Positions 1 to 64,000 of a DNA stretch of 64,000 bases are shown in pieces. Made by a program: the position numbers and the translations under genes. Each line of letters starts with the position of its first letter. Position 1 is the stretch's first letter. The DNA lies in the NCBI GenBank assembly GCA_051546255.1, contig CP128815.1:496001-560000 (forward strand), read 5' to 3'. The stretch is from Meyerozyma guilliermondii. Taxonomy: Eukaryota. Under the pieces are notes generated by a model. It worked only from the letters and a program-made list of their open reading frames with translations, was not told the DNA's origin and ran no database searches.

Positions 1-1629
1 AAGTTTATCGTATCTCAAATGCATCGATTATCAAAAAATCACTGGAACAAATTATTCAAAACAAACTTAAAAATTTGCAAACAATTCATAGATCTTATTG
101 GAGACAATTCCTTGCATTTTGAAGACATAGAAAAGTATTACCATCAATTTGATGCGTGGCAGGCTGAAGAAACCGTGCCACTGGTGCACCCAAAGGAAAG
201 ACAGTTTTTGATAGAAAGTGTAAATCACCAATTGAGAAACTATCTGCTTACAATACAACAGCTTCGTGACCGCGTGGTGGGGGAGTGGGACTACCATGCT
301 GAGTCGATGAAAATTCGAGTGGGGGAGATGATTGGGTATCTCAAACTGATTCTTCAGCTAATCAAGAAACGCAACAAGAAGAAGTCCAATTACGACAAAA
401 TCCACAATAAGGTGGATAAACTCATGAAAAAGACAACCGAGCTCGAACCCAAAGAACGCAAACAACTAGAAGCTTTGGACCACGAATTGCTCGAAGCAGG
501 TCGTATATTCACTCGGATCGACGAGAAACTAAAGGCTATACTTCCACACTCGTTATCTCTTCTTGACGAGTTTGTGGAAAATATCACGAAAATCACCTTC
601 TGCAAGCAATTGGATCTCTACCAAGACATAGACGCATCGCTTCGTTACTTTGGTGAGTTCCAGGGCTTGTTAGATACCAAAGAAAAAGCTCCACATATAC
701 CCCAATTGGACAAAATCGAAGACCTCTGGAACGAAGCGGTCACTCCTACTAGACTCCAGATCGAGTCTTTTATCTCCATAATCCACAACAAGCGCCCAGA
801 ACTTCTTGATACCGAGATCGACGACCAGGACAAAACCCTGAAACTTTCCAATGCATGGACCAAAGTCACCAACAAAGTAGTGGACAAGAACCACGTAGTC
901 AAGGCAAAGGACGAGAAGAACGGAATATTCACCGATTACTTGGAAGCAGACGCATTGCAGTCTTTTGAAAAGTTCAACAATCCCAAATACAACATTTCAG
1001 AAACCTACCATCCTCACAAAATCATAAAAGCTGACGACATAACTCCTCCACAATCTGCCGTGGCTGCTCCTCCACTTCCTCCCAGGACCAATACTGCTCG
1101 TAAGCTGGTTATTCCTCAGTTTCACAATGGTCCTCCTGTGCCTCGTCGTCATAACTCACAATGGTTTGTCCCAGCAGATAACGATTCGGATTCGGACTCG
1201 GCCTCAATTTCCTCAGCTTCTTCGATTTCTTCCTTTTCTAGTGTTAGTTCTCTACCAACAGAGTCAACTATGAGGGACGACGACTACAACAAGAATGTTT
1301 CCAAGCTATACAATTCAGCAAAAAATGAAATCACAGAGGCCCCAATTACAGCAGAGTTGCCTGATTTAGGCCATCATAGAGTTCCAGCTAACATCACCGA
1401 GCGATTATTTCTGCTTTCTGTGTACTTTGCAAAGCTAGTCGATGCTGCTGACGGAACCACAAAAACAGCCAAGTTTGATTTTGACGGTGTGGAGCCAGGC
1501 GATCTCTCGTTCCGCAAAGGCGATGTTGTTTCAATTGCATACGATTTGGGAACTTCAAAGTGGCTCGTAGGGTACATGAAAGGAAAGGACGATATGAGAG
1601 TTGGCTTTGTTCCCAGCAACTACTTTTAG
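1..1629 (+). CDS. BAR-domain + C-terminal SH3 protein (amphiphysin/Rvs167-like); may be 5'-truncated
   Basis: Helical N-half with KKRNKKKSNYD BAR-type segment, PPLPPR/PPVPRR motifs, and a C-terminal SH3 (AKFDFDG..GDLSFRKGD..WL.G..GFVPSNY). The frame is open back to base 1. Confidence 0.75.
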   Translation, partial: KFIVSQMHRLSKNHWNKLFKTNLKICKQFIDLIGDNSLHFEDIEKYYHQFDAWQAEETVPLVHPKERQFLIESVNHQLRNYLLTIQQLRDRVVGEWDYHAESMKIRVGEMIGYLKLILQLIKKRNKKKSNYDKIHNKVDKLMKKTTELEPKERKQLEALDHELLEAGRIFTRIDEKLKAILPHSLSLLDEFVENITKITFCKQLDLYQDIDASLRYFGEFQGLLDTKEKAPHIPQLDKIEDLWNEAVTPTRLQIESFISIIHNKRPELLDTEIDDQDKTLKLSNAWTKVTNKVVDKNHVVKAKDEKNGIFTDYLEADALQSFEKFNNPKYNISETYHPHKIIKADDITPPQSAVAAPPLPPRTNTARKLVIPQFHNGPPVPRRHNSQWFVPADNDSDSDSASISSASSISSFSSVSSLPTESTMRDDDYNKNVSKLYNSAKNEITEAPITAELPDLGHHRVPANITERLFLLSVYFAKLVDAADGTTKTAKFDFDGVEPGDLSFRKGDVVSIAYDLGTSKWLVGYMKGKDDMRVGFVPSNYF

Positions 1630-1659
1630 ATAAAAATATCATATATGCATTCAATTTCG

Positions 1660-3075
1660 TTAGTCAATTTCTGTGGCGAGAAGATCAAAAAGCGAACCAA
1701 GTACCTTCGTAGAGTCCGCTCGAATGCCATCGTGGAAGAATTCACTGGTGATATACTGTCTTAAATTCTCAAATCCAAATATGGAGCGCTTGACTTTCAT
1801 CGTCGTATCAAAGTCCACATACTGGTCGTAGAAGTAGCTAGCCGCCACAATGGGCACATCTTTCCATTTTATCAGCTTGAGCTTGTCCACATCGTAGAGC
1901 TGGGTCCATCTTTTCCGGTTGTGCAAAGAATCAGCCACCAGTTTGAAGGGTCGCAATTCCGTGTAATCGTCAAACATGGACTTGTATACCATTTCTCCCG
2001 TAAAGTAGAGCGGTTCCTTCATGGCTGGGCTAAACACAAAGTTCTGGTTCTGTGGTAACTTCCGAAGCCGATCGGCGCTCCAGAAAGAGGGAGAATAGTT
2101 TCCATCGCAGTAGATGGCTTCCTGGAAAAGCGCATACAAAATGTTGGTATCGAAGCTCATTTGCGATTCAATCCGGAAAAGAGTATGGTAGGTAGGGGAC
2201 TGGAAGTGTATCAACTCGTGGTGGAATTTGGTGACGATTTGGTGGAGAGTATCGGTACCTCCAGTACCACCAAACAGTAAGCCCAATTGCTGAAACCGCT
2301 CCACAGAAAGTGTTCCACCATTGGGCAACTTTACATCATTTTGGGAAAGATAAGTAGCAATCTGATGAACTTTCAAAACATCCTGAGGATATTTGGAGTA
2401 GTAATGGCTGTTTCTTTCACTTGTTCTTTGGTACGTTGCCTGGTATACTTGGTCCACTGTATGGTGGATAGGAGGTACACCTCCAGTCACAAGAACCGCC
2501 TCAAGCGATTCAGGGTATCTTGACAAGTAGGTAAAGCTGCAAAAACCTCCAAAAGATTGGCCCAAAAGAGTCCATTTTGTAGAACCCAAGAGGATTTTCC
2601 GTATCCGCTCCAAATCTTCAACTATACTATCGGCACGAAAATTTGTCAAAAACTCCGCTACCCGCTCTGAGTACGCCTCAGTGCTCTCCTCCGCTTCCCT
2701 CACAACCAATTGACCAATTGTACCCACTTCCAATGGAGTACTGAACCCAGTACCTCTTTGGTCCATGTAGAAGACAGAATAACCTCTGGTTAAAAGCTCT
2801 TTAGTGAAGCCCAGATTGGTCAATGGTTGAACACAGGGAAACCCCGGGCCGCCCTGAAGATAGGTGGCAACTTTAGGGTGTTCAGGAAACTTTATAGTAC
2901 CCAAATTCGAGTGTAGATCAGCATCGTAGGTTTGGGTCAAGGTGCCCACAACAGAAATTTTCTCAAGAGATTCATATTTGCCGTTTACCACACCATACGA
3001 TAATGGAAACCGAAACTCAATTTGCGTGTTGACCAAGTCTTTGACCCGATACGAGTCGATTACAGTGTAAGACAT
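1660..3075 (-). CDS. Proline iminopeptidase (alpha/beta hydrolase, peptidase S33)
   Basis: YLQGGPG oxyanion motif, DQRGTG.S, GQSFGG nucleophile elbow, C-terminal HDGIR. First ATG at 3075 (MSYTVIDSY). Confidence 0.85.
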   Translation of the reverse strand: MSYTVIDSYRVKDLVNTQIEFRFPLSYGVVNGKYESLEKISVVGTLTQTYDADLHSNLGTIKFPEHPKVATYLQGGPGFPCVQPLTNLGFTKELLTRGYSVFYMDQRGTGFSTPLEVGTIGQLVVREAEESTEAYSERVAEFLTNFRADSIVEDLERIRKILLGSTKWTLLGQSFGGFCSFTYLSRYPESLEAVLVTGGVPPIHHTVDQVYQATYQRTSERNSHYYSKYPQDVLKVHQIATYLSQNDVKLPNGGTLSVERFQQLGLLFGGTGGTDTLHQIVTKFHHELIHFQSPTYHTLFRIESQMSFDTNILYALFQEAIYCDGNYSPSFWSADRLRKLPQNQNFVFSPAMKEPLYFTGEMVYKSMFDDYTELRPFKLVADSLHNRKRWTQLYDVDKLKLIKWKDVPIVAASYFYDQYVDFDTTMKVKRSIFGFENLRQYITSEFFHDGIRADSTKVLGSLFDLLATEID

Positions 3076-3175
3076 GACGTGGTTTGGAAAATTGGTGGCC
3101 CTACATTCGACGCCCAAACACCCAAAACGTCCCTGCTATCTACAGGAACACAACATCGTGTGCAGGAAGTCTCAC

Positions 3176-3200
3176 CAAATTCAAATCAAACAGAACGCGT
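3176..3200 (+). promoter_or_regulatory. CAAATTCAAATCAA + MCB (ACGCGT) module upstream of PDS5
   Basis: ACGCGT at 3195-3200. The 14-mer at 3176-3189 recurs upstream of SMC1. Confidence 0.6.
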
Positions 3201-3213
3201 CGCATCACAAAGT

Positions 3214-6200
3214 ATGGTGTCTGAGGCGCAGAAGGGGCTGTTGCAGTTCCAAAAGAGTCTCATATCGACCGCAAAGGACCCCATACCACTCAAGGAGCTC
3301 TTGGGCAGATTACAAGTCCTTCAGGAGGAATTGGCCACTTTGGACCAGGATTCCGTTGATTTGAATTCGATCGAAAACGTCAAGAATGAACTTGTAAACA
3401 AGAAATTGTTGAAGCACGCGAATGTAGGAGTACAGGCATATACGTGTTGTGCAATTTCCGACGTTCTACGTGTATATGCGCCGGATGCGCCGTTCACAGC
3501 AGGCGAATTAAGCTTGATTTTCAAAACATTTCTCACTCAAATCGCCCAACTTTCTCACCAGGAGAACCCATATTTCCAGCAACAATCCTACTTGCTTAAA
3601 CGGCTCGCGGAAGTTCGTTCCATCATACTTATCACCGACTTACCAGACGCATCGCAGCTCATCGAATCCACGTTTGAAACGTTCTATTCGGTGGCATCCA
3701 CCAATTTTCCCGCGCGTCTCGAGCCGTTGGCAGCTGATATCTTGGCTGAAGTAATCGCTGAAACCGACCAAATTACCCACCCAGTCCTAAAAATGATCTT
3801 GAACAAGTTCTTGACCAGTGCTCCAGATTCCACCGCCCTTACATCCTCCAAATCTAATATCAGAAACCCAGCTTTCACCTTCTCATTACACATCTGCGAA
3901 CAGAACGTCGACAGGCTCTCGCGTCAGGTTGTTCAGTTCTTCTCTGAGATTCTTGCGGACGCTGTTCCCGACGGTGCCAACGACAAAGACCGCACATCTG
4001 CATTAGAAAGCTTGAGGAAAATCCACACGTTGACGGTTCAGGTGTGGAAGTTTGTGCCTGAGCTTTTGACTGCTGTCATTGGACTCATAGACGATGAATT
4101 GAACGCCGATGATCCTCGGCTCCGCACCATGGCGACTGAAACCATTGGCCAAATGGTGGCCGCTTCTGGTCTGACGCAGAAACTGAACTTTTCAATCGCT
4201 CACAAACTTACCTGGCAACTCTGGCTCAAAAAGACATTGGATGTGTCTCTGCAAGTTCGCTGCAAATGGCTCGAACTGATCCCCAATATCGTCAATGCTA
4301 GTTGTACTTCTGAGATGGCCACCGAGCTTTCTAATGGTGTCACAAAGTGCCTTCTCGATACCGATGATCGAGTACGTTTGACTGCTTGCAAATGCCTTTC
4401 TAGCATATCGTTCGAAGTATTCACGGCTACCATTGGGTCGACCAACATAATGAACACTCTCTTACTCTTGATACGAGAGAGCCATTCAGAAGTCAGAGAG
4501 CAGTCTCTCAGGATACTAGGAAACTACTACAACCTGTATTATATTCTGATCTCAAAGAATGATGCCATTGATTACGGTATGCACGCTGAAGAGGAAAGTA
4601 CTGAATTGTCTGAAATCATCGTCAAAGAAATTCCAAACCATGTCCTTTCCTTGATTTACATCAACGACAAATCCATTAATGCTGCTGTCGACCTTTGTTT
4701 ATTCGAAAAGTTCATTCCTTTCGAAACTAACACCCTGAAAAGAGTCCAGAGAATCATCCAGCTTGTGTCCGTATTAAATGAAAAGAGCCAAAAAGCATTT
4801 TTCGCAATTACTAGGCGACAGCAACAGGTTGCAGGTGTCGTCTCAAAGCTTCTAGATGTGGCCGATAACAAGAAAAGCAAATTGGAAGCCCGAGATGAGG
4901 ACGATAAAGAGAATAACCCGGAACAACAAGGGAAGCAGCTCGAAAAAGTGATCAACTGGATCTGCGCTTCATTTCCCGAAGGTTTGGATACTTATTCCTG
5001 TCTTGAAAGACTTGCACTTTTACACAATCGTCGGTTTTTCAACCTCATGACTGTTTGCATCTCGCCAGAATCAGACTACTCTTCCATCAGAAACTCCATG
5101 AAAGAGTTCCTCAACAAACTTTCGAACCCTAAAAACATCAAGCTTGATTATGAGAAGCTGGTGGTCTCGGCAACTGACATGGTGACAAATCTCAAGCTTT
5201 TGTTGTACCGTGCGTCTCCTCTCATTCACAACGTGTCCAACGTTAATGAGTTGATAACGTACGCAAAAAGTGGAAACGGGCCTTATCATGAAACCGCAAC
5301 AACGATTTTGCAGGATGTTTCTTCTGCACTTCCCGAAGTACTCAAGTCTAGTATTGACAGTCTTGTGCAATTAGTGAATGACGACGATGGGAAAGACAAC
5401 ACCGAAATAATGAGAATGGTATACCATTTCTTGAAGAGATACCCAAACATGTATCCGAATGAGCTCAATAACGATTTGTTGGAGCGAAAAGCAAGAGAAG
5501 GATCGCCGCTGGAAGCGAAATATGCTATCAAGATTTTGAGTAAGAGCCAGACGAAAGAACTATCAGGAGCTGCGATATCCAATTACTTGTTACCTATCGA
5601 CTCGAAGTCTGAACATCTCGCAACTCATATCTCCTCCATCGCTACACTTTTCGAAACAGATCCCATGGCGGTTGAGACCAGTGCTAGCGACATCACCATC
5701 ACTATAATTCAAGAAATCTTGCTAAAGAACGACGTCGAGAGCAGTGATGATACATGGATTGAAAACGTCAAAACTCACACTTCACTTAATTCAAAGATTT
5801 TAGCACTAAGCTTGTTCGTGAACCGTGTTAGGGCTACTACCGATAAAGATGAAGAGTCGTTAAATGAAGTGGGAGTCCCAGTTTTCAAGCTTTTGTATGC
5901 GCTCGTCAACAACGGCGGTGACATTATTAGTACAAAGGGTGACAACAAGCCTTTGCCGCAAAACTATCTGCAACGGTTGCGTCTCGCAGCTGGGTTTGGT
6001 CTACTTAAACTCGCAAAGATTTCCAAACTCGACCACTTTTTTGATGAACGTATTTCGTGCTTGGCCTACTTGGTTCAAGATTCCAACCCAGAGGTGAGAA
6101 GTCGGTTTGTCAAAAAGCTACAGGCAAGTATTACTCACGAAGCCATTTCCGAGAAGTTCCTTCCATTTGTATTCTATGTGGCCAACGAGCCAAATACAAC

Positions 6201-6948
6201 CTTGAAGAGCCTGACTTCGTCATGGGTGAAGTCTTTGTTGAAGAGAGAACAAGGAAAGAACAGTATTCTCGTGGAGCGAAGCTTGGTGAGACTCATACAC
6301 TTGATATCTCATGAAACCAAGTTCTTGGAACAGTTGGAAAACGATCCTCTGAACGCCTATGAGTTTGCTGCCAACTATGTGATTTACTACTTGCAATGCG
6401 TTGAGCGCATGGAAAATGCTTCGCTACTCTACTACCTCGCCAGTCGTGTCAAGCAATACAGAGACAGCACCATTTCACCAGAACTTTATGAGGAAGAGCC
6501 TCGTCAAAGTAAGGTTACTGCTTTGTATTGCATAGCTGAGTTGTGCCAGTTGGCTATCAAAGAAGTCTGCGACTATAAAAATTACTCCATGCAAACATGG
6601 CCAGGAAAACTCCATCTACCCAGCGATATATATGGACCCATGGGATCCAGTGAGGAAGCACACAAGGTAGTGTCAAAAATTTACATTTCAGATAATATTC
6701 AGATTGGATTGAGAAGTTCGATACGAGCAAAGTTTGGTGGTCTTAAACGCCGTGTTGATCCACCTATTTCTCGAACCAAAACCAAGAAAGTGAAGAGAGC
6801 TCGTCTGAAACCAAAAGTGAATAAAAATGTGCCACTTAGAAGCAGCAAACGCTCATCAAAGAAGGTGACATATGTGGAGGTTGGATCGGATGATTCAGAT
6901 GGAAGCTCGAGTGAGTCGGATGATATAGATGACTCGGATTTTGAGTAA
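3214..6948 (+). CDS. PDS5: Sister chromatid cohesion protein Pds5
   Basis: LLKH..VGVQAYTCCAISDVLRVYAPDAPFT N-terminal signature, HEAT repeats, LYYLASRVKQYRD, basic/acidic tail. First ATG at 3214; the track start at 3022 is TTG. Confidence 0.95.
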   Translation: MVSEAQKGLLQFQKSLISTAKDPIPLKELLGRLQVLQEELATLDQDSVDLNSIENVKNELVNKKLLKHANVGVQAYTCCAISDVLRVYAPDAPFTAGELSLIFKTFLTQIAQLSHQENPYFQQQSYLLKRLAEVRSIILITDLPDASQLIESTFETFYSVASTNFPARLEPLAADILAEVIAETDQITHPVLKMILNKFLTSAPDSTALTSSKSNIRNPAFTFSLHICEQNVDRLSRQVVQFFSEILADAVPDGANDKDRTSALESLRKIHTLTVQVWKFVPELLTAVIGLIDDELNADDPRLRTMATETIGQMVAASGLTQKLNFSIAHKLTWQLWLKKTLDVSLQVRCKWLELIPNIVNASCTSEMATELSNGVTKCLLDTDDRVRLTACKCLSSISFEVFTATIGSTNIMNTLLLLIRESHSEVREQSLRILGNYYNLYYILISKNDAIDYGMHAEEESTELSEIIVKEIPNHVLSLIYINDKSINAAVDLCLFEKFIPFETNTLKRVQRIIQLVSVLNEKSQKAFFAITRRQQQVAGVVSKLLDVADNKKSKLEARDEDDKENNPEQQGKQLEKVINWICASFPEGLDTYSCLERLALLHNRRFFNLMTVCISPESDYSSIRNSMKEFLNKLSNPKNIKLDYEKLVVSATDMVTNLKLLLYRASPLIHNVSNVNELITYAKSGNGPYHETATTILQDVSSALPEVLKSSIDSLVQLVNDDDGKDNTEIMRMVYHFLKRYPNMYPNELNNDLLERKAREGSPLEAKYAIKILSKSQTKELSGAAISNYLLPIDSKSEHLATHISSIATLFETDPMAVETSASDITITIIQEILLKNDVESSDDTWIENVKTHTSLNSKILALSLFVNRVRATTDKDEESLNEVGVPVFKLLYALVNNGGDIISTKGDNKPLPQNYLQRLRLAAGFGLLKLAKISKLDHFFDERISCLAYLVQDSNPEVRSRFVKKLQASITHEAISEKFLPFVFYVANEPNTTLKSLTSSWVKSLLKREQGKNSILVERSLVRLIHLISHETKFLEQLENDPLNAYEFAANYVIYYLQCVERMENASLLYYLASRVKQYRDSTISPELYEEEPRQSKVTALYCIAELCQLAIKEVCDYKNYSMQTWPGKLHLPSDIYGPMGSSEEAHKVVSKIYISDNIQIGLRSSIRAKFGGLKRRVDPPISRTKTKKVKRARLKPKVNKNVPLRSSKRSSKKVTYVEVGSDDSDGSSSESDDIDDSDFE

Positions 6949-6980
6949 GTTCTATTAATGTACAATATGCTAACAACATG

Positions 6981-8396
6981 CTAATAATCCATGGGTTTGA
7001 TGTAGTTGAGTTTGCCGGTTTCAAGCCACTCGTCTCCAAGAATACGAAGTCTTGCAGCGCTGGGAAACCTCTTGTCTGCCACCAGTTCAGTCCAGTCAGT
7101 TGCAGCTAATTTAAGAAGCTTATTCGCCTGGTCCTTGTATACCAGTGAGAAGGCATTAGCACTGACTTCCCACCAATTGGCGACACAAGCAAAGTGTGCG
7201 TTGGTGAGCAAGTCTTTTGGACAATTAGCCATGCGTGAGAGAAATTGCCATAAGCGTTGGCTCGAAAACGAAGAGCATTTAACCGATGGAATAGCGGATA
7301 TAGCTGCCCAAACTGTACAGATACCAGCAATTCTTTCGTCATATTTGCTCTCATCTTCCCATTTTCCTTCAGAACGGCGCCAGCCCATTCGTTTACGACC
7401 TTCTTCCGTATCAACCTTGCTCGTGTAGCCGACTATAAATGGGCATTTTTTGACAAAACGAGCCATAAGAAACTCTTCAAAATCAGGAAACCTTTCCAAA
7501 ATTAACTGTACAAACATCGCAAGGGGCAAAGCTGCTGTCTGCTTGACAGTGACTTCGGTTTCGGCTTGGTCCACCACCGCCTTGGCTATGAAGTTCAAGA
7601 TCCAATGATACGAGAGTTCGCCGAGTGAGCGTGATTCTTGAATGGTATTGATCACCTCCGCGGTAAGCTTTGAAACATGCGAACGAGAGTTGGAAAGTTG
7701 TCCAAGCTTGGGATTGATTTTACGCTTCAAAGCGCTGGTCGCCTTTTTGAGGTTAGCATCTTTTCCGAGTGGTTCCACAATAGTGCTTTTGATTTTAGCG
7801 ATAGTCTGCATCTGCCAGGTGTACTCATCGGCAATAGCAGAAGAATTGTAAACGCCTTTACCCAAACGTGCATCCTGTCGCTTCTTTTCTTCCTCGATTA
7901 TACGTTGTTTCTTCGCTTCTTCTTCCAACCGGAGTTTTTCTTCCTCCTTCTTTTTTCGCTCAACTTCAAGAGCCCTTTGTTTCTCCTGTTCTAGACGCTG
8001 AAGCTCTTCTTTTCGTCTTTTTTCTTCTTCCTCCTGTTTCTTCTGTTCAGCTGCTCGTCGACGGGCTTCTTCCTCTTTGTGCTTACGTTCCTGATCGATT
8101 AAATATTGCACTTGCTGCTGCTGAATCCGAAGACCTGCTTCAAACTGCCCGGTCAATGCATCTATCGCCTGCTTTACTGCTTCTCTCAGGCTCGAATAGG
8201 ACGGCGTAGACAACGGAGACAGCATTTTCTGAGAAACTACTGTACTGAAATCATCATTGGAAGTTTCAAACAGATCTATCCAATGAGTCGAAAGCCTATC
8301 AAATTTTTCAGCCACAGACAATGGATCATAGCGCAGCATGGTGATGGCAGGAGCATCTTCTACCACATCTAACTCGGGAGGGAGGCCGAAACGCAT
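6981..8396 (-). CDS. GLE1: mRNA export factor/nucleoporin Gle1
   Basis: MRFGLP start, E/K/R coiled coil, INPKLGQL, WILNFIAKAVVDQAETEV, ARFVKKCP. Confidence 0.93.
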   Translation of the reverse strand: MRFGLPPELDVVEDAPAITMLRYDPLSVAEKFDRLSTHWIDLFETSNDDFSTVVSQKMLSPLSTPSYSSLREAVKQAIDALTGQFEAGLRIQQQQVQYLIDQERKHKEEEARRRAAEQKKQEEEEKRRKEELQRLEQEKQRALEVERKKKEEEKLRLEEEAKKQRIIEEEKKRQDARLGKGVYNSSAIADEYTWQMQTIAKIKSTIVEPLGKDANLKKATSALKRKINPKLGQLSNSRSHVSKLTAEVINTIQESRSLGELSYHWILNFIAKAVVDQAETEVTVKQTAALPLAMFVQLILERFPDFEEFLMARFVKKCPFIVGYTSKVDTEEGRKRMGWRRSEGKWEDESKYDERIAGICTVWAAISAIPSVKCSSFSSQRLWQFLSRMANCPKDLLTNAHFACVANWWEVSANAFSLVYKDQANKLLKLAATDWTELVADKRFPSAARLRILGDEWLETGKLNYIKPMDY

Positions 8397-8498
8397 GGCT
8401 TACAGGTTGAGGAAGAATGGATTTTTCCTGCAACCTGCGATTACATAATTATGAGATTTTTTGAGGTTTTTGAAGTCTCGAAATTTTCACCAACCACC

Positions 8499-9359
8499 AT
8501 GATGCGGTTTGCCAGAGCGTTCTCCAGCGGTAGCCGGCTTCTGCGGACTGGCTACTCCACAGTTGAACCTGTGCACCATTTGGTGAAGATAAGGAAGGCT
8601 CGTTTGAAGCCAAAGTATCAACCTCTTGTTATCCCCAAGACCGAAGTGGAATCGGTAGGTTACCGTCCAACGGAAATATGTCAAGACCGAGTGGAGGAAC
8701 ACTATGAGAATACACTCAAACTGGACCTCTTATTGCATTATTACAAGCACGAAGCCAAGACCATCGAGGGAGAAAAAAAGAGATCGTGGGGCACGGACTC
8801 GCCATATGCCTTGTACAGAACATTGAAAAAGCCCAAGGGATTGGTGCGTCCCACGCAAGATATACATCCTATTGGTCCTTCCAATGTTCCAAAACTCGTT
8901 GGAATATCAATCAACTCGTATAACTCCGAGGCCCTTGAAGAGGGATGGTTAAACATTTCCCTGAGACTCCAGTTGGCTCAGATCACCAACGTGAAACCCA
9001 AGCAACTTTACAACAAGTCCAATATTCTCCAGTGGAGATGTAGAGTTGGACGGCCATGTGGCTCCAAGGTTGAATTGACTGGCAGAGACATGACCCAATT
9101 TGTGTCCACATTGACCGAGTTGGTGCTTCCAAGAGTCCGTACTTTCCAGGGAATCAAGAACACCAGTGGAGATGGATCAGGTAACATCTCGTTTGGATTG
9201 CTGCCTGAAGACGTCAAGTATTTCCCCGAAATCGAAAATTTCCAGGAATTGTTTCCAAACCTTTTTGGTTTCCATATCACGTTCAAGACTACAGCCAGAA
9301 CCGACGAGCAAGCCCGCGTGTTGCTCAGTGCCATGGGCTTCCCATTTTACAACCCATAA
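8499..9359 (+). CDS. MRPL7: Mitochondrial ribosomal protein uL5m
   Basis: L5 motifs VLPRVRTFQG, SGDGSGNISFG, GFHITFKTTARTD. Arg-rich presequence from ATG 8499 (8451 is an alternative start). Confidence 0.92.
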   Translation: MMRFARAFSSGSRLLRTGYSTVEPVHHLVKIRKARLKPKYQPLVIPKTEVESVGYRPTEICQDRVEEHYENTLKLDLLLHYYKHEAKTIEGEKKRSWGTDSPYALYRTLKKPKGLVRPTQDIHPIGPSNVPKLVGISINSYNSEALEEGWLNISLRLQLAQITNVKPKQLYNKSNILQWRCRVGRPCGSKVELTGRDMTQFVSTLTELVLPRVRTFQGIKNTSGDGSGNISFGLLPEDVKYFPEIENFQELFPNLFGFHITFKTTARTDEQARVLLSAMGFPFYNP

Positions 9360-9584
9360 TGTAAATAGCAATAGAGAAAAAATAACGGCGGCAGCCTCTT
9401 CTTATATAGTGACGAATGCAGCCGTTCATGCACGATATCATGCAGCGATTGGCAAATGTAGTAACCAAAGCGCAATGGCGGCATAGTTGTACATGTTGGG
9501 GTCACAGTTTTTTGAAGGTATGCACAAGTTTGCAACCATCCTGCCTATATAAAGTGCGCTTCGCGTCCCTCAGATTCACGTTTT

Positions 9585-10187
9585 ATGGACCCTTACAAGA
9601 ATTCCATAGTGCATGAATATAGGGTTTTATATTCCACACGAATAGTTCAAAAGGATAAAAAATGGTGTGACGGCATCTTGAGGTACTACGAGGTGAATAA
9701 CAAAGTTGAGCTCAGTAATCCTACTCAATTATTGCTCGTTAGTGACTTTCTTAGTGGCTCCGTAGGTTTTGTGATGAGCGAAATGTTGGCTAGTGGGCAC
9801 GAATTCAAGCTCCCGAACAAGCTGTTCCTCGTTATGGTGGATGAGAAGATAGGCTCGTCAGTTAGGGACGTTTCCCAAGCGATTAGAGCAAGAAACGACA
9901 CAGTAATGGTGCCACAGCCATACATAAAATCCGAACCATTGATCAAAAATGAGCCTCTGGTTGAAAAACTTGTTGCAAGCACTCGCTTGGTGACCGATAA
10001 CAAGCCTATAAGGCCACAAGTGGTCCGGAAGGTGGGGATTTCTCGGCCTGTTCCGCGGAAGAAAATCACCGTGAAGCAAGAAACCTCACAGTTCAAAATC
10101 CCCTCCAAGATACAACGATCTCATGTCCGGATCCCACCCAGATCCTCTACTGTATTCCAGTACCTAAATCTAGGCTGCTACAATTGA
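9585..10187 (+). CDS. MTE1: Stand-alone DUF2439 (ZGRF1-N / Mte1-like) protein
   Basis: N-terminal YRVLYST..QKDKKWCDGIL matches the DUF2439 pattern. TATATAAAG at 9546. Confidence 0.6.
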   Translation: MDPYKNSIVHEYRVLYSTRIVQKDKKWCDGILRYYEVNNKVELSNPTQLLLVSDFLSGSVGFVMSEMLASGHEFKLPNKLFLVMVDEKIGSSVRDVSQAIRARNDTVMVPQPYIKSEPLIKNEPLVEKLVASTRLVTDNKPIRPQVVRKVGISRPVPRKKITVKQETSQFKIPSKIQRSHVRIPPRSSTVFQYLNLGCYN

Positions 10188-10205
10188 TTTGCTTAACATT
10201 TATTA

Positions 10206-10370
10206 CTACTTGCGCAGCGCCTCACGAGCAACCATGATGGGTACAGCGTTCGAAGTGAAGATTTTCACCACTGGGAACGAAGAAGCAAACCCATTGATAG
10301 CGCCAAGTGCGGGCCTGTTGGTCATTCTAGCTACTAAGGCTTGTGCTGGCAATTCGGTGTTGGAAGACAT
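10206..10370 (-). CDS. Candidate 54-aa small protein (MSSNTELPAQ...)
   Basis: A/C-rich ATG context, preferred codons (TCT TCC AAC ACC GAA TTG CCA), TAG TAA TAA triple stop. Confidence 0.45.
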   Translation of the reverse strand: MSSNTELPAQALVARMTNRPALGAINGFASSFPVVKIFTSNAVPIMVAREALRK

Positions 10371-10443
10371 GTGTGCTATTTGTGTGTTGAAGCTAACGAA
10401 ACTAGACTTGCACCACAAATGCAAACCGCAGCTGTTTCTGCAT

Positions 10444-11127
10444 CTAGGGCGCCACCCCGCTCCAGAGTAAAGCGGTGCCGTCGCGGACCACGGTATTGAC
10501 AAGTCCTGCTCCAGTTTTAAACACACGTAATATGAATTTGGCAGTACCCGGTATAATCCTATCCATGATGTGATTCATGATCATTTTTGTCTGTTCGACC
10601 CCACCGTATTGCTCATCCACATCAATATTCTCCAGCCACATGGTATCGCCGTTTCTAGTGCTGTCAATACCCAAAGTGGCCAATATGGGAACGTGAATAA
10701 TAGCCTTTTTCAAACCCTTGAACTCGACCCAGTGAAATTTTAGAGCGTTTTCGGCAATGAGCGGCGCTACTGGAAGAAGCGATTTCCCGTTTCTTTGAAA
10801 GATTCCACCGATAATATCACCCGGAAAAAACATGGCATTCTGCCGTTTCGAGGCAGCCTTGGTGCGTGCAAGAAATAAACATGGCTGTCCCTCCACAACA
10901 CAAAGATCTTGGCCATATGGAATGCTATCGTTGAGAAAAAGTGTCCCAATCGATTTTCCTTCGCGGCACATGTACAAGTGGAATGTACCACTATTTCTAT
11001 ATTGAAACTCGATCTTGTATCCCGAAAAGGGGACGTCTGAACCATACGACTTGCAGATCCTCGACTGGTCTGCTCCAGCACAAACTACTGCCAAAATCGA
11101 GAAGAATATTATTAATATTAATTGCAT
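10444..11127 (-). CDS. Orphan secreted protein, 227 aa
   Basis: Signal-peptide-like MQLILIIFFSILAVVCAG at ATG 11127, several Cys, NDS sequon, internal KR. No family recognised. Confidence 0.6.
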   Translation of the reverse strand: MQLILIIFFSILAVVCAGADQSRICKSYGSDVPFSGYKIEFQYRNSGTFHLYMCREGKSIGTLFLNDSIPYGQDLCVVEGQPCLFLARTKAASKRQNAMFFPGDIIGGIFQRNGKSLLPVAPLIAENALKFHWVEFKGLKKAIIHVPILATLGIDSTRNGDTMWLENIDVDEQYGGVEQTKMIMNHIMDRIIPGTAKFILRVFKTGAGLVNTVVRDGTALLWSGVAP

Positions 11128-11192
11128 TATGAAATGGGTGCAAATTGCGACCAGCACAAAAACCTCACTTTTGAACCTCACTTTTCGAAATT

Positions 11193-12101
11193 TCACTTTT
11201 TGGCCCTTTTTCTTGCCTTGGCCCCCTCGTTCTCGTGAAGCAATTTTATATGACGTTTGAGTGAGTCCTTCCGATAAAAGTACTTTCCGCAATTCAAATG
11301 GCATGGAAATACCATTTCCATTATACGTTGGCGTTCCTCAGGCAGCACGGTTTCGATTTCCCTGCCAGCCTTTCCCTTTGGAAAATGTGCCATGCAGTGT
11401 CTACGAAGATCCATTTTGCGGGTGTGGCCAAGCACATTCCATGGGCAGCTTTTGAGTGGGCATTTGAATGGTCGATTTTGTCTAATGCGATCCAAATGCA
11501 ATGCAAAGTCTAGATGATGATGGAACTCTTCTGTGCAGTGAGTACATTGAAGAAGACAGGTTCCAAACAGCTTTATTTCTTCTGGGGAAAACTGGCTCCT
11601 CAAGAGATCCACTAATTTAGGGCGATATTGTGCTCTCTCCATTATGGGACTTGCTCCTGTCAAGATAGGTTCTGGAATTTTTGGCTCTAATTCCTCGACA
11701 TGTACGGTTTCTGGCTCCGAGAGGTCGTCATTGGACATTGAAAAAAGAGAGTCCGAACTGCTGGACTCAGTGAGTCTCGAGTAAATATCGAAATATGTCG
11801 CATGGTCAAGTTCACTCGATGCCATTTGGTCGCCAGAATAATCGATACCCAAACCGAGAGGATGCGGCTCAAACGTCGCCGTATCTATTGTCATTGGTGA
11901 GCCGCGCACTGGACTGGAGTACATTGCCAGACCCAACTTGAGGTTGAGGTTGATATTATCCTTGACGAGGCAGTTACTTTCAAAGTCGACGTAAAATCCA
12001 AAAGGTCCTCCAAGTCTTCCTGGAGCTGGATTTACAGGACATGCTAACATAGGGTCGAGCTCAGGCTCATAAGTCCAGTTGAGGTCGCTAACAAATTCCA
12101 T
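11193..12101 (-). CDS. RME1: C2H2 zinc-finger transcription factor, Rme1 family
   Basis: Three fingers, including FKCPLKSCPWNVLG....LRRHCMAH and CGKYFYRKDSLKRHIKLLH, typical of Rme1. ATG at 12101. Confidence 0.8.
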   Translation of the reverse strand: MEFVSDLNWTYEPELDPMLACPVNPAPGRLGGPFGFYVDFESNCLVKDNINLNLKLGLAMYSSPVRGSPMTIDTATFEPHPLGLGIDYSGDQMASSELDHATYFDIYSRLTESSSSDSLFSMSNDDLSEPETVHVEELEPKIPEPILTGASPIMERAQYRPKLVDLLRSQFSPEEIKLFGTCLLQCTHCTEEFHHHLDFALHLDRIRQNRPFKCPLKSCPWNVLGHTRKMDLRRHCMAHFPKGKAGREIETVLPEERQRIMEMVFPCHLNCGKYFYRKDSLKRHIKLLHENEGAKARKRAKK

Positions 12102-14273
12102 CAACCTTCTTGTCTTTTTGATTCAAACAAAGGGACTTACATTGGAGTTTTATACCCATCGGCTGCGTTTTGGGAGGGTGATACGACATTGCATAATGAG
12201 ATACATGCATAAAAAATGCAGATCATGCATATGCATGCGGGTGGCCAAACATACAAGGGGCGGCGGCAACATTAAGCCTGTGGAGTATGCATCCGATATC
12301 CGAGGTCTGAAAACCCTTGGTTATGGTCCGAGGCTAATCATAGCAGACCCACAATCAAACTTTGAGCTCAGGACCGTCCTATTCCACACATCTTCGTATT
12401 CCGGCGGATTCGTGCTTGGCAATGCGCCACATACTCCATCTTGCTTGAAACGTTAAAGTGCATGCATGCAAAAACCTCTTAGGCAATGATCTCTTACCTA
12501 ATAGATACCTTACTGGGGGTGAGGAAAAAAAATTACGGATTAACAATACCGCAAATGAGGAAATTGAAAACGTGTGGTGAAAAATCTGTCTCAACAAGCT
12601 GACGAAGGTGCATAAAACCTGCTACAACATTGCGTCACCCACCTATTCTGAAACCCATTCATGTTTCAGAGATGCCAGGAAACGTGTGATACTAAACTGG
12701 TCTAGGAGTATACGAAAGTATGCATGAATCTCGCATCCATGCGGCACTCGCCTTATGCACTCCGTTGGGGGTACACAGGAACAATATCCCTGAATAAAAG
12801 AAACCGCTAACTATAGAGGTCACCAGTTTCAAAACAAGGTCACCAGTTCGTATTTACAGTGAGATACGAGAAGTTTATTTACCTTTACAGAAAACGTCTC
12901 AAAGTCACCTGCTAGTATCTTGTGTGCGTCTTGTGAGAGGGCAGATTGCAGGGCCCTTATCTGCTTATCATTGTCTATTTTTTTTTCACCATGCCATCAC
13001 TTGGTACAGTACGCAGGGTTATGGTCCAAATGCAACAAAATTTTTTTTAATTTGGCTGCATGGTGCGGCGCACCGGAAATATCTTGCATGAAATGCACTA
13101 GCCGTACTGGGCTGCATATACTCCACTGAAGATCGTCAGTTATTGCGCCATAGTCGGTGCAAGCGAAGTGTATTTTGGCCACAAACAGACATATTGCGGC
13201 GTTACCAAATATGGTATTAGTTCCATGGATGCAGCATTCGCCATAAGTATTGCGCCCCCCCCCCTGTGGCTGCATAATTTGCGCTCTGATGTTGAGTTCG
13301 CCGACCCGGATTCAATTATTTACCACGCATAAACTTTCACATTAAACCGCCGATATGAAACCAGCACTGAACAGGGTTGCATTGAATATTTGACTTGAAA
13401 CTTTTACTCAAGCAAAAAAAGCTACGCCTGATTTTACTGCTACCACTTGATTTTTTTGCAATATGCAAGATGTCCTTTTTACTTCTATCAAGTTGAAAAT
13501 GAGTCATAGATGGTCAGTTCAAGTATTTCGGGCATACATGAGCTGACTGTTTAAAGTTGCTCATAATAATTAAAATACCACGATGCTGTTTACCACAGAA
13601 CAACGCTACAAGACACGTGATGAGTTTTTGATTGCCTAGTGTGCCGGCGTCAGTTATTATTAGAACAACTGGTATTTCAATCACATACAAAAAGAAGTGA
13701 AAATAGGAGGTTTTTTTTCAACAACAAATCTTGAAGACTTCGAATTATCGGGCATAACCCCAATACTCAAGGCGATCATTAAGAAACGCTCACAAAGTTT
13801 TAAGGAGTTAATCACATATCTCAGTCATCGATATAAAAGCGATATCTATGGATTGCAAGGTGAGTTTGATGAGTGAGTGTTGACATGATTTTGACTGAAT
13901 CGAAAATTTGGTTCGAAACTCGAGCTCATAGTCAATCAAGGGCAGTGTAATTAAGGAGACTAAAGAGACTTAAGTCCTGAATATTCATTATAGAGCATTC
14001 GTCAAGATGTCTCTTGGCTCTGTTCTGGAGAGTGCCAAGATAGTTTGGAACCTTCAAATAATAAACATTGGTTCAAATATCAAAATTCTATCTGTAACAT
14101 GTTATGATTCTGTAAACTTCTTGCTGCTGGAATACGTTCCCAGATGCAAGTTTAGACGATCGTAATTAAATTAAACTGTCGAGTCCAGGCCATTGACTCG
14201 ATCGGAGCTATCGGAGAAAAAGCCATTGATCTGCTCAACACTCACCAGCCATTCATGTGTATAACTGACTAGA

Positions 14274-14327
14274 CAATGCAAAAAGATGCAATGCAACAAG
14301 ATGCAATGCAACAAGATGCAATGCAAC
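14274..14327. repeat. 15-bp tandem repeat CAATGCAACAAGATG x3.6
   Basis: Read directly from the sequence; one mismatch in the first copy. Confidence 0.9.
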
Positions 14328-14562
14328 TACCAATAACTAAACGGATCTGCCCCGCATTAATACGAGATGTCGCATTTCCTGTTTTCCGATAACAATGCGA
14401 GACATTCTGAAACTAATCTGAAACGCCCGGGACGGCGCCGCACCCGGACCTCATTTCGCCTAAATCTCCCGTAACCTAGAAGCTCGACCCGCGCGCTGGT
14501 GTTTGGCTGGCCCGCAGAATCACGTTATTCTCTGCAAGGGCTCTTCTTGGCAATAATCGGAC

Positions 14563-15900
14563 ATGGAGGCTGAACAATCCGGTTGGGGTCGTATTTCGGC
14601 GGCACTCGTGGAAAATCCCGAGTCCTTGGACTTATGGGAAAAGCTCATTCGGGAAGTTGAACGGGAAAATGGCGTACCAATATCCAAGGTTTCTTCCGAT
14701 GAAGCAGTTGAAATTTTACGAACTTGTTACAATGCATTTCTCGAAAAGTTTCCGTTACTTGTCCATTACTGGATCCGTTATGCCCAGTGTGAGTTTAGGT
14801 TGGGTTATCACCAAAAGGCAATTATTGTATATGAAAGAGCTTTGGTTCACTTGCGAGCGTCCATCGAATTGTGGACCAACTATCTTCAGTTTCGAGTAGA
14901 TACAATATCAGATAATGTTGAGGAAATTGCACAACTTTTCGAAACTGCCCGGAAAACAATCGGAAGACATTTTTATGCCCACGAGTTTTATCAACTTTAT
15001 CTTTCATTCATCAAAAGCTACGCAACAAACGACCCAGAACGACAGTACCATATTCTCCTTCGGACTATAATTGAACAGCCAATTTACCACTACAATTTGT
15101 TTGCCAAAATGTTCTTTTCTGCTATCAGCAACCTCAATTCAACCACAATTGGCTACATAGTTCCACCCAAGGCCATTCGAAGCTACAATGGAGATTTTCG
15201 TCAAGCATCGATAAAGCTCAAAAAGTTGTTCACAGACGTTTATATCACCACCCAGGCCAAGACACACCAGATCTACTCGTTTGAACGACACTTTCAGCGC
15301 CAATACTTTGACCAGACATTCATACCGCAAGCACAACTCAAACAGTGGCATAATTACCTTTCATTTTTGGAACTCAATTTTCCCCATCAGCACACAATTC
15401 AGGTGTACGAGCGATGCCTCTTGATAACCGCACCGTACCCTGAGTTCTGGTTGCGTTTTGCCGAGTTCCACATATCGCAGGACCGAATGTTACAGGCGGT
15501 TGAAGTTCTCACTCGCGGCATGGTTTATTGTGCGAGCTACAAATTGCTCGTAAAACTTGTGGACGTGGAGTTATCCCTCAAAAATTACACAAGGGCAAGA
15601 GACATCCTTACAGAATACGTGAAGGAATCTGCGGCCACACCTATACCCATATTGGAAAAGTTACTCAGTGTTGAAAGCTTGTTCCACACACAAGACAGCA
15701 CCAAAATGCGAAACTTGTTTCTCCAAATTTTCAAAGAAAGCGATCACCATCGAGTTTCTGAGTTGCTAAACTACTATACATTACCAGAGGAGTTGAAACT
15801 GGAGATCCGGAGCCATTTCAACTTGGAATTAAATACAAAAGACGAAGTGAATTTTGACGCAAAGTTCCACCAAAGTCTCATTGGTCCATTACACAATTAA
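14563..15900 (+). CDS. PRP42: U1 snRNP HAT-repeat protein (Prp42/Prp39 family)
   Basis: FLEKFPLLVHYWIRYAQCE, VYERAL, SIELWTNYL, FERHFQRQYF HAT repeats. PRP42 versus PRP39 is not resolved. Confidence 0.75.
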   Translation: MEAEQSGWGRISAALVENPESLDLWEKLIREVERENGVPISKVSSDEAVEILRTCYNAFLEKFPLLVHYWIRYAQCEFRLGYHQKAIIVYERALVHLRASIELWTNYLQFRVDTISDNVEEIAQLFETARKTIGRHFYAHEFYQLYLSFIKSYATNDPERQYHILLRTIIEQPIYHYNLFAKMFFSAISNLNSTTIGYIVPPKAIRSYNGDFRQASIKLKKLFTDVYITTQAKTHQIYSFERHFQRQYFDQTFIPQAQLKQWHNYLSFLELNFPHQHTIQVYERCLLITAPYPEFWLRFAEFHISQDRMLQAVEVLTRGMVYCASYKLLVKLVDVELSLKNYTRARDILTEYVKESAATPIPILEKLLSVESLFHTQDSTKMRNLFLQIFKESDHHRVSELLNYYTLPEELKLEIRSHFNLELNTKDEVNFDAKFHQSLIGPLHN

Positions 15901-17506
15901 GAACCGTGATACCAATTGCCCACAACCACACGATGACTCCTAGTTTGCGGTCAAGATGCCATTTGTTGAGCGGGATATATGCCAAGTAAAAGAGCATAAC
16001 CAACAATACTCCCGACGCACTGATTATCAAATTTTGATGAACTTGGAATTGCAACGTTTGTCCAGCAGCATGGACAAGAAGTCCATTGACGCCGATACCA
16101 AGTAAGATGAGAATGATGGGTGATCCAAGCAGACAATTGACTCCATAGATGGGATCCACAGTGACAGAAATGGTGATATTGGTGATGATGTCTGTGATGG
16201 AATTGCTGATGGAAAACACCACCAAACCAAGCATGTAGTCGCTAATCTTTAGCAACACCCCAAGGTTCTTCAATAGTCGAAGTACAGCCTGCGAGATCTG
16301 CGAAATGACCACCATGGACATGTATACTCCAATTATGGAAGCGACCACTTTTCGCAGCCGAGTGTGCTGGTATGCTGCTTCGGTGACAAGAATTGCAACG
16401 AGAACTATAGGAACCATAATTTCCCAGTTTTCCGTGAACCCAAATTCAAAGTTAGATACTAGAGGAACCACAGCGGAAAACCATATTCTCAGAATTGGAG
16501 TAGAAGAGGTTTCTTCCAGCACTACTGGCACAACCAACGCTAACAATTTTTCAACAAAATCAATAATGCGATGGAATATCCATATGAAAAAATGACGATG
16601 AGCGTCTCTATTTTCAAGAATATCAACCACTTCCTCAAAAACTGGACCGTCAGAGCCAACCGAAGAGCCGGACTTGAGAGATAATGGCAGAACGGGACGA
16701 AGAAGCTCCGAATTGGAAAAGTTGGAAAAAATTGGCAGTCCTGGAGACAGAAGAGTTGGCAGTTTTGGCAGTTTTGGCAGTCCTGGCAGAAAATTCGGCA
16801 GATGGGCCAATTCCCTAGTATATTCCCTGTCCTGTTTCTGCGTAGCTGCCAGCTGGTCGTATTGGCCTAGATAGAAAAGATAAACCACAAACAGTAGCAC
16901 CATTATCGCACATTCTGCGGTAGTGATTTTCCCGTCCGAAAGAATATACAAGAACAATACGAGCACCGCAACGACCCATGCGAAATCTCGAAGCACCCAT
17001 CTGCTATCGGTAACAGTAAAAGGACAAAAGAATGAAATCGACCCAATAATCACCGTGAACATCACCATGATGGATCCTATAAGTTGGCCCAAAACCAAGT
17101 CCACCGAATTTGAACGTAGTGTAACGTAGTAGCTGACAACGTCTGGGATGGCATTGGTCAATGGAAGAAGCATCACACTTAAAATTCGATTATTCCATCC
17201 ACAAGCATTGGTGAAATAATTGACATTTGGAAAAAAAAGACTCGCTACGATCAAGCTGAGACATCCAAAGAGTGCTACCAATGCCAAGAATATACCAAAG
17301 CAGAAAAACACCGTAAATAACCACGAGGACGCCTGAGGCGAACAATAATAGTATTTTGCAATATTAAAGTAGCCGTCGCAATGTGCTGCAATATAGCTGC
17401 AAGTATCTGTATGTCCACGGATATCACAAACTATGTCGCTGGCATGATTCTTGAACACAGAAAGTCCCATAGAACCCCCCATAGAAAGGTCCAGGGAAAG
17501 GTTCAT
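15878..17506 (-). CDS. ECM27: Cation/Ca2+ exchanger (CCX, Na_Ca_ex), Ecm27-like
   Basis: N-terminal Cys pattern C..I..HC....YYC, alpha-1 repeat (NAIPD) and alpha-2 repeat (FSISNSITD), about 12 TM segments. Confidence 0.78.
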   Translation of the reverse strand: MNLSLDLSMGGSMGLSVFKNHASDIVCDIRGHTDTCSYIAAHCDGYFNIAKYYYCSPQASSWLFTVFFCFGIFLALVALFGCLSLIVASLFFPNVNYFTNACGWNNRILSVMLLPLTNAIPDVVSYYVTLRSNSVDLVLGQLIGSIMVMFTVIIGSISFFCPFTVTDSRWVLRDFAWVVAVLVLFLYILSDGKITTAECAIMVLLFVVYLFYLGQYDQLAATQKQDREYTRELAHLPNFLPGLPKLPKLPTLLSPGLPIFSNFSNSELLRPVLPLSLKSGSSVGSDGPVFEEVVDILENRDAHRHFFIWIFHRIIDFVEKLLALVVPVVLEETSSTPILRIWFSAVVPLVSNFEFGFTENWEIMVPIVLVAILVTEAAYQHTRLRKVVASIIGVYMSMVVISQISQAVLRLLKNLGVLLKISDYMLGLVVFSISNSITDIITNITISVTVDPIYGVNCLLGSPIILILLGIGVNGLLVHAAGQTLQFQVHQNLIISASGVLLVMLFYLAYIPLNKWHLDRKLGVIVWLWAIGITVLNCVMDQ

Positions 17507-17711
17507 ACAGAGACAAAATCAGCCAAGAACTGGTTAAAGCAAGTATAGTTTGTCTGCAGGCCAGATCATCGGTTCCGCTGCACGGCTGCCTGCGCCCGCA
17601 TCATGCACGCTTAAACAAGTCATTCTCGACCTGCAGAAGAAGCTTCACTTACATGAGCTAGCTTGTAATTACATAGACTATCTTCTGACTATATACATTA
17701 TCTTTTTCCTA

Positions 17712-18254
17712 TCATATTTTCGTCCTATACTTCTCATAACTGGGCTTCGATAATGCGTCTTTGGTGATTTCTATATCCTTATTGATATCTGCAATCAATG
17801 CTTCCTTGGTGGTGTAATTGAGTTCGGGCCGGATGTGGCCCATAACTGCATACCGGAGGTCGGCACCGTAGAAGTTTTCCCGGAACTTGTGAATGATATG
17901 AACTTCGGCGGTTTTGGTCTCATTATTATAAAATGGATTCCACCCAATCGACATGGCCATTGGGAATGTTTCAAGTTCATCGTCAGCAAGTTTTGTTCCA
18001 TTATTAAAGTACACTTTTTTCCCATCAGAACGCTGCTTAGCGGCGCATTCTTGATTCCGAGGCACCAATCTGCACCACCCATAATAGATTCCGGTCTCCA
18101 ATTTATTTAATTCCGAGGTTACTGGAATATTGGCAGTCGGAATTCCAAGCTCGGCCGAACCGCGCCCAAACCCGCTCTCAATTGTCCCGGCCCCAATAAT
18201 AGGGTATGGCAGCGTGATCTCGTCAGGAATCTTGGTTTCGGGCCTCGAAGTCAT
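17712..18254 (-). CDS. FMN1: Riboflavin kinase
   Basis: GFGRGSAELGIPTAN, MSIGWNPFY, AEVHI, IRPE. Confidence 0.97.
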   Translation of the reverse strand: MTSRPETKIPDEITLPYPIIGAGTIESGFGRGSAELGIPTANIPVTSELNKLETGIYYGWCRLVPRNQECAAKQRSDGKKVYFNNGTKLADDELETFPMAMSIGWNPFYNNETKTAEVHIIHKFRENFYGADLRYAVMGHIRPELNYTTKEALIADINKDIEITKDALSKPSYEKYRTKI

Positions 18255-18292
18255 GACAAACTGAAGGCTCCTAATTCGAGACGTTTATAGAC

Positions 18293-18312
18293 GCACGTGA
18301 CTATCACGTGAC
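18293..18312. promoter_or_regulatory. Tandem CACGTGAC E-boxes (Cbf1-type) in the 95-bp FMN1/ULP1 divergent promoter
   Basis: GCACGTGAC at 18293-18301 and TCACGTGAC at 18304-18312. Confidence 0.65.
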
Positions 18313-18349
18313 TCAATACTTAACGGATTCAGGTTCTCCCAAGAAGCTC

Positions 18350-19744
18350 ATGACATCCGAGGTTTCATTTGAGCAGAGTCCTTTGGTAGCGCGGCAGCGA
18401 CTAAGGCAGCGGTACCAGGCGCGAGAAGGAGCTTCAATTGACGACGAACCAATTCCGGCCGGGAGACAATCCGGTAAACCGGTCCAAACATCCGAGGGAC
18501 CATCTGCATCTTTCAAAAATCTCCAAACGTTCTTTTTCACAATTATCAATATATTTGTATGGATTTTTGAATTTTTGCCGAGAATGCAAAAGGAGGAAGC
18601 TCAGGTATCTGATACGGACAGCTCACTAATTATTCTAGATGTAGTTGAAGATAAAGCACCAGCTTTTGGCAGCAAAGACGTGGAAGAAGCTGCAAAAAAA
18701 GACGATGGATTTCTCCACCAGCTGTGGATAGACACCACCGAGGTTCCACACGAGACCCCCCAGTATGGGACATCATTTACCGAAGCCAAAATGTCTCGAT
18801 ATACAGAAGCTCGGACACTAGACCGCAGATATAACCAAATTTTCACCCAAAGTGCATTGAAATCGTCAAGAGATATGAATGAATTCACACCGAAACTTTC
18901 CAGAACCGCCTACGACGACTTTGTATCGAAGTATTACTTGCCCCAGGCGCCTCTGAAGTCGCAATACTCGCTCGTGGACACTTTGGTGGACACCTATTTG
19001 GCAGATGAGGTGTCGAAGATAGACACTGAAAGAGACCAAAGACGGCATAAAATCACCATTGAGCGAGAAGCTCTCACATCACGGATCGAACCGCTACAAA
19101 AGGACCAACTAGCGCTGGTTTTAAAGTACTGGCTGGCACGCAATTCCACCGTTGTAAAGTCTCAGTTCCAAATAGATATCACGGCAAGAGACTTAAGTAC
19201 TTTGAACGATGGACAATGGCTTAATGATAATGTCATCGACTTCTACTTTAATTTGTTCACTAATAGCAATGTGTTTGGCTGGACCACTCACTTCTATACC
19301 ACATTGAAGGAACGAGGTTATGCTGGAGTTGCAAGATGGTCCAAACGGAAGAAAGTCGATGTGACTTCCAAAGACTTGATTTTGGTGCCTATCAATATCA
19401 TGGGAATCCATTGGGCATTGGCGGTGGTTGACAATCGAAACAAGCAGTTTCAGTATTTTGACTCTCTTTCGTCTCATGGAAATCCTCAAGCCTTACTGCT
19501 TCTTCGCCAGTATATGAGTGCGGAAGCTGAAAAGCAAAAATCGCCAATTGACTATTCCACATTCAAAATTCGGCCCAGTGAAAAAGCTCCACAGCAACTG
19601 AACGGTTACGACTGTGGTGTGTTCATGTGTACTTGTGCTAAATTTTTGGCAAAAGGGTATAAACTCACCTACGGGCAGCGGGACATGAAGGTGATTCGGC
19701 GCCGAATGGCCTACGAAATTATACAGGGAAAGTTGTTGAATTGA
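18350..19744 (+). CDS. ULP1: SUMO protease Ulp1 (peptidase C48)
   Basis: WLNDNVIDFY, HWALAVVD, YFDSL, QQxNGYDCGVF catalytic motifs. First ATG at 18350. Confidence 0.92.
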   Translation: MTSEVSFEQSPLVARQRLRQRYQAREGASIDDEPIPAGRQSGKPVQTSEGPSASFKNLQTFFFTIINIFVWIFEFLPRMQKEEAQVSDTDSSLIILDVVEDKAPAFGSKDVEEAAKKDDGFLHQLWIDTTEVPHETPQYGTSFTEAKMSRYTEARTLDRRYNQIFTQSALKSSRDMNEFTPKLSRTAYDDFVSKYYLPQAPLKSQYSLVDTLVDTYLADEVSKIDTERDQRRHKITIEREALTSRIEPLQKDQLALVLKYWLARNSTVVKSQFQIDITARDLSTLNDGQWLNDNVIDFYFNLFTNSNVFGWTTHFYTTLKERGYAGVARWSKRKKVDVTSKDLILVPINIMGIHWALAVVDNRNKQFQYFDSLSSHGNPQALLLLRQYMSAEAEKQKSPIDYSTFKIRPSEKAPQQLNGYDCGVFMCTCAKFLAKGYKLTYGQRDMKVIRRRMAYEIIQGKLLN

Positions 19745-19804
19745 GCAAAAGTTTACAGGATCCGTCATATTGCATTCACAAGTTCATGCTGCTAATTCTT
19801 CAGC

Positions 19805-19983
19805 TAGTCTTAATGAATAGTCTCATAATGAAGTCTCATAATGCATTAGTCTCATAAATGCATTGTCTTTATACTGCCAAATCATAGTTTTTATCTGCCA
19901 ATCCATTTAGTCTCATAAAGCATTTAGTCTTCAATGAATTAGTCTCATAATGCATTAGTCTTCAAATGTTAGCCTCATAATGA
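19805..19983. repeat. Degenerate ~16-bp repeat (core TAGTCTCATAATG) between convergent ULP1 and YME2
   Basis: About 9-10 imperfect copies of AGTCT(C/T)...AATG. Confidence 0.8.
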
Positions 19984-20005
19984 TCACCAAGTCTTTTCTT
20001 CAACT

Positions 20006-22630
20006 TTAAAACCACGAACTCTTCTTGCTCGAAAGACCGCTAATCTTTTCTTCGTAATCGGTGATTTTGTCGGTGGAAGCCACGATTTTGTTCAGAACAT
20101 AGTCGAGCCGGTTTCTTACTAACCTAGCATCCACGCTCGCAAGCTTGGCAAACTCATCTTCAAGTTTGGCAATCTTGGCATTTTCCAATGCAATCAACTT
20201 GTTATAAAGGTCTTCTTCGTAAATGCGGAATATTTTGGGATCTTCCACAAGCGACCGGAATGCTGCTTTGTACAAGGGACGTCCTGTCAGAACTGTGTTC
20301 AACACTCCCTTGTCGGAGATCAAGGAAATCAAATCATGTTTCTCCAAAGTTGAAAGTATAGACAAGGAATCAGGAGACTTGAAGAGAGGATCATGGCAGA
20401 GGGTCTCATAGGAAATGGACTCTTGTTTCGCCAACAACTTGATAAGCAACCACACTTGAGCGGTGCTCCAGCTGTTCTGAGTCAGCGATGCCAGCAAAAA
20501 AAATGTGGTGATTTGCTCCGACGCTTGGCTCACCATTTCTTCCAACGCATCACCAGGAGCTTCTCCCGATCTCATACGTCTCACAAAGGCTTGAAGATCC
20601 AACATTCGTCCTCCCAAAGGTTCAAGGCACGAGTCCAATTCATTGACTTGAGCTTGGCTCTCTTTGTTGAGCTGGTTCAACACATAGTGACGAGCCAGTC
20701 TCTGCGAAGCATCCGATAACGATATCAGCTTCATTACTTGGTTGGGCAAAGCACTGGTCAAATGCAGCATGCTACCCACATCGTGGGTGAGAATTATAAC
20801 GTGAGCCAAATTACTCTGAACAAGTTGAGCCGACCACTCGGAAATCATTTTGAAGATGAAGTCCTGGTCTCCATCAGCACGGCCCGCAAATTTATCGATG
20901 ACAATCACAGGTTTCCGCTCAGGATGCTGCGAAAGATACTCGTCCTCCGAGAGTATATCTTCTGAAGTTGAGTCGCCTTGTTGGCGTCTGCGTTGTCTGA
21001 GAACCAGTTTTTTATACTTGGCGTAATCTTGAAGTGCGAGTTTGCGAATAGCCAGCGACGTAAGTCCAAACATATTTTTGAGCTGGGTCTCCTTGGACTC
21101 ACTCAAGCCGGACTTTTGACCTGTAAGGCCCTGAACACCCAAATCGACAAATTGCGAAATGGAATTTGTCCAAGTAAAAACGGGAAAATAACCCAATTGC
21201 TGAGCAGTAGCTTCGATCAAGGCATTATCCGAACGAGATTTCACGAGCGCTTCACAGTCAATGTACAAGAGTTTGTTGCCCAAAATAGGGTCGTCTCGCA
21301 AAGTGTGCTCGAGAACGAGCTCTTCTTTGCCCGAGCCCTTTGGTCCTCTAACAATGATAAATGTGTTGATATTTTCGTAGATCCACAACTTGAGCTGCTT
21401 GACCTTTTCGTATCGCTCCGACCACAAATCGTTGGGAGCTTCACCCTTTTCTCCTCCAAATTCGTCTTCTTCGTCACACCCAAATTTCAGGTCAAAGTAG
21501 TCGTAGCCCAGATCGATCCACCGGCGAACCTGTTCATACGGCAACGAGACAAGTTTCAAAAACTTGTTATCCTTGTAAGAGTCGAGAGCATGGCGGTGAG
21601 AGACATTCTGCATGATGAACCATTCACGAATTGGATCGAAAATGAACACAGCTGCCGTGGCCAAGAGTGCCAAAATGATAGGAATTGCAATCCGCTGATG
21701 GTTCCCAATAAAGTCAGTAATGTAGTTGACCCTTTTCAAAGGAAGGTACTGGATATGGACCACGGTATTGCCGCTGTTTAGAGTGATTCCCGTAACACAA
21801 TTTTTGGCACAAATGGCGGATCTGATTTTACGGAAGTGGATCACAGCAGGTTCGGTTCCAGAACCTGGAGCAATATCAATAATGAGTCCATATCGACGGA
21901 ACAACACGTACAACTCTTCCTCGGTGAGTCTTTCACCTTCAAACTTGACCAGAAGCTTGACACTGGGAAAACGGCGCAAATCCTCAATCCATGGCGTTCC
22001 TTTAACTTGAAAACAGCGAGGAAAATGGTTCCAGATTTTGTTCAATGGCCCAACAAGAAACCTTTCGCCGTAAGCCTGTTCGTTCTCCTTTGTATTCTGG
22101 CATATGAGGCCCACAAGCTCGCGAGCGGACATGGTGGCTGGCAATTGAAATTTGACAAAAACTCCTCCGTCTCTGCGCATCGGAACAAGTTCAAGAATTC
22201 TTACGTCTTTTGGTAAAGGTTCTTTTTCTGTGCTCGAGAGATTCATAACACGTTCACGGATATCATCTTCAGAGCACCTGTTGACCGGAAATAGCAAAGT
22301 AAAGTACTGTTTCCACGAATAGCGTGACACTGAGAATGGGTAGATATGATCAAAATACAAAACCACTGCATTTTTCCGGTCGTAATCCAACACCCCGGTA
22401 TTAGACACCGAATTGTTCACATCTAGCGAGTCTGCTTCTTGCATAACATGCTGGATGTCGGAAGTATAGCGCAAAGATGTTGACGATCTGAACGGTGAAA
22501 AACGCAACTTTTCAATCCTTACAGATGAGATACGGCCCCCAGAGGAATACCCGAGGTTCCTGGACGCTGCCAAAGTCGCCAAACGGATCCCTGGACCGCG
22601 ATTGGCAATGGTGGCAAAAGTACGAATCAT
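20006..22630 (-). CDS. YME2: Mitochondrial escape protein Yme2 (RNA12 family)
   Basis: RDGGVFVKF, GTPWIEDL, RRM, TM segment, FIIVRGPKGSGK, LGGRMLDL. Confidence 0.95.
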   Translation of the reverse strand: MIRTFATIANRGPGIRLATLAASRNLGYSSGGRISSVRIEKLRFSPFRSSTSLRYTSDIQHVMQEADSLDVNNSVSNTGVLDYDRKNAVVLYFDHIYPFSVSRYSWKQYFTLLFPVNRCSEDDIRERVMNLSSTEKEPLPKDVRILELVPMRRDGGVFVKFQLPATMSARELVGLICQNTKENEQAYGERFLVGPLNKIWNHFPRCFQVKGTPWIEDLRRFPSVKLLVKFEGERLTEEELYVLFRRYGLIIDIAPGSGTEPAVIHFRKIRSAICAKNCVTGITLNSGNTVVHIQYLPLKRVNYITDFIGNHQRIAIPIILALLATAAVFIFDPIREWFIMQNVSHRHALDSYKDNKFLKLVSLPYEQVRRWIDLGYDYFDLKFGCDEEDEFGGEKGEAPNDLWSERYEKVKQLKLWIYENINTFIIVRGPKGSGKEELVLEHTLRDDPILGNKLLYIDCEALVKSRSDNALIEATAQQLGYFPVFTWTNSISQFVDLGVQGLTGQKSGLSESKETQLKNMFGLTSLAIRKLALQDYAKYKKLVLRQRRRQQGDSTSEDILSEDEYLSQHPERKPVIVIDKFAGRADGDQDFIFKMISEWSAQLVQSNLAHVIILTHDVGSMLHLTSALPNQVMKLISLSDASQRLARHYVLNQLNKESQAQVNELDSCLEPLGGRMLDLQAFVRRMRSGEAPGDALEEMVSQASEQITTFFLLASLTQNSWSTAQVWLLIKLLAKQESISYETLCHDPLFKSPDSLSILSTLEKHDLISLISDKGVLNTVLTGRPLYKAAFRSLVEDPKIFRIYEEDLYNKLIALENAKIAKLEDEFAKLASVDARLVRNRLDYVLNKIVASTDKITDYEEKISGLSSKKSSWF

Positions 22631-23495
22631 GGCAAGGAAGAGAAGATGATTGCGATAAGCGTGAGGAGCGGCTGCGCTACGTGCAGGAATAGACAGATGC
22701 GAAGCGAGATACGAAAGTCAAACGGAAAGAAGTGAAAAAAGATTAGAGGAATACTGAAGACATCTGACTCGAGGCACCAGACTTTTGATATGTTTTGACC
22801 AGCCTTTATTTGATTTCTTTTGAGGTTTTTATTTTCAAAAAGTGATTTTCTCTGATAATTTGCAGTCAATGAATTCGGAAAATCGTAGTTATTTTTGTAA
22901 CCAAACTAGCTCTTTGATTATTTTCCGATTCTTAAGTAGTTGAATAGCTCCGAAATCTTTTCTCAAATTCTAGTCTTGCTTAAAAGAAGTTTTGGTGGCT
23001 CTTAAGTCTTTCATTTGGAGCTTGAGATTCTGCTTTATTTGAGCTCAATAACGATTACAGAGTTGTACGCTTCATAATTGCATACATCTGATATCAGTCA
23101 TGGTCCTCTAAGCAATTGTTTGAGGTCAGACTCCAGTATCAAATCATAATTACAATGTCCTTGAAGGCATCTTGAGTCAATAAAAAGTCTGATTACCCTT
23201 ATATCTGATGTCGAAATTCAGTTAACATTTCACTGCCAAAATGACCAAGGACCCTCTTCACTTCAGTATCGACCTTTTTATTTTTCTAATGTTCTGCTTT
23301 TGCAGTCGAAAAAATTCGTATCAGATAAAGAATGCATACTGACTACATGATAGTTGACTTCGTCCAGCCTACTTCTTTCCACAATATCGAATTATTTCCT
23401 GAATGTCGTGGAGCACTTCAGTTGTAACAAGTATTAATCAGCCTGAAGTCAAAAACTGAATCTCACCGTAGTGTCTTCTCTATGTACTTAGTCTA

Positions 23496-23650
23496 CAATG
23501 TTCCACCCTAGTTCGGTATCATTCGATTGGTCGCTTCGTGCGAACCGAAGTAGATGCGGGTTGTTCTGGGCTTCGCTTTGAATCCCGGAACCACCGTTAG
23601 GTTCGGGGATCTTCGAAGAGGCCGGGCACATAAAGTGCTTTGACCTAATT
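23496..23650 (-). ncRNA. SNR46: Box H/ACA snoRNA, snR46-type (guide for 25S Psi2865, S. cerevisiae numbering); ends approximate
   Basis: Hairpin - H box (AGAACA, 23567-23562) - hairpin - ACA (23501-23499). Pocket strands UCGAAG (23616-23611) and UCAAAG (23581-23576) pair around 25S UUUUGA-Psi-U-CUUCGA, 14 nt from the H box. TATAAAA upstream at 23672-23666. Confidence 0.8.
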
Positions 23651-23719
23651 GCGAAAATTTTTGGCTTTTATACCGCGAACATCTGCAGGAATGGTGGGTG
23701 GATGAAGATGAAACCTTCA

Positions 23720-24769
23720 CTAATCTAACCCACTTTCCAAATCCTTGAAGAAATCCTGGGTCCGAAGCGGCTCCACCTTGGCCTCTCCATCGCCAACACG
23801 CTTGCCGTTCTTGTAGTTGTTTCGGATGTACTCGCGCATGGAATTGAGGGCGGCTTCGCGGCACATTTCCTTCAAGTCTGATCCCGAGTAACCATTGGTC
23901 CGCAGAACCACCGCCTCTATATCGAAACTGGGGTCCAAAATAGTATCGCTGAGAATTTTGTCCAAGATCTCGCGGCGCTGGCGGGCTCCGGGTTTTCTGA
24001 CAGGAAACTGCTTGGGCATCCGTCTCATGAATGCCAGATCAATGTCATTGTGGCGATTGGTAGCGCCCATTACAAGTACCCGGCCATTGGATACGAGACC
24101 GTCCCACAAAGTCATGAACTCGGCTTTGAGAAGTGCGCTGACCTCGTGGTCCGACAGCGACCGGTCGCGCAAAAACAGATCGATCTCGTCAATAAATATG
24201 ATGCACGGCTGGAGCTTGTTGGCGAGAGAAAAGATAGCATCTACAATCTTGTTGCTCTCGCCGTACCATTTGTCCATTATTGTGGACATGCGAACCAGAA
24301 GGAAAAACGCACCGCTTTCCTTGGCAATGGCTTTAGCCAACATGGTTTTTCCGCACCCGGGTGGTCCGTAGAAAAGAACTCCTTTGGGAGACAGCACCAA
24401 AGTGGAATGGGCAGCAAATAAATCTGGTTCTGTTAAGGGAAGAATGACCAGTTCTTGAAGCTCACTGATAATATCTTCAAGTCCACCAATATCGGCAAAA
24501 TTCACGGCAATTTCCTCCGGACTCACCAAGTTGTTAAGAAGCAGCTTCTCGTACTCGTTGAGCTTCAAAGACCGTAAGGAAGGGTGAGAACTTTGAAGTC
24601 GCTTGAAAATACCGGCACCTTTTTTTCTGTTTTCCTTACTTCCTACAGGTCCATCGCTCTCCAAAAGATGGGTTACCAAGTAGTACATCAGGAGACCTGC
24701 TCCCGTGAGGAAGAAAAGATCGCTCAAAACCTTTAGGTCCAACCTGAATTTGAGATCACTGAGCTTCAT
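23720..24769 (-). CDS. MSP1: Mitochondrial/peroxisomal AAA dislocase Msp1
   Basis: N-terminal TM, GPPGCGKT, MDKWYGES, IFIDEID, LKAEFMTLWDG. Likely ATG at 24769. Confidence 0.95.
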   Translation of the reverse strand: MKLSDLKFRLDLKVLSDLFFLTGAGLLMYYLVTHLLESDGPVGSKENRKKGAGIFKRLQSSHPSLRSLKLNEYEKLLLNNLVSPEEIAVNFADIGGLEDIISELQELVILPLTEPDLFAAHSTLVLSPKGVLFYGPPGCGKTMLAKAIAKESGAFFLLVRMSTIMDKWYGESNKIVDAIFSLANKLQPCIIFIDEIDLFLRDRSLSDHEVSALLKAEFMTLWDGLVSNGRVLVMGATNRHNDIDLAFMRRMPKQFPVRKPGARQRREILDKILSDTILDPSFDIEAVVLRTNGYSGSDLKEMCREAALNSMREYIRNNYKNGKRVGDGEAKVEPLRTQDFFKDLESGLD

Positions 24770-24856
24770 GTGGCAATTGCGATCGCGATAAAAATTGTGT
24801 TGGGGTTGGTACTGCAGAATAGTGAGGTATCTGCAGTCCATTTCTCTATCTGAGAT

Positions 24857-24865
24857 GCTCATCGC
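24857..24865 (-). promoter_or_regulatory. PAC element upstream of SGD1
   Basis: GCTCATCGC is the reverse complement of GCGATGAGC and lies next to a ribosome biogenesis gene. Confidence 0.6.
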
Positions 24866-24879
24866 AGTTCACATACTAG

Positions 24880-27471
24880 ATGTCGACCCATGGAATACGG
24901 CTTCCAGGGCAGATTTTGGATCAAATAAAGACGCTGAGCGGAAACGGCGAGCACGATGAACGCCAGTTTGTAGCCAGGAAGCGTAGAACCAACCGGAAGG
25001 ATAAGCGCAAGGAAGAACGGCAGATCAAGAAGCAAAAGAGGAGCCAAAATGGAACGAAAAATGGACAAAAGTCCGCAATAAAGCATGAAAATGGTAATTA
25101 TGGTGCTGAAAGAACACCCAAAAGTGTCAAAGGGACGAAAGAACGACAAAAAAGCCGTAAAAAATTAACCAATGAAGAAGCTCACGATGATGAAAGTGAA
25201 CTGGAAGTTGGTGAAGAAAGTGATTTTGGAGGGTTTGAAAGCGACGAGAATGACCAAGATACTCTTGGCAGTGCTGATGACTCGGGCGATTTTGACAGCG
25301 ATTTTGGTGATGATTTTGGAGAGTCCGATGAAGATGACTATGGTGACCTTGAGATGGTGGACAATCCTTTGGAACAACTCCGCAAGATCAAAGCACACAA
25401 AGCGAAGGAGAAGGAGGACCCGCTAGAGCAGCTTCGAAAAATCAAAGAAGAGAAGAAGAAAAAGGAATCGAAGAATTCAAAAAAAGAGGAGAGAAAGGCC
25501 ATCAAGAAATCAAAAAATGAACCGGTTGCTCCGGTCGACAGCCACACTATGAGACAGCTAGAACAGGACGAGCAAGATATAGCGTACTGGTCAAAGAAAC
25601 TCGGCTTGAAAGGTGGTAAAAAAGGCAAATTGACTGCACAAGATGAGAACGATGTTGTGGGTGGTTTACTTGACGGACTTGATTTTATTGACGAAATAGG
25701 TGCTGAAAGTGCTGAGGAGGGAGAAGAAGGTGGAGAAAACTCAGAAGATTTCAATTTGTCAGAAAATGAACTGAATGAATCTTTTTCGTCTGAAAGTGAA
25801 AGTGGCTCAGATTCAGATGGTGGCTCAGAAAATCCATATGTGGCTCCTACAAAGTATATTCCACCAGCAGTTCGCAGAGAGCAGGAAAGTGAGTCTTCGG
25901 AGAACATTGCTCTCAAACGTGCTATCAAAGGACCATTGAACAAGCTTTCGGAGTCAAACATATCATCTATTGTCAATGAGATCATTGGACAATTTTCTTC
26001 AAATCCTCGGCAAATTGTCAACGAAACCATTACTAGTATTGTCATAGACAGTATTGTGCTGCAGGGAAGATTACTAGACACTTTTGTGTATTTGCATGCT
26101 GCCGTTGTTGCAGCCATTTATCGCATTCGAGGCATCGATTTTGGAGCTTATTTTATTCAAACTTTAGTGGAAAAATATGATTCCAGCGATGACCAGAATA
26201 AAGCGAGATTCAACCTCATCACGCTCTTGTCGTCTGTCTATGCTTTTGGGTTGGTTTCAGCCAACTTAATTTATGATTTTATCAAATTGTTCATCAATGA
26301 TCTCGGTGAAGATAATGCGGAAATTTTGCTTCGTTTAATAAGAACTTCTGGAAACCAGCTCCGGTCCGAAGACCCTTCGGCGCTCAAGGAAATCGTTGTT
26401 CTCACCAACAAAGCCGCTGCAAATATACCAAAAGACCTCAAATCAACCAGACTTCAATTTTTGGTGGAAACCATTTCTTCATTGAAAAATAATAAACTTA
26501 AAATACATTCCGAGGCAACTTTCCAGTTGATTACCAGACTCAGAAAATACCTTTCATCCATAAAAAGCTCCAAGCTCAACGATCCCATTCAGGTTTCAAT
26601 TTCGGATATCAGAAATATCGATACCGTTGGCAAATGGTGGTTGGTCGGTTCAGCATGGAAAGGAAGCAATCAAGAAGAAAAAGAAGACTTCAAAGTCAAC
26701 GAGCCTGTCGATATGGATCTCTCAGAGCCCAATTGGCTAGAACTAGCAAAAGCTCAACGAATGAATACAGATGTCAGAAGGGCAGTTTTTATTTCAATTA
26801 TGTCTGCTGAAGACTATATGGACGCTATTACCAAGTTGGACAAGTTAGGCCTCAAAAAAGCCCAGCAAAAGGATATACCTAGAATTCTCATGCACTGTGC
26901 CAGCGTGGAGCCGGCGTGGAATCCATACTACGGCTTGCTAGCCAGCAAGCTATGTGAGAGCCATTCACACAGAAAGTCGTTACAGTTCATGTTGTGGGAC
27001 TTGATAAAAGAGCTCGACGGGTCCCAGGACGATGATTCTGAGCCTGAGGATTTTCCGCTCAATGAAGACCTCGATGATGAACAGCAACTCAAGAGAGCCT
27101 TGAATTTGGGACGTCTTTTCGGGTTCCTTTTTTCAGAGGAAAGTCTTCCGTTACACTTGCTCAAAAATGTCAACTTTCTAACAGCAAGTGGAGACTTGAC
27201 GGTGTTCTTGGAGCTTGCTTTTGTCACATTCTTTGACCGAGTAGCCAAGAAATCCAAGCACGGCAAGTCCATGGACGATTCCCTTCATCTCTCTCTTCTT
27301 TCGAAGATGAGCCAAGAGCCCACATTGATGAAGGGTCTCAAACTATTCATTCAAAAGTTGCAAACTAGTGAGTATGTCACTAGTGCCAAGCAGCGGGCAC
27401 GGGTTGAATGGGGAATTGAATCTGCCACCACAATTCTTGAAGAATTGATTGCCAATTCCGACAATGTGTAG
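24880..27471 (+). CDS. SGD1: Nucleolar MIF4G/MA3 protein Sgd1 (NOM1)
   Basis: KYIPPA, LNKLSESN, GKWWLVGSAW, QRMNTDVRRAVF, WNPYY; basic/acidic N-terminus. Confidence 0.93.
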   Translation: MSTHGIRLPGQILDQIKTLSGNGEHDERQFVARKRRTNRKDKRKEERQIKKQKRSQNGTKNGQKSAIKHENGNYGAERTPKSVKGTKERQKSRKKLTNEEAHDDESELEVGEESDFGGFESDENDQDTLGSADDSGDFDSDFGDDFGESDEDDYGDLEMVDNPLEQLRKIKAHKAKEKEDPLEQLRKIKEEKKKKESKNSKKEERKAIKKSKNEPVAPVDSHTMRQLEQDEQDIAYWSKKLGLKGGKKGKLTAQDENDVVGGLLDGLDFIDEIGAESAEEGEEGGENSEDFNLSENELNESFSSESESGSDSDGGSENPYVAPTKYIPPAVRREQESESSENIALKRAIKGPLNKLSESNISSIVNEIIGQFSSNPRQIVNETITSIVIDSIVLQGRLLDTFVYLHAAVVAAIYRIRGIDFGAYFIQTLVEKYDSSDDQNKARFNLITLLSSVYAFGLVSANLIYDFIKLFINDLGEDNAEILLRLIRTSGNQLRSEDPSALKEIVVLTNKAAANIPKDLKSTRLQFLVETISSLKNNKLKIHSEATFQLITRLRKYLSSIKSSKLNDPIQVSISDIRNIDTVGKWWLVGSAWKGSNQEEKEDFKVNEPVDMDLSEPNWLELAKAQRMNTDVRRAVFISIMSAEDYMDAITKLDKLGLKKAQQKDIPRILMHCASVEPAWNPYYGLLASKLCESHSHRKSLQFMLWDLIKELDGSQDDDSEPEDFPLNEDLDDEQQLKRALNLGRLFGFLFSEESLPLHLLKNVNFLTASGDLTVFLELAFVTFFDRVAKKSKHGKSMDDSLHLSLLSKMSQEPTLMKGLKLFIQKLQTSEYVTSAKQRARVEWGIESATTILEELIANSDNV

Positions 27472-27501
27472 CATTCCAATAAATAGCAGAAGATTAATAG
27501 T

Positions 27502-29118
27502 TTATTCATAGTTTCTTTCCAACACCGCTACGCACTCGACATGTTTCGTTTGCGGAAAAAAGTCAAACCCAATAACTTCATGAACAGTGTACTTTTGCAG
27601 CATTGCCGTGAAGTACTGAAGGTCCCTTGCTTGGCTGAAAACGTTGCAACTCACATAAACGATGAGCTTGGGACCAAATTCGTGCAATTGTTGTAGAAAA
27701 CTTTCATCAGAACCCTTCCGAGAAGGATCTATAATCACCATAGTTTCTTCGGGATTGAGTTTAGCAGACAAGAAACTCTCGTGCTTGAAGATAGCATTCG
27801 ACGTACCCTCTATGAACTGCACATGCTGCGGTACAGCTAAACCATTTAGCTTAGCATTATGAGTTGCATACTTGATCGCCTGGCGTGAAATCTCAATACC
27901 CACAACCTTTCCATTCTTCACATCATTAGCTAAAGATATGCCAAAGAATCCAGAGCCACAGTATGCATCGACAATGTTTCTGATTCCTTTGGAAGACATC
28001 GAATAACGAACAAAGTCAACCACATCCGGCAAAATTGACGAATTTACTTGAAAAAATTCATTGGCAGGAAACTGAAATATTGACTCTCCAATCTTTTCAG
28101 TGCACACTTTCTTTGAGTCTGTCAAACAAGTTTTGGACGATTCTCCAGTTTGAGAGTTTATGCGCAAGCTCTCACGAAGAAACAAGGTGGCTCCTTTTTG
28201 CTTTGCTTCGTTTTCGTAGTTGGCCATTATGGAATTTTGAGTTTCTTCACGTACTTCAGAGAGTGCACTTTCAACGGTGGAAGTGGCTAGAGGACACTCG
28301 TGAATATCAACGATTCCCTTGTCTTTGCTAGAGTGCTGAAACCCAATATTCGGCACAGTTTTATTGGTGAAATTTTCTCGTTGAAAATGATAATGCGGCG
28401 TTAGTTTGCTTCGGTACGCATACTGTAAAGGAGAAGGAACAACCATCCCAAACGTATCTGGCGACCATGGTTGATCAGGGAATAAAAATTTGTACGCTTT
28501 TTGAATTGTAGCTTGTTTCAATTTCAATTGTTCGTCGTAGCTTACCATTTGGAACTGACACCCGGAGCAGCTGTCAAAATGTGAGCAAACAATTAAATCG
28601 TTGTTACGTAGTGGACTTGTCTCTGTATTGAAGCCTATCACCTCAGCTTCAGCAAAAAAACGATAGAGACGCTTAACTTGAATTTTGACATTATCACCAA
28701 CAAGAGCTTTTGGTATTTGTACCACAGTAAAACCTGTCTCAGCGTATCCAAGGTAAGCACCTTTCGAAATTAAAGCTAATCCATCACCGTTTGCAGTCTG
28801 GTAGAGTACGGTTGCGTCAAGCTGAATAACGGGTCTTGATCTTCTATTATTAAACTGTTCAATTGTGTCCGAACCATTCTCCACAACCTCGAGATTGAGT
28901 GCTTGTTGTGAAAGAAAGTCTGCTATTTCCATCTGAAAGATGTTGTCACTTGCAGCTAAGTCCGCGAAGCTCGAATTTTTCACTCGAGTCTTACGTGCTT
29001 GTTTCATAGTTCTTCTTGTTCTGGTATCGTAAGCATGATATTTAGCAAAGGTATTAGTAGTGTATGATCTCACAATAAGCGAATGTCGTATTCGGCATAA
29101 CTTCACTCGAGAAAGCAT
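27502..29118 (-). CDS. TRM2: tRNA (uracil-5)-methyltransferase, TrmA/Trm2 family, with mitochondrial-type presequence
   Basis: CSHFDSCSGCQFQ, YRSKLTPH, FFQVN, DAYCGSGFF, IDPSRKG, YVSCN, DFFPQTKHVE. May be a paralog rather than the main TRM2. Confidence 0.82.
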   Translation of the reverse strand: MLSRVKLCRIRHSLIVRSYTTNTFAKYHAYDTRTRRTMKQARKTRVKNSSFADLAASDNIFQMEIADFLSQQALNLEVVENGSDTIEQFNNRRSRPVIQLDATVLYQTANGDGLALISKGAYLGYAETGFTVVQIPKALVGDNVKIQVKRLYRFFAEAEVIGFNTETSPLRNNDLIVCSHFDSCSGCQFQMVSYDEQLKLKQATIQKAYKFLFPDQPWSPDTFGMVVPSPLQYAYRSKLTPHYHFQRENFTNKTVPNIGFQHSSKDKGIVDIHECPLATSTVESALSEVREETQNSIMANYENEAKQKGATLFLRESLRINSQTGESSKTCLTDSKKVCTEKIGESIFQFPANEFFQVNSSILPDVVDFVRYSMSSKGIRNIVDAYCGSGFFGISLANDVKNGKVVGIEISRQAIKYATHNAKLNGLAVPQHVQFIEGTSNAIFKHESFLSAKLNPEETMVIIDPSRKGSDESFLQQLHEFGPKLIVYVSCNVFSQARDLQYFTAMLQKYTVHEVIGFDFFPQTKHVECVAVLERNYE

Positions 29119-29175
29119 TTGGCTCACAGCTTTTTTTTCAGGCTGCAAATCAATATTCCGGGACTGCAGGTAACA

Positions 29176-32100
29176 TCAAGCAGCAGTATCGACTGCAACA
29201 TCTTCATCTGGATACTCACGGAGGTCCAAGGTGACGGTTTTTGAGCTATTGGCCTGCTGCTCCCTATAAATTCCAACAAGAGCGTCAGATTTCTCAAACA
29301 AAGTGTTTTTCAACGAAATAACAATGAACTGAAAATTGGGTCCGGCATGGTTCTTGATGTAAGTCGCTATACGATTGACGTTTGCAACATCAAGAGCAGC
29401 ATCTACCTCGTCCAAAACAAAGAAGGGCGAAGGTTGATACGAGTGGATTGCAAATAGCAAAGCCAAAGCAGCCATGGTTTTTTCTCCTCCTGAAAGAAGA
29501 TCCATATCACGGAACCGTTTACTTGGTGGCATAGCGTGATATTTAACACCAGCATTGTATGGTTCTTCCTCGTCTTCCAAGGTCAAAGAAGCAACTCCGC
29601 CAAATGGCGAAGATGACGATCTGGTCAATTCCTTGTATATGAAGTCTATCTTTTCAGCAAGATGGTTGAAAGTTGTCATGAACATGCGAAGTCGATTCTC
29701 AGTAACCTTTTTGAATTTCTCGTATGCTTTGTTCTCCGCTTGTCGTGCTTTCGTGTGATCCCGGTCGTAGCTTTTGAGCTTCTTTTCAACCTCCTTTAGA
29801 CGCTCTGTTGCTTTTGCGTTGGGTGCCAATTGCTCCAACTCCTCTGTTATCGATTCAATCTTTGCAGCCATTTCTGCTTCCACCTTGTAACTATAGTTGT
29901 CACGCAACCGCTTCTGCAAAAGATCATAGTCCACCTCAATGGAATATATATGATCCAGAATATGATCCATGGTTTCGTCAATCTCAAACGTCTCGAGTAG
30001 ACCGTCCTTAAGCGGTACATTTATGCCATCAATTTTGCATGATTTGAGAACGGAAATACGCTCCATGTCAACGTTTAAAAGTGACTCCTCCATACCTGCA
30101 ACAGCTCGTGATTCAGACGCTAGCTCATCTTTGATATCTGTGATTTGCGAGTCGATTTCTTCCGCCGCTTTGGTTTTGCTGGCAACTTGAGTGTCAAATT
30201 GATCCTTTTCAGATTGTAGAACTTCTAATTCCGCTTCGAGTTTGTCGACATCGCTTTCCTTAAGGCTCTTCTCATCCAACTTTTCCACTATCTGGCCCTC
30301 AATTTTCAAAATTCTCTCAGCAAGATCATCTAGCCTATTCTGCGTTTCCTCCACAGACTCTTGGTCAAATTCGAGTTTGTTCTTCAAAGTTGAAATTGCC
30401 TTGGAGTACTGCATCCTCTCCTTGGCTCTCAGACGTAACGCTGATCCATATTTATCTTCGTAGTCAGTAATACCATTAGCGAATGAATATTTCTTGCAGA
30501 AACCATCATAAATCTTATTCTGCAATGATGTAACTTCCTCTTCGCACGAATTGATTTCTTCTTCGATTTCTTGCTTCAATTGCATCTTTTCCTCTATGGA
30601 TGTGTTCACGTCTGCGATGAGCTTATCCTGGTACTCTATCTCAGATTTCTTATCCTGGATGGCTCTTTCGATAGCTTCTCGTTGACCTGTCAATAATTGG
30701 ATATTATCTTCCAACGCAATAACCTTTTCAGCAAGGTCATTGATCTCCATTTCCTTGGGACGCTGCTCAGAAAGTGATGCAAGTTTCACCGCGAGCTCTT
30801 CCTTCACTTGCGACAACTTATTCCACTCATTCTTATCCCACTGTACAAAGGATGAGGACCTTTCTTTCTGTCTTCCACCGCTCATGATACCAGACTTCAG
30901 AATCACAGATCCATCGAGCGTTACAAGTTTATTTTTCAATGAAGAGCCACCACCCCATTTCAATGAGCGTGCTAAATTGATATCGTCGACAACTATGGTG
31001 TCCTCCACCACATACCGAATAGCCTGTTCTAATTCTGGATCGTCATACTCGACAATATCAATGCCTGGTCTAGCAGAGGGATGAAGTGAACGCAAATGGC
31101 TCAAGTTGATGGGGTCGCTAGTCACAGAGTCCAACGGAATGAATGTTGCTACTCCAGATCTTCTCTCCTTGAGAATCTCGATGCACTTGTGGGCTATAGT
31201 CGCAGTCTCAACAACGATAGAGTCAAAATTGCGTCCTAAAGTAGTCAGCAAAGCTTCTTCGTACTTTTGGTTCGTTGGTCTCACCAAGTCATAAAGCTGC
31301 CCACGTATAGCACCTTTGGGAAAATGCCGTTTGAGCATAGCGACATTCTCTCTCAAAGCCTTCTGCTTGTTTGACTCCCTCCGTCGAGAAGAGAGTTCAT
31401 CGAGTTTTAACAAGACGTCTCGAAGCTTAGAGTTGAGGTCGAGTTCCTGGCGAGAAAGCTCTTCTTTTTGACTGATAAGCTTGGAGCGAGAGACCTCAGC
31501 AGACGAAATGTCACCTTGTACATCGCTGATTCTGGATGCTATCTCATCGCGCTTGTAGGAAAGTTCAGTCTCGATAGTAATTTCTAGTTTTTCCTTCCTT
31601 GACTCAGCAGTCTTTAGTTGTCGTCTCAAATTAGTCAAGGTCACCTCAAGGGCTTCTTGATCATTGTGTACCAAGCTGAGCTTCTCTTCCAATTGTGCGC
31701 CTCCAGAAGCGAGATACTCTGCACGCAAAGACTCATAATCTTGCTGGCATTGTGGGGAAACTTTTATATTGGAAGCCAGAGAAATTTTGTCTTGGAACTC
31801 CTTGTAAAGACGCTCCGAATCCTTGAGCTGTTTCTCAAGGTTGGTCACTGCTTTCTTGCGAGAAGTCATTTCCAGAGTTAGTTCCTTTTGCTTCGACTTG
31901 AGTTGGTTAACCTTGGCCATCAAAGACCTTTTGGAAGCATCGATTGGTATGAGATTCTTACGTTCCAGTTCGATGTTCTTCACTAAAGAAGCGATTTGCA
32001 GAGAAAACTTCTTTTGGCGAAGCACATCTTTCGCTTGAGCCGATACCAATTTGTCGTAGAGTTCCTTCTTCTCTTCTATTTGCAGTTCGAGCTTTGCAAT

Positions 32101-32880
32101 TTCTTCAGTTTTGGAACCAATCTCACTGGATATTTGAGCATGTTTCTGCTCATTGTGATAAAGCTTGTACAAATGAAGAAGTTTCGTGATATCGACGCGT
32201 TCCTGCAACTTTGTCTCGAACGTTTCCTTCTCGGCAAGCTGCTCTTTATATTGACGCGATTCCGAGTTTAACGTTTTCTTGTGCAGAAAGACCTGGGTAG
32301 TAAACTCGTGCGCGGCATCATATTCATCTTTGAGTTTATCGTACTCTGGTTTAAGTTCTCCCGAGCCACTGATGGTCTCAATGAGCTGGGCAAGATCGCG
32401 AGGTGACTGCGATGCTATTTGCTCCACATCGCCTTGGAACACCAAAAAGTTTCTTGCCTTGATCAAAATGTTTTCCTCTTTCAATACCATGGAGTACTGA
32501 TACGCCGTCACATTCTTATTGTTGATCTTGTAGTCTCCATTTCCACTGGATCCTATAGTTCTTTTGAGTTCCAATTGCAGACCATCGTCTTTTTCGTAGA
32601 TGGCCTTTACATATGCCGAAGTTGGATTTGAGTGTTCGAAACTTGTATCTGCAGCTGAATCTCCACCAATTCTTCCCCGGTAGATTAAATCCTGGAGATT
32701 TCTAGACCGTAATTGAGACGAATTTACGCCTAAAACGAACGAAATTGCGTCCATCATATTTGACTTTCCGGCTCCATTCGGACCAATAATGGAGGTAAAA
32801 AACGAGTCCCCGAAGCCCACTTTGCATGTTCCTCGATAGGATTTGAAGTTGTAAAGCTCCAAGCCTACTAAACGGCCCAT
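29176..32880 (-). CDS. SMC1: Cohesin subunit Smc1
   Basis: MGRLVGLELYNFKSY, GPNGAGKSN, hinge ATFIPLD, LSGGEKT, FFVLDEVDAALD. ATG at 32880. Confidence 0.97.
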   Translation of the reverse strand: MGRLVGLELYNFKSYRGTCKVGFGDSFFTSIIGPNGAGKSNMMDAISFVLGVNSSQLRSRNLQDLIYRGRIGGDSAADTSFEHSNPTSAYVKAIYEKDDGLQLELKRTIGSSGNGDYKINNKNVTAYQYSMVLKEENILIKARNFLVFQGDVEQIASQSPRDLAQLIETISGSGELKPEYDKLKDEYDAAHEFTTQVFLHKKTLNSESRQYKEQLAEKETFETKLQERVDITKLLHLYKLYHNEQKHAQISSEIGSKTEEIAKLELQIEEKKELYDKLVSAQAKDVLRQKKFSLQIASLVKNIELERKNLIPIDASKRSLMAKVNQLKSKQKELTLEMTSRKKAVTNLEKQLKDSERLYKEFQDKISLASNIKVSPQCQQDYESLRAEYLASGGAQLEEKLSLVHNDQEALEVTLTNLRRQLKTAESRKEKLEITIETELSYKRDEIASRISDVQGDISSAEVSRSKLISQKEELSRQELDLNSKLRDVLLKLDELSSRRRESNKQKALRENVAMLKRHFPKGAIRGQLYDLVRPTNQKYEEALLTTLGRNFDSIVVETATIAHKCIEILKERRSGVATFIPLDSVTSDPINLSHLRSLHPSARPGIDIVEYDDPELEQAIRYVVEDTIVVDDINLARSLKWGGGSSLKNKLVTLDGSVILKSGIMSGGRQKERSSSFVQWDKNEWNKLSQVKEELAVKLASLSEQRPKEMEINDLAEKVIALEDNIQLLTGQREAIERAIQDKKSEIEYQDKLIADVNTSIEEKMQLKQEIEEEINSCEEEVTSLQNKIYDGFCKKYSFANGITDYEDKYGSALRLRAKERMQYSKAISTLKNKLEFDQESVEETQNRLDDLAERILKIEGQIVEKLDEKSLKESDVDKLEAELEVLQSEKDQFDTQVASKTKAAEEIDSQITDIKDELASESRAVAGMEESLLNVDMERISVLKSCKIDGINVPLKDGLLETFEIDETMDHILDHIYSIEVDYDLLQKRLRDNYSYKVEAEMAAKIESITEELEQLAPNAKATERLKEVEKKLKSYDRDHTKARQAENKAYEKFKKVTENRLRMFMTTFNHLAEKIDFIYKELTRSSSSPFGGVASLTLEDEEEPYNAGVKYHAMPPSKRFRDMDLLSGGEKTMAALALLFAIHSYQPSPFFVLDEVDAALDVANVNRIATYIKNHAGPNFQFIVISLKNTLFEKSDALVGIYREQQANSSKTVTLDLREYPDEDVAVDTAA

Positions 32881-32900
32881 GGTGAAAGACGTGTTTTGTG

Positions 32901-32931
32901 CGCGTCTTCGCGTTGCATTGATTTGAATTTG
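32901..32931 (-). promoter_or_regulatory. CAAATTCAAATCAA + two ACGCG (MCB core) upstream of SMC1
   Basis: Minus strand reads CAAATTCAAATCAAtgcAACGCGaagACGCG. Confidence 0.6.
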
Positions 32932-33071
32932 AGTGCGGTGTATGGGTGGATAACCAATTTGATCTGGGGTAGTTGGTGTTTGGGCCGAGCGCCTTGGAGC
33001 GTACGGCTCTACCATGAGGATTGAGACTAAATTGATAACAATTGACAGGAACGCCACAGCAAAACCTCCCG

Positions 33072-35108
33072 ATGTTTTCGTGCCTTCCCATTGAGGAGTT
33101 GTTTAGTAGCAGAGTAAAATTGGAGGGGGATGATGACTCGTTGATGGAAAATGAAAAGTTACTTGGATTTAACGAAGAAGACAATTTCCGAGAATATGAT
33201 AGCATTGATGATCTTCATGCTTTTGAGGCTCCCAAATTGAAGCAAAGCAACGTTCTGAGCGGTGAAAAGCTCCGGGCCTTGCGTAAGCTCATGAAAGACT
33301 ATGGAGTGGGTGTATATTTGGTGCCTTCCGAAGACGAGCATCAGTCAGAATACACTTCTTTGGCAGATAAAAGAAGAGAGTATCTCTGTGGATTTTCAGG
33401 AAGTGCTGGAATATGCGTGGTGACCCTAGATGATGCCTCAGAACTCACCGGAGAAGCTGCTTTGTCGACAGATGGCCGGTACTTTCTCCAGGCCGAAAAG
33501 GAACTAGATCCAAATCATTGGACTCTTTTGAAGCAAGGTGCTGCTGGCTACCCTACGTGGCAGGAATATGCTGTGAGGAAAGCAGAGCAAAGTAGGTTTA
33601 GCAACGTGATTTCGTGTGATCCAGAACTCATCAGTTTGTCCACCGGAGAGCGGTTCAGAAGCATGGCTGGAAATTTCAAGTTTGAACCAATTCTAGAAGT
33701 CAATTTTGTGGATGAGATTTGGGAGAACAAGCCCCAGCGGTCTCTCGACCCAATTTATGAGCTTCCGCTTGAATACAGTGGAGAATCTGCTAACGATAAG
33801 ATCGCTCGTGTGCGCAGCGAAATGGAAAAACTTGGAGGAACCCATTTGATCATTTCGGCTCTTGACGAAGTAGCATGGCTTTTGAACCTTCGTGCTGACA
33901 CAGACATTCCTTTTTCTCCTGTTTTTTTCAGTTATATTATCGTGGACCACCGAAAAGTGACATTGTACATCAACCGTGAAAAATTGTCGAATGTGAAAAA
34001 TTACCTAAAGTCCATTGATGGACTTGAAAGCAAAGATACTTCTGATTTCCTTGCTGATTTGAAGCTGCTTAACAAGGATTCAGCGCTTATACTTCCTGAT
34101 AAAGCATCAACCACCTATGCTGTTTCTGAAGCAGTCAAACATTTGGATACTCAGTACAACTCTGTGGTGTCATTTTTGAAGATCGTCAAGAACAAAACCG
34201 AGCTTTTCAACGCTACAGTTGCCCAGCACAAAGACTCTCTAGTGTTCATAATCCTCGGTTCATGGCTTGAGCAGCAATTGTTGGAGAAAAATCAAAAAAT
34301 CACCGAATTCGATGCTGCCTCAAAAATTTACGCTCTTCGAGAACAAATGCCCAACTTCAAGGGATTGTCTTATGAAACCATAGCGTCCACTGGAGCAAAC
34401 GCTGCTATCATCCACTATGCTCCCACCAAAGAAAACTGTAAAATAATTGATCCTACAAAGGTTTTTCTTCTTGATTCCGGTGCTCATTATTTGGAGGGAA
34501 CAACCGATATCACCAGAACCTACAAATTTGGCTACAATGGGGTCACGGACAGACTCAGGAAGCTCTATACGCTAGGTTTGAAGTCCCACTTGGCTGTTGC
34601 AACAGCTGTTTTTCCTTCGGGTGGATCCTGTGGTTCTATTCTAGATGCTTATTCTCGTCAACCTTTGTGGAACGAAGGACTAGATTTCAACCACGGAACC
34701 GGCCACGGAGTAGGAAGCTTTGGGAATGCTCACGAGGGTCCTTTGTACATCTCCACAACTACTGGTGGATCTTCAACACAAAACGTCTTTAAAGTTGGAG
34801 GAATTTTAACCGATGAACCGGGAGTTTATCTTGAAAAAGAAGAACTTGGAATTCGAATAGAAAGTGAATTGGAGATAATTGAGCATTCAAGCACTGACAG
34901 AAATGGAAAACCAATGTTGGCATTCAAATATTTGACTCATGTTCCTTTCTGTCGTAAGCTAATTGACAAGTATTACTTGAGTGGACTGGAAATTGACTGG
35001 ATCAACCATTACCATTCCAACATTCGGGCCACTTTTGCTGGAAAATTGAGGAGCCTAGGCGAGTACCGTGCAGAAAAATGGTTGATAAATGAGACCCGGC
35101 CATTATAG
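33072..35108 (+). CDS. FRA1: Xaa-Pro aminopeptidase (M24B), Fra1-like
   Basis: PSEDEHQSEY, TDGRYFLQA, LDSGAHYLEGTTDITRT, HGTGHGVG, HEGP, EPG, GIRIE. Start uncertain. Confidence 0.9.
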   Translation: MFSCLPIEELFSSRVKLEGDDDSLMENEKLLGFNEEDNFREYDSIDDLHAFEAPKLKQSNVLSGEKLRALRKLMKDYGVGVYLVPSEDEHQSEYTSLADKRREYLCGFSGSAGICVVTLDDASELTGEAALSTDGRYFLQAEKELDPNHWTLLKQGAAGYPTWQEYAVRKAEQSRFSNVISCDPELISLSTGERFRSMAGNFKFEPILEVNFVDEIWENKPQRSLDPIYELPLEYSGESANDKIARVRSEMEKLGGTHLIISALDEVAWLLNLRADTDIPFSPVFFSYIIVDHRKVTLYINREKLSNVKNYLKSIDGLESKDTSDFLADLKLLNKDSALILPDKASTTYAVSEAVKHLDTQYNSVVSFLKIVKNKTELFNATVAQHKDSLVFIILGSWLEQQLLEKNQKITEFDAASKIYALREQMPNFKGLSYETIASTGANAAIIHYAPTKENCKIIDPTKVFLLDSGAHYLEGTTDITRTYKFGYNGVTDRLRKLYTLGLKSHLAVATAVFPSGGSCGSILDAYSRQPLWNEGLDFNHGTGHGVGSFGNAHEGPLYISTTTGGSSTQNVFKVGGILTDEPGVYLEKEELGIRIESELEIIEHSSTDRNGKPMLAFKYLTHVPFCRKLIDKYYLSGLEIDWINHYHSNIRATFAGKLRSLGEYRAEKWLINETRPL

Positions 35109-35278
35109 CCAAATAGTGCAAAATGAGTATTCTGACTATTTGAGAAGACGATATAACTGGTTTAAAGTCTACTCAGTGTTGGTTATTACTTCAAATTGCT
35201 TTTGGTGTAATTGAGTTTACTGACCTACTTCTAGTCTTTTAATCAAATTTTTCTCTCCTCTATTATACACTATAGTAC

Positions 35279-35359
35279 ACTTGAACACTGGGGGATTTCC
35301 CATATGCCCAAATTTGTCTACTTGAACACCGGGGGAGTTCCTAAGCGACCCATCTTCTG
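35279..35359 (-). repeat. 41-bp diverged tandem duplication of the 3' end of the SPP41-like CDS
   Basis: ACTTGAACACYGGGGGA at 35279 and at 35320. Confidence 0.8.
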
Positions 35360-37777
35360 TGGACGCTGAAAGCTTCCTGGTTTGCGCAAACCTTTGGGTG
35401 CTTCAAGTCTTCCTTGTTTATTGGAGAGAAATGGAGACAGCTTGGTGAGTTGTGGTGGATCTTTTGGACGATAGCTGGGCATTCTCAATGGACGCAGATG
35501 ATGGGAAATCACAGAAGATGGAAGCGCTGGAGAGTGTTGAATGTAATGGGGAGTCTCCATTGGCTGGTTTGGCGGATTTAAAATCTCAGGTTTATCTTCG
35601 TGGGGTTTATAATTTGGCCGTAATCTTTTGGGTTCTGGCAAATCGGACTTTTGCACTGGTTCTCCCCACCTCATTCGTTGCGCTTCCATGAGCTGGGCCA
35701 TGGTGGTGAGAACTGCCGGTTCCACAGTTTTGAGATCAGTGCCGTTTCTGAATGCATACACCGAGGCTATGGTAGCGGTACAGGCAGAAACAGCGGGAAC
35801 CAACGCAAACGAGTCGGTGTTGAGATCGCTCAATATATGGAAAACATCATGAAGAGGTTTGGTGAGTTCGGGGTTCTTTTCTGGCCGACGGTTTTCGCGT
35901 GGTTTGTCGTCTTCCTTCTGCTGCTTTGCTAGTCTCTTAACCTTGCGCCGGTTGAACTCTTCTTCGGCCCATGCTCGTTTTTCGGCGCTGTCGTTGTCAC
36001 CAAACATAAGCGATGCTCGCTTCAACACCCGCAGCCTCAAATCGTTGTCTCGGTTCCGCTCGGCGTTTTCTTCTCTCCATCGCTTTTTCCGCTCACGATT
36101 CTCAATCCGAATACGTTCCTTGTACTCTGGTGAGTCGACTTCTGGCTTTACCAGCGTCAGCTTTCGCTCAGAACTTAAAGCAGAATTGAGCGAGCTGTCC
36201 AACGCTGCCACCATTTCTGACGAAACAGAATTCTCAATGCTATCTTGCAGCATATCTGGTAGGCGATCGGGTCCACGAACAAGGTCAATGGCTCTCGTCA
36301 CCAAGTCTGCCGCTGGACCTTCGCGTAAAAACCGCTGTGCTATCACGAGCCGAAAAACTAGGTCTTCTCTCTCGTGGGTGGACATGGACAGAATGATGTC
36401 TGTGGTGGTGGTTTTGGCCGGTGAAAAAGTCGATGTCATTTGCCGGATGGCCTGGAGTAAATTGTTGGTTCCACCAGCATGGATTCGAGAAGAAAGTGAG
36501 GAAATGAGAGAAGAAACCGATCCCGAAGTTTGAAGCAAGTTGGACGAGTCCATTGACGTTCCAGCGGGGCGCATCGAGGCACGGCGACGAGCCAACGTTT
36601 CGGCGATCAGTAGCGGCTTGTCTTTGAGATCTATGTCTTTGGAAGTGTCAAGAGATTCGAGAAACAGTGCAGTTGTGGAGGGGAGTATTTTGGCAAGTAA
36701 AGCGTTTGTGGCCGCTGAACTTCGTGCTGACGATTGGTGGTCTTCGTGGCTTGGTTCAGCTGTGGTTGAAGAGCGCAGTAAGTTGGCTAGTTCTGGGTCC
36801 ACGACATGGTCGTCATGGTCTTGGTATGCTTCTTTTTGGAAATGAGCCAACACCTGGTCGTCGATATGTGGGACTTCTTTCTCGTGTCTTTGAACCTGAG
36901 AAGTTATTTCCAGGGCAATATCTCGCAAAGTTTCCTTGGATATTTCTGTGTCTGTAGCTCGCGACACGATATTTTGTACAATGGAAGAGATATCTTCTTC
37001 CTCTCTCAAGGCACTCTTGAATGCATCGGCAATGGCAGAGTCCATGTCTTCGTGGTCGTGCTTGAGGACCTGCTGCAATGACGAGGAAATGACAGAATTG
37101 AGGTGGTCGTCGTTGGTTTCTTGGTGGTCAGAAGTGGATTTTTCGTGGTGGTTTTCGTCGTGGTTGTGGCTCTTTTCTCCGTCCATTGCCGAGCCTATTG
37201 CTCGTACCAAATCGTCTGTCTCGTCGTAGCGGCCAACTGTGCGCAAGGCGTCGCCTATGGCCGAGGTGAGTGCATCGTCTGTCTCGTCGTCGTGGCTCGA
37301 ACTGTTTGGAAGATTGGCAGAATTTTCGGAAATGTTCGTTGTTGACGAGCCGTGTACCTCTTTCTCTTCGGGTTCTCCCTGACGACCCTCTTCCATCAAG
37401 GTATCAGCTAGAGCATTCTCAATAGCTGCTGAGCTGTCGTTGTAATCATTTTGGGGTTCAATTTGAGGTTCATCATTTTGGTTATTTTGGTCATTTTTAT
37501 TTCGGTCTTGGTCATTCTGTGCCATGTTTTCATTATTCGTGTCGTTTGTGTGCTCCACATTGTGACCCACTTCCGCCTGCACACTTTGCATAGCTTGAGA
37601 AATGGCTTTTTGAAGATCGAGCTCATCGTCATCGTCTTCAACATGCAATTTTTCTGGACTTTCTGGTGGGTTTTCTGAGCTTTGTGCTTCTGCGAGTGAT
37701 TGCACAGACTGGGCAATCATGGCCCCAAGCGCCAAATCGTCCTGATCCGCTTCGGGGTCGTCCTTTGGATCCACCAT
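35318..37777 (-). CDS. SPP41: DUF3020 protein, Spp41-like
   Basis: RIRIENRERKKRWRE.N.ERNRDNDLR.RV.KRA...FG motif; long acidic N-terminus with repeated 'AI..A' helices. Confidence 0.65.
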   Translation of the reverse strand: MVDPKDDPEADQDDLALGAMIAQSVQSLAEAQSSENPPESPEKLHVEDDDDELDLQKAISQAMQSVQAEVGHNVEHTNDTNNENMAQNDQDRNKNDQNNQNDEPQIEPQNDYNDSSAAIENALADTLMEEGRQGEPEEKEVHGSSTTNISENSANLPNSSSHDDETDDALTSAIGDALRTVGRYDETDDLVRAIGSAMDGEKSHNHDENHHEKSTSDHQETNDDHLNSVISSSLQQVLKHDHEDMDSAIADAFKSALREEEDISSIVQNIVSRATDTEISKETLRDIALEITSQVQRHEKEVPHIDDQVLAHFQKEAYQDHDDHVVDPELANLLRSSTTAEPSHEDHQSSARSSAATNALLAKILPSTTALFLESLDTSKDIDLKDKPLLIAETLARRRASMRPAGTSMDSSNLLQTSGSVSSLISSLSSRIHAGGTNNLLQAIRQMTSTFSPAKTTTTDIILSMSTHEREDLVFRLVIAQRFLREGPAADLVTRAIDLVRGPDRLPDMLQDSIENSVSSEMVAALDSSLNSALSSERKLTLVKPEVDSPEYKERIRIENRERKKRWREENAERNRDNDLRLRVLKRASLMFGDNDSAEKRAWAEEEFNRRKVKRLAKQQKEDDKPRENRRPEKNPELTKPLHDVFHILSDLNTDSFALVPAVSACTATIASVYAFRNGTDLKTVEPAVLTTMAQLMEAQRMRWGEPVQKSDLPEPKRLRPNYKPHEDKPEILNPPNQPMETPHYIQHSPALPSSVISHHLRPLRMPSYRPKDPPQLTKLSPFLSNKQGRLEAPKGLRKPGSFQRPQKMGRLGTPPVFK

Positions 37778-37916
37778 GGGTTATTGTTGTGATGAGATTG
37801 ATTGTGCGAGTTTTGTGTGCACCCGTGCACCGATAAGATTTGCACCCAGAAAGGAACAGTAACAGAGAAATACCGAAAAGATTACAGACCTGGCATTTAT
37901 ATTGATCAAGTCAATT

Positions 37917-37952
37917 CTCATAGCTCTACTCATAGCTCTACTCATAGCTCTA
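37917..37952. repeat. 12-bp perfect tandem repeat CTCATAGCTCTA x3
   Basis: Directly abuts the stop codon of the gene at 37953-38798. Confidence 0.95.
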
Positions 37953-38798
37953 TTACTCATCGCGCAATGCAAAATTGACAATTAATCCAAGCCGGCCATG
38001 GCCCACTCCATCTTGTCCTCCCTGCTTGATGGTCCAGTTAAAGTTGTCCAATTTTTCGTTGGCGTAACGAAGAACATCAATGTCAAACGTGCTGTTACCG
38101 TAGGTGGGAATACTCACAGAATACTTGGAATCGGCCATTTTGACAAAGTTGGTGTCGAATTGAAGGGTGTAGGTTGCAGCATCATTATAGACAAAATCTT
38201 CACAATGACTGAGTTTGGTAAAGAACTTTTTACGCTCAGGAGGGTTGTCTGGGATGGTCAAGATGTTATCTGTGTTGGAATTGAGGTTTTCCTTGGGATT
38301 TTTCTTATCCAAATCGACCCCCATATAGGTGAAGCTGTTGAGGGCTGGAGAATAAAGATACGGCTTTTCGCCATATATATCGCCCTTGACGGTGCCATTG
38401 ATGAACCAGGTGAAAAACCGGAGTCCCGTGGACAAAAGTGTGGTGGGAACATACTCCTTAATGGGAATTGTAAAGTCGTTTCCGAACAAAAGTTCAGACC
38501 CTTTGATGGCGGTTTTGGGTGTGAATTTCACGTCCAACCTAAGATTTGGAAGAGGAGAGGTTTCTGAGGATTCTGTGGTGTTTGCTGATTCTCCATTGAG
38601 ATACTTTCCATCGCCCAAGTTGTAAAAACTGTTTGCAACATGTGGTTTTGCACCATCAAAGTTCTTGATACTAATCAAAATTTTGAACAAACCAATATCA
38701 CTTTCTACCGAAACAGCTTTTCCTGAATTCACCGGAACCACCTGTGACTCCTCTGGGTTGTAGGAAGTTCCAGCACGAATTAATAATCGCTTGACCAT
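37953..38798 (-). CDS. Conserved fungal DUF1769/UPF0590-like protein
   Basis: L.IRAG.SY...VPVN, LLFGNDF, GDIYGEKPYLYSPAL, RKKFF. Confidence 0.7.
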   Translation of the reverse strand: MVKRLLIRAGTSYNPEESQVVPVNSGKAVSVESDIGLFKILISIKNFDGAKPHVANSFYNLGDGKYLNGESANTTESSETSPLPNLRLDVKFTPKTAIKGSELLFGNDFTIPIKEYVPTTLLSTGLRFFTWFINGTVKGDIYGEKPYLYSPALNSFTYMGVDLDKKNPKENLNSNTDNILTIPDNPPERKKFFTKLSHCEDFVYNDAATYTLQFDTNFVKMADSKYSVSIPTYGNSTFDIDVLRYANEKLDNFNWTIKQGGQDGVGHGRLGLIVNFALRDE

Positions 38799-39192
38799 GG
38801 TAATTACAGAGCAAACGGGCTACAAGTTGTTGCTGCGGTTGTGCAGGCTGGTGCACGGGTGCGGCCGACTCAGTAGTTGCAGCCGTCACCGCCAGCGGTC
38901 GCGCCGGATCGCTTATTAAGCCGGCGACTCACGTGCCACAGGGTGCTTGGTGCATGGGTGTAACTAACTCCACGGAAAAGAAGTAAATTGAAAAAGCAGA
39001 AGCAGAAACTTATATAAAAGGAAATGACAAAACACCCTGTTATCTCGGTTTCTCCTTTTTTGTCTTCCAAATCCTTTCTTTCTTGGGTGTCCTTCTCGGA
39101 CACCGGTCCCCCATCGCTTGGATGCAGGACCCCCACCTGCAACGGTGCGAACTATTTAAGTGTCCGAAAATTCCCCCCATACCGCAACTACC

Positions 39193-40161
39193 ATGACCAA
39201 TTCTCTTGAACAATTGAAAGCTACCGGAACCGTTATTGTTACCGATACCGGTGAGTTTGAGTCCATCGCCAAGTACAAGCCTCAGGATGCCACCACCAAT
39301 CCATCTTTGATTTTGGCTGCTTCTAAAAAACAAGAATACGCCAAGTTGATTGACGTTGCCATTGACTACGCCAAGGACAAGGGATCCAGTAAGAAGGAAA
39401 AGGCTAACATTGCCTTGGACAGACTTTTGGTGGAGTTTGGTAAGAAGATTTTGGATATTGTTCCAGGCCGTGTTTCCACCGAGGTTGATGCCCGGTTGTC
39501 CTTTGACAAGCAAGCCACCATTAACAAGGCACTTTCCATTATTGACTTGTACGAGAAGGAAGGTATTTCTCGTGACCGGATTCTCATCAAGATTGCTTCC
39601 ACTTGGGAGGGTATCCAGGCTGCACGTGAATTGGAAGAGAAGCACAATATCCACTGTAACTTGACATTGTTGTTCTCTTTCGTGCAAGCCGTTGCTTGTG
39701 CCGAAGCCAAGGTCACCTTGATCTCTCCTTTCGTTGGAAGAATCTTGGACTGGTACAAGGCTAGCACCGGTAAGGATTACGATGCTGAATCGGACCCTGG
39801 TGTTCTTTCCGTTCGTCAAATTTACTCCTACTACAAGAAGTTTGGTTACAAGACCATTGTCATGGGTGCCTCGTTCAGAAACGTTGGAGAAATCAAGGCT
39901 CTTGCTGGTTGTGACTTTTTGACTGTGGCTCCAAAGTTGTTGGAAGAGTTGTACAACTCTCAAGATGACGTTCCCCAGAAATTGGATGCAGCTAAGGCTC
40001 TGAGTGATGATCTTGAAAAGGTTTCATACGTTGACGATGAGGCCCAATTCCGTCTTTTGTTGAACGAGGACGCCATGGCTACTGAAAAGTTGGCCCAAGG
40101 TATCAGAAACTTTGGTAAGGATGCCGACACTTTGTTGAAGGAGTTGGAAGAGAGATTTTAA
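39193..40161 (+). CDS. TAL1: Transaldolase
   Basis: [42 protein letters not shown]; strong codon bias. ATG at 39193. Confidence 0.98.
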
Positions 40162-40164
40162 TAA

Positions 40165-40300
40165 ACTCGAGTTTTACCGAGGTTGAATGTCGAGAGTGAT
40201 TATCGAGAGTGAATATATCGAGAGTTATAATCAGTAGTGAATTCATTATCGAGTAGTTTTGTTCGTTTTTTTCGAGTAGCTTATTCGTTTATCGAATAGT
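40165..40300. repeat. Degenerate ATCGAG(A/T)(G/A) repeats 3' of TAL1
   Basis: About 7 copies of a TCGAG/TCGAA core, e.g. TATCGAGAGT twice. Confidence 0.65.
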
Positions 40301-40342
40301 TTTTATCAGCCGTTCGCATTATCAATTCCTGCACACACCAGT

Positions 40343-40351
40343 CCCACGTGG
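40343..40351. promoter_or_regulatory. Pho4-type site CCCACGTGG upstream of the VTC gene
   Basis: CACGTG at 40345-40350 with G/C flanks. VTC genes are established PHO-regulon targets. Confidence 0.65.
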
Positions 40352-40386
40352 AGTCTTAAAACCTTCCTCCAATCTATTCTTCACCA

Positions 40387-42747
40387 ATGTTTTTTGGCTC
40401 AAAGTTGGACCAGGAGGTCTATCCTCCATGGAAAGACTACTACATGAACTACAACAACTTGAGAAAGCTTCTCAAGGAGGGAGTGATACTTAAAGATAGT
40501 TGGACTGATAAAGACGAACAAAACTTTGTTAGTGCTTTGGACCACGATCTTGAAAAAGTGTATACTTTTCAAACCAAGCAATATGACGAGTTGAGCGAGA
40601 CATTGGACGACTTGCAGACCAAAACCGAGACTCCAGGCAAGTTTGACACGGCACAATTTCTGACAAAATTGGAGGAATCGTTGGAATTGGCTCAGGAATT
40701 GGATAGGTTTCAAAGACTCAATTACACTGGGTTCACCAAGATTGTCAAGAAACATGACCGGATCCACCCTGAGTTTCTGGTGAAACCATTGTTGAACGTT
40801 CGTCTTAAAAACTTGCCATTTCATTCGGAAGACTACCTGCCTCTTCTCTATAAGATCTCCGCATTGTTTCAATTTTTAAGGGACAACTACAATATTGACC
40901 AGACGCTCTCCAATCTCTCGCTGTTGAACGAGGACACCACGCAAGACGTTAAATCGTTCAAATTTTGGATCCATCGTGACAATTTGATGGAGGTGAAAGC
41001 GACGATTCTTCGTCATCTTCCTGTTTTGGTTTACAACAACGATAATTACGAGGACGACGATGACGACGATGACGCCCTGAGCAACGATCCGGTCATCAAT
41101 ACGCTTTACTTTGACAATCCCAACTTTGATCTCTACAACGATAAGCTCATCAAGAAGGCTAATGCTGCGACTTTGAGAATCAAATGGATTGGAAAATTGC
41201 TTGATAATCCCAAGATTTCCGTGGAGAAAAAGAGCTTTGATCCTACTTCCGACACGTTTGATGTCAACGAGAAGGTTGTGCTCAAGGAAAAGTACTTGGA
41301 TACGTTTGTCAAGGGAAACTTTTCACCTGAAAAACTCATCAAAAAGATGGAAAAACGTGGAGAAAATAGCAAGGATTTTGCTGATACCGTTCAAAACTTG
41401 GAATCTTTCATAACAGAACACCATTTGCAGCCTGCTGTGCGCAGTGTATATCGTCGAACTGCGTTCCAGATTCCAGGAGACGACAAGATTAGAGTGGTAA
41501 TCGACTCGGATTTGATGTTCATTCGTGAAGATTCTTTTGACGAGCAGCGACCCATTAGAGATCCTAAGAAATGGCATCGTACCGACATTGACTCCAAAAT
41601 TCTGAACCCATACTCGCTTCTTAGAAGTGGTGAATATTCGAAATTTCCATACTCGGTGATGGAGATCAAGATCAAGACGTCCAAGAACAATAAGCGTCTT
41701 CTCTGGGTCGACGAATTGGTTCATTCTCACTTGGTCAAAGAGGTTCCTAACTTTTCCAAATTTGTTCATGGAGTGTCTGTCTTATTCTTGGAAGACGACA
41801 AGCTTCAGAACATTCCCATGTGGTACCACGACCTTGAAACAGACATCAAGGTTGATCCTCAACAGGCGTATATCGACTCCAGAAGACGGTCTGTCAAGCA
41901 GCAAAATGACGAGGATAATCTTGCCAAATTCAAGCTGATGGTTGCAAGCAGCAGTCTGTTTTCTCCAAGAAGCAAGTCGTTTTCCGGTGCGGTTTTGACA
42001 GCTCCAGAAGCTGCTTCTCCTCAGATTTCTGGGAAAGAGTCACTGGTGTTGACCAGCGGACTGGTTCCTTCTCCTCCCACCGCCCCATTGGCCAGCATTG
42101 AAGATGCCAATGAAGACGACGATCTTTATCCACTGTCGGATGACGACTCGCCTACGGGAATAACTCGAATTCTCAAACTTCCTGGCCGACTCAACGTATC
42201 CAAATTAATTGATGTTGACTCAGAAGGAGAAGAAATCGAACTTCCTGCCGGTGTAACCAAACCGGAAACTTATATCAAGAATTCTGGTCCTTTGAAGATC
42301 GAACCAAAGGTGTGGATGGCCAACGAACGGACCTTCAACAGATGGCTCCATGTGACCACCTTGATGTCGACTTTGACTTTTGTCATTTACTCTTCATCTA
42401 TGCGTGCCAATTCGCCCCAAGTTGCGAATATCTTGGCTTACATTTACTTTGGTCTCACATTATTTTGCGGGGTTTGGGGATACTACATTTTCCTTAGACG
42501 CCGTAGTATCATTATGGAACGTTCCGGAGCACATCTCGATAACGTGGTGGGCCCATTGGTTGTGGCTTTTGGATTAATAGCTGCGTTGGTTGTGAATTTT
42601 GTGCTTGGTTTCCGCCATATTGCCGCTGCCAACTCGGTCAATGCTCAGGGAGTGTCCAGCTTTGTTTCGGAGTCATTTTATGCCAACAACCCGTGGCACA
42701 AGCAGGTACATGATCTTATGTTCTGGTTGGTGAGAGGTCAATTTTAG
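40387..42747 (+). CDS. VTC3: Vacuolar transporter chaperone subunit Vtc2/Vtc3 (SPX-VTC-DUF202)
   Basis: M.FGSKL SPX start, LNYTGFTKIVKKHD, KFWIH.DN, RTAFQ, FSKFVHG, IEPKVWMANERTF, 3 TM. Confidence 0.9.
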   Translation: MFFGSKLDQEVYPPWKDYYMNYNNLRKLLKEGVILKDSWTDKDEQNFVSALDHDLEKVYTFQTKQYDELSETLDDLQTKTETPGKFDTAQFLTKLEESLELAQELDRFQRLNYTGFTKIVKKHDRIHPEFLVKPLLNVRLKNLPFHSEDYLPLLYKISALFQFLRDNYNIDQTLSNLSLLNEDTTQDVKSFKFWIHRDNLMEVKATILRHLPVLVYNNDNYEDDDDDDDALSNDPVINTLYFDNPNFDLYNDKLIKKANAATLRIKWIGKLLDNPKISVEKKSFDPTSDTFDVNEKVVLKEKYLDTFVKGNFSPEKLIKKMEKRGENSKDFADTVQNLESFITEHHLQPAVRSVYRRTAFQIPGDDKIRVVIDSDLMFIREDSFDEQRPIRDPKKWHRTDIDSKILNPYSLLRSGEYSKFPYSVMEIKIKTSKNNKRLLWVDELVHSHLVKEVPNFSKFVHGVSVLFLEDDKLQNIPMWYHDLETDIKVDPQQAYIDSRRRSVKQQNDEDNLAKFKLMVASSSLFSPRSKSFSGAVLTAPEAASPQISGKESLVLTSGLVPSPPTAPLASIEDANEDDDLYPLSDDDSPTGITRILKLPGRLNVSKLIDVDSEGEEIELPAGVTKPETYIKNSGPLKIEPKVWMANERTFNRWLHVTTLMSTLTFVIYSSSMRANSPQVANILAYIYFGLTLFCGVWGYYIFLRRRSIIMERSGAHLDNVVGPLVVAFGLIAALVVNFVLGFRHIAAANSVNAQGVSSFVSESFYANNPWHKQVHDLMFWLVRGQF

Positions 42748-43347
42748 AGAATAATTGATAATCAGTAGATAATAATATGAAGAAAGGAGTAAAACTAGGA
42801 GACGGATATTGAGAATATTGGAGTACTTGTGCTTTTCAATTTTCCTTTCCTCGCTTTGCTTGTTCGCTCTAATTTAATGGCTGCAATTCCAAAGTTGCTG
42901 CGAAAAACAGAAAATAAATGAATAGTAAAGACTTGAAATAGACTTAATATGACTTTAAAGTAACCAAATAGAAACAAATTGCAGCCAATCTGGTCGTGCA
43001 ATCCTCAATTTGAAATTTCAAATTGGCACTTTTGATAGCATCGAGTTAACCGCGCGCGGGACAATTTCATCTTGGGTTGCGCGAACCAATTTTTTGCACC
43101 CAACTTTTGCGAAAAGTGGGACAAATATTTTTTGTATGCTGAATGTGATCAGCTGCTGAGAAACGTAGATTGGTAGCATACTCTATCGCGCTTTTCAATA
43201 CTAGTACGGAAAATGAGATTGTCATATTTATCCGTTACATTTGGTAAGAGCTATACTACTTAAGTCCATTTTTGGAATTTGGCACACACACTACTATATT
43301 TGAGGTTGCAAAATTGCAAAATGGCTGCTAAGTTAATTGACATTGAA

Positions 43348-44147
43348 TTAAGTCTTTGGTCGTTTTGAGCCTCTTTGTTCCCTTGCCATTTCCACAATTG
43401 AATCGATAGCTTCAGTTGATTTTTCCCGAAGATGCATCGACATTTGTCGCAATGGAAGATTTTTCAGTCTCCGAAGATGCTCCAATTTATTGGTCAATTC
43501 TTTTCCCTCTGGTGTATGAGGATCTACCTTCAGCTCAATATAAGATACCAATGGCTTTGTCCTGAAAATGTATTGACGTTGGGCGTTAGACTTGGCCCAT
43601 TTTATTCCCTTTTCTTTGCATTGCTTTTCAAGATTTCTTATACAATGCTCATTGAAGAAATACTCATTAGCTACTTCGTTGACTGTTTTTGCCCCTTTTT
43701 TGAATATGATTTCAAGGAGAGCAGCCTCAGTAGTTTTTACTGCCGCCGTCTGTTCCAGTAAAGAATTTTCTGTGGAACCAGATGAATTTGAGTGTGTGCT
43801 ACCAGGAGTATCGGCAGCAGCAGCAGCTGCTGCTGCTGTATCGCTCGATTCCTGATCAATTTGACCAAGTTGTCTTCTTATAAGAGGTGACGTATTTGAC
43901 GATTCTGAGTCTTCTCTCTGGGATCTTTATTGCTGCGCAATTCTTGGATCAGGCGTTTCTGCTCTGCAAACTTCTTCTCCATTTGCAACTGCATTGTCAG
44001 TATTTGCGTTGTCATCTCCTTTATTTGAGTTACCATCTCCTCCTTTAGCGTTCTCATTTGTGTTGCCAACTCCTCCCTCATTTGCGTTGCCATCCACGTA
44101 AGGTGCCTAGCAATGCTTTCTTCTTGTCGTTTAAATTCTATGGACAT
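43348..44147 (-). pseudogene. Coiled-coil + GCR1_C-like (Hot1/Msn1/Gcr1-type) DNA-binding gene split by a -1 frameshift
   Basis: ORF1 (44147-43878) overlaps a 192-codon stop-free -1 frame (43926-43348) encoding AKTVNEVANEY..IRNLEK..GIKWAKSNAQRQYIFRTKPLVSYI..KLEHLRR. Confidence 0.65.
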
Positions 44148-44505
44148 ATTGCGTTGTAGATTGTCATTGTGGTCTTCACTCCAGTTGTAATTCACAACGA
44201 AAATTCTCGTATTCGGTTTCAAGCATTATTTAAATCACCGGTAGAAATAGTAGGATTAGATTTTAATTTCCTTTGGTATCCATTCAATAAATTTTGTCTT
44301 CCACTTGTTACACTCTTAGGACATCTCGTAATATAGACAACTGGCTCCAATATTAGGCGGTTTAGTCTGAACTGATTACTGTTGAAGAACGCGTATCTCA
44401 ATCGCAGCTCACTTTCAGTTAGCCTTTATATGCAGTCCATCCCACTTCCTCTTGCACCCATGCACCACACACCTCTATATCAATTCTTCGCGTGGACACC
44501 TCACT

Positions 44506-45081
44506 ATGTCCCTGAATATCTCGCTTTATACCATCACGGCGTGTCTTCTTTTGGACAACGAGGGCCGTCGGCTCTTTGCCAAGTACTACCAGACGCAAAA
44601 TCCAAGCCATGCTTATAAAAATGCTGCGCAGCAGAACCAATTTGAACTGTCGGTATTTTCCAAAATCAACAAAATGCATCAAGATATTTTATTATATGAC
44701 AATCATCTTATAGCTTATAAGCAAACGAATGACGTGTTGCTAGTTGTTGTTTCCAGCGTGGCGGAAAACGAAGCCATGGTGTATTCGTTGGCAAATAACC
44801 TCCATGAGGCGTTGACGATTTTGTTGAATTCGTCGTTGGACAAGGCCACCGTGGTGGAAAAGTACGATATGGTGAGTTTGTGTGTAGATGAGGCCATAGA
44901 TGACGGAATCATATTGGAAATGGACCCTGCGATCATTGTGAGCCGGGTCACCAACCCGCCTAGTGCCAGTGCGGTTGCGGGAGAATTGCTGAGCAAGATT
45001 GAGTTTTCGGAACGGGGACTTATGAACGCATTTGCGTTTGCATCGAAGAAGCTTAGTGAGAGAATACAGCAGGGAATCTGA
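44506..45081 (+). CDS. RET3: Coatomer zeta subunit
   Basis: ISLYTI..LLDNEGRRLFAKYY, ENE, DEAIDDGIILEMDP..IVSRV. ATG at 44506. Confidence 0.93.
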   Translation: MSLNISLYTITACLLLDNEGRRLFAKYYQTQNPSHAYKNAAQQNQFELSVFSKINKMHQDILLYDNHLIAYKQTNDVLLVVVSSVAENEAMVYSLANNLHEALTILLNSSLDKATVVEKYDMVSLCVDEAIDDGIILEMDPAIIVSRVTNPPSASAVAGELLSKIEFSERGLMNAFAFASKKLSERIQQGI

Positions 45082-45790
45082 GGTGGCTGAGGTGGCGTGA
45101 GCCACCGAAAGGAGGCAGTGGGAGACCAATGAGAATGCTTAGTATGAGATGCCTGAGAATGAAGATATTGTGAGACTGGCTATGAGTTTCTTGAGTTTCT
45201 TGAGTATCTTGAGTTGAGTATAAAGAAGTGAAGATTTTAAGCTTAAATTCTTCAAGTTTTACTGTATTGAGGATTGAAGAATATGCTGAGAAGTGTAAAG
45301 TATGAAGGTGATTAAACTAAAATGAATAAAGAACTAAATCGATGTGATCAAGGAAGAAGGAAAGATTATCGATTCTTCATATTCTTCTTTCTTACCATCA
45401 ATATTTCGTAGGTATCCTACTGAGGTTAATGCTAGAGTCAATTACCATGAGGCTGGAGATCAAGTACCAAGAAGGGTGTGTTAGGTATGTAAGGATTTGT
45501 GATTCTGTGAAGATATAGGCTCGAGATGGTACCTCGAGACAATCAGAGTGTAAGAACATTTCTTGAAAATAGAGAATCATTGCAAGAAACTAGAAAGAAG
45601 TCTTCGACATTCTTTCGAAGAACTCAGCTTTAAGCTTATAATATTTAATACAAACTCATTCTATCCATTATGAAGAAACACAGAAATTTCCGTTATAATA
45701 TTCAACGGACAATTGGCAAGAATTATTGAAATTCTTCATATTACACCTCTTTCTTCATCTACCATCAATACCTACTTCGTAGGCATTGAT

Positions 45791-47665
45791 TTACTTTGTA
45801 GCAGTAACAGATCTCAACGACGCAACAGCCTCAAGATTACTAAATGTCACTTCTCCAGTCTCCACAGCTTTCAGAGCAGCCACACGGTCTTCATGTTCCA
45901 TGGCTTCTCTCCATTCTCTTTCTCTTTCCATGACAATGTGCAAGTTTCTAAAGTGGAAAAAGAACAAAACTGCAAGCGCAAAACCCACACACGCCATAGC
46001 AACGAAAGCCCAAATGATATGAGGATCATATAAAGCTGGAGTAATGGCTTCGGAAAGTGCCGCGGAAAGAGCCGAAGAAAATAAGCAAAGTGCCATCACC
46101 AATCCCTTCATATTTGGAGGTGCACGAGTGTAGGCGATTTCGTACGAGGTTGTCATGGCGAAACACTCGGAAGCGGCTTGTAAAACATACAATGAAACTT
46201 CGTTCCAAGCGGTGATTGGAGCCACTTGATCACAAGTTGTTGCCTTGTTACCACAAGGAGAAAGTGTGTAAATTCTGTGCTGGATTATTGCTCCTGCTAC
46301 CTGGGACATGGCAGCGATGAAAAAACCCAAGGTAATTCTGTAGGCTGGACGAAAGTTGATTTTGTATTTTCTCAAAAATGGGTAGACGATAACGTCCAAA
46401 ATGGGAATGATGATGATAATCGCCAATGGGTTAAAATTGTTGAACAAGTCGTTGGGAACTCCATTAAGAGACATGGACCCAGCCTGAGACGTTTGCACGG
46501 AACCAAGACCTCCATCGTTGATGAGATAGATGGGGAAGTAGATGAAAATTTTACACGAGTCGATGGTTTGCTTCACGTTCAAAACCCATTGGTCGTTCCA
46601 GGTGATGGGTTTGTTGTTTCCATATGTTGTTTCTCCGCGTTTTTCCATCTCTGAAGGCATAGCATAGTCCCAAAAGGTTTTATTTTTGAGACGTTTAATC
46701 CAGCCTTTTCTATATGAAACCCGCAAGATTCTCGAGGTGTTGGTCAATGCCGAGCCTTGTGGATCCATGACGGTGATTCTTGACTGCAAGTACCAGAAAA
46801 CAGCGGGAACAATCATATAAATAATGATGGGAATGAAAAATGCAAACCAGAAACCAATGCGTCTTTCCATATAAGAGGTAGCCAACTGGAAGAAAGATCC
46901 AATATTGATGGACCAGTAAAAGTATAAAGTGACTCTTTGCAAAGATTTTTCACGGTCCACAATGACTTTTTCGCCAGAAGGTAAAACCTTAACCACATCG
47001 TGTTGTTCCTTGTACTGGTCCAATAAAAGTGGTAACAAATTAGGTTTGATAAAACCAGTTCCCATAGCCAAAGTTATAATAGCGAGGGCAGTAGGCACGA
47101 TAGCGTGACCCTGGGCAATCACGCTGGGAATAGCAGCAATAATAAACAAAACATGGGCGATAAAACCTGAAAAAACTCCAATCCAAATTGCTTTAAATCT
47201 TCCAATTTTTGTATCGGCAATAAAACCACCGTAAAGAGGAAAGATATAAGCCAAGAAAGTCAACAAGTTGGTCATGGCCTGAGTGGTGGGTAATCCCATA
47301 TTTAAAGCTCCCGGAGAAACATCTCCACTGCCTTCTCCATGCATAACTTTACCAGTAGTAGAACCTGGAGGCAACGGTCTTTGGATAAAGTTTGACAAAA
47401 TACCCTGAACCGAAAAGTATGAAGCTCTTTCTCCAAGCTCAGCAAGACACAACAAATAAATCGTCCAGTTGAGATTATGAATAACTCTTCTCAATGTTTG
47501 TTTTTCCAGAGTCGTTGGTTTTCTAAGACCTTTGGGATTAAACTCGTCCACATAGTTTGTGGAGTAATTAAGAGGATCCTCAAAGTCATATTCTTCATCG
47601 GTATCGATGGAAATATGTTTTTGAGAGCTGGTTTCTTGCACCTTTTCGTCTACCGAGCTCGTCAT
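45791..47665 (-). CDS. PTR2: POT/PTR di-/tripeptide transporter
   Basis: ELGERASYF (ExxER), GGFIADTKIGR, GTGFIKPN, FYWSINIGS, YTRAPPNMK. Confidence 0.93.
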   Translation of the reverse strand: MTSSVDEKVQETSSQKHISIDTDEEYDFEDPLNYSTNYVDEFNPKGLRKPTTLEKQTLRRVIHNLNWTIYLLCLAELGERASYFSVQGILSNFIQRPLPPGSTTGKVMHGEGSGDVSPGALNMGLPTTQAMTNLLTFLAYIFPLYGGFIADTKIGRFKAIWIGVFSGFIAHVLFIIAAIPSVIAQGHAIVPTALAIITLAMGTGFIKPNLLPLLLDQYKEQHDVVKVLPSGEKVIVDREKSLQRVTLYFYWSINIGSFFQLATSYMERRIGFWFAFFIPIIIYMIVPAVFWYLQSRITVMDPQGSALTNTSRILRVSYRKGWIKRLKNKTFWDYAMPSEMEKRGETTYGNNKPITWNDQWVLNVKQTIDSCKIFIYFPIYLINDGGLGSVQTSQAGSMSLNGVPNDLFNNFNPLAIIIIIPILDVIVYPFLRKYKINFRPAYRITLGFFIAAMSQVAGAIIQHRIYTLSPCGNKATTCDQVAPITAWNEVSLYVLQAASECFAMTTSYEIAYTRAPPNMKGLVMALCLFSSALSAALSEAITPALYDPHIIWAFVAMACVGFALAVLFFFHFRNLHIVMEREREWREAMEHEDRVAALKAVETGEVTFSNLEAVASLRSVTATK

Positions 47666-48593
47666 TGAAATTAGTTACTGTTTTTTTGGAAGGAGTTTTT
47701 CCCATTTTATACCATGATTGTTAATTAGAAAGCCACCAGATGCTCGTGCATAAATGGCACGGCACGAGATCACGATTGCGCAGGTGAATCGTAAATTACG
47801 CAAGCCATAGTATCGGATAATGGAAGAAATGCCGTGTCTTTGCGGTGTGCAGGACTTATCCCCGCTACATTCAAGTCAAAAATGTCGCGAGGCGGACGCA
47901 CGCGAGCTGCGCGATGGAGTTCAGATGAAATAGTTCAGCTGAAATTGTGAAGGAAAAGTAGAAGTAATAATTCAAACAAGTAAGTGTTGACTATCAACTT
48001 AAACTGCTATCATCACTGAAGGGTCTCGGAGATATTTCGAACTGCATCGCCGCCCGCATAATCTTTACCTTTTTAGGTTAATGAGTAAGCAGGGTGCGAT
48101 TTTGCCGTGCGTTCGTATACCTGACTTAAAGGAGTTTCGGCGGATTGCATAATGTCGCACTGATATACGGTGCCAACTGGAGATGCGGCACCACTGCATA
48201 CGAGCCCGGGCGTCCGTGCATTGGTGGGGGATTAGCGACGGTTGCATCGCCGAAATGCATGAAGCCACAGGATTCAATGAATCGCAGGTTAATGAGTGGC
48301 ATCTTAGTGTCACATTAGGGACATTTTGTCACATTTGTCACGTTAAGTATAACATCTGTCACATTTTAGGTAACTTTTAGTGACAGTGATATGACTACAA
48401 AAGGTCATATAAACCTAATCTAACAAACAAATCCGACCAACTAATCATACGATTTGATTACTCCATTTCATCAAAGGTTTCTTATCATTCAACGGCAAGG
48501 GATTGTCGCTTACGTAATCACCTTCTTTTTTTATTTCTCGTTCTTCTTACCTAATCCATTACAATCCTCAATTGACAATTCTCATGTTTCTTT

Positions 48594-49385
48594 ATGGACG
48601 ACCTTCACCATGCACTTTTACGGATCCTGATGGCCCAGATCCTTAAGGCTTCTGGGTTTGACAAGTGCAAGCCGACAACGCTAAATACAATCACCGATCT
48701 TTATATCCATTTTTTAAAACTTTTACTTCAAAATTGCTTAAAATATCAAAGTCAACGTCATGGTACTCGAATGGATATTCGTGATATTACAAGAGCCATG
48801 CTAGATGTGGGACTTTTAAAACCAAATAGCTTCGAGGGGTGGTTGGATGTGTCAGATGTCCCTCGGTATGCATACGTTCAAGACCCCGGATCTAACTTGC
48901 ATAAAAATTATCATCCTAAATCGGCACAATCATTTCGCGATTGGGTCAAATATAGTGACCAATTCCGGGTATCACGCCAGTTGGCCGAGGTGCCGCGTGA
49001 GTTGGCCCAGAACCTTTTGGAGCGCCGGAAATTGGATACGTCGACCGAGTCGGAACAAGAACGTAAACGCCGCCGGTTGCGTGAACGACAGGAATATTAC
49101 AATCATTTCAATATGCATGAAGACATTAATGATGATGATGTCGCCGATGCAATGGATGTAAATGTGTCGTGGCTCGAATATTTGGCCGAAAAAGATTTGA
49201 AGTTTGGCCACGACCAAACTTATGCCAATACTGTTTTGGAACGTCATGTAAGATCCGGGGGTTCCGACCTGCGACATTCCAATCATTATTTGGTTGCCAA
49301 TGATGACGTAGAGGTTCCTGAACATGTTCAGGCATGTTTACCGTACAATAGAGAACGTATAGAGTTGTATGGGATAGATAAGTGA
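48594..49385 (+). CDS. TAF3: TFIID subunit Taf3 (histone-fold Bromo_TP)
   Basis: HHALLRI.MAQILKASGFDKCKPTTLNTITDLYIHFL N-terminal histone fold. Confidence 0.8.
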   Translation: MDDLHHALLRILMAQILKASGFDKCKPTTLNTITDLYIHFLKLLLQNCLKYQSQRHGTRMDIRDITRAMLDVGLLKPNSFEGWLDVSDVPRYAYVQDPGSNLHKNYHPKSAQSFRDWVKYSDQFRVSRQLAEVPRELAQNLLERRKLDTSTESEQERKRRRLRERQEYYNHFNMHEDINDDDVADAMDVNVSWLEYLAEKDLKFGHDQTYANTVLERHVRSGGSDLRHSNHYLVANDDVEVPEHVQACLPYNRERIELYGIDK

Positions 49386-49387
49386 CG

Positions 49388-49518
49388 AAATTGACGGTCA
49401 GAAAAATACAGGTTAAAAAATGACGGTCGGAAAATTACAGGTTAAAAATTGACGGTCAGACAATTACACGTTGAAAAATGACTAGTCATGAGTTACAGGT
49501 CACCAACTGACGGTCACC
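49388..49518. repeat. 29-bp minisatellite x~4.5 (AAATTGACGGTCAGAAAATTACAGGTTAA)
   Basis: TGAC cores at 49392, 49421, 49450, 49479 and 49508, an exact 29-bp period. Confidence 0.9.
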
Positions 49519-49914
49519 ATGTCTCACATTCTGTGTGCACATTATTTCCCCTGCGCGACGCGGTATTATTCCCAATTAAGCCACCGGCCGGAGGTGCTCC
49601 CCCGCGCGCCCGCGACTTGTTTCCCGTCTTTTTACATTCTTTATCCTTTTGTTAACAAGTAAAAAATATTACATATTTTCGGCTCGCAAAACCTCCCTAG
49701 TTTCATCTCCTGTATTAACGCTATCACAAGCCACCGTGGTTTTCGCTGTCAAGTTTTAAACACAAAATTTTCATCCCCCACACCCCCCGCTAACCATTGA
49801 GTTCTTGCTACGGTTTTCCCCTTTTTGACTACCCTATCTACTTGATACAGCTTCCCAACCCAGCTATAGCAAACGTCGTTGCCTGGGCTCCACACAATCC
49901 AAATTTCAGCCAAA

Positions 49915-51438
49915 ATGCTCAATCGGAAACTCAACAAAAAACTCAATCTTTCCCTCGCCAAGGGGCTCCAAGAATCCGGTCCTTATACGCCACTTGACCA
50001 GACACTTAAAACACCCGTGGACGCGCCCAATCACGGCAACTACTTTCCTGGCGTGACTCCGGGATTTCAGGGGGCAAATGGTGGTCACGCGTCCTCCAGT
50101 ACAAATCTGTTGTATTCTCATTACAACGAGTCAGATGATATGTTAATGGACGAAGACACGTCACGCGTACGCAATTACACGGTATCGTTCACGCCTCAAT
50201 TTGACCTGTTGGTACTTTCGATATACTCGCAAATAATGGCTCATCCCACCACTACTCCGTTTCTGGGAATGATACCGCCCAGTGGATTGGTTTCCAAAGT
50301 TAGCAACGAAACCATGAATGTTTTAATGAGAACCACCGCCAAGCCCAACCACCCCATTTACGACGGTTCAGGAATCGTCAACAATGACCATTTGCGCAGC
50401 GCCGCTTATCAGCCGGTATTTCTTCAGCTTTTCCGGAAACGGTTTCTCGACTTGTGCACTGCTCAGGGGAACAAAGAACCACACAAAGTTCCTGCTTCCA
50501 CCACCGTGTCTATAACTGCCAGCGGCGGTATGGTGGCTCCGCCGTTAGGCTCTCGCCAGTCGTCTATTTCCAATTTGCTGCTTAATGAACTCAACATCAG
50601 CCAAAATCAAAATCAAAATCAAAATCAAAGTCAACAAAACCAACAAAACCAGTCCCAAATTCCATCCCAGCTCCAAAACTCCGGCACAAGATCGCGGTCG
50701 ACTTCTCTTAGTCTTCGCAAACAATCGTTAACTCGCAACAATTCCCATCTGGGCGGCTCCAATTGGCTCCATGTTGGAAACCTTAACAACATTCGTGGCC
50801 ACGCACCCCAGGAAATGACAACCAGCACCGACTCGTTGCAATCGATGCAAGACTATGTGCCGCAATCGTTAATCAACAGAAGCGGTGCCGCTGGAAATGG
50901 AAACGGAAATTCCCATACATCCGCCAATGGCCATCCATCTCTTACCCCCAACGGCTCGTCGTCCGGGTTCCATGCCATGATGATGGACTACCAGACTCCC
51001 CCCAGCTCGCATAAGGGCTCGGTGTCCAGTGAGTACACTCCTCCATCGTCTGCATCGTCGCTGGCTTCCGGACAGTTTGGCGCCCAAACCCCTCAACTCA
51101 TCAACTCGGGACTTTCTGGTGATTTCGACGACATTACGTTGCACCAACCACGCTCGTTGAACCACAACTTTCCCAGGCCACTCACCATCAACACCGAATC
51201 AGCAAACCAGCATGGTTTTGCCAACGGCCAGTCGGGAACCCTCGACTCTCCGTTCATGTCGGCAACGACTCCGTCGGAAGAAGTGGGCTACTTTATGAAC
51301 GGAACAGCATCGGGGTTCCCACTGTTCCTCGGAGTGGTGCCGCAGGAGGAGCCGAAGAAGGATGTCAATCTTCCTGCAAATGTCAGCTTGAGCGAGAAGA
51401 AGCGGGACTCATTGAAGCTCAAACGAGGCATTCATTAA
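49915..51438 (+). CDS. Ser/Asn/Gln-rich hypothetical protein, 507 aa
   Basis: Long ORF with an ordered-looking block (PTTTPF.G.IPPSGLVSKV), an NQ repeat and a basic C-terminus (EKKRDSLKLKRG). Function not recognised. Confidence 0.8.
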   Translation: MLNRKLNKKLNLSLAKGLQESGPYTPLDQTLKTPVDAPNHGNYFPGVTPGFQGANGGHASSSTNLLYSHYNESDDMLMDEDTSRVRNYTVSFTPQFDLLVLSIYSQIMAHPTTTPFLGMIPPSGLVSKVSNETMNVLMRTTAKPNHPIYDGSGIVNNDHLRSAAYQPVFLQLFRKRFLDLCTAQGNKEPHKVPASTTVSITASGGMVAPPLGSRQSSISNLLLNELNISQNQNQNQNQSQQNQQNQSQIPSQLQNSGTRSRSTSLSLRKQSLTRNNSHLGGSNWLHVGNLNNIRGHAPQEMTTSTDSLQSMQDYVPQSLINRSGAAGNGNGNSHTSANGHPSLTPNGSSSGFHAMMMDYQTPPSSHKGSVSSEYTPPSSASSLASGQFGAQTPQLINSGLSGDFDDITLHQPRSLNHNFPRPLTINTESANQHGFANGQSGTLDSPFMSATTPSEEVGYFMNGTASGFPLFLGVVPQEEPKKDVNLPANVSLSEKKRDSLKLKRGIH

Positions 51439-51529
51439 ATAGACGGGTATATGAATGGAGGGATTCATTCGAAAAAGATGTAGCATTCAACGTGTATAAT
51501 CGGAGCATTTGAACGATTCTCTAGCAGCA

Positions 51530-51810
51530 TTTCGCATTTTCGCAACCGTTTGTATCGAAACGCTATCTTTGCATTTTCGCAGTCGCTATTTGCCTCGCAC
51601 CCGCTATTTTCCTCGCACTGGCTATTTTCTTCGCACTCGCTATTTGCCTCGCACTGGCTATTTTCGCACTCGCTATTTTCGCACTCGCTATTTTCTGTCG
51701 CACTCGCTATTTTCGCACTTGCTTCGCAATCTATTTTCTGTCGCAACCGCTTCGCGATCGCTAATTTCGCATTTTTGCATTCGCAATCGCTTCGCGATCG
51801 CTCAATCGCT
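51530..51810. repeat. Degenerate TCGCACTCGCTATTT(+0-4 nt) tandem array upstream of EXO5
   Basis: Units start at 51577, 51595, 51613, 51631, 51649, 51664, 51679, 51698, 51713, 51724 and 51741 (lengths 18,18,18,18,15,15,19,15,11,17). Confidence 0.9.
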
Positions 51811-51813
51811 CCA

Positions 51814-53376
51814 ATGCGCAGATGGAACAGCTCCAGTTCCTTGAACGAAGGTTCCAAGATCCTACGGCTGTTCGTTTTGGGGTCTTCGACCCAGCACAAT
51901 TCATCTGGACCCCTCAGAGAACTTCAAAATAACTTCCACATCGACAAAAATGGGGGCCTTCCATTATCGCGGCCACCTTATATCGAACCACCGTTCCAAT
52001 TTCACTCCAAAATCAACGCAGACGCCTCCTACGTGGACATGCCGCGACTATCTGTCACCAGGTTGCTTGTGAGCCTGTGGTGTGAGCTCCGCGACTACTA
52101 TAGGGTGTATTCTGGAAGTCCGGCCGTCACCAAAACAGCCCAAATGGAACGGGGAACCGACCTACACTTGCAATTGGAACAGGATACACACCAGCAAGTC
52201 GATACTTCTGGCTTGGATGAATATTTGCTGGTTTTGGTGGCAAACGCTGATCCTGAAATTCTTCCTGTGTCACCTATCGAATCCGAGCTTGCAGCCGATT
52301 GGTGTGAAAATATCACTAGTCGGCTCTTCAGCTTGGTCACGTTGTCAGAGGCTCGCGAGGTATTGGTTCATGGATACTTGGACCTCGAATCGGGCAAATT
52401 AGAGTGTACTGACAGGTCCACTTTGATTAGCGGAATTATCGATCTTTTGAAAATCACAAATCGGTCTGATCCTCACGGCTATACTCTTTTTGAGGAAATA
52501 CAACAAAGCCTCGAGTTCGAGTTCCACAACGGGCCTTTGGACATGACCAAATTTTTTCCATTGGCTTCTTCAATTATCGCATCTCATTCACGCAACTTTA
52601 CCTTGCAAATCAGCGACATAAAAACCCGCTCGTTCAACCGCTTGCCTACCCAGACGTCCGTGCTCGAAGCGGCCAGACACCAGGTGGGAATCTATCGAAA
52701 ATTCACCGAAAACCTCGCCGAAAACGGATACAACATGTTGGTTCGAAACGCCCAAATTCGCCATGCCGACATCGATAAACCCATAGAGTTCTCCACGGCG
52801 TTGCAATTGCTCCGAAAGTACCCCCATCTTCTCTACGACGACTTTACAAAATTAGCCGACGGCAGGCCCATTGGCTTTAAATTGTACGATTCGCACCAAA
52901 ATGAACAGCCATATAAACTCGGTGATTTTGTCGATGTTGCTTCATTTTCACACCAAATGGCAACTGAACAAAACTACAACGATACAGCATTCGACTACTC
53001 GCAAATCATCACCGACTCAATAGCTAAAACCTGGAAAACTCCACTTACACTTCGGTATTTTGCTGCTCGAGCATCTCAATTTTTCCAAATTTTGCACCCA
53101 CTTCTCGGGCCTTCTACAACTGTGGAATACTACAACGCCCGCACGGGGCAGTATTTTGACACCAGGCACTATCATTATGACGAAGAAGATATTGCAAAAG
53201 TTATCGAAAACTCGGCCCATTTTTGGTCTGGAAAACGTGAACCGGTTGGTGTTGACGATTTGGCCAAATGCAAATACTGCGAGTTTTCAGCCAGATGTTG
53301 TGTTCCGCACCCAAACTTGAAGGTTCCACAACATATGGGCACAGTAGGGTCGAAAATCAGCCAGTTTTTACAATAA
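51814..53376 (+). CDS. EXO5: Exonuclease V (Exo5/Dem1), Fe-S 5' exonuclease
   Basis: RLSVTRLL...WCELRDYY, GT.LH.QLE, REVLVHG, SGIID, ISDIKTR, KCKYCEF...C. First ATG at 51814. Confidence 0.92.
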   Translation: MRRWNSSSSLNEGSKILRLFVLGSSTQHNSSGPLRELQNNFHIDKNGGLPLSRPPYIEPPFQFHSKINADASYVDMPRLSVTRLLVSLWCELRDYYRVYSGSPAVTKTAQMERGTDLHLQLEQDTHQQVDTSGLDEYLLVLVANADPEILPVSPIESELAADWCENITSRLFSLVTLSEAREVLVHGYLDLESGKLECTDRSTLISGIIDLLKITNRSDPHGYTLFEEIQQSLEFEFHNGPLDMTKFFPLASSIIASHSRNFTLQISDIKTRSFNRLPTQTSVLEAARHQVGIYRKFTENLAENGYNMLVRNAQIRHADIDKPIEFSTALQLLRKYPHLLYDDFTKLADGRPIGFKLYDSHQNEQPYKLGDFVDVASFSHQMATEQNYNDTAFDYSQIITDSIAKTWKTPLTLRYFAARASQFFQILHPLLGPSTTVEYYNARTGQYFDTRHYHYDEEDIAKVIENSAHFWSGKREPVGVDDLAKCKYCEFSARCCVPHPNLKVPQHMGTVGSKISQFLQ

Positions 53377-53389
53377 AAAAATAATCCAA

Positions 53390-53530
53390 AATTGTACAAC
53401 ATCATCAAAGAAACCGTGCCACCAAAAAGACAGGGCTTCTCTGCAGACGTCACAAATCGTTCTATGGGTTTCGTTTACCACGTACACCTGGAGTCGGCAT
53501 GCAAATGGAGATAAAGGCCCAAATCTACAT
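53390..53530 (-). ncRNA. SNR49: Box H/ACA snoRNA, snR49-type (guides 18S Psi211 and Psi302); ends approximate
   Basis: 5' hairpin pocket UUUAUCU/UAAA pairs with 18S UUUA-Psi-U-AGAUAAA. H box AUAGAA at 53465-53460. 3' hairpin pocket GCAGA/UUUGA pairs with 18S UCAAA-Psi-U-UCUGC, 14 nt from the ACA at 53395-53393. Confidence 0.85.
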
Positions 53531-53587
53531 AAAAGTTGATAAGCGTGTATTGATGAAGAGACTTGGAGTTAAGCTGGTTGGTTTTAT

Positions 53588-53603
53588 GCGATGAGTTACC
53601 CGG
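53588..53603. promoter_or_regulatory. Adjacent PAC (GCGATGAG) and Reb1-type (TTACCCGG) sites upstream of the snR49-type gene
   Basis: GCGATGAG at 53588-53595 and TTACCCGG at 53596-53603. Confidence 0.6.
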
Positions 53604-55078
53604 CGTGTCGGTGTGTTATGTAAGCGCGCCTGCGAAGCGACCGGACACACATATATTATATATGTCTGCGGACCGGACACAAGACTTTATGTCTGTTTGA
53701 GGTTCTAGGCTAATATTTTGGTGCAATTATATATGTACATAAGGCGATTAAACAATTAGCATCATCTTATTTTTGTAATCCGATCTTTCGGACGGGGGTT
53801 CTCCTTTACCGGAACACATGAATTTTGGACATAGATTTTCGGATAAATATATCTTCCGGACGCAACGAGCATCCGTGAATTATTATTCTTCTGGTGCAAG
53901 GATGCAAAGTTGCGAAATTGCAACACTTTCAACTTACATCTTATGAGGATTCCGCAGCAACTATAGCAGCCTTTTTGAAGCTACTACGAGGACACTCTAG
54001 AGAACGCGGCTTATAGTTATTCTATGTGTCATCAAGCTTGATACCAAGACCTGCTTTAATTATAAATGACACACTAATTAATCTTCTGAGTTGCCAAGGT
54101 ATCGAATGCTTTTAAGTAGCTAAATTCAACTTCCGGTAAATTGGATCTTGCCCCCACATCATTTACAATACATTGGTGTAAAGTTTCCGCTTGCAATAAC
54201 AATGTCGTTATTTCTTTTAGAATTGTCCACTTTCTTCCTTCGATGAAATTGAACCATTTTAGCTTACCTTAGTCGGTTTTTCACTTCATCAACCAGCTTC
54301 CATGTAATAGAAATTCAGATCTGGTCAATGACTAAATAGAATGTGTTGTTCCTTTAATATGAGCGTTCCTTCTCGATGAAGTTTGCAGTCTTAATTGCCA
54401 GAATTGCAAATTTTGCAAAATTCAATTTTTATCAATACTTCAAAATTGATGAACAGAAAAGACTCAAAGCGGGTAGCAATAAAGGATCAGTATCAATTAT
54501 ACTACCAAGATTATTATCACAATTTGAATCCTTTGATATTTTGTCTATTTCATCAGACACGTTTACTGAATTTGTTTGGCATTTTATCTACATACGTTAT
54601 TCTCAATTTCTCAATAGAAGATCTCCAAATTATGTACTATTCTCGAAAGAAACTTTAGTCTTTGAAACTCTTCCAACACCTTGACATCAAGATAAACCTA
54701 CTCAATTGATTTAGTTCCTAATCTACACCTTAAATAATCTGAAGTTTTATTTTTTCAACGTTACTTTTAATATAATTTACTTCTCGTTTGATATACCGTA
54801 AATATTCATTTCAAGCAAGTTATAACTTTTATTTCTCTCTTAAAATCTGGACTATATCTTTATCAAATATGTAGGAAACGTCTAGTCTCTTCTTGAATAT
54901 CATCTACATATTTTTGGCCATTCTATTTCTTGTTAATGGTTCATTTAGAACTAGCAGTAATCTAATAAGTAAGACGTGGATATAATTTAAAGAAAACCTG
55001 AAACTTGCATTAGTAAATTTCACATATAGACTATTTCTTATCTGATTTTCCTTACATAATCAGATTTGCAACCATTAA

Positions 55079-56737
55079 TCAATTTTTCTTTCCCATCCAG
55101 TAGTTCTTCATTCCCACAATATTTTCCTTCACGAGCTGCCTTGAAGGCTTGGAAAAAATGTCATCGATCTCCTCCAACGTCTTGTCCTTGGTTTCTGGCA
55201 TAAAGAGAATTTGGTAGAAGAAACCAATAAAGGCAATTCCACCATAAAATCCAAGGGTGAGTCCGGTGTAAGTCATTGCATTTTGCATTCTTGTAAAGTT
55301 GTAGGTGACGATGAACGACCACAAGTACAAGAACGTGGAGCAGATGGTCATACCCATTGACCGTGTTCTCAAGTCAAAAGATTCTGCTGGTAAAACCCAA
55401 GTTAAACAAGCATAAGATCCAAAGAACATCATATAAAGAATGATTCCCGACAAGTAAACACCTTCAGCTGCTGCCAAATGGGTCTTCAAATCAATGAGAT
55501 AGCCCACGCCAACCAACACCAAACCAATGAAAAATCCAATAATATTGAGACCCCAAACACGACGACCAAATTTGTCCATGAACAAAATGGCAGGAATGGT
55601 TCCAATCAACAACGAGCCTCCGCCCACTAACGACATGAAAACCGAGTTTTTAGTGGTGAAGCCAATGCGTGCCATTAACGTGGACATGTAGTACATCACG
55701 GCGTTGACTCCGGTCAATTGGCCCAAACCAACCATGATGACGGCGTACACGAGTGCTCTTCTATTTCTGGGAATCCGGAACAAATCGCTCCACAATTCCA
55801 TTCGGGACTCGGTAGCACGAGCCTCTTGTTCCTGGAGTGCTGCCTGCTTCATTTCGAGAAATTCCAACTTGTTTTTGTCGTCGTCAATGTCCCGAAGCCG
55901 CTTCCATACACTATAAGCTTCACCAATTCGGTTTTTATGAACGAGATACCGAGGCGATTCCGGTAAAAAGAACATTCCCACCATCAAAATCGTCGAGAAA
56001 ACCAACGAGGACCCGACCATAAATCTCCAGCCACCATGAACCAGATAAAACATCGCAGCCACAGCATAACCAAGTACCTCACCAAGTGCAATATTGAACT
56101 GGTACATCGAAACAATGTTTCCTCTCACCGTGGGAGGCACAGATTCCGAAATATAGATACCCACACATCCTCCTTCGATTCCAATACCAATACCAAGGAT
56201 GAAACGACCAGCGTACATCATATGATAGTTTCGGGCTCCAGCACATAAACCGGCTCCAAGAGTATACCAGAGACAAGAAATTATAATCGACATTTTTCTG
56301 CCAAAATACTCGTTCAATGGAGTCATCAAAATACTACCAGCCATGGCACCCAAAGGCATTAAACTGGAAACCCACGATTCCTGATCCGAGCTCAAACCAA
56401 GACCGGATTCTTGTCTCATTCCAATAGAAGCACCGGAAATAATCGACTGGTCAAGACCGGAAAGTAATCCTGCGGCGGCTGCAAATCCTCCAAGAAGCCA
56501 AACCATGTGCGATTTGTTCTTGAAGTTGAGCTCATATTCCAACAGAAGAAGCTTTTCTTTGAAACTTCTGTTTTGTTTGGCATCTCTCGCGAGTTCCTCA
56601 CACTCCGCAAGTTCTTTATCAAAGTCAAAATGGAACCTAGCTTGGTCGGTGGTGAGTTTTCCGCCGGTTTCTTCATACACTGACTTGCGTTCGGAGTCAC
56701 TGAACAGATCTCCGGGTTTGGTTTCCAACAAACTCAT
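55079..56737 (-). CDS. MFS sugar porter; polyol/arabinose/inositol:H+ symporter-like
   Basis: SGLDQSIISGA, YFGRK, GRFILGIG, PESPR, QLTGVN, DKFGRR, PETK. Substrate cannot be determined from sequence. Confidence 0.9.
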   Translation of the reverse strand: MSLLETKPGDLFSDSERKSVYEETGGKLTTDQARFHFDFDKELAECEELARDAKQNRSFKEKLLLLEYELNFKNKSHMVWLLGGFAAAAGLLSGLDQSIISGASIGMRQESGLGLSSDQESWVSSLMPLGAMAGSILMTPLNEYFGRKMSIIISCLWYTLGAGLCAGARNYHMMYAGRFILGIGIGIEGGCVGIYISESVPPTVRGNIVSMYQFNIALGEVLGYAVAAMFYLVHGGWRFMVGSSLVFSTILMVGMFFLPESPRYLVHKNRIGEAYSVWKRLRDIDDDKNKLEFLEMKQAALQEQEARATESRMELWSDLFRIPRNRRALVYAVIMVGLGQLTGVNAVMYYMSTLMARIGFTTKNSVFMSLVGGGSLLIGTIPAILFMDKFGRRVWGLNIIGFFIGLVLVGVGYLIDLKTHLAAAEGVYLSGIILYMMFFGSYACLTWVLPAESFDLRTRSMGMTICSTFLYLWSFIVTYNFTRMQNAMTYTGLTLGFYGGIAFIGFFYQILFMPETKDKTLEEIDDIFSKPSRQLVKENIVGMKNYWMGKKN

Positions 56738-56874
56738 TTGGTATTGGGGAATAATTGCGAATCAGGGAGCATTTTATACTCGTGGGCTTAAGGCCGTAAC
56801 CGGCCGCAAATCCTCCGGGCCCCGAATACGCAACCGTCGCGTCAGAATAATGGGCAACTCCGGTTATGATTGGT

Positions 56875-57210
56875 CGGAAAATCCAATTTTTCCTGTAGCA
56901 ATGTGGGAATGTATGCATGTACATATGCGGGGCTACATGCATATGCATATGCATTAACAAAAAAAATGAAGACAGCTCCGGAAGATCATACCATGGTTAA
57001 CAAGATGGTGGTAGCGTTGTGTTGGGCCCTTTTGTTTGAATCCTCAGGTCTTCAATAGCGTTTTCAAACAAGAAAGTCAGTTTTCGGATAAACTTGCTTG
57101 CGCGGATAAATTGAAATGACACAATCGCGCAAAAATTGTCCTGAGGCGTGCGTAAGCATGCATAAGTAGGGAGTGGGGAGACGGGGTGAAAGTGGGGACG
57201 AGCGGAGAAA
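56875..57210. promoter_or_regulatory. Cluster of CGGANNA (Rgt1-type) and GTGGGG (Mig1-type) sites upstream of the sugar porter
   Basis: CGGAAAA ~56875, CGGAAGA ~56978, CGGATAAA twice in 57085-57110, CGGAGAA ~57203; GTGGGG at 57173 and 57192. Confidence 0.5.
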
Positions 57211-57291
57211 TTGCTAGACGATTTCCTAATGGATTTTCTCAACAATGCACCTTCATGCACCAACCACGTCATTTTTAGTGAGTGGTACAAA

Positions 57292-58020
57292 TTATGCAAA
57301 GCGAGATTGATCCGTCGGACAGGATCGGAAATGCTTTGCATATTCCAATGCTAAATGCAGCTTGAGTCTGGAAAAGCCACTACCAAAGCTAACCCCACAA
57401 TACGTACAAACGAGTGGGGACTCACGTATTATATTGTTGAGAATGTGCGGATCTCGGATCAACGGTTGATTTGCTTCCGAATCACTTGCGTCACTTGAGT
57501 CGTCACCTGCATCAGAGTCAGATGCATATCCGTAATCTCGGAAACTAGTGTTTTCAAAGGGCTCCAAATCGTCATACGACACGAAAAACTCCGTTGTAAA
57601 CGAATTGTAATGTTTCTTGTGTTTGAGGCACGGAGACTCAAAATCCTGTGAGATTACGTGGATATGAAAGTTGGCGAGAGATGGTGCGGCGTGGACTCCA
57701 GCGCGGATAAATCTGGCGCGATATTCTGCATTTGTCATTGGACTATCTGATGCGAACTGCTGCGTGAGCTGCATTTCCTCCATGATCATATCTTTGGCCT
57801 TTTCGACGTATGTTGCAATAATGTCATACAAAGTTGGGTTATTCTTGAACACATCGAACGGATGTTTGTGAGTAATTTTCTTCAGCCGTGGAATCACAAG
57901 GTAGTGGAACTTTGACTTTGGATATGCATCACGCACAATCAACGCAGTTTCGTCGTGGAACAACACTGCTTTGTGCGCGGGAGGGTCGTCTATGTACGGT
58001 TGAAACGCATGGCGAAACAT
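57292..58020 (-). CDS. HNT3: Aprataxin (HIT + zinc finger) DNA 5'-deadenylase
   Basis: DAYPKSKFHYLVIPR, GVHAAPSLANFHIHVIS, KHKKHYNSF, CTYCG..H..E. ATG at 58020. Confidence 0.93.
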   Translation of the reverse strand: MFRHAFQPYIDDPPAHKAVLFHDETALIVRDAYPKSKFHYLVIPRLKKITHKHPFDVFKNNPTLYDIIATYVEKAKDMIMEEMQLTQQFASDSPMTNAEYRARFIRAGVHAAPSLANFHIHVISQDFESPCLKHKKHYNSFTTEFFVSYDDLEPFENTSFRDYGYASDSDAGDDSSDASDSEANQPLIRDPHILNNIIRESPLVCTYCGVSFGSGFSRLKLHLALEYAKHFRSCPTDQSRFA

Positions 58021-58271
58021 GAAACGTGGGGGAAAGCGCAATTGTGTCGACTACGAATCCCGTGACACCCGCCACCGCGACACCCGCCACCGGTCGCGAC
58101 ACCACACCAGGCGCGCTCAACTAAACTACTTGCGTCGCAGTCGCATTACATCGTGGGGGACAATACCGCATTAACCCCACACCTACTCTCTCATCTTCAA
58201 TGTTCAATCATAACTTTTCGATTCTAAATTTTCATTCTAATTCTATTACCTTCAATGTTGCTATATGACGA

Positions 58272-58610
58272 TTACACCTTCCGTTTCGTGGTCTTCTTCT
58301 CTGTACCAGTATTCTCTGTAGCAGTAGATCTCCCACTTGCATCTTTTTCACTCGCATTTTCGCTCGCCTTGTCGAGTTCCTCGTTGCTCATCAATTTTGT
58401 GCGCTCAAGCTCCCCAATAAACCAGAAAACAGTGCCATACAAAAGAAGCGCGATTACCAATAAATTGACAAAATGAATGGATCGGCTAAGATATATAAGC
58501 CATATCAACGAAGCAATCAAAAGCGCAAACGAACCGTGTGTGGCTTTGATAAGCGCGGGCGTGGTTCCCGGAGTGAACACCGACTGCCACAACTCCTCGA
58601 TGAACGACAT
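58272..58610 (-). CDS. PKR1: V-ATPase assembly factor Pkr1
   Basis: F..ELWQSVFTPGTTPALI.ATHGSF, SIHF, WFIGEL; two TMs and a basic tail. Confidence 0.9.
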   Translation of the reverse strand: MSFIEELWQSVFTPGTTPALIKATHGSFALLIASLIWLIYLSRSIHFVNLLVIALLLYGTVFWFIGELERTKLMSNEELDKASENASEKDASGRSTATENTGTEKKTTKRKV

Positions 58611-58745
58611 GAGAAGATGAAGATGATGTCAGAGAAAGTGAGAATAGGCGTCGATTACATAAGCATACACTTTATCTGACATAAGACGGCGGCTGTCTTA
58701 CATCAGCGGTGGCCATACTCATTTCATTTCTGTTCTTACTACATT

Positions 58746-60657
58746 ATGGTTTCTGTAGACGATTCATTCATTAGCGATGAGGAGGAGGAGTTTTGGTAAG
58801 TGTTTCCGACTAAAGCGAGTACGTTGAATACAGTAGTACTCTCAAAAATCTTCAAAAACAAATATTAACCCCAGTCCTTTATGTGTCGAAGAAATGGACA
58901 TTTCCGACAAGAATTTTAGACCGTGTCCTTGTGGGTATCAGATCTGTCAGTTCTGCTATAACAATATCCGGCTGAATCCTGAGCTCAACGGAAGGTGTCC
59001 TGGGTGTCGTAGGCTTTATGATGACGAAAGTGTTGAGTACAAGTCGATCTCGCCAGAAGAGTACAAACTCCAACAGATTCGGAAAGAGAAAAGAGAACGT
59101 GAAAAGAAGCAGAGAGAAAAGGAGAAGAAGGAGACGGAGATGGCGAACAAGAAGCATTTGGCTGGGCTTCGTGTGGTACAAAAAAATTTGGTTTATGTCA
59201 CAGGTCTCAATCCGCCTTGCGCATCAGAAGAATTGCATTCTGTTTTGCGGTCTGACAAGTACTTTGGTCAGTACGGAAAGATTCTGAAAATCGTCATCAA
59301 CCGCAAAAACCCCACCAGTCATCACCAGAATCCTGGATTGGTGGTTTATGTGACGTTTGCAAAGAAGGAAGATGCTCTTCGATGTATCAACGAATTGGAT
59401 GGTTCGCTCTGTGACGGCCGTCTTCTTCGTGCTGCCCATGGTACCACAAAGTACTGTCTGTCGTACTTGCGTGGTCATCCGTGTCCCAACCCCAATTGTA
59501 TGTTTTTGCATGAACCTGGTGAGGAAGCGGATTCGTACACTCGCAAAGATCTTTCAACTCAACAGGGCATAAAAATGGGTATGATGGGCATGAACAAGGG
59601 CGACGACAACAACGAGGAAAAGGAACGTATGGGTTATTCTCACGCAAGTACAGAGCGTGCTACTTCAGAGGCTCGGGAATCTCCGGCGCCAGTTTCGGCG
59701 GTTCCAGCTCCAGCTCCAGCTCCCGCTCCTCCAGTAGCTATTGCTCCCGCTCCCACACAGCCACAGGCTCCAGCGGCTGCTTCGACAGCCGGAACTGTGC
59801 TTCCAGCGGCCGCGGGTTGGGCAAAAGCTGCCGCTTCGGCTCTTGCCTCGGCTTCGGGATCCGATACTGGAGCGGTTGCAAATGCTTCGGCGTTTCCCAC
59901 GCTTGGCGAAATCAAGGAAAAGCAGCAGAAAAAGGATTCAAAGCTCAAAACGAGACCAAAGAAAGAATCGCTGGGCGAAGATTACGACTGGGACGATTCT
60001 CCCGTTGCCGTGGGTGAGGATATTGCTGCTCGTCTCAATCTGCTTGAAACCAGTATTGAGAAACTCAAGGTCCATTTTGCTGATTTTGACAATTCGTCGA
60101 CTTTGCCCTTGTTTGCATTTACTCCACCATCTGTTGGTGAACTGACTTTGGAAGACGACAAGTTGGCAGCACGCCAGATCATCGAACGGTATATCTTGAA
60201 GCCAATCAAAAACTACCATTTGGCTTACCAGAACCACCCAGTGACTCAACAGCAAGCTTTGCTTCAGCAGCAGGCTCAAATGCGCCAAGCTCAACCGCAA
60301 CCCACACAAACCATGCAAATGGCTCAGGTTCAATTGATGGAGCAGAAAAAGTTGCTAGAGCAACAGCAAGCTGAGCAAAGAATTCACCAAGAACAACAGC
60401 GCCAGCAACCTCTGCAACAACTTCAGCAGCAACAGCAACAGCAATATTTATTGTTGCAGCAACTCCAGCACCAGCAAGCTCAGCAACAGCACCAAGGTCT
60501 GCAACAACATCAGCTTCAGCAACAGCAGGCTCGTGGAACTTCGACTCCACCACCTCCTGGTTTATTTGCGGAAAAGCAGCAACAGCAGTACAATGCTCAA
60601 TCTTCAAGTTCTCAATTGCTCACTCAGCTAATGAGCGGAAAGAGACCAATTCAGTAG
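58746..60657 (+). CDS. NOT4: CCR4-NOT E3 ligase Not4/Mot2; exons 58746-58795 and 58875-60657
   Basis: Splicing gives EEEEF-CPLCVEEMDISDKNFRPCPCGYQICQFC (C4C4 RING). RRM RVVQKNLVYV, GTTKYC..YL, CCCH finger, poly-Q tail. Confidence 0.95.
58796..58874 (+). other. 79-nt spliceosomal intron of NOT4
   Basis: GTAAGT donor, TATTAAC branch site at 58863-58869, CAG acceptor. Removal restores the frame and the first RING Cys. Confidence 0.92.
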
Positions 60658-61924
60658 ACGAAGGAAGTGAACAATTGAAGTGAAATATTGAAGTGAAGCA
60701 GTTGGAAGTTTGTGTGGTATGTAGCATTATATCGTATATTGTATAATAAGGTGTCATAAATTTTTATAGTCGAGGCAAGAAAGGAAGTCTATCAGGAACG
60801 TTGTTCTAGTCTAATTCTCTTCAACGAAGTAGCAGGTATAGAAGAATCGTCATAAATTAAAAGCATATCTAGGTTTTCAAAGTGGTTGCAAATTTCTGAA
60901 AATGGAAATTTCGCTAAGGAGGAATGCAGAATACAAGAAGATTAGGGGCCAGGTTTGCTCAGTATACTCGCAAGAATACTTCCAAAAAATTGGGTTACAT
61001 AGTGTCGAACATATTCTAAATAGATTCCCAAAAGTAGATATTATCCGGTTGTGTCAGTATGAAAATATATTCCGGTAAATCAAATATAAGCATGAATTAT
61101 AAATGTTTTTAACATAATAATTCAAAATTGATACAAATTCCTCATTAATCCAAGTGATACTTTCTACCAACGAACAAGAGGTTTCTCTTATCTGAAGGTC
61201 AGTTCAGTTAACATTGACTTTTCGATTTTTCGCACTGGTGAGATTTCAGAGGAAAGATAGAATCAACTGTACTGTGAATCCATTTTAAGAGAAAGATCGT
61301 TCATGGAATTGAGTTCGAAAGCTGCTTCATAAAACAGGAGTACAAGCCAGGAGCTATATCTTCGTGCATGCTTCTTGACACCTGCAATGCAAATGCAGTC
61401 TTGTCAAAATAGGTATACCGCTTTCCTAATTGACACTCGATTATCCGAGATTATGTAGAGCCCATGACTTGACAGCTCAGAAGTTCTGCCGAGTGATGCA
61501 TGTGTCAAAATTTTGCCAAAAGATACTGGTAATTTGGAAGCTGCTTTACCGCATATGCATCTTTTGGAGCATAAAAATAAGGTGGCAAACTAATCTGGAT
61601 TGTCATATTGCATAATTTAGATGCAGACGTATGCATAGTGGCTTTGGTGCATGAGGTTATAACTCCTAGCAGGTAAAACAGCACTGAATTTACACCCTGA
61701 CTCCACTTTCTCGACTCAATTCTGGTTCACTGGTATTTACCAAATAAGAGCAATAAGCTTGTGTTCTTATTTCACAAGTATTCTTGATTTTCGAAATCGA
61801 AATTTAATGCTCGAGCCGCACGCTGTCAAACTGCAAAATCTAAGCCACTATTACCGAATTATAAAAATAGCCTCCTTTGCTGAACATTTTCCCAGTAAGA
61901 AATACAGTGATCAGAATTGAACCC

Positions 61925-62113
61925 ATGATTTTCGGAATATTGTACGTTTTGTATGCTCCCGTAGAGGCAATCAGCTCGCAAGTTTATTGCAATTTGGTTA
62001 AGAGGGCTTATCCTCCTGAAATTGCCCAAGCTTATATCGAGGCTCGAGAGAATGCAGAGCAGATCTTGATCGACTCGTTCAAGAATCCTGATGAAGGAAA
62101 GAAGGAAAAATGA
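61925..62113 (+). CDS. Candidate 62-aa small protein with hydrophobic N-terminus and KR site
   Basis: TATAAAA at 61860, then MIFGILYVLYAPVEA...VKR-AYPPEIAQAYIEARENAEQ, within a 2.4-kb gap between convergent genes. Confidence 0.4.
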   Translation: MIFGILYVLYAPVEAISSQVYCNLVKRAYPPEIAQAYIEARENAEQILIDSFKNPDEGKKEK

Positions 62114-63049
62114 ACAAAACAATTGAACTATAGCAAAATTCTAGCCGGAATTTAACCCGAATTTAACCACATGAACGTATAGTGCCCGCTTATAACCGTA
62201 ACGTGTGACGGAAATACTCAAAACTTAATACTTAGTGCCCGGTTTATATACGTTTGTCTGACATTGTCCGCGAATAGATTATGTGCCACGAAAATCAATT
62301 TATGTGTGCGAAAGATACGATAGAAAATGGTTGCAAAAAGAGTACATCTGGCACTAAAGGAATTATCGGAAGAGGGTAAGATAAGAATTTGGTGATCATT
62401 GCATTGAGCTGCTTAAGGTTTAGCTCCAAAGAATTCATACAAGACATCAAGGACGTATAGATTCTCAAAATCATAAATTTTCGGTTGTGTCCGCGCATAT
62501 TCTCAAAAAGTATAAGAGTTTCCGGTTATCGCGAATTTTATGAGAGTTTCCGGTCAATCCCAAAAGACTGATGAAAGAATGGTTGAAAGAGAAAACCGGT
62601 AATAAAACTAGAGGTTGGTAGCATTAGGCTGCTCAAAATTCAAGAAACTCGTACAAGTCTGCTATACTCCTCGAGCATATCTCAAATCGGGTGTCTGTGT
62701 AGACAACGATCTTAACTTTTTCCGGTAAATTCGCATAGTTCCCCTCTTAACTATATGATTCCAGTTCAAATTGTGTTTCGCACCGGAAAATCAGGGTCCT
62801 AAAATTATTTGTGCGCAGCTATCTACGTGTGTCTGGTCGCGTCTACGCTTATATATATCAGGACTTCATTCCAAGTTATATACTCGGTTGTCAGATCACA
62901 TACAATTGACGACGAAAGTGTGACAAACCTATAGTATATTGTAGCAAACTACTCATGTCTGAAAAATAGATACCAAACTGTCTCAATATTTTGAAGACCT
63001 TGTTGAATAAAACTTGTCATCTCTATTGTAAGGTTTTCCTTATGTACAG

Positions 63050-64000
63050 CTATTTACAGTGGACAACCTTGTCACATCTTTGGCAAAGACTATCCTCTTT
63101 CGGTGCAACGTATTTCCAGCATCTTGGACATTTATGGTCGGTACATTTGCTAATTTTCACCATTAAACCATCGTATTCACTTTGATCAATTATAGTGTCT
63201 GTATCTTTACCCAAAGTTACTTTGGACACTAGCATATAATTGTCTAGGTGTGCTTGAAGCTGGGTCAAAGTATCGTACAATTGACCACTTCCACTGATGA
63301 AAATTTGCAATTCAAGCTTATTCTTGACTTCCATATTGGTGCGAATGTCTTCCAATCTTCGGTAGATGTGGTCTCTGAGGCCGTAAATTTGCCTGAATTC
63401 TTCTTCGATTTCACTCGAGACAAAGTGTTCTGGAAGAGCAAATGTCTTGTTCCATTCAGCAAGAAATGGAGATTCTGGTAAATTATGGTCGATTTGAGAA
63501 AATTCATCCCACACCTCTTGGACCAATATAGGCTGTATAGGTGCAAGCATGCCAACATAAACCTTGAGAATCTCGTACAACACTGTCTGGACACCTTGGC
63601 GTTGCTGTGAGTCGACAGCGTCAGTATAAAGGCAATCTTTCATCATATCGAAATACTTTGAACTGAGATCTGCCATATGGCCATTAATGGTTTGTACAAC
63701 TTTGGAGTAATTGTGCTTCGAGTAGCTTTCGTTGACGGCTTTCTGAGTATGGTAAAGCTGGGATAATTGTAGACGATCGAGTCTGGAAAGATTTTCGAGT
63801 TCAAGTGGTCCAGAAAATCCTGCCAAATTTCCCAATAAAAATTTCATGGTGACTCTCAACTTTTTGACGTTTTCATGCACACGAGACAAGACTTCAGGGG
63901 TCACATTGACGTCCAGGGTGTAGTTACTGGAAGCGACCCACAACCGTAAACCATCAACACCAATTTTGGGAAGCATGGGTTTTCCACCTCCATTCATCAC
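63050..64000 (-). CDS. ISM1: Mitochondrial isoleucyl-tRNA synthetase, C-terminal part (5' end outside window)
   Basis: GVDGLRLWVASS, LRVTMKFLLGNL, YFDMMKDCLYTD, LAPIQP, and a C-terminal KCPRCW..LCQRC zinc finger of bacterial/mitochondrial-type IleRS. Confidence 0.92.
   Translation of the reverse strand: MMNGGGKPMLPKIGVDGLRLWVASSNYTLDVNVTPEVLSRVHENVKKLRVTMKFLLGNLAGFSGPLELENLSRLDRLQLSQLYHTQKAVNESYSKHNYSKVVQTINGHMADLSSKYFDMMKDCLYTDAVDSQQRQGVQTVLYEILKVYVGMLAPIQPILVQEVWDEFSQIDHNLPESPFLAEWNKTFALPEHFVSSEIEEEFRQIYGLRDHIYRRLEDIRTNMEVKNKLELQIFISGSGQLYDTLTQLQAHLDNYMLVSKVTLGKDTDTIIDQSEYDGLMVKISKCTDHKCPRCWKYVAPKEDSLCQRCDKVVHCK

Follow-up and report, generated by a model that had tools for sequence, protein, structure and literature searches.

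A short oriented CCTGCA element at a preferred distance upstream of start codons in a 64-kb window of Meyerozyma guilliermondii

In a 64-kb window of Meyerozyma guilliermondii DNA, to which all counts given here refer, the tetranucleotide TGCA is clustered at a preferred distance before the start codons of about a third of the genes, and this clustering is not due to chance. Measured from the T of TGCA to the A of ATG, TGCA starts at -50 to -57 in 10 of 32 genes and, among the curated genes, at -44 to -57 in 12 of 29, none of the eight curated genes past 45 kb carrying it in this zone. The first-pass annotation had described an oriented, position-fixed candidate element about 50 nt ahead of most start codons, with 13 genes listed at 43-53 nt. 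The fixed position is retained, whereas "most" has to be reduced to about one third. The distances, if counted from the last base of TGCA, were measured as 44-54 nt, which is near the claim (47-57 nt from the T), and TGCA was found at all 14 of the coordinates quoted.

The comparison with shuffled promoters was run on the window. The cluster of ten genes (-50 to -57, an 8-nt window) was matched in 0 of 2000 dinucleotide shuffles when TGCA alone was considered. TGCA is the top positional 4-mer among the 256, the next being CAAT with 9 genes. When all 256 4-mers and all positions were taken into account, ten genes were reached by 7 of the dinucleotide-shuffled sets and by 6 of the rotated ones, out of 500 each. 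The positional spread of TGCA is about 10 nt despite intergenic lengths of 57 to 394 nt, and its density is 2.2 times higher in intergenic than in coding DNA.

A longer word was examined as well. Among hexamers, sense-strand CCTGCA ranks first, with six genes carrying it inside a window of 12 nt, and this six-gene level was attained by any of the 4096 hexamers at any position in 0 of 300 rotations. On both strands the window holds 22 copies of CCTGCA, of which 14 are intergenic, intergenic DNA making up 23% of the window; between -47 and -57, six copies are in the sense orientation and one is antisense. Both the orientation and the non-randomness that had been claimed are thus upheld, as is the presence of exact CCTGCA on the sense strand of ECM27, YME2, TRM2, Duc1, TAL1 and VTC3. 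In PDS5 the CC flank belongs to the opposite strand. The six sense carriers are among the 12 curated genes mentioned above and are joined by MRPL7 and by a snR46-type snoRNA gene. The genes concerned are unrelated in function (cohesin factor, tRNA methylase, mitochondrial proteins, transaldolase, polyphosphate, snoRNA). In the snR46-type gene, CCTGCA precedes the TATA box as had been reported, with a gap of 9 nt to TATAAAAG, and the Rfam-aligned 5' end (23625) follows its T by 62 nt. TGCA is missing from snR49, where about 64 nt lie between the closest TATA-like box and the 5' end of the RNA. Orphan CCTGCA copies at 12947, 61381 and 17630 had been considered as pointers to unannotated genes, an idea that was dropped because no ORF was found at the expected distance from any of them.

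Table 1. Promoter elements and inferred mRNA 5' ends in the window (unless otherwise indicated, distances separate the T of TGCA from the A of ATG).
Feature	Position	Strand	Remarks
PDS5 / hydrolase CCTGCA	3161..3166	-	antisense TGCAGG for PDS5 (-53); sense for hydrolase gene (-89)
MRPL7 CCTGCA	8427..8432	+	sense for MRPL7, antisense for GLE1
MRPL7 mRNA 5' end (inferred)	8471..8472	+	P0335 N-terminus
ZGRF1-N/DUF2439 TGCA (TTTGCA)	9531..9534	+	-54; 15 nt before TATATAAA (9546-9553)
ECM27 CCTGCA	17555..17560	-	sense; -52
Two CACGTG boxes between FMN1 and ULP1	18294..18310	.	-45 and -56 from both ATGs
YME2 CCTGCA	22682..22687	-	sense; -55
snR46-type snoRNA gene CCTGCA	23684..23689	-	T 15 nt before T of TATAAAAG (23672-23665)
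MSP1 TCTGCA	24813..24818	-	sense; -47 from Met32 ATG (24769)
SGD1 TCTGCA	24830..24835	+	sense; -48
TRM2 CCTGCA	29165..29170	-	sense; -50
13-mer GCACCCGTGCACC, SPP41 promoter	37819..37831	+	contains TGCAs at -52 and -44
Duc1/DUF1769 CCTGCA	38842..38847	-	sense; -47; second TGCA at -57
13-mer GCACCCGTGCACC, Duc1 promoter	38850..38862	-	contains TGCA at -57
13-mer copy with one mismatch, ACACCCATGCACC, Duc1/TAL1 intergenic region	38949..38961	-	
TAL1 CCTGCA	39136..39141	+	sense; T 55 nt before ATG (39193)
TAL1 TATA-like box TATTTAAG	39153..39160	+	15 nt after T of TGCA; -31..-24 from inferred 5' end
TAL1 mRNA 5' end (inferred)	39183..39184	+	P0002/P0003 N-termini; leader 9-10 nt
VTC3 CCTGCA	40328..40333	+	sense; -57; then CACGTG at 40345
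13-mer GCACCCATGCACC, RET3 promoter	44454..44466	+	contains TGCAs at -53 and -45

The individual sites are listed in Table 1, and some of them call for a remark. The 54-aa ORF at 10370, with TGCA at -53, is doubtful as a gene because it has no Pfam match. The distance given for MSP1 holds only if Met32 is the start, the first ATG of the frame (24862) being located beyond the motif; the TCTGCA copies of MSP1 and SGD1 stand back to back with a spacing of 19 nt. Relatives of MSP1 retain I-[LV]-Q-Y-Q-P-Q across the TGCA, which is a hint only, as codons cannot be read from protein. TRM2 has an SMC gene upstream, and its CCTGCA lies only 8 nt past the stop codon of that gene. Variants of 262-263 aa had suggested an intron in Duc1, which was rejected since no GT-AG occurs at those borders.

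The TGCA sites had been presented as a single motif, and this part of the claim was not sustained. The TGCAs of SPP41 (-52) and RET3 (-53, and a second one at -45), as well as one of the two in Duc1, are part of a longer 13-mer, GCACCCRTGCACC, of which three copies were found, in the promoters of these three genes. The TGCA set is a mixture of no fewer than two motifs, which are YCTGCA and this 13-mer. In P0232, a homologue of RET3 with an N-terminal extension, the 13-mer region is kept at the amino-acid level, and in P0122 it is not; here too codons are unreadable from protein and the observation is only a hint.

The position of CCTGCA relative to transcription was approached through protein records carrying transcript-type N-termini, from which putative mRNA 5' ends were deduced for two genes. 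The transcript-derived TAL1 records P0002 and P0003, identical to the TAL1 of the window over 322 residues (100% after rounding, P0003 differing by one residue), start with MGATT+M where the window encodes HTATT+M. The MRPL7 record P0335, from a 926-nt contig, starts with MG+EVSKFSPTTMM where the window reads MRFFEVFEVSKFSPTTMM (VFEVSKF). A non-genomic Met-Gly prefix is thus common to the TAL1 and MRPL7 records and presumably corresponds to an adapter ending in ATGGG (template-switch oligonucleotide) joined to the 5' end of the cDNA. The deduced 5' end of MRPL7 is past the first ATG (8451), and Met17 (8499) is therefore the likely start, with a leader of 27-28 nt; its CCTGCA is at -22 from the first ATG and at -70 from Met17. 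From the T of sense CCTGCA, the deduced 5' end would be 45-46 nt downstream in TAL1 and 42-43 nt downstream in MRPL7. MRPL7 provides an independent match because it is outside the ATG-anchored set, and the probability of such a match by chance was estimated from the density of CCTGCA at about 0.002. Searches with RET3 and with the N-terminus of VTC3 gave no further transcript-type N-termini, and P0335 was the only one highlighted by cluster look-ups of 30 proteins (23 found, 7 absent from the collection). The GLE1 records P0342 and P0341 were discarded as sources of a 5' end, both being 5'-truncated, and so was P0352, whose initial MG is a genomic TTG codon read as Met.

CCTGCA itself does not behave as a TATA box: it is G+C-rich, at about -48 to -40 from the deduced 5' ends of TAL1 and MRPL7, which have a separate A/T-rich box at -31 to -21 (about -30 to -21 in MRPL7). 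A TATA-type box follows TGCA by exactly 15 nt (T to T) in four loci, TAL1, ZGRF1-N, snR46 and RET3, leaving a gap of 9-11 nt. Over the whole window, the TGCA-N11-TATA spacing (+15; 2 exact matches, 4 with one mismatch) was not above other offsets, and in YME2, Duc1 and VTC3 the position 15 nt past TGCA holds no A/T-rich box. TATAWAW was detected at -39 to -53 from the ATG in ZGRF1-N, orf302, PTR2 and a sugar transporter gene. Upstream of the 29 genes, 3 ATGs were counted at -1 to -30 (13 expected, P = 0.001) and 13 at -31 to -60 (13 expected). The depletion is restricted to the 30 nt preceding the start codons and suggests very short leaders, of about 10-30 nt. FMN1 and ULP1 have no TGCA and carry paired boxes instead, in agreement with the first-pass annotation; these are two CACGTG, and VTC3 has a CACGTG at -42. 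The boxes of the three genes occupy the zone of CCTGCA, and such a shared zone is in keeping with a site that organises very short promoters.

Taken together, these data are compatible with YCTGCA being an oriented, putative factor-binding element situated about 45 nt ahead of the point where transcription starts, a reading to which we give an even chance. YCTGCA (mostly CCTGCA) would be promoter-proximal, preceding the start by about 42-46 nt and the position of a TATA or TATA-like box by roughly 10-15 nt. It would most likely be bound by a sequence-specific protein adjoining the pre-initiation complex, which may help to fix or open very short promoters, while CACGTG boxes and the 13-nt motif would fill the same zone in other genes. 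CCTGCA would look fixed to the ATG because some 42-46 nt separate it from the transcript 5' end and the leaders are very short. Counting against this reading are the leaders of 1-6 nt, seemingly too short, that a fixed spacing of 42-46 nt would leave to MSP1, SGD1 and Duc1, as well as the TATA spacing and snR49 data given above and the results from other yeasts given below. A broader proposal, possible though rather doubtful, is that of compact, non-scanning promoters with a TBP site at about -30, leaders of about 10-30 nt and, in a third of the genes, an oriented, lineage-specific CCTGCA at about -45 positioning the machinery. In the available text of PMC7849388, all budding yeasts after Yarrowia are reported to scan for starts 50-120 nt downstream of TATA. 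The scanning described there for C. albicans, in which 50-120 nt separate TATA and start, speaks against the factor-binding reading.

Three other explanations have to be weighed against the factor-binding element. An ordinary regulon site (for example of the APSES, Efg1/Efh1 or Sok2/Phd1 type), carried by a subset of genes, near the start as upstream regions are short and devoid of any role in positioning the machinery, is unlikely. It would account for a motif limited to about a third of the genes and missing from the eight curated genes beyond 45 kb; moreover, TGCA is said to be bound by budding yeast APSES regulators in the accessible part of PMC4862756, and that of PMC8980467 describes Efg1 as a global regulator in related yeasts. 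The latter source gives TATGCATA, RTGCATRW and TGCAT as Efg1 ChIP motifs, whereas TGCAT was found on either strand in 0 of 11 sites, so that the APSES link drawn earlier holds for the TGCA core and is weak overall. The unrelated functions of the motif genes, the narrow positional spread set against the range of intergenic lengths and the 6 to 1 orientation also argue against a regulon. It is quite unlikely that there is no single element at all and that unrelated TGCA sites and local composition were chosen after the fact from one window. The intergenic excess of TGCA, the debt of 3 of the 11 positional genes to the 13-mer, the runner-up 4-mer with 9 genes and a family-wise P of only about 0.013 for the 4-mer all point that way; the hexamer test (4096 words, all positions, 0 of 300) and the MRPL7 5' end, placed independently at TAL1's distance from a sense CCTGCA, point to the contrary.

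The same deduced 5' ends bear on a role as initiator, in which the CA of TGCA would be the pyrimidine-purine start dinucleotide and the leaders would measure about 47-54 nt. The C-A step is present within TGCA, a trivial match of pyrimidine at -1 and purine at +1 that is not diagnostic. The 11 motif genes have 2 ATGs in the 553 nt from TGCA to ATG versus 11 in the 682 nt upstream, and a TATA consensus occurs 57-130 nt upstream of the SPP41 and TAL1 TGCAs, a distance typical of scanning yeasts according to the portion of PMC7849388 available. Nevertheless, the two 5' ends deduced from protein N-termini both fall 42-46 nt downstream of the motif and not inside it, the motif of the snoRNA gene precedes a TATA box and is 62 nt away from the 5' end of the RNA, the depletion of ATGs over the 29 genes ends at -30, and leaders of this length would hold out-of-frame upstream ATGs in SGD1 and RET3. 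The initiator is thus very unlikely.

Related yeasts were explored by a metagenome scan with TAL1, which gave 80 loci. The two closest, L001 (80% identity) and L002 (72%), have no TGCA ahead of TAL1. In these more distant yeast contigs, TGCA was present at -44 to -57 in 0 of 7 genes for L001 and in no more than 2 of 7 for L002. None of these belonged to a CCTGCA, and an intron contains one of the two L002 copies. In Table S6 of PMC2897762, the values for D. hansenii are +0.11 for CCTGCAA, +0.24 for CCTGCAG, -0.19 for CCTGCAC and -2.78 for CACGTGA, and CCTGCA-containing 7-mers, whose values range from +0.24 to -0.19 over this yeast and C. albicans, are not nucleosome-depleted in either. The accessible text of the same paper attributes to D. 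hansenii, which belongs to the same larger yeast group, very short nucleosome-free regions and a heavier reliance on general regulatory factor sites, and documents lineage turnover of these sites, including a C. albicans-specific CACGAC. Our literature search found no paper tying CCTGCA to yeast promoter architecture and no Meyerozyma start-site data.

Should the distribution of CCTGCA extend genome-wide, promoters and start sites of Meyerozyma, a yeast used in biotechnology and biocontrol, could be located by a simple sequence rule. Engineering would gain a compact and oriented promoter part, and the documented replacement of promoter-organising factors between yeast lineages would have a further example. 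The TATA boxes located 39-53 nt ahead of ATGs and the suggested leaders of about 10-30 nt are hints concerning the time and place at which budding yeasts acquired start-site scanning. If the non-scanning plan were true, a yeast of the Candida (CUG) group would be an exception to the scanning rule as worded in the available text of PMC7849388.

CCTGCA can finally be compared with known systems. It shares with the initiator a C-A step near the gene 5' end and differs from it in that the inferred starts are 42-46 nt downstream. BREu, the PSE of snRNA genes and the fission yeast HomolD and HomolE are core-promoter upstream elements at a set distance from TATA; CCTGCA resembles them by its orientation, by its set distance upstream of the start and by the 15 nt to a TATA-type box in four loci. 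It does not resemble them in sequence, is not confined to one gene class and shows a TATA spacing that is non-significant window-wide. The BREu consensus is G+C-rich and abuts the 5' side of TATA, whereas 9-11 nt separate the element from the box in the four loci. In vitro motifs of Sok2/Phd1 may read CCTGCA, a statement that our literature search did not find. Like APSES sites, CCTGCA has, by construction, the TGCA core that the available text of PMC4862756 gives for Sok2/Phd1. It departs from the Efg1 consensus TGCAT/RTGCATRW of the accessible part of PMC8980467, as none of the 11 sites has a T after or an A before TGCA, and from APSES sites in its fixed position close to the start and in its unrelated genes. 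From general regulatory factor sites (Cbf1 CACGTG, Reb1, Abf1, Rap1) it differs by its strong orientation; the lack of nucleosome depletion over the word in D. hansenii and C. albicans (Table S6 of PMC2897762) may be a further difference. It resembles those sites in being a short word found at a preferred place in many unrelated promoters, as seen in the 12 of 29 curated genes with TGCA. The S. cerevisiae sites are located roughly at -80 to -120, and CCTGCA, at about -45, is much closer to the start.

A TGCA core was found at all 14 coordinates for which the first-pass annotation had proposed an element, often CCTGCA, fixed about 50 nt before most start codons; the distances to the ATG are collected in the table. 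Analysis was based on one 64-kb window, protein records and published papers, and an unpicked test set was formed by the first ATG of 32 ORFs. The window is a very gene-dense part of a budding-yeast genome (29-33 genes in 64 kb), with intergenic spacers of just 30-140 nt at several places. TGCA starts between -50 and -57 in 10 of the 32 genes, and 10 genes in any 8-nt window was reached by none of 2000 dinucleotide shuffles. Among the 256 4-mers, TGCA ranked first by position and CAAT second (9 genes at -17 to -24); counted family-wise over all 4-mers and all positions, 10 genes were reached by 7 shuffles and by 6 rotations out of 500 each. Sense CCTGCA is the top hexamer (6 genes inside 12 nt, a number reached by any hexamer in 0 of 300 rotations), a stronger signal than that of the 4-mer. 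CCTGCA occurs 22 times, both strands counted, 14 of them in the intergenic DNA that makes up 23% of the window, and its sense orientation was confirmed in all six genes for which it had been reported. In the -47 to -57 zone, 6 sense copies stand against a single antisense one (PDS5). Given these shuffle, rotation, hexamer and strand counts, clustering and orientation are real within this window. The extension to most start codons did not hold, however: the fraction is 10/32, or 12/29 curated genes when the zone is set at -44 to -57; past 45 kb, all 8 curated genes lack TGCA there. About one third of the window's genes carry this promoter word, which is real, oriented and fixed in position.

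Features located in the window (TGCA distances run from its T to the ATG's A; negative values are upstream)
Feature	Position	Strand	Gene and remark
TGCA			PDS5, 53 nt to ATG
TGCA			ZGRF1-N, 54 nt
TGCA			54-aa ORF at 10370, 53 nt
TGCA			ECM27, 52 nt
TGCA			YME2, 55 nt
TGCA			MSP1, 47 nt, provided that Met32 is the start
TGCA			SGD1, 48 nt
TGCA			TRM2, 50 nt
TGCA			SPP41, 52 nt
TGCA			Duc1, 47 nt
TGCA			TAL1, 55 nt
TGCA			VTC3, 57 nt
TGCA			RET3, 53 nt
TATAWAW	9546	+	-39 from ZGRF1-N ATG
TATAWAW	12154	-	-53 from orf302 ATG
TATAWAW	47711	-	-46 from PTR2 ATG
TATAWAW	56778	-	-41 from sugar transporter ATG
13-mer GCACCCRTGCACC	37819-37831	+	SPP41 promoter, exact
13-mer GCACCCRTGCACC	38850-38862	-	Duc1 promoter, exact
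13-mer GCACCCRTGCACC	38949-38961	-	Duc1/TAL1 promoters, one mismatch
13-mer GCACCCRTGCACC	44454-44466	+	RET3 promoter, exact
snR49-type H/ACA snoRNA gene	53390-53522	-	50.3 bits; directly after EXO5 stop codon

The sites of SPP41 and RET3, and one of the two Duc1 sites, fall within the 13-mer GCACCCRTGCACC. The TGCA set is mixed, part of it being explained by this 13-mer, for which 9 matches were found at up to 2 mismatches (shuffle mean 1.29; 9 reached by 0 of 100 shuffles) and which may resemble Rap1- or Reb1-type sites. The YCTGCA sites are followed by C, G or A; TGCA is followed by T in 0/11 sites and preceded by A in 0/11. As had been noticed, FMN1 and ULP1 carry no TGCA and have in common two CACGTG boxes, which occupy the same zone as CCTGCA (-45/-56 in both genes, and -42 in VTC3). 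A further recurrent word, CAATT, often CGCAAT(T), lies about 20-25 nt (19-28 nt) before start codons, with 7 genes inside a 10-nt window (examples are in the 56759, 22654 and 24781 regions, and another follows the snR46 TATA at 20 nt); this word may be a motif of the start site or of the leader. The region upstream of EXO5 (51700-51813) is crowded with GCGATCGC-type words and TTCGCAATCGCT repeats, and one GCGATCGCGAT is present in the MSP1/SGD1 spacer (24775-24800).

The MSP1 start is probably Met32 (24769, minus strand), favoured by the N-terminal sequence, and not the first ATG of the frame (24862), and public gene calls differ in length for MSP1 (322-380 aa) as for MRPL7 (251-302 aa). The PTR2 start codon is not in doubt, since the next Met is only at residue 108. 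The 54-aa ORF at 10370 is doubtful as a gene because it has no Pfam match. The reading frames orf286 and orf302 (10444-12101, minus strand) differ in frame, share 112 nt and belong to one protein cluster; a frameshift may have divided a single gene, or the two may form a repeat family. Near-identical members of the protein clusters of window genes are named Meyerozyma guilliermondii; RET3 shares 95% identity with a protein labelled Meyerozyma sp. JA9, and TAL1 84-85% with Millerozyma and Debaryomyces proteins. The 90%-identity clusters of FRA1, MSP1, YME2, FMN1, ECM27, orf302, GLE1 and the hydrolase also include NCBI proteins labelled Naganishia cerealis (QFC19_006568 to 006581), whose locus-tag order follows the gene order of the window; the assembly of this basidiomycete seems to contain a Meyerozyma contig.

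Transcription start sites were deduced for two genes, indirectly, from protein N-termini. Two transcript-type TAL1 protein records with different source labels, P0002 and P0003, have five added residues, MGATT, before a TAL1 part that matches the 322 residues of the window exactly in P0002 and at all but one in P0003. The in-frame upstream codons of the window read HTATT, so that ATT agrees and MG does not. Likewise, the transcript-type MRPL7 record P0335 (from a 926-nt contig) begins with MG followed by EVSKFSPTTMM where the window reads MRFFEVFEVSKFSPTTMM. That two unrelated genes share this foreign Met-Gly is consistent with a cDNA adapter whose last bases are ATGGG, as in a widely used template-switch oligonucleotide. 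On these N-termini, the TAL1 mRNA would begin at 39183/39184, with a leader of 9-10 nt, and the MRPL7 mRNA at 8471/8472, with a leader of 27-28 nt; since the latter end is downstream of the first ATG (8451), the MRPL7 start is probably Met17 (8499, plus strand). The MG N-terminus of a further record, P0352, was rejected as a 5' end, its Gly being genomic and its Met a TTG codon.

The T of sense CCTGCA precedes these presumed ends by 45-46 nt (TAL1) and 42-43 nt (MRPL7). MRPL7 is an independent case because its motif, 22 nt before the first ATG, is outside the ATG-anchored set; from intergenic density, the probability that sense CCTGCA falls by chance within a given 5 nt is estimated at about 0.002. 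An A/T-rich stretch lies between motif and presumed start in both genes (TATTTAAG at -31 to -24 in TAL1, TACATAATTA at about -30 to -21 in MRPL7). In ZGRF1-N, snR46, TAL1 and RET3, the T of a TATA-type box follows that of TGCA at exactly 15 nt; this offset shows no excess across the whole window, and no A/T-rich box follows the motif in YME2, Duc1 and VTC3. The TATAWAW boxes are too near their ATGs for the 50-120 nt reported between TATA and start in scanning yeasts and hint at classic spacing with very short leaders. Their positions, the Met-Gly prefixes and the upstream ATGs all point to leaders that are very short and to transcription beginning well 3' of the motif.

In the best-supported reading, an oriented element lies about 45 nt ahead of the transcription start, where a putative factor would bind it beside the TBP site, and CCTGCA would seem fixed to the ATG because leaders are short. 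A rival reading, in which CCTGCA is an initiator and transcription starts inside the motif, draws on the C-A step present in TGCA, on TATA boxes that precede the motif by 57-130 nt in SPP41 and TAL1, and on the scarcity of ATGs between motif and start codon in the motif genes (just 2 in 553 nt). Yet among the 29 curated genes the depletion of upstream ATGs is confined to the vicinity of the start codon (3 against 13 expected at -1 to -30, P=0.001; 13 against 13 expected at -31 to -60), and leaders beginning at the motif would give SGD1 and RET3 upstream ATGs. Both deduced 5' ends fall well 3' of the motif, and the snR46-type gene (Rfam score 40.4 bits, slightly below the 43-bit gathering score) has CCTGCA just upstream of its TATAAAAG, as had been stated. 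The initiator reading was set aside on these observations. The MSP1 and SGD1 ATGs are 110 nt apart, with two back-to-back TCTGCAGT copies, spaced 19 nt and each 47-48 nt away from the ATG of its gene; this arrangement fits a pair of promoters facing outward more readily than a pair of start sites. A weak point of the factor-binding reading is that MSP1, SGD1 and Duc1 would be left with leaders of 1-6 nt if the 42-46 nt spacing were fixed; another is the snR49-type gene, which has no TGCA upstream and whose nearest TATA-like box stands about 64 nt from the 5' end of the RNA. The boldest reading that the data allow, at which they hint, is that this yeast initiates transcription some 30 nt past TATA-like boxes and has leaders of 10-30 nt.

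A further weak point is that Lu and Lin (PMC7849388) report TATA 50-120 nt before starts in C. albicans and in all tested budding yeasts except Y. lipolytica. No comparable TGCA pattern was found in two more distant metagenome yeast contigs, and no literature linking CCTGCA to yeast promoter architecture or giving Meyerozyma start-site data was found. The suggested link to APSES factors agrees in the TGCA core, which they are said to bind (PMC4862756), but the Efg1 ChIP motifs (TATGCATA, RTGCATRW, TGCAT; PMC8980467) are matched by 0/11 sites, and CCTGCA is not clearly an APSES site. Sites of general regulatory factors turn over between lineages, including a C. albicans-specific CACGAC site, and D. 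hansenii, with its very short nucleosome-free regions, relies heavily on these sites, according to Tsankov et al. (PMC2897762). In the 7-mer values of their Table S6, CACGTGA scores -2.78 in D. hansenii, against +0.11, +0.24 and -0.19 for CCTGCAA, CCTGCAG and CCTGCAC, and the CCTGCA 7-mers have similar values in C. albicans; as far as this table goes, any chromatin-organising role of CCTGCA in Meyerozyma would not be common to these relatives.
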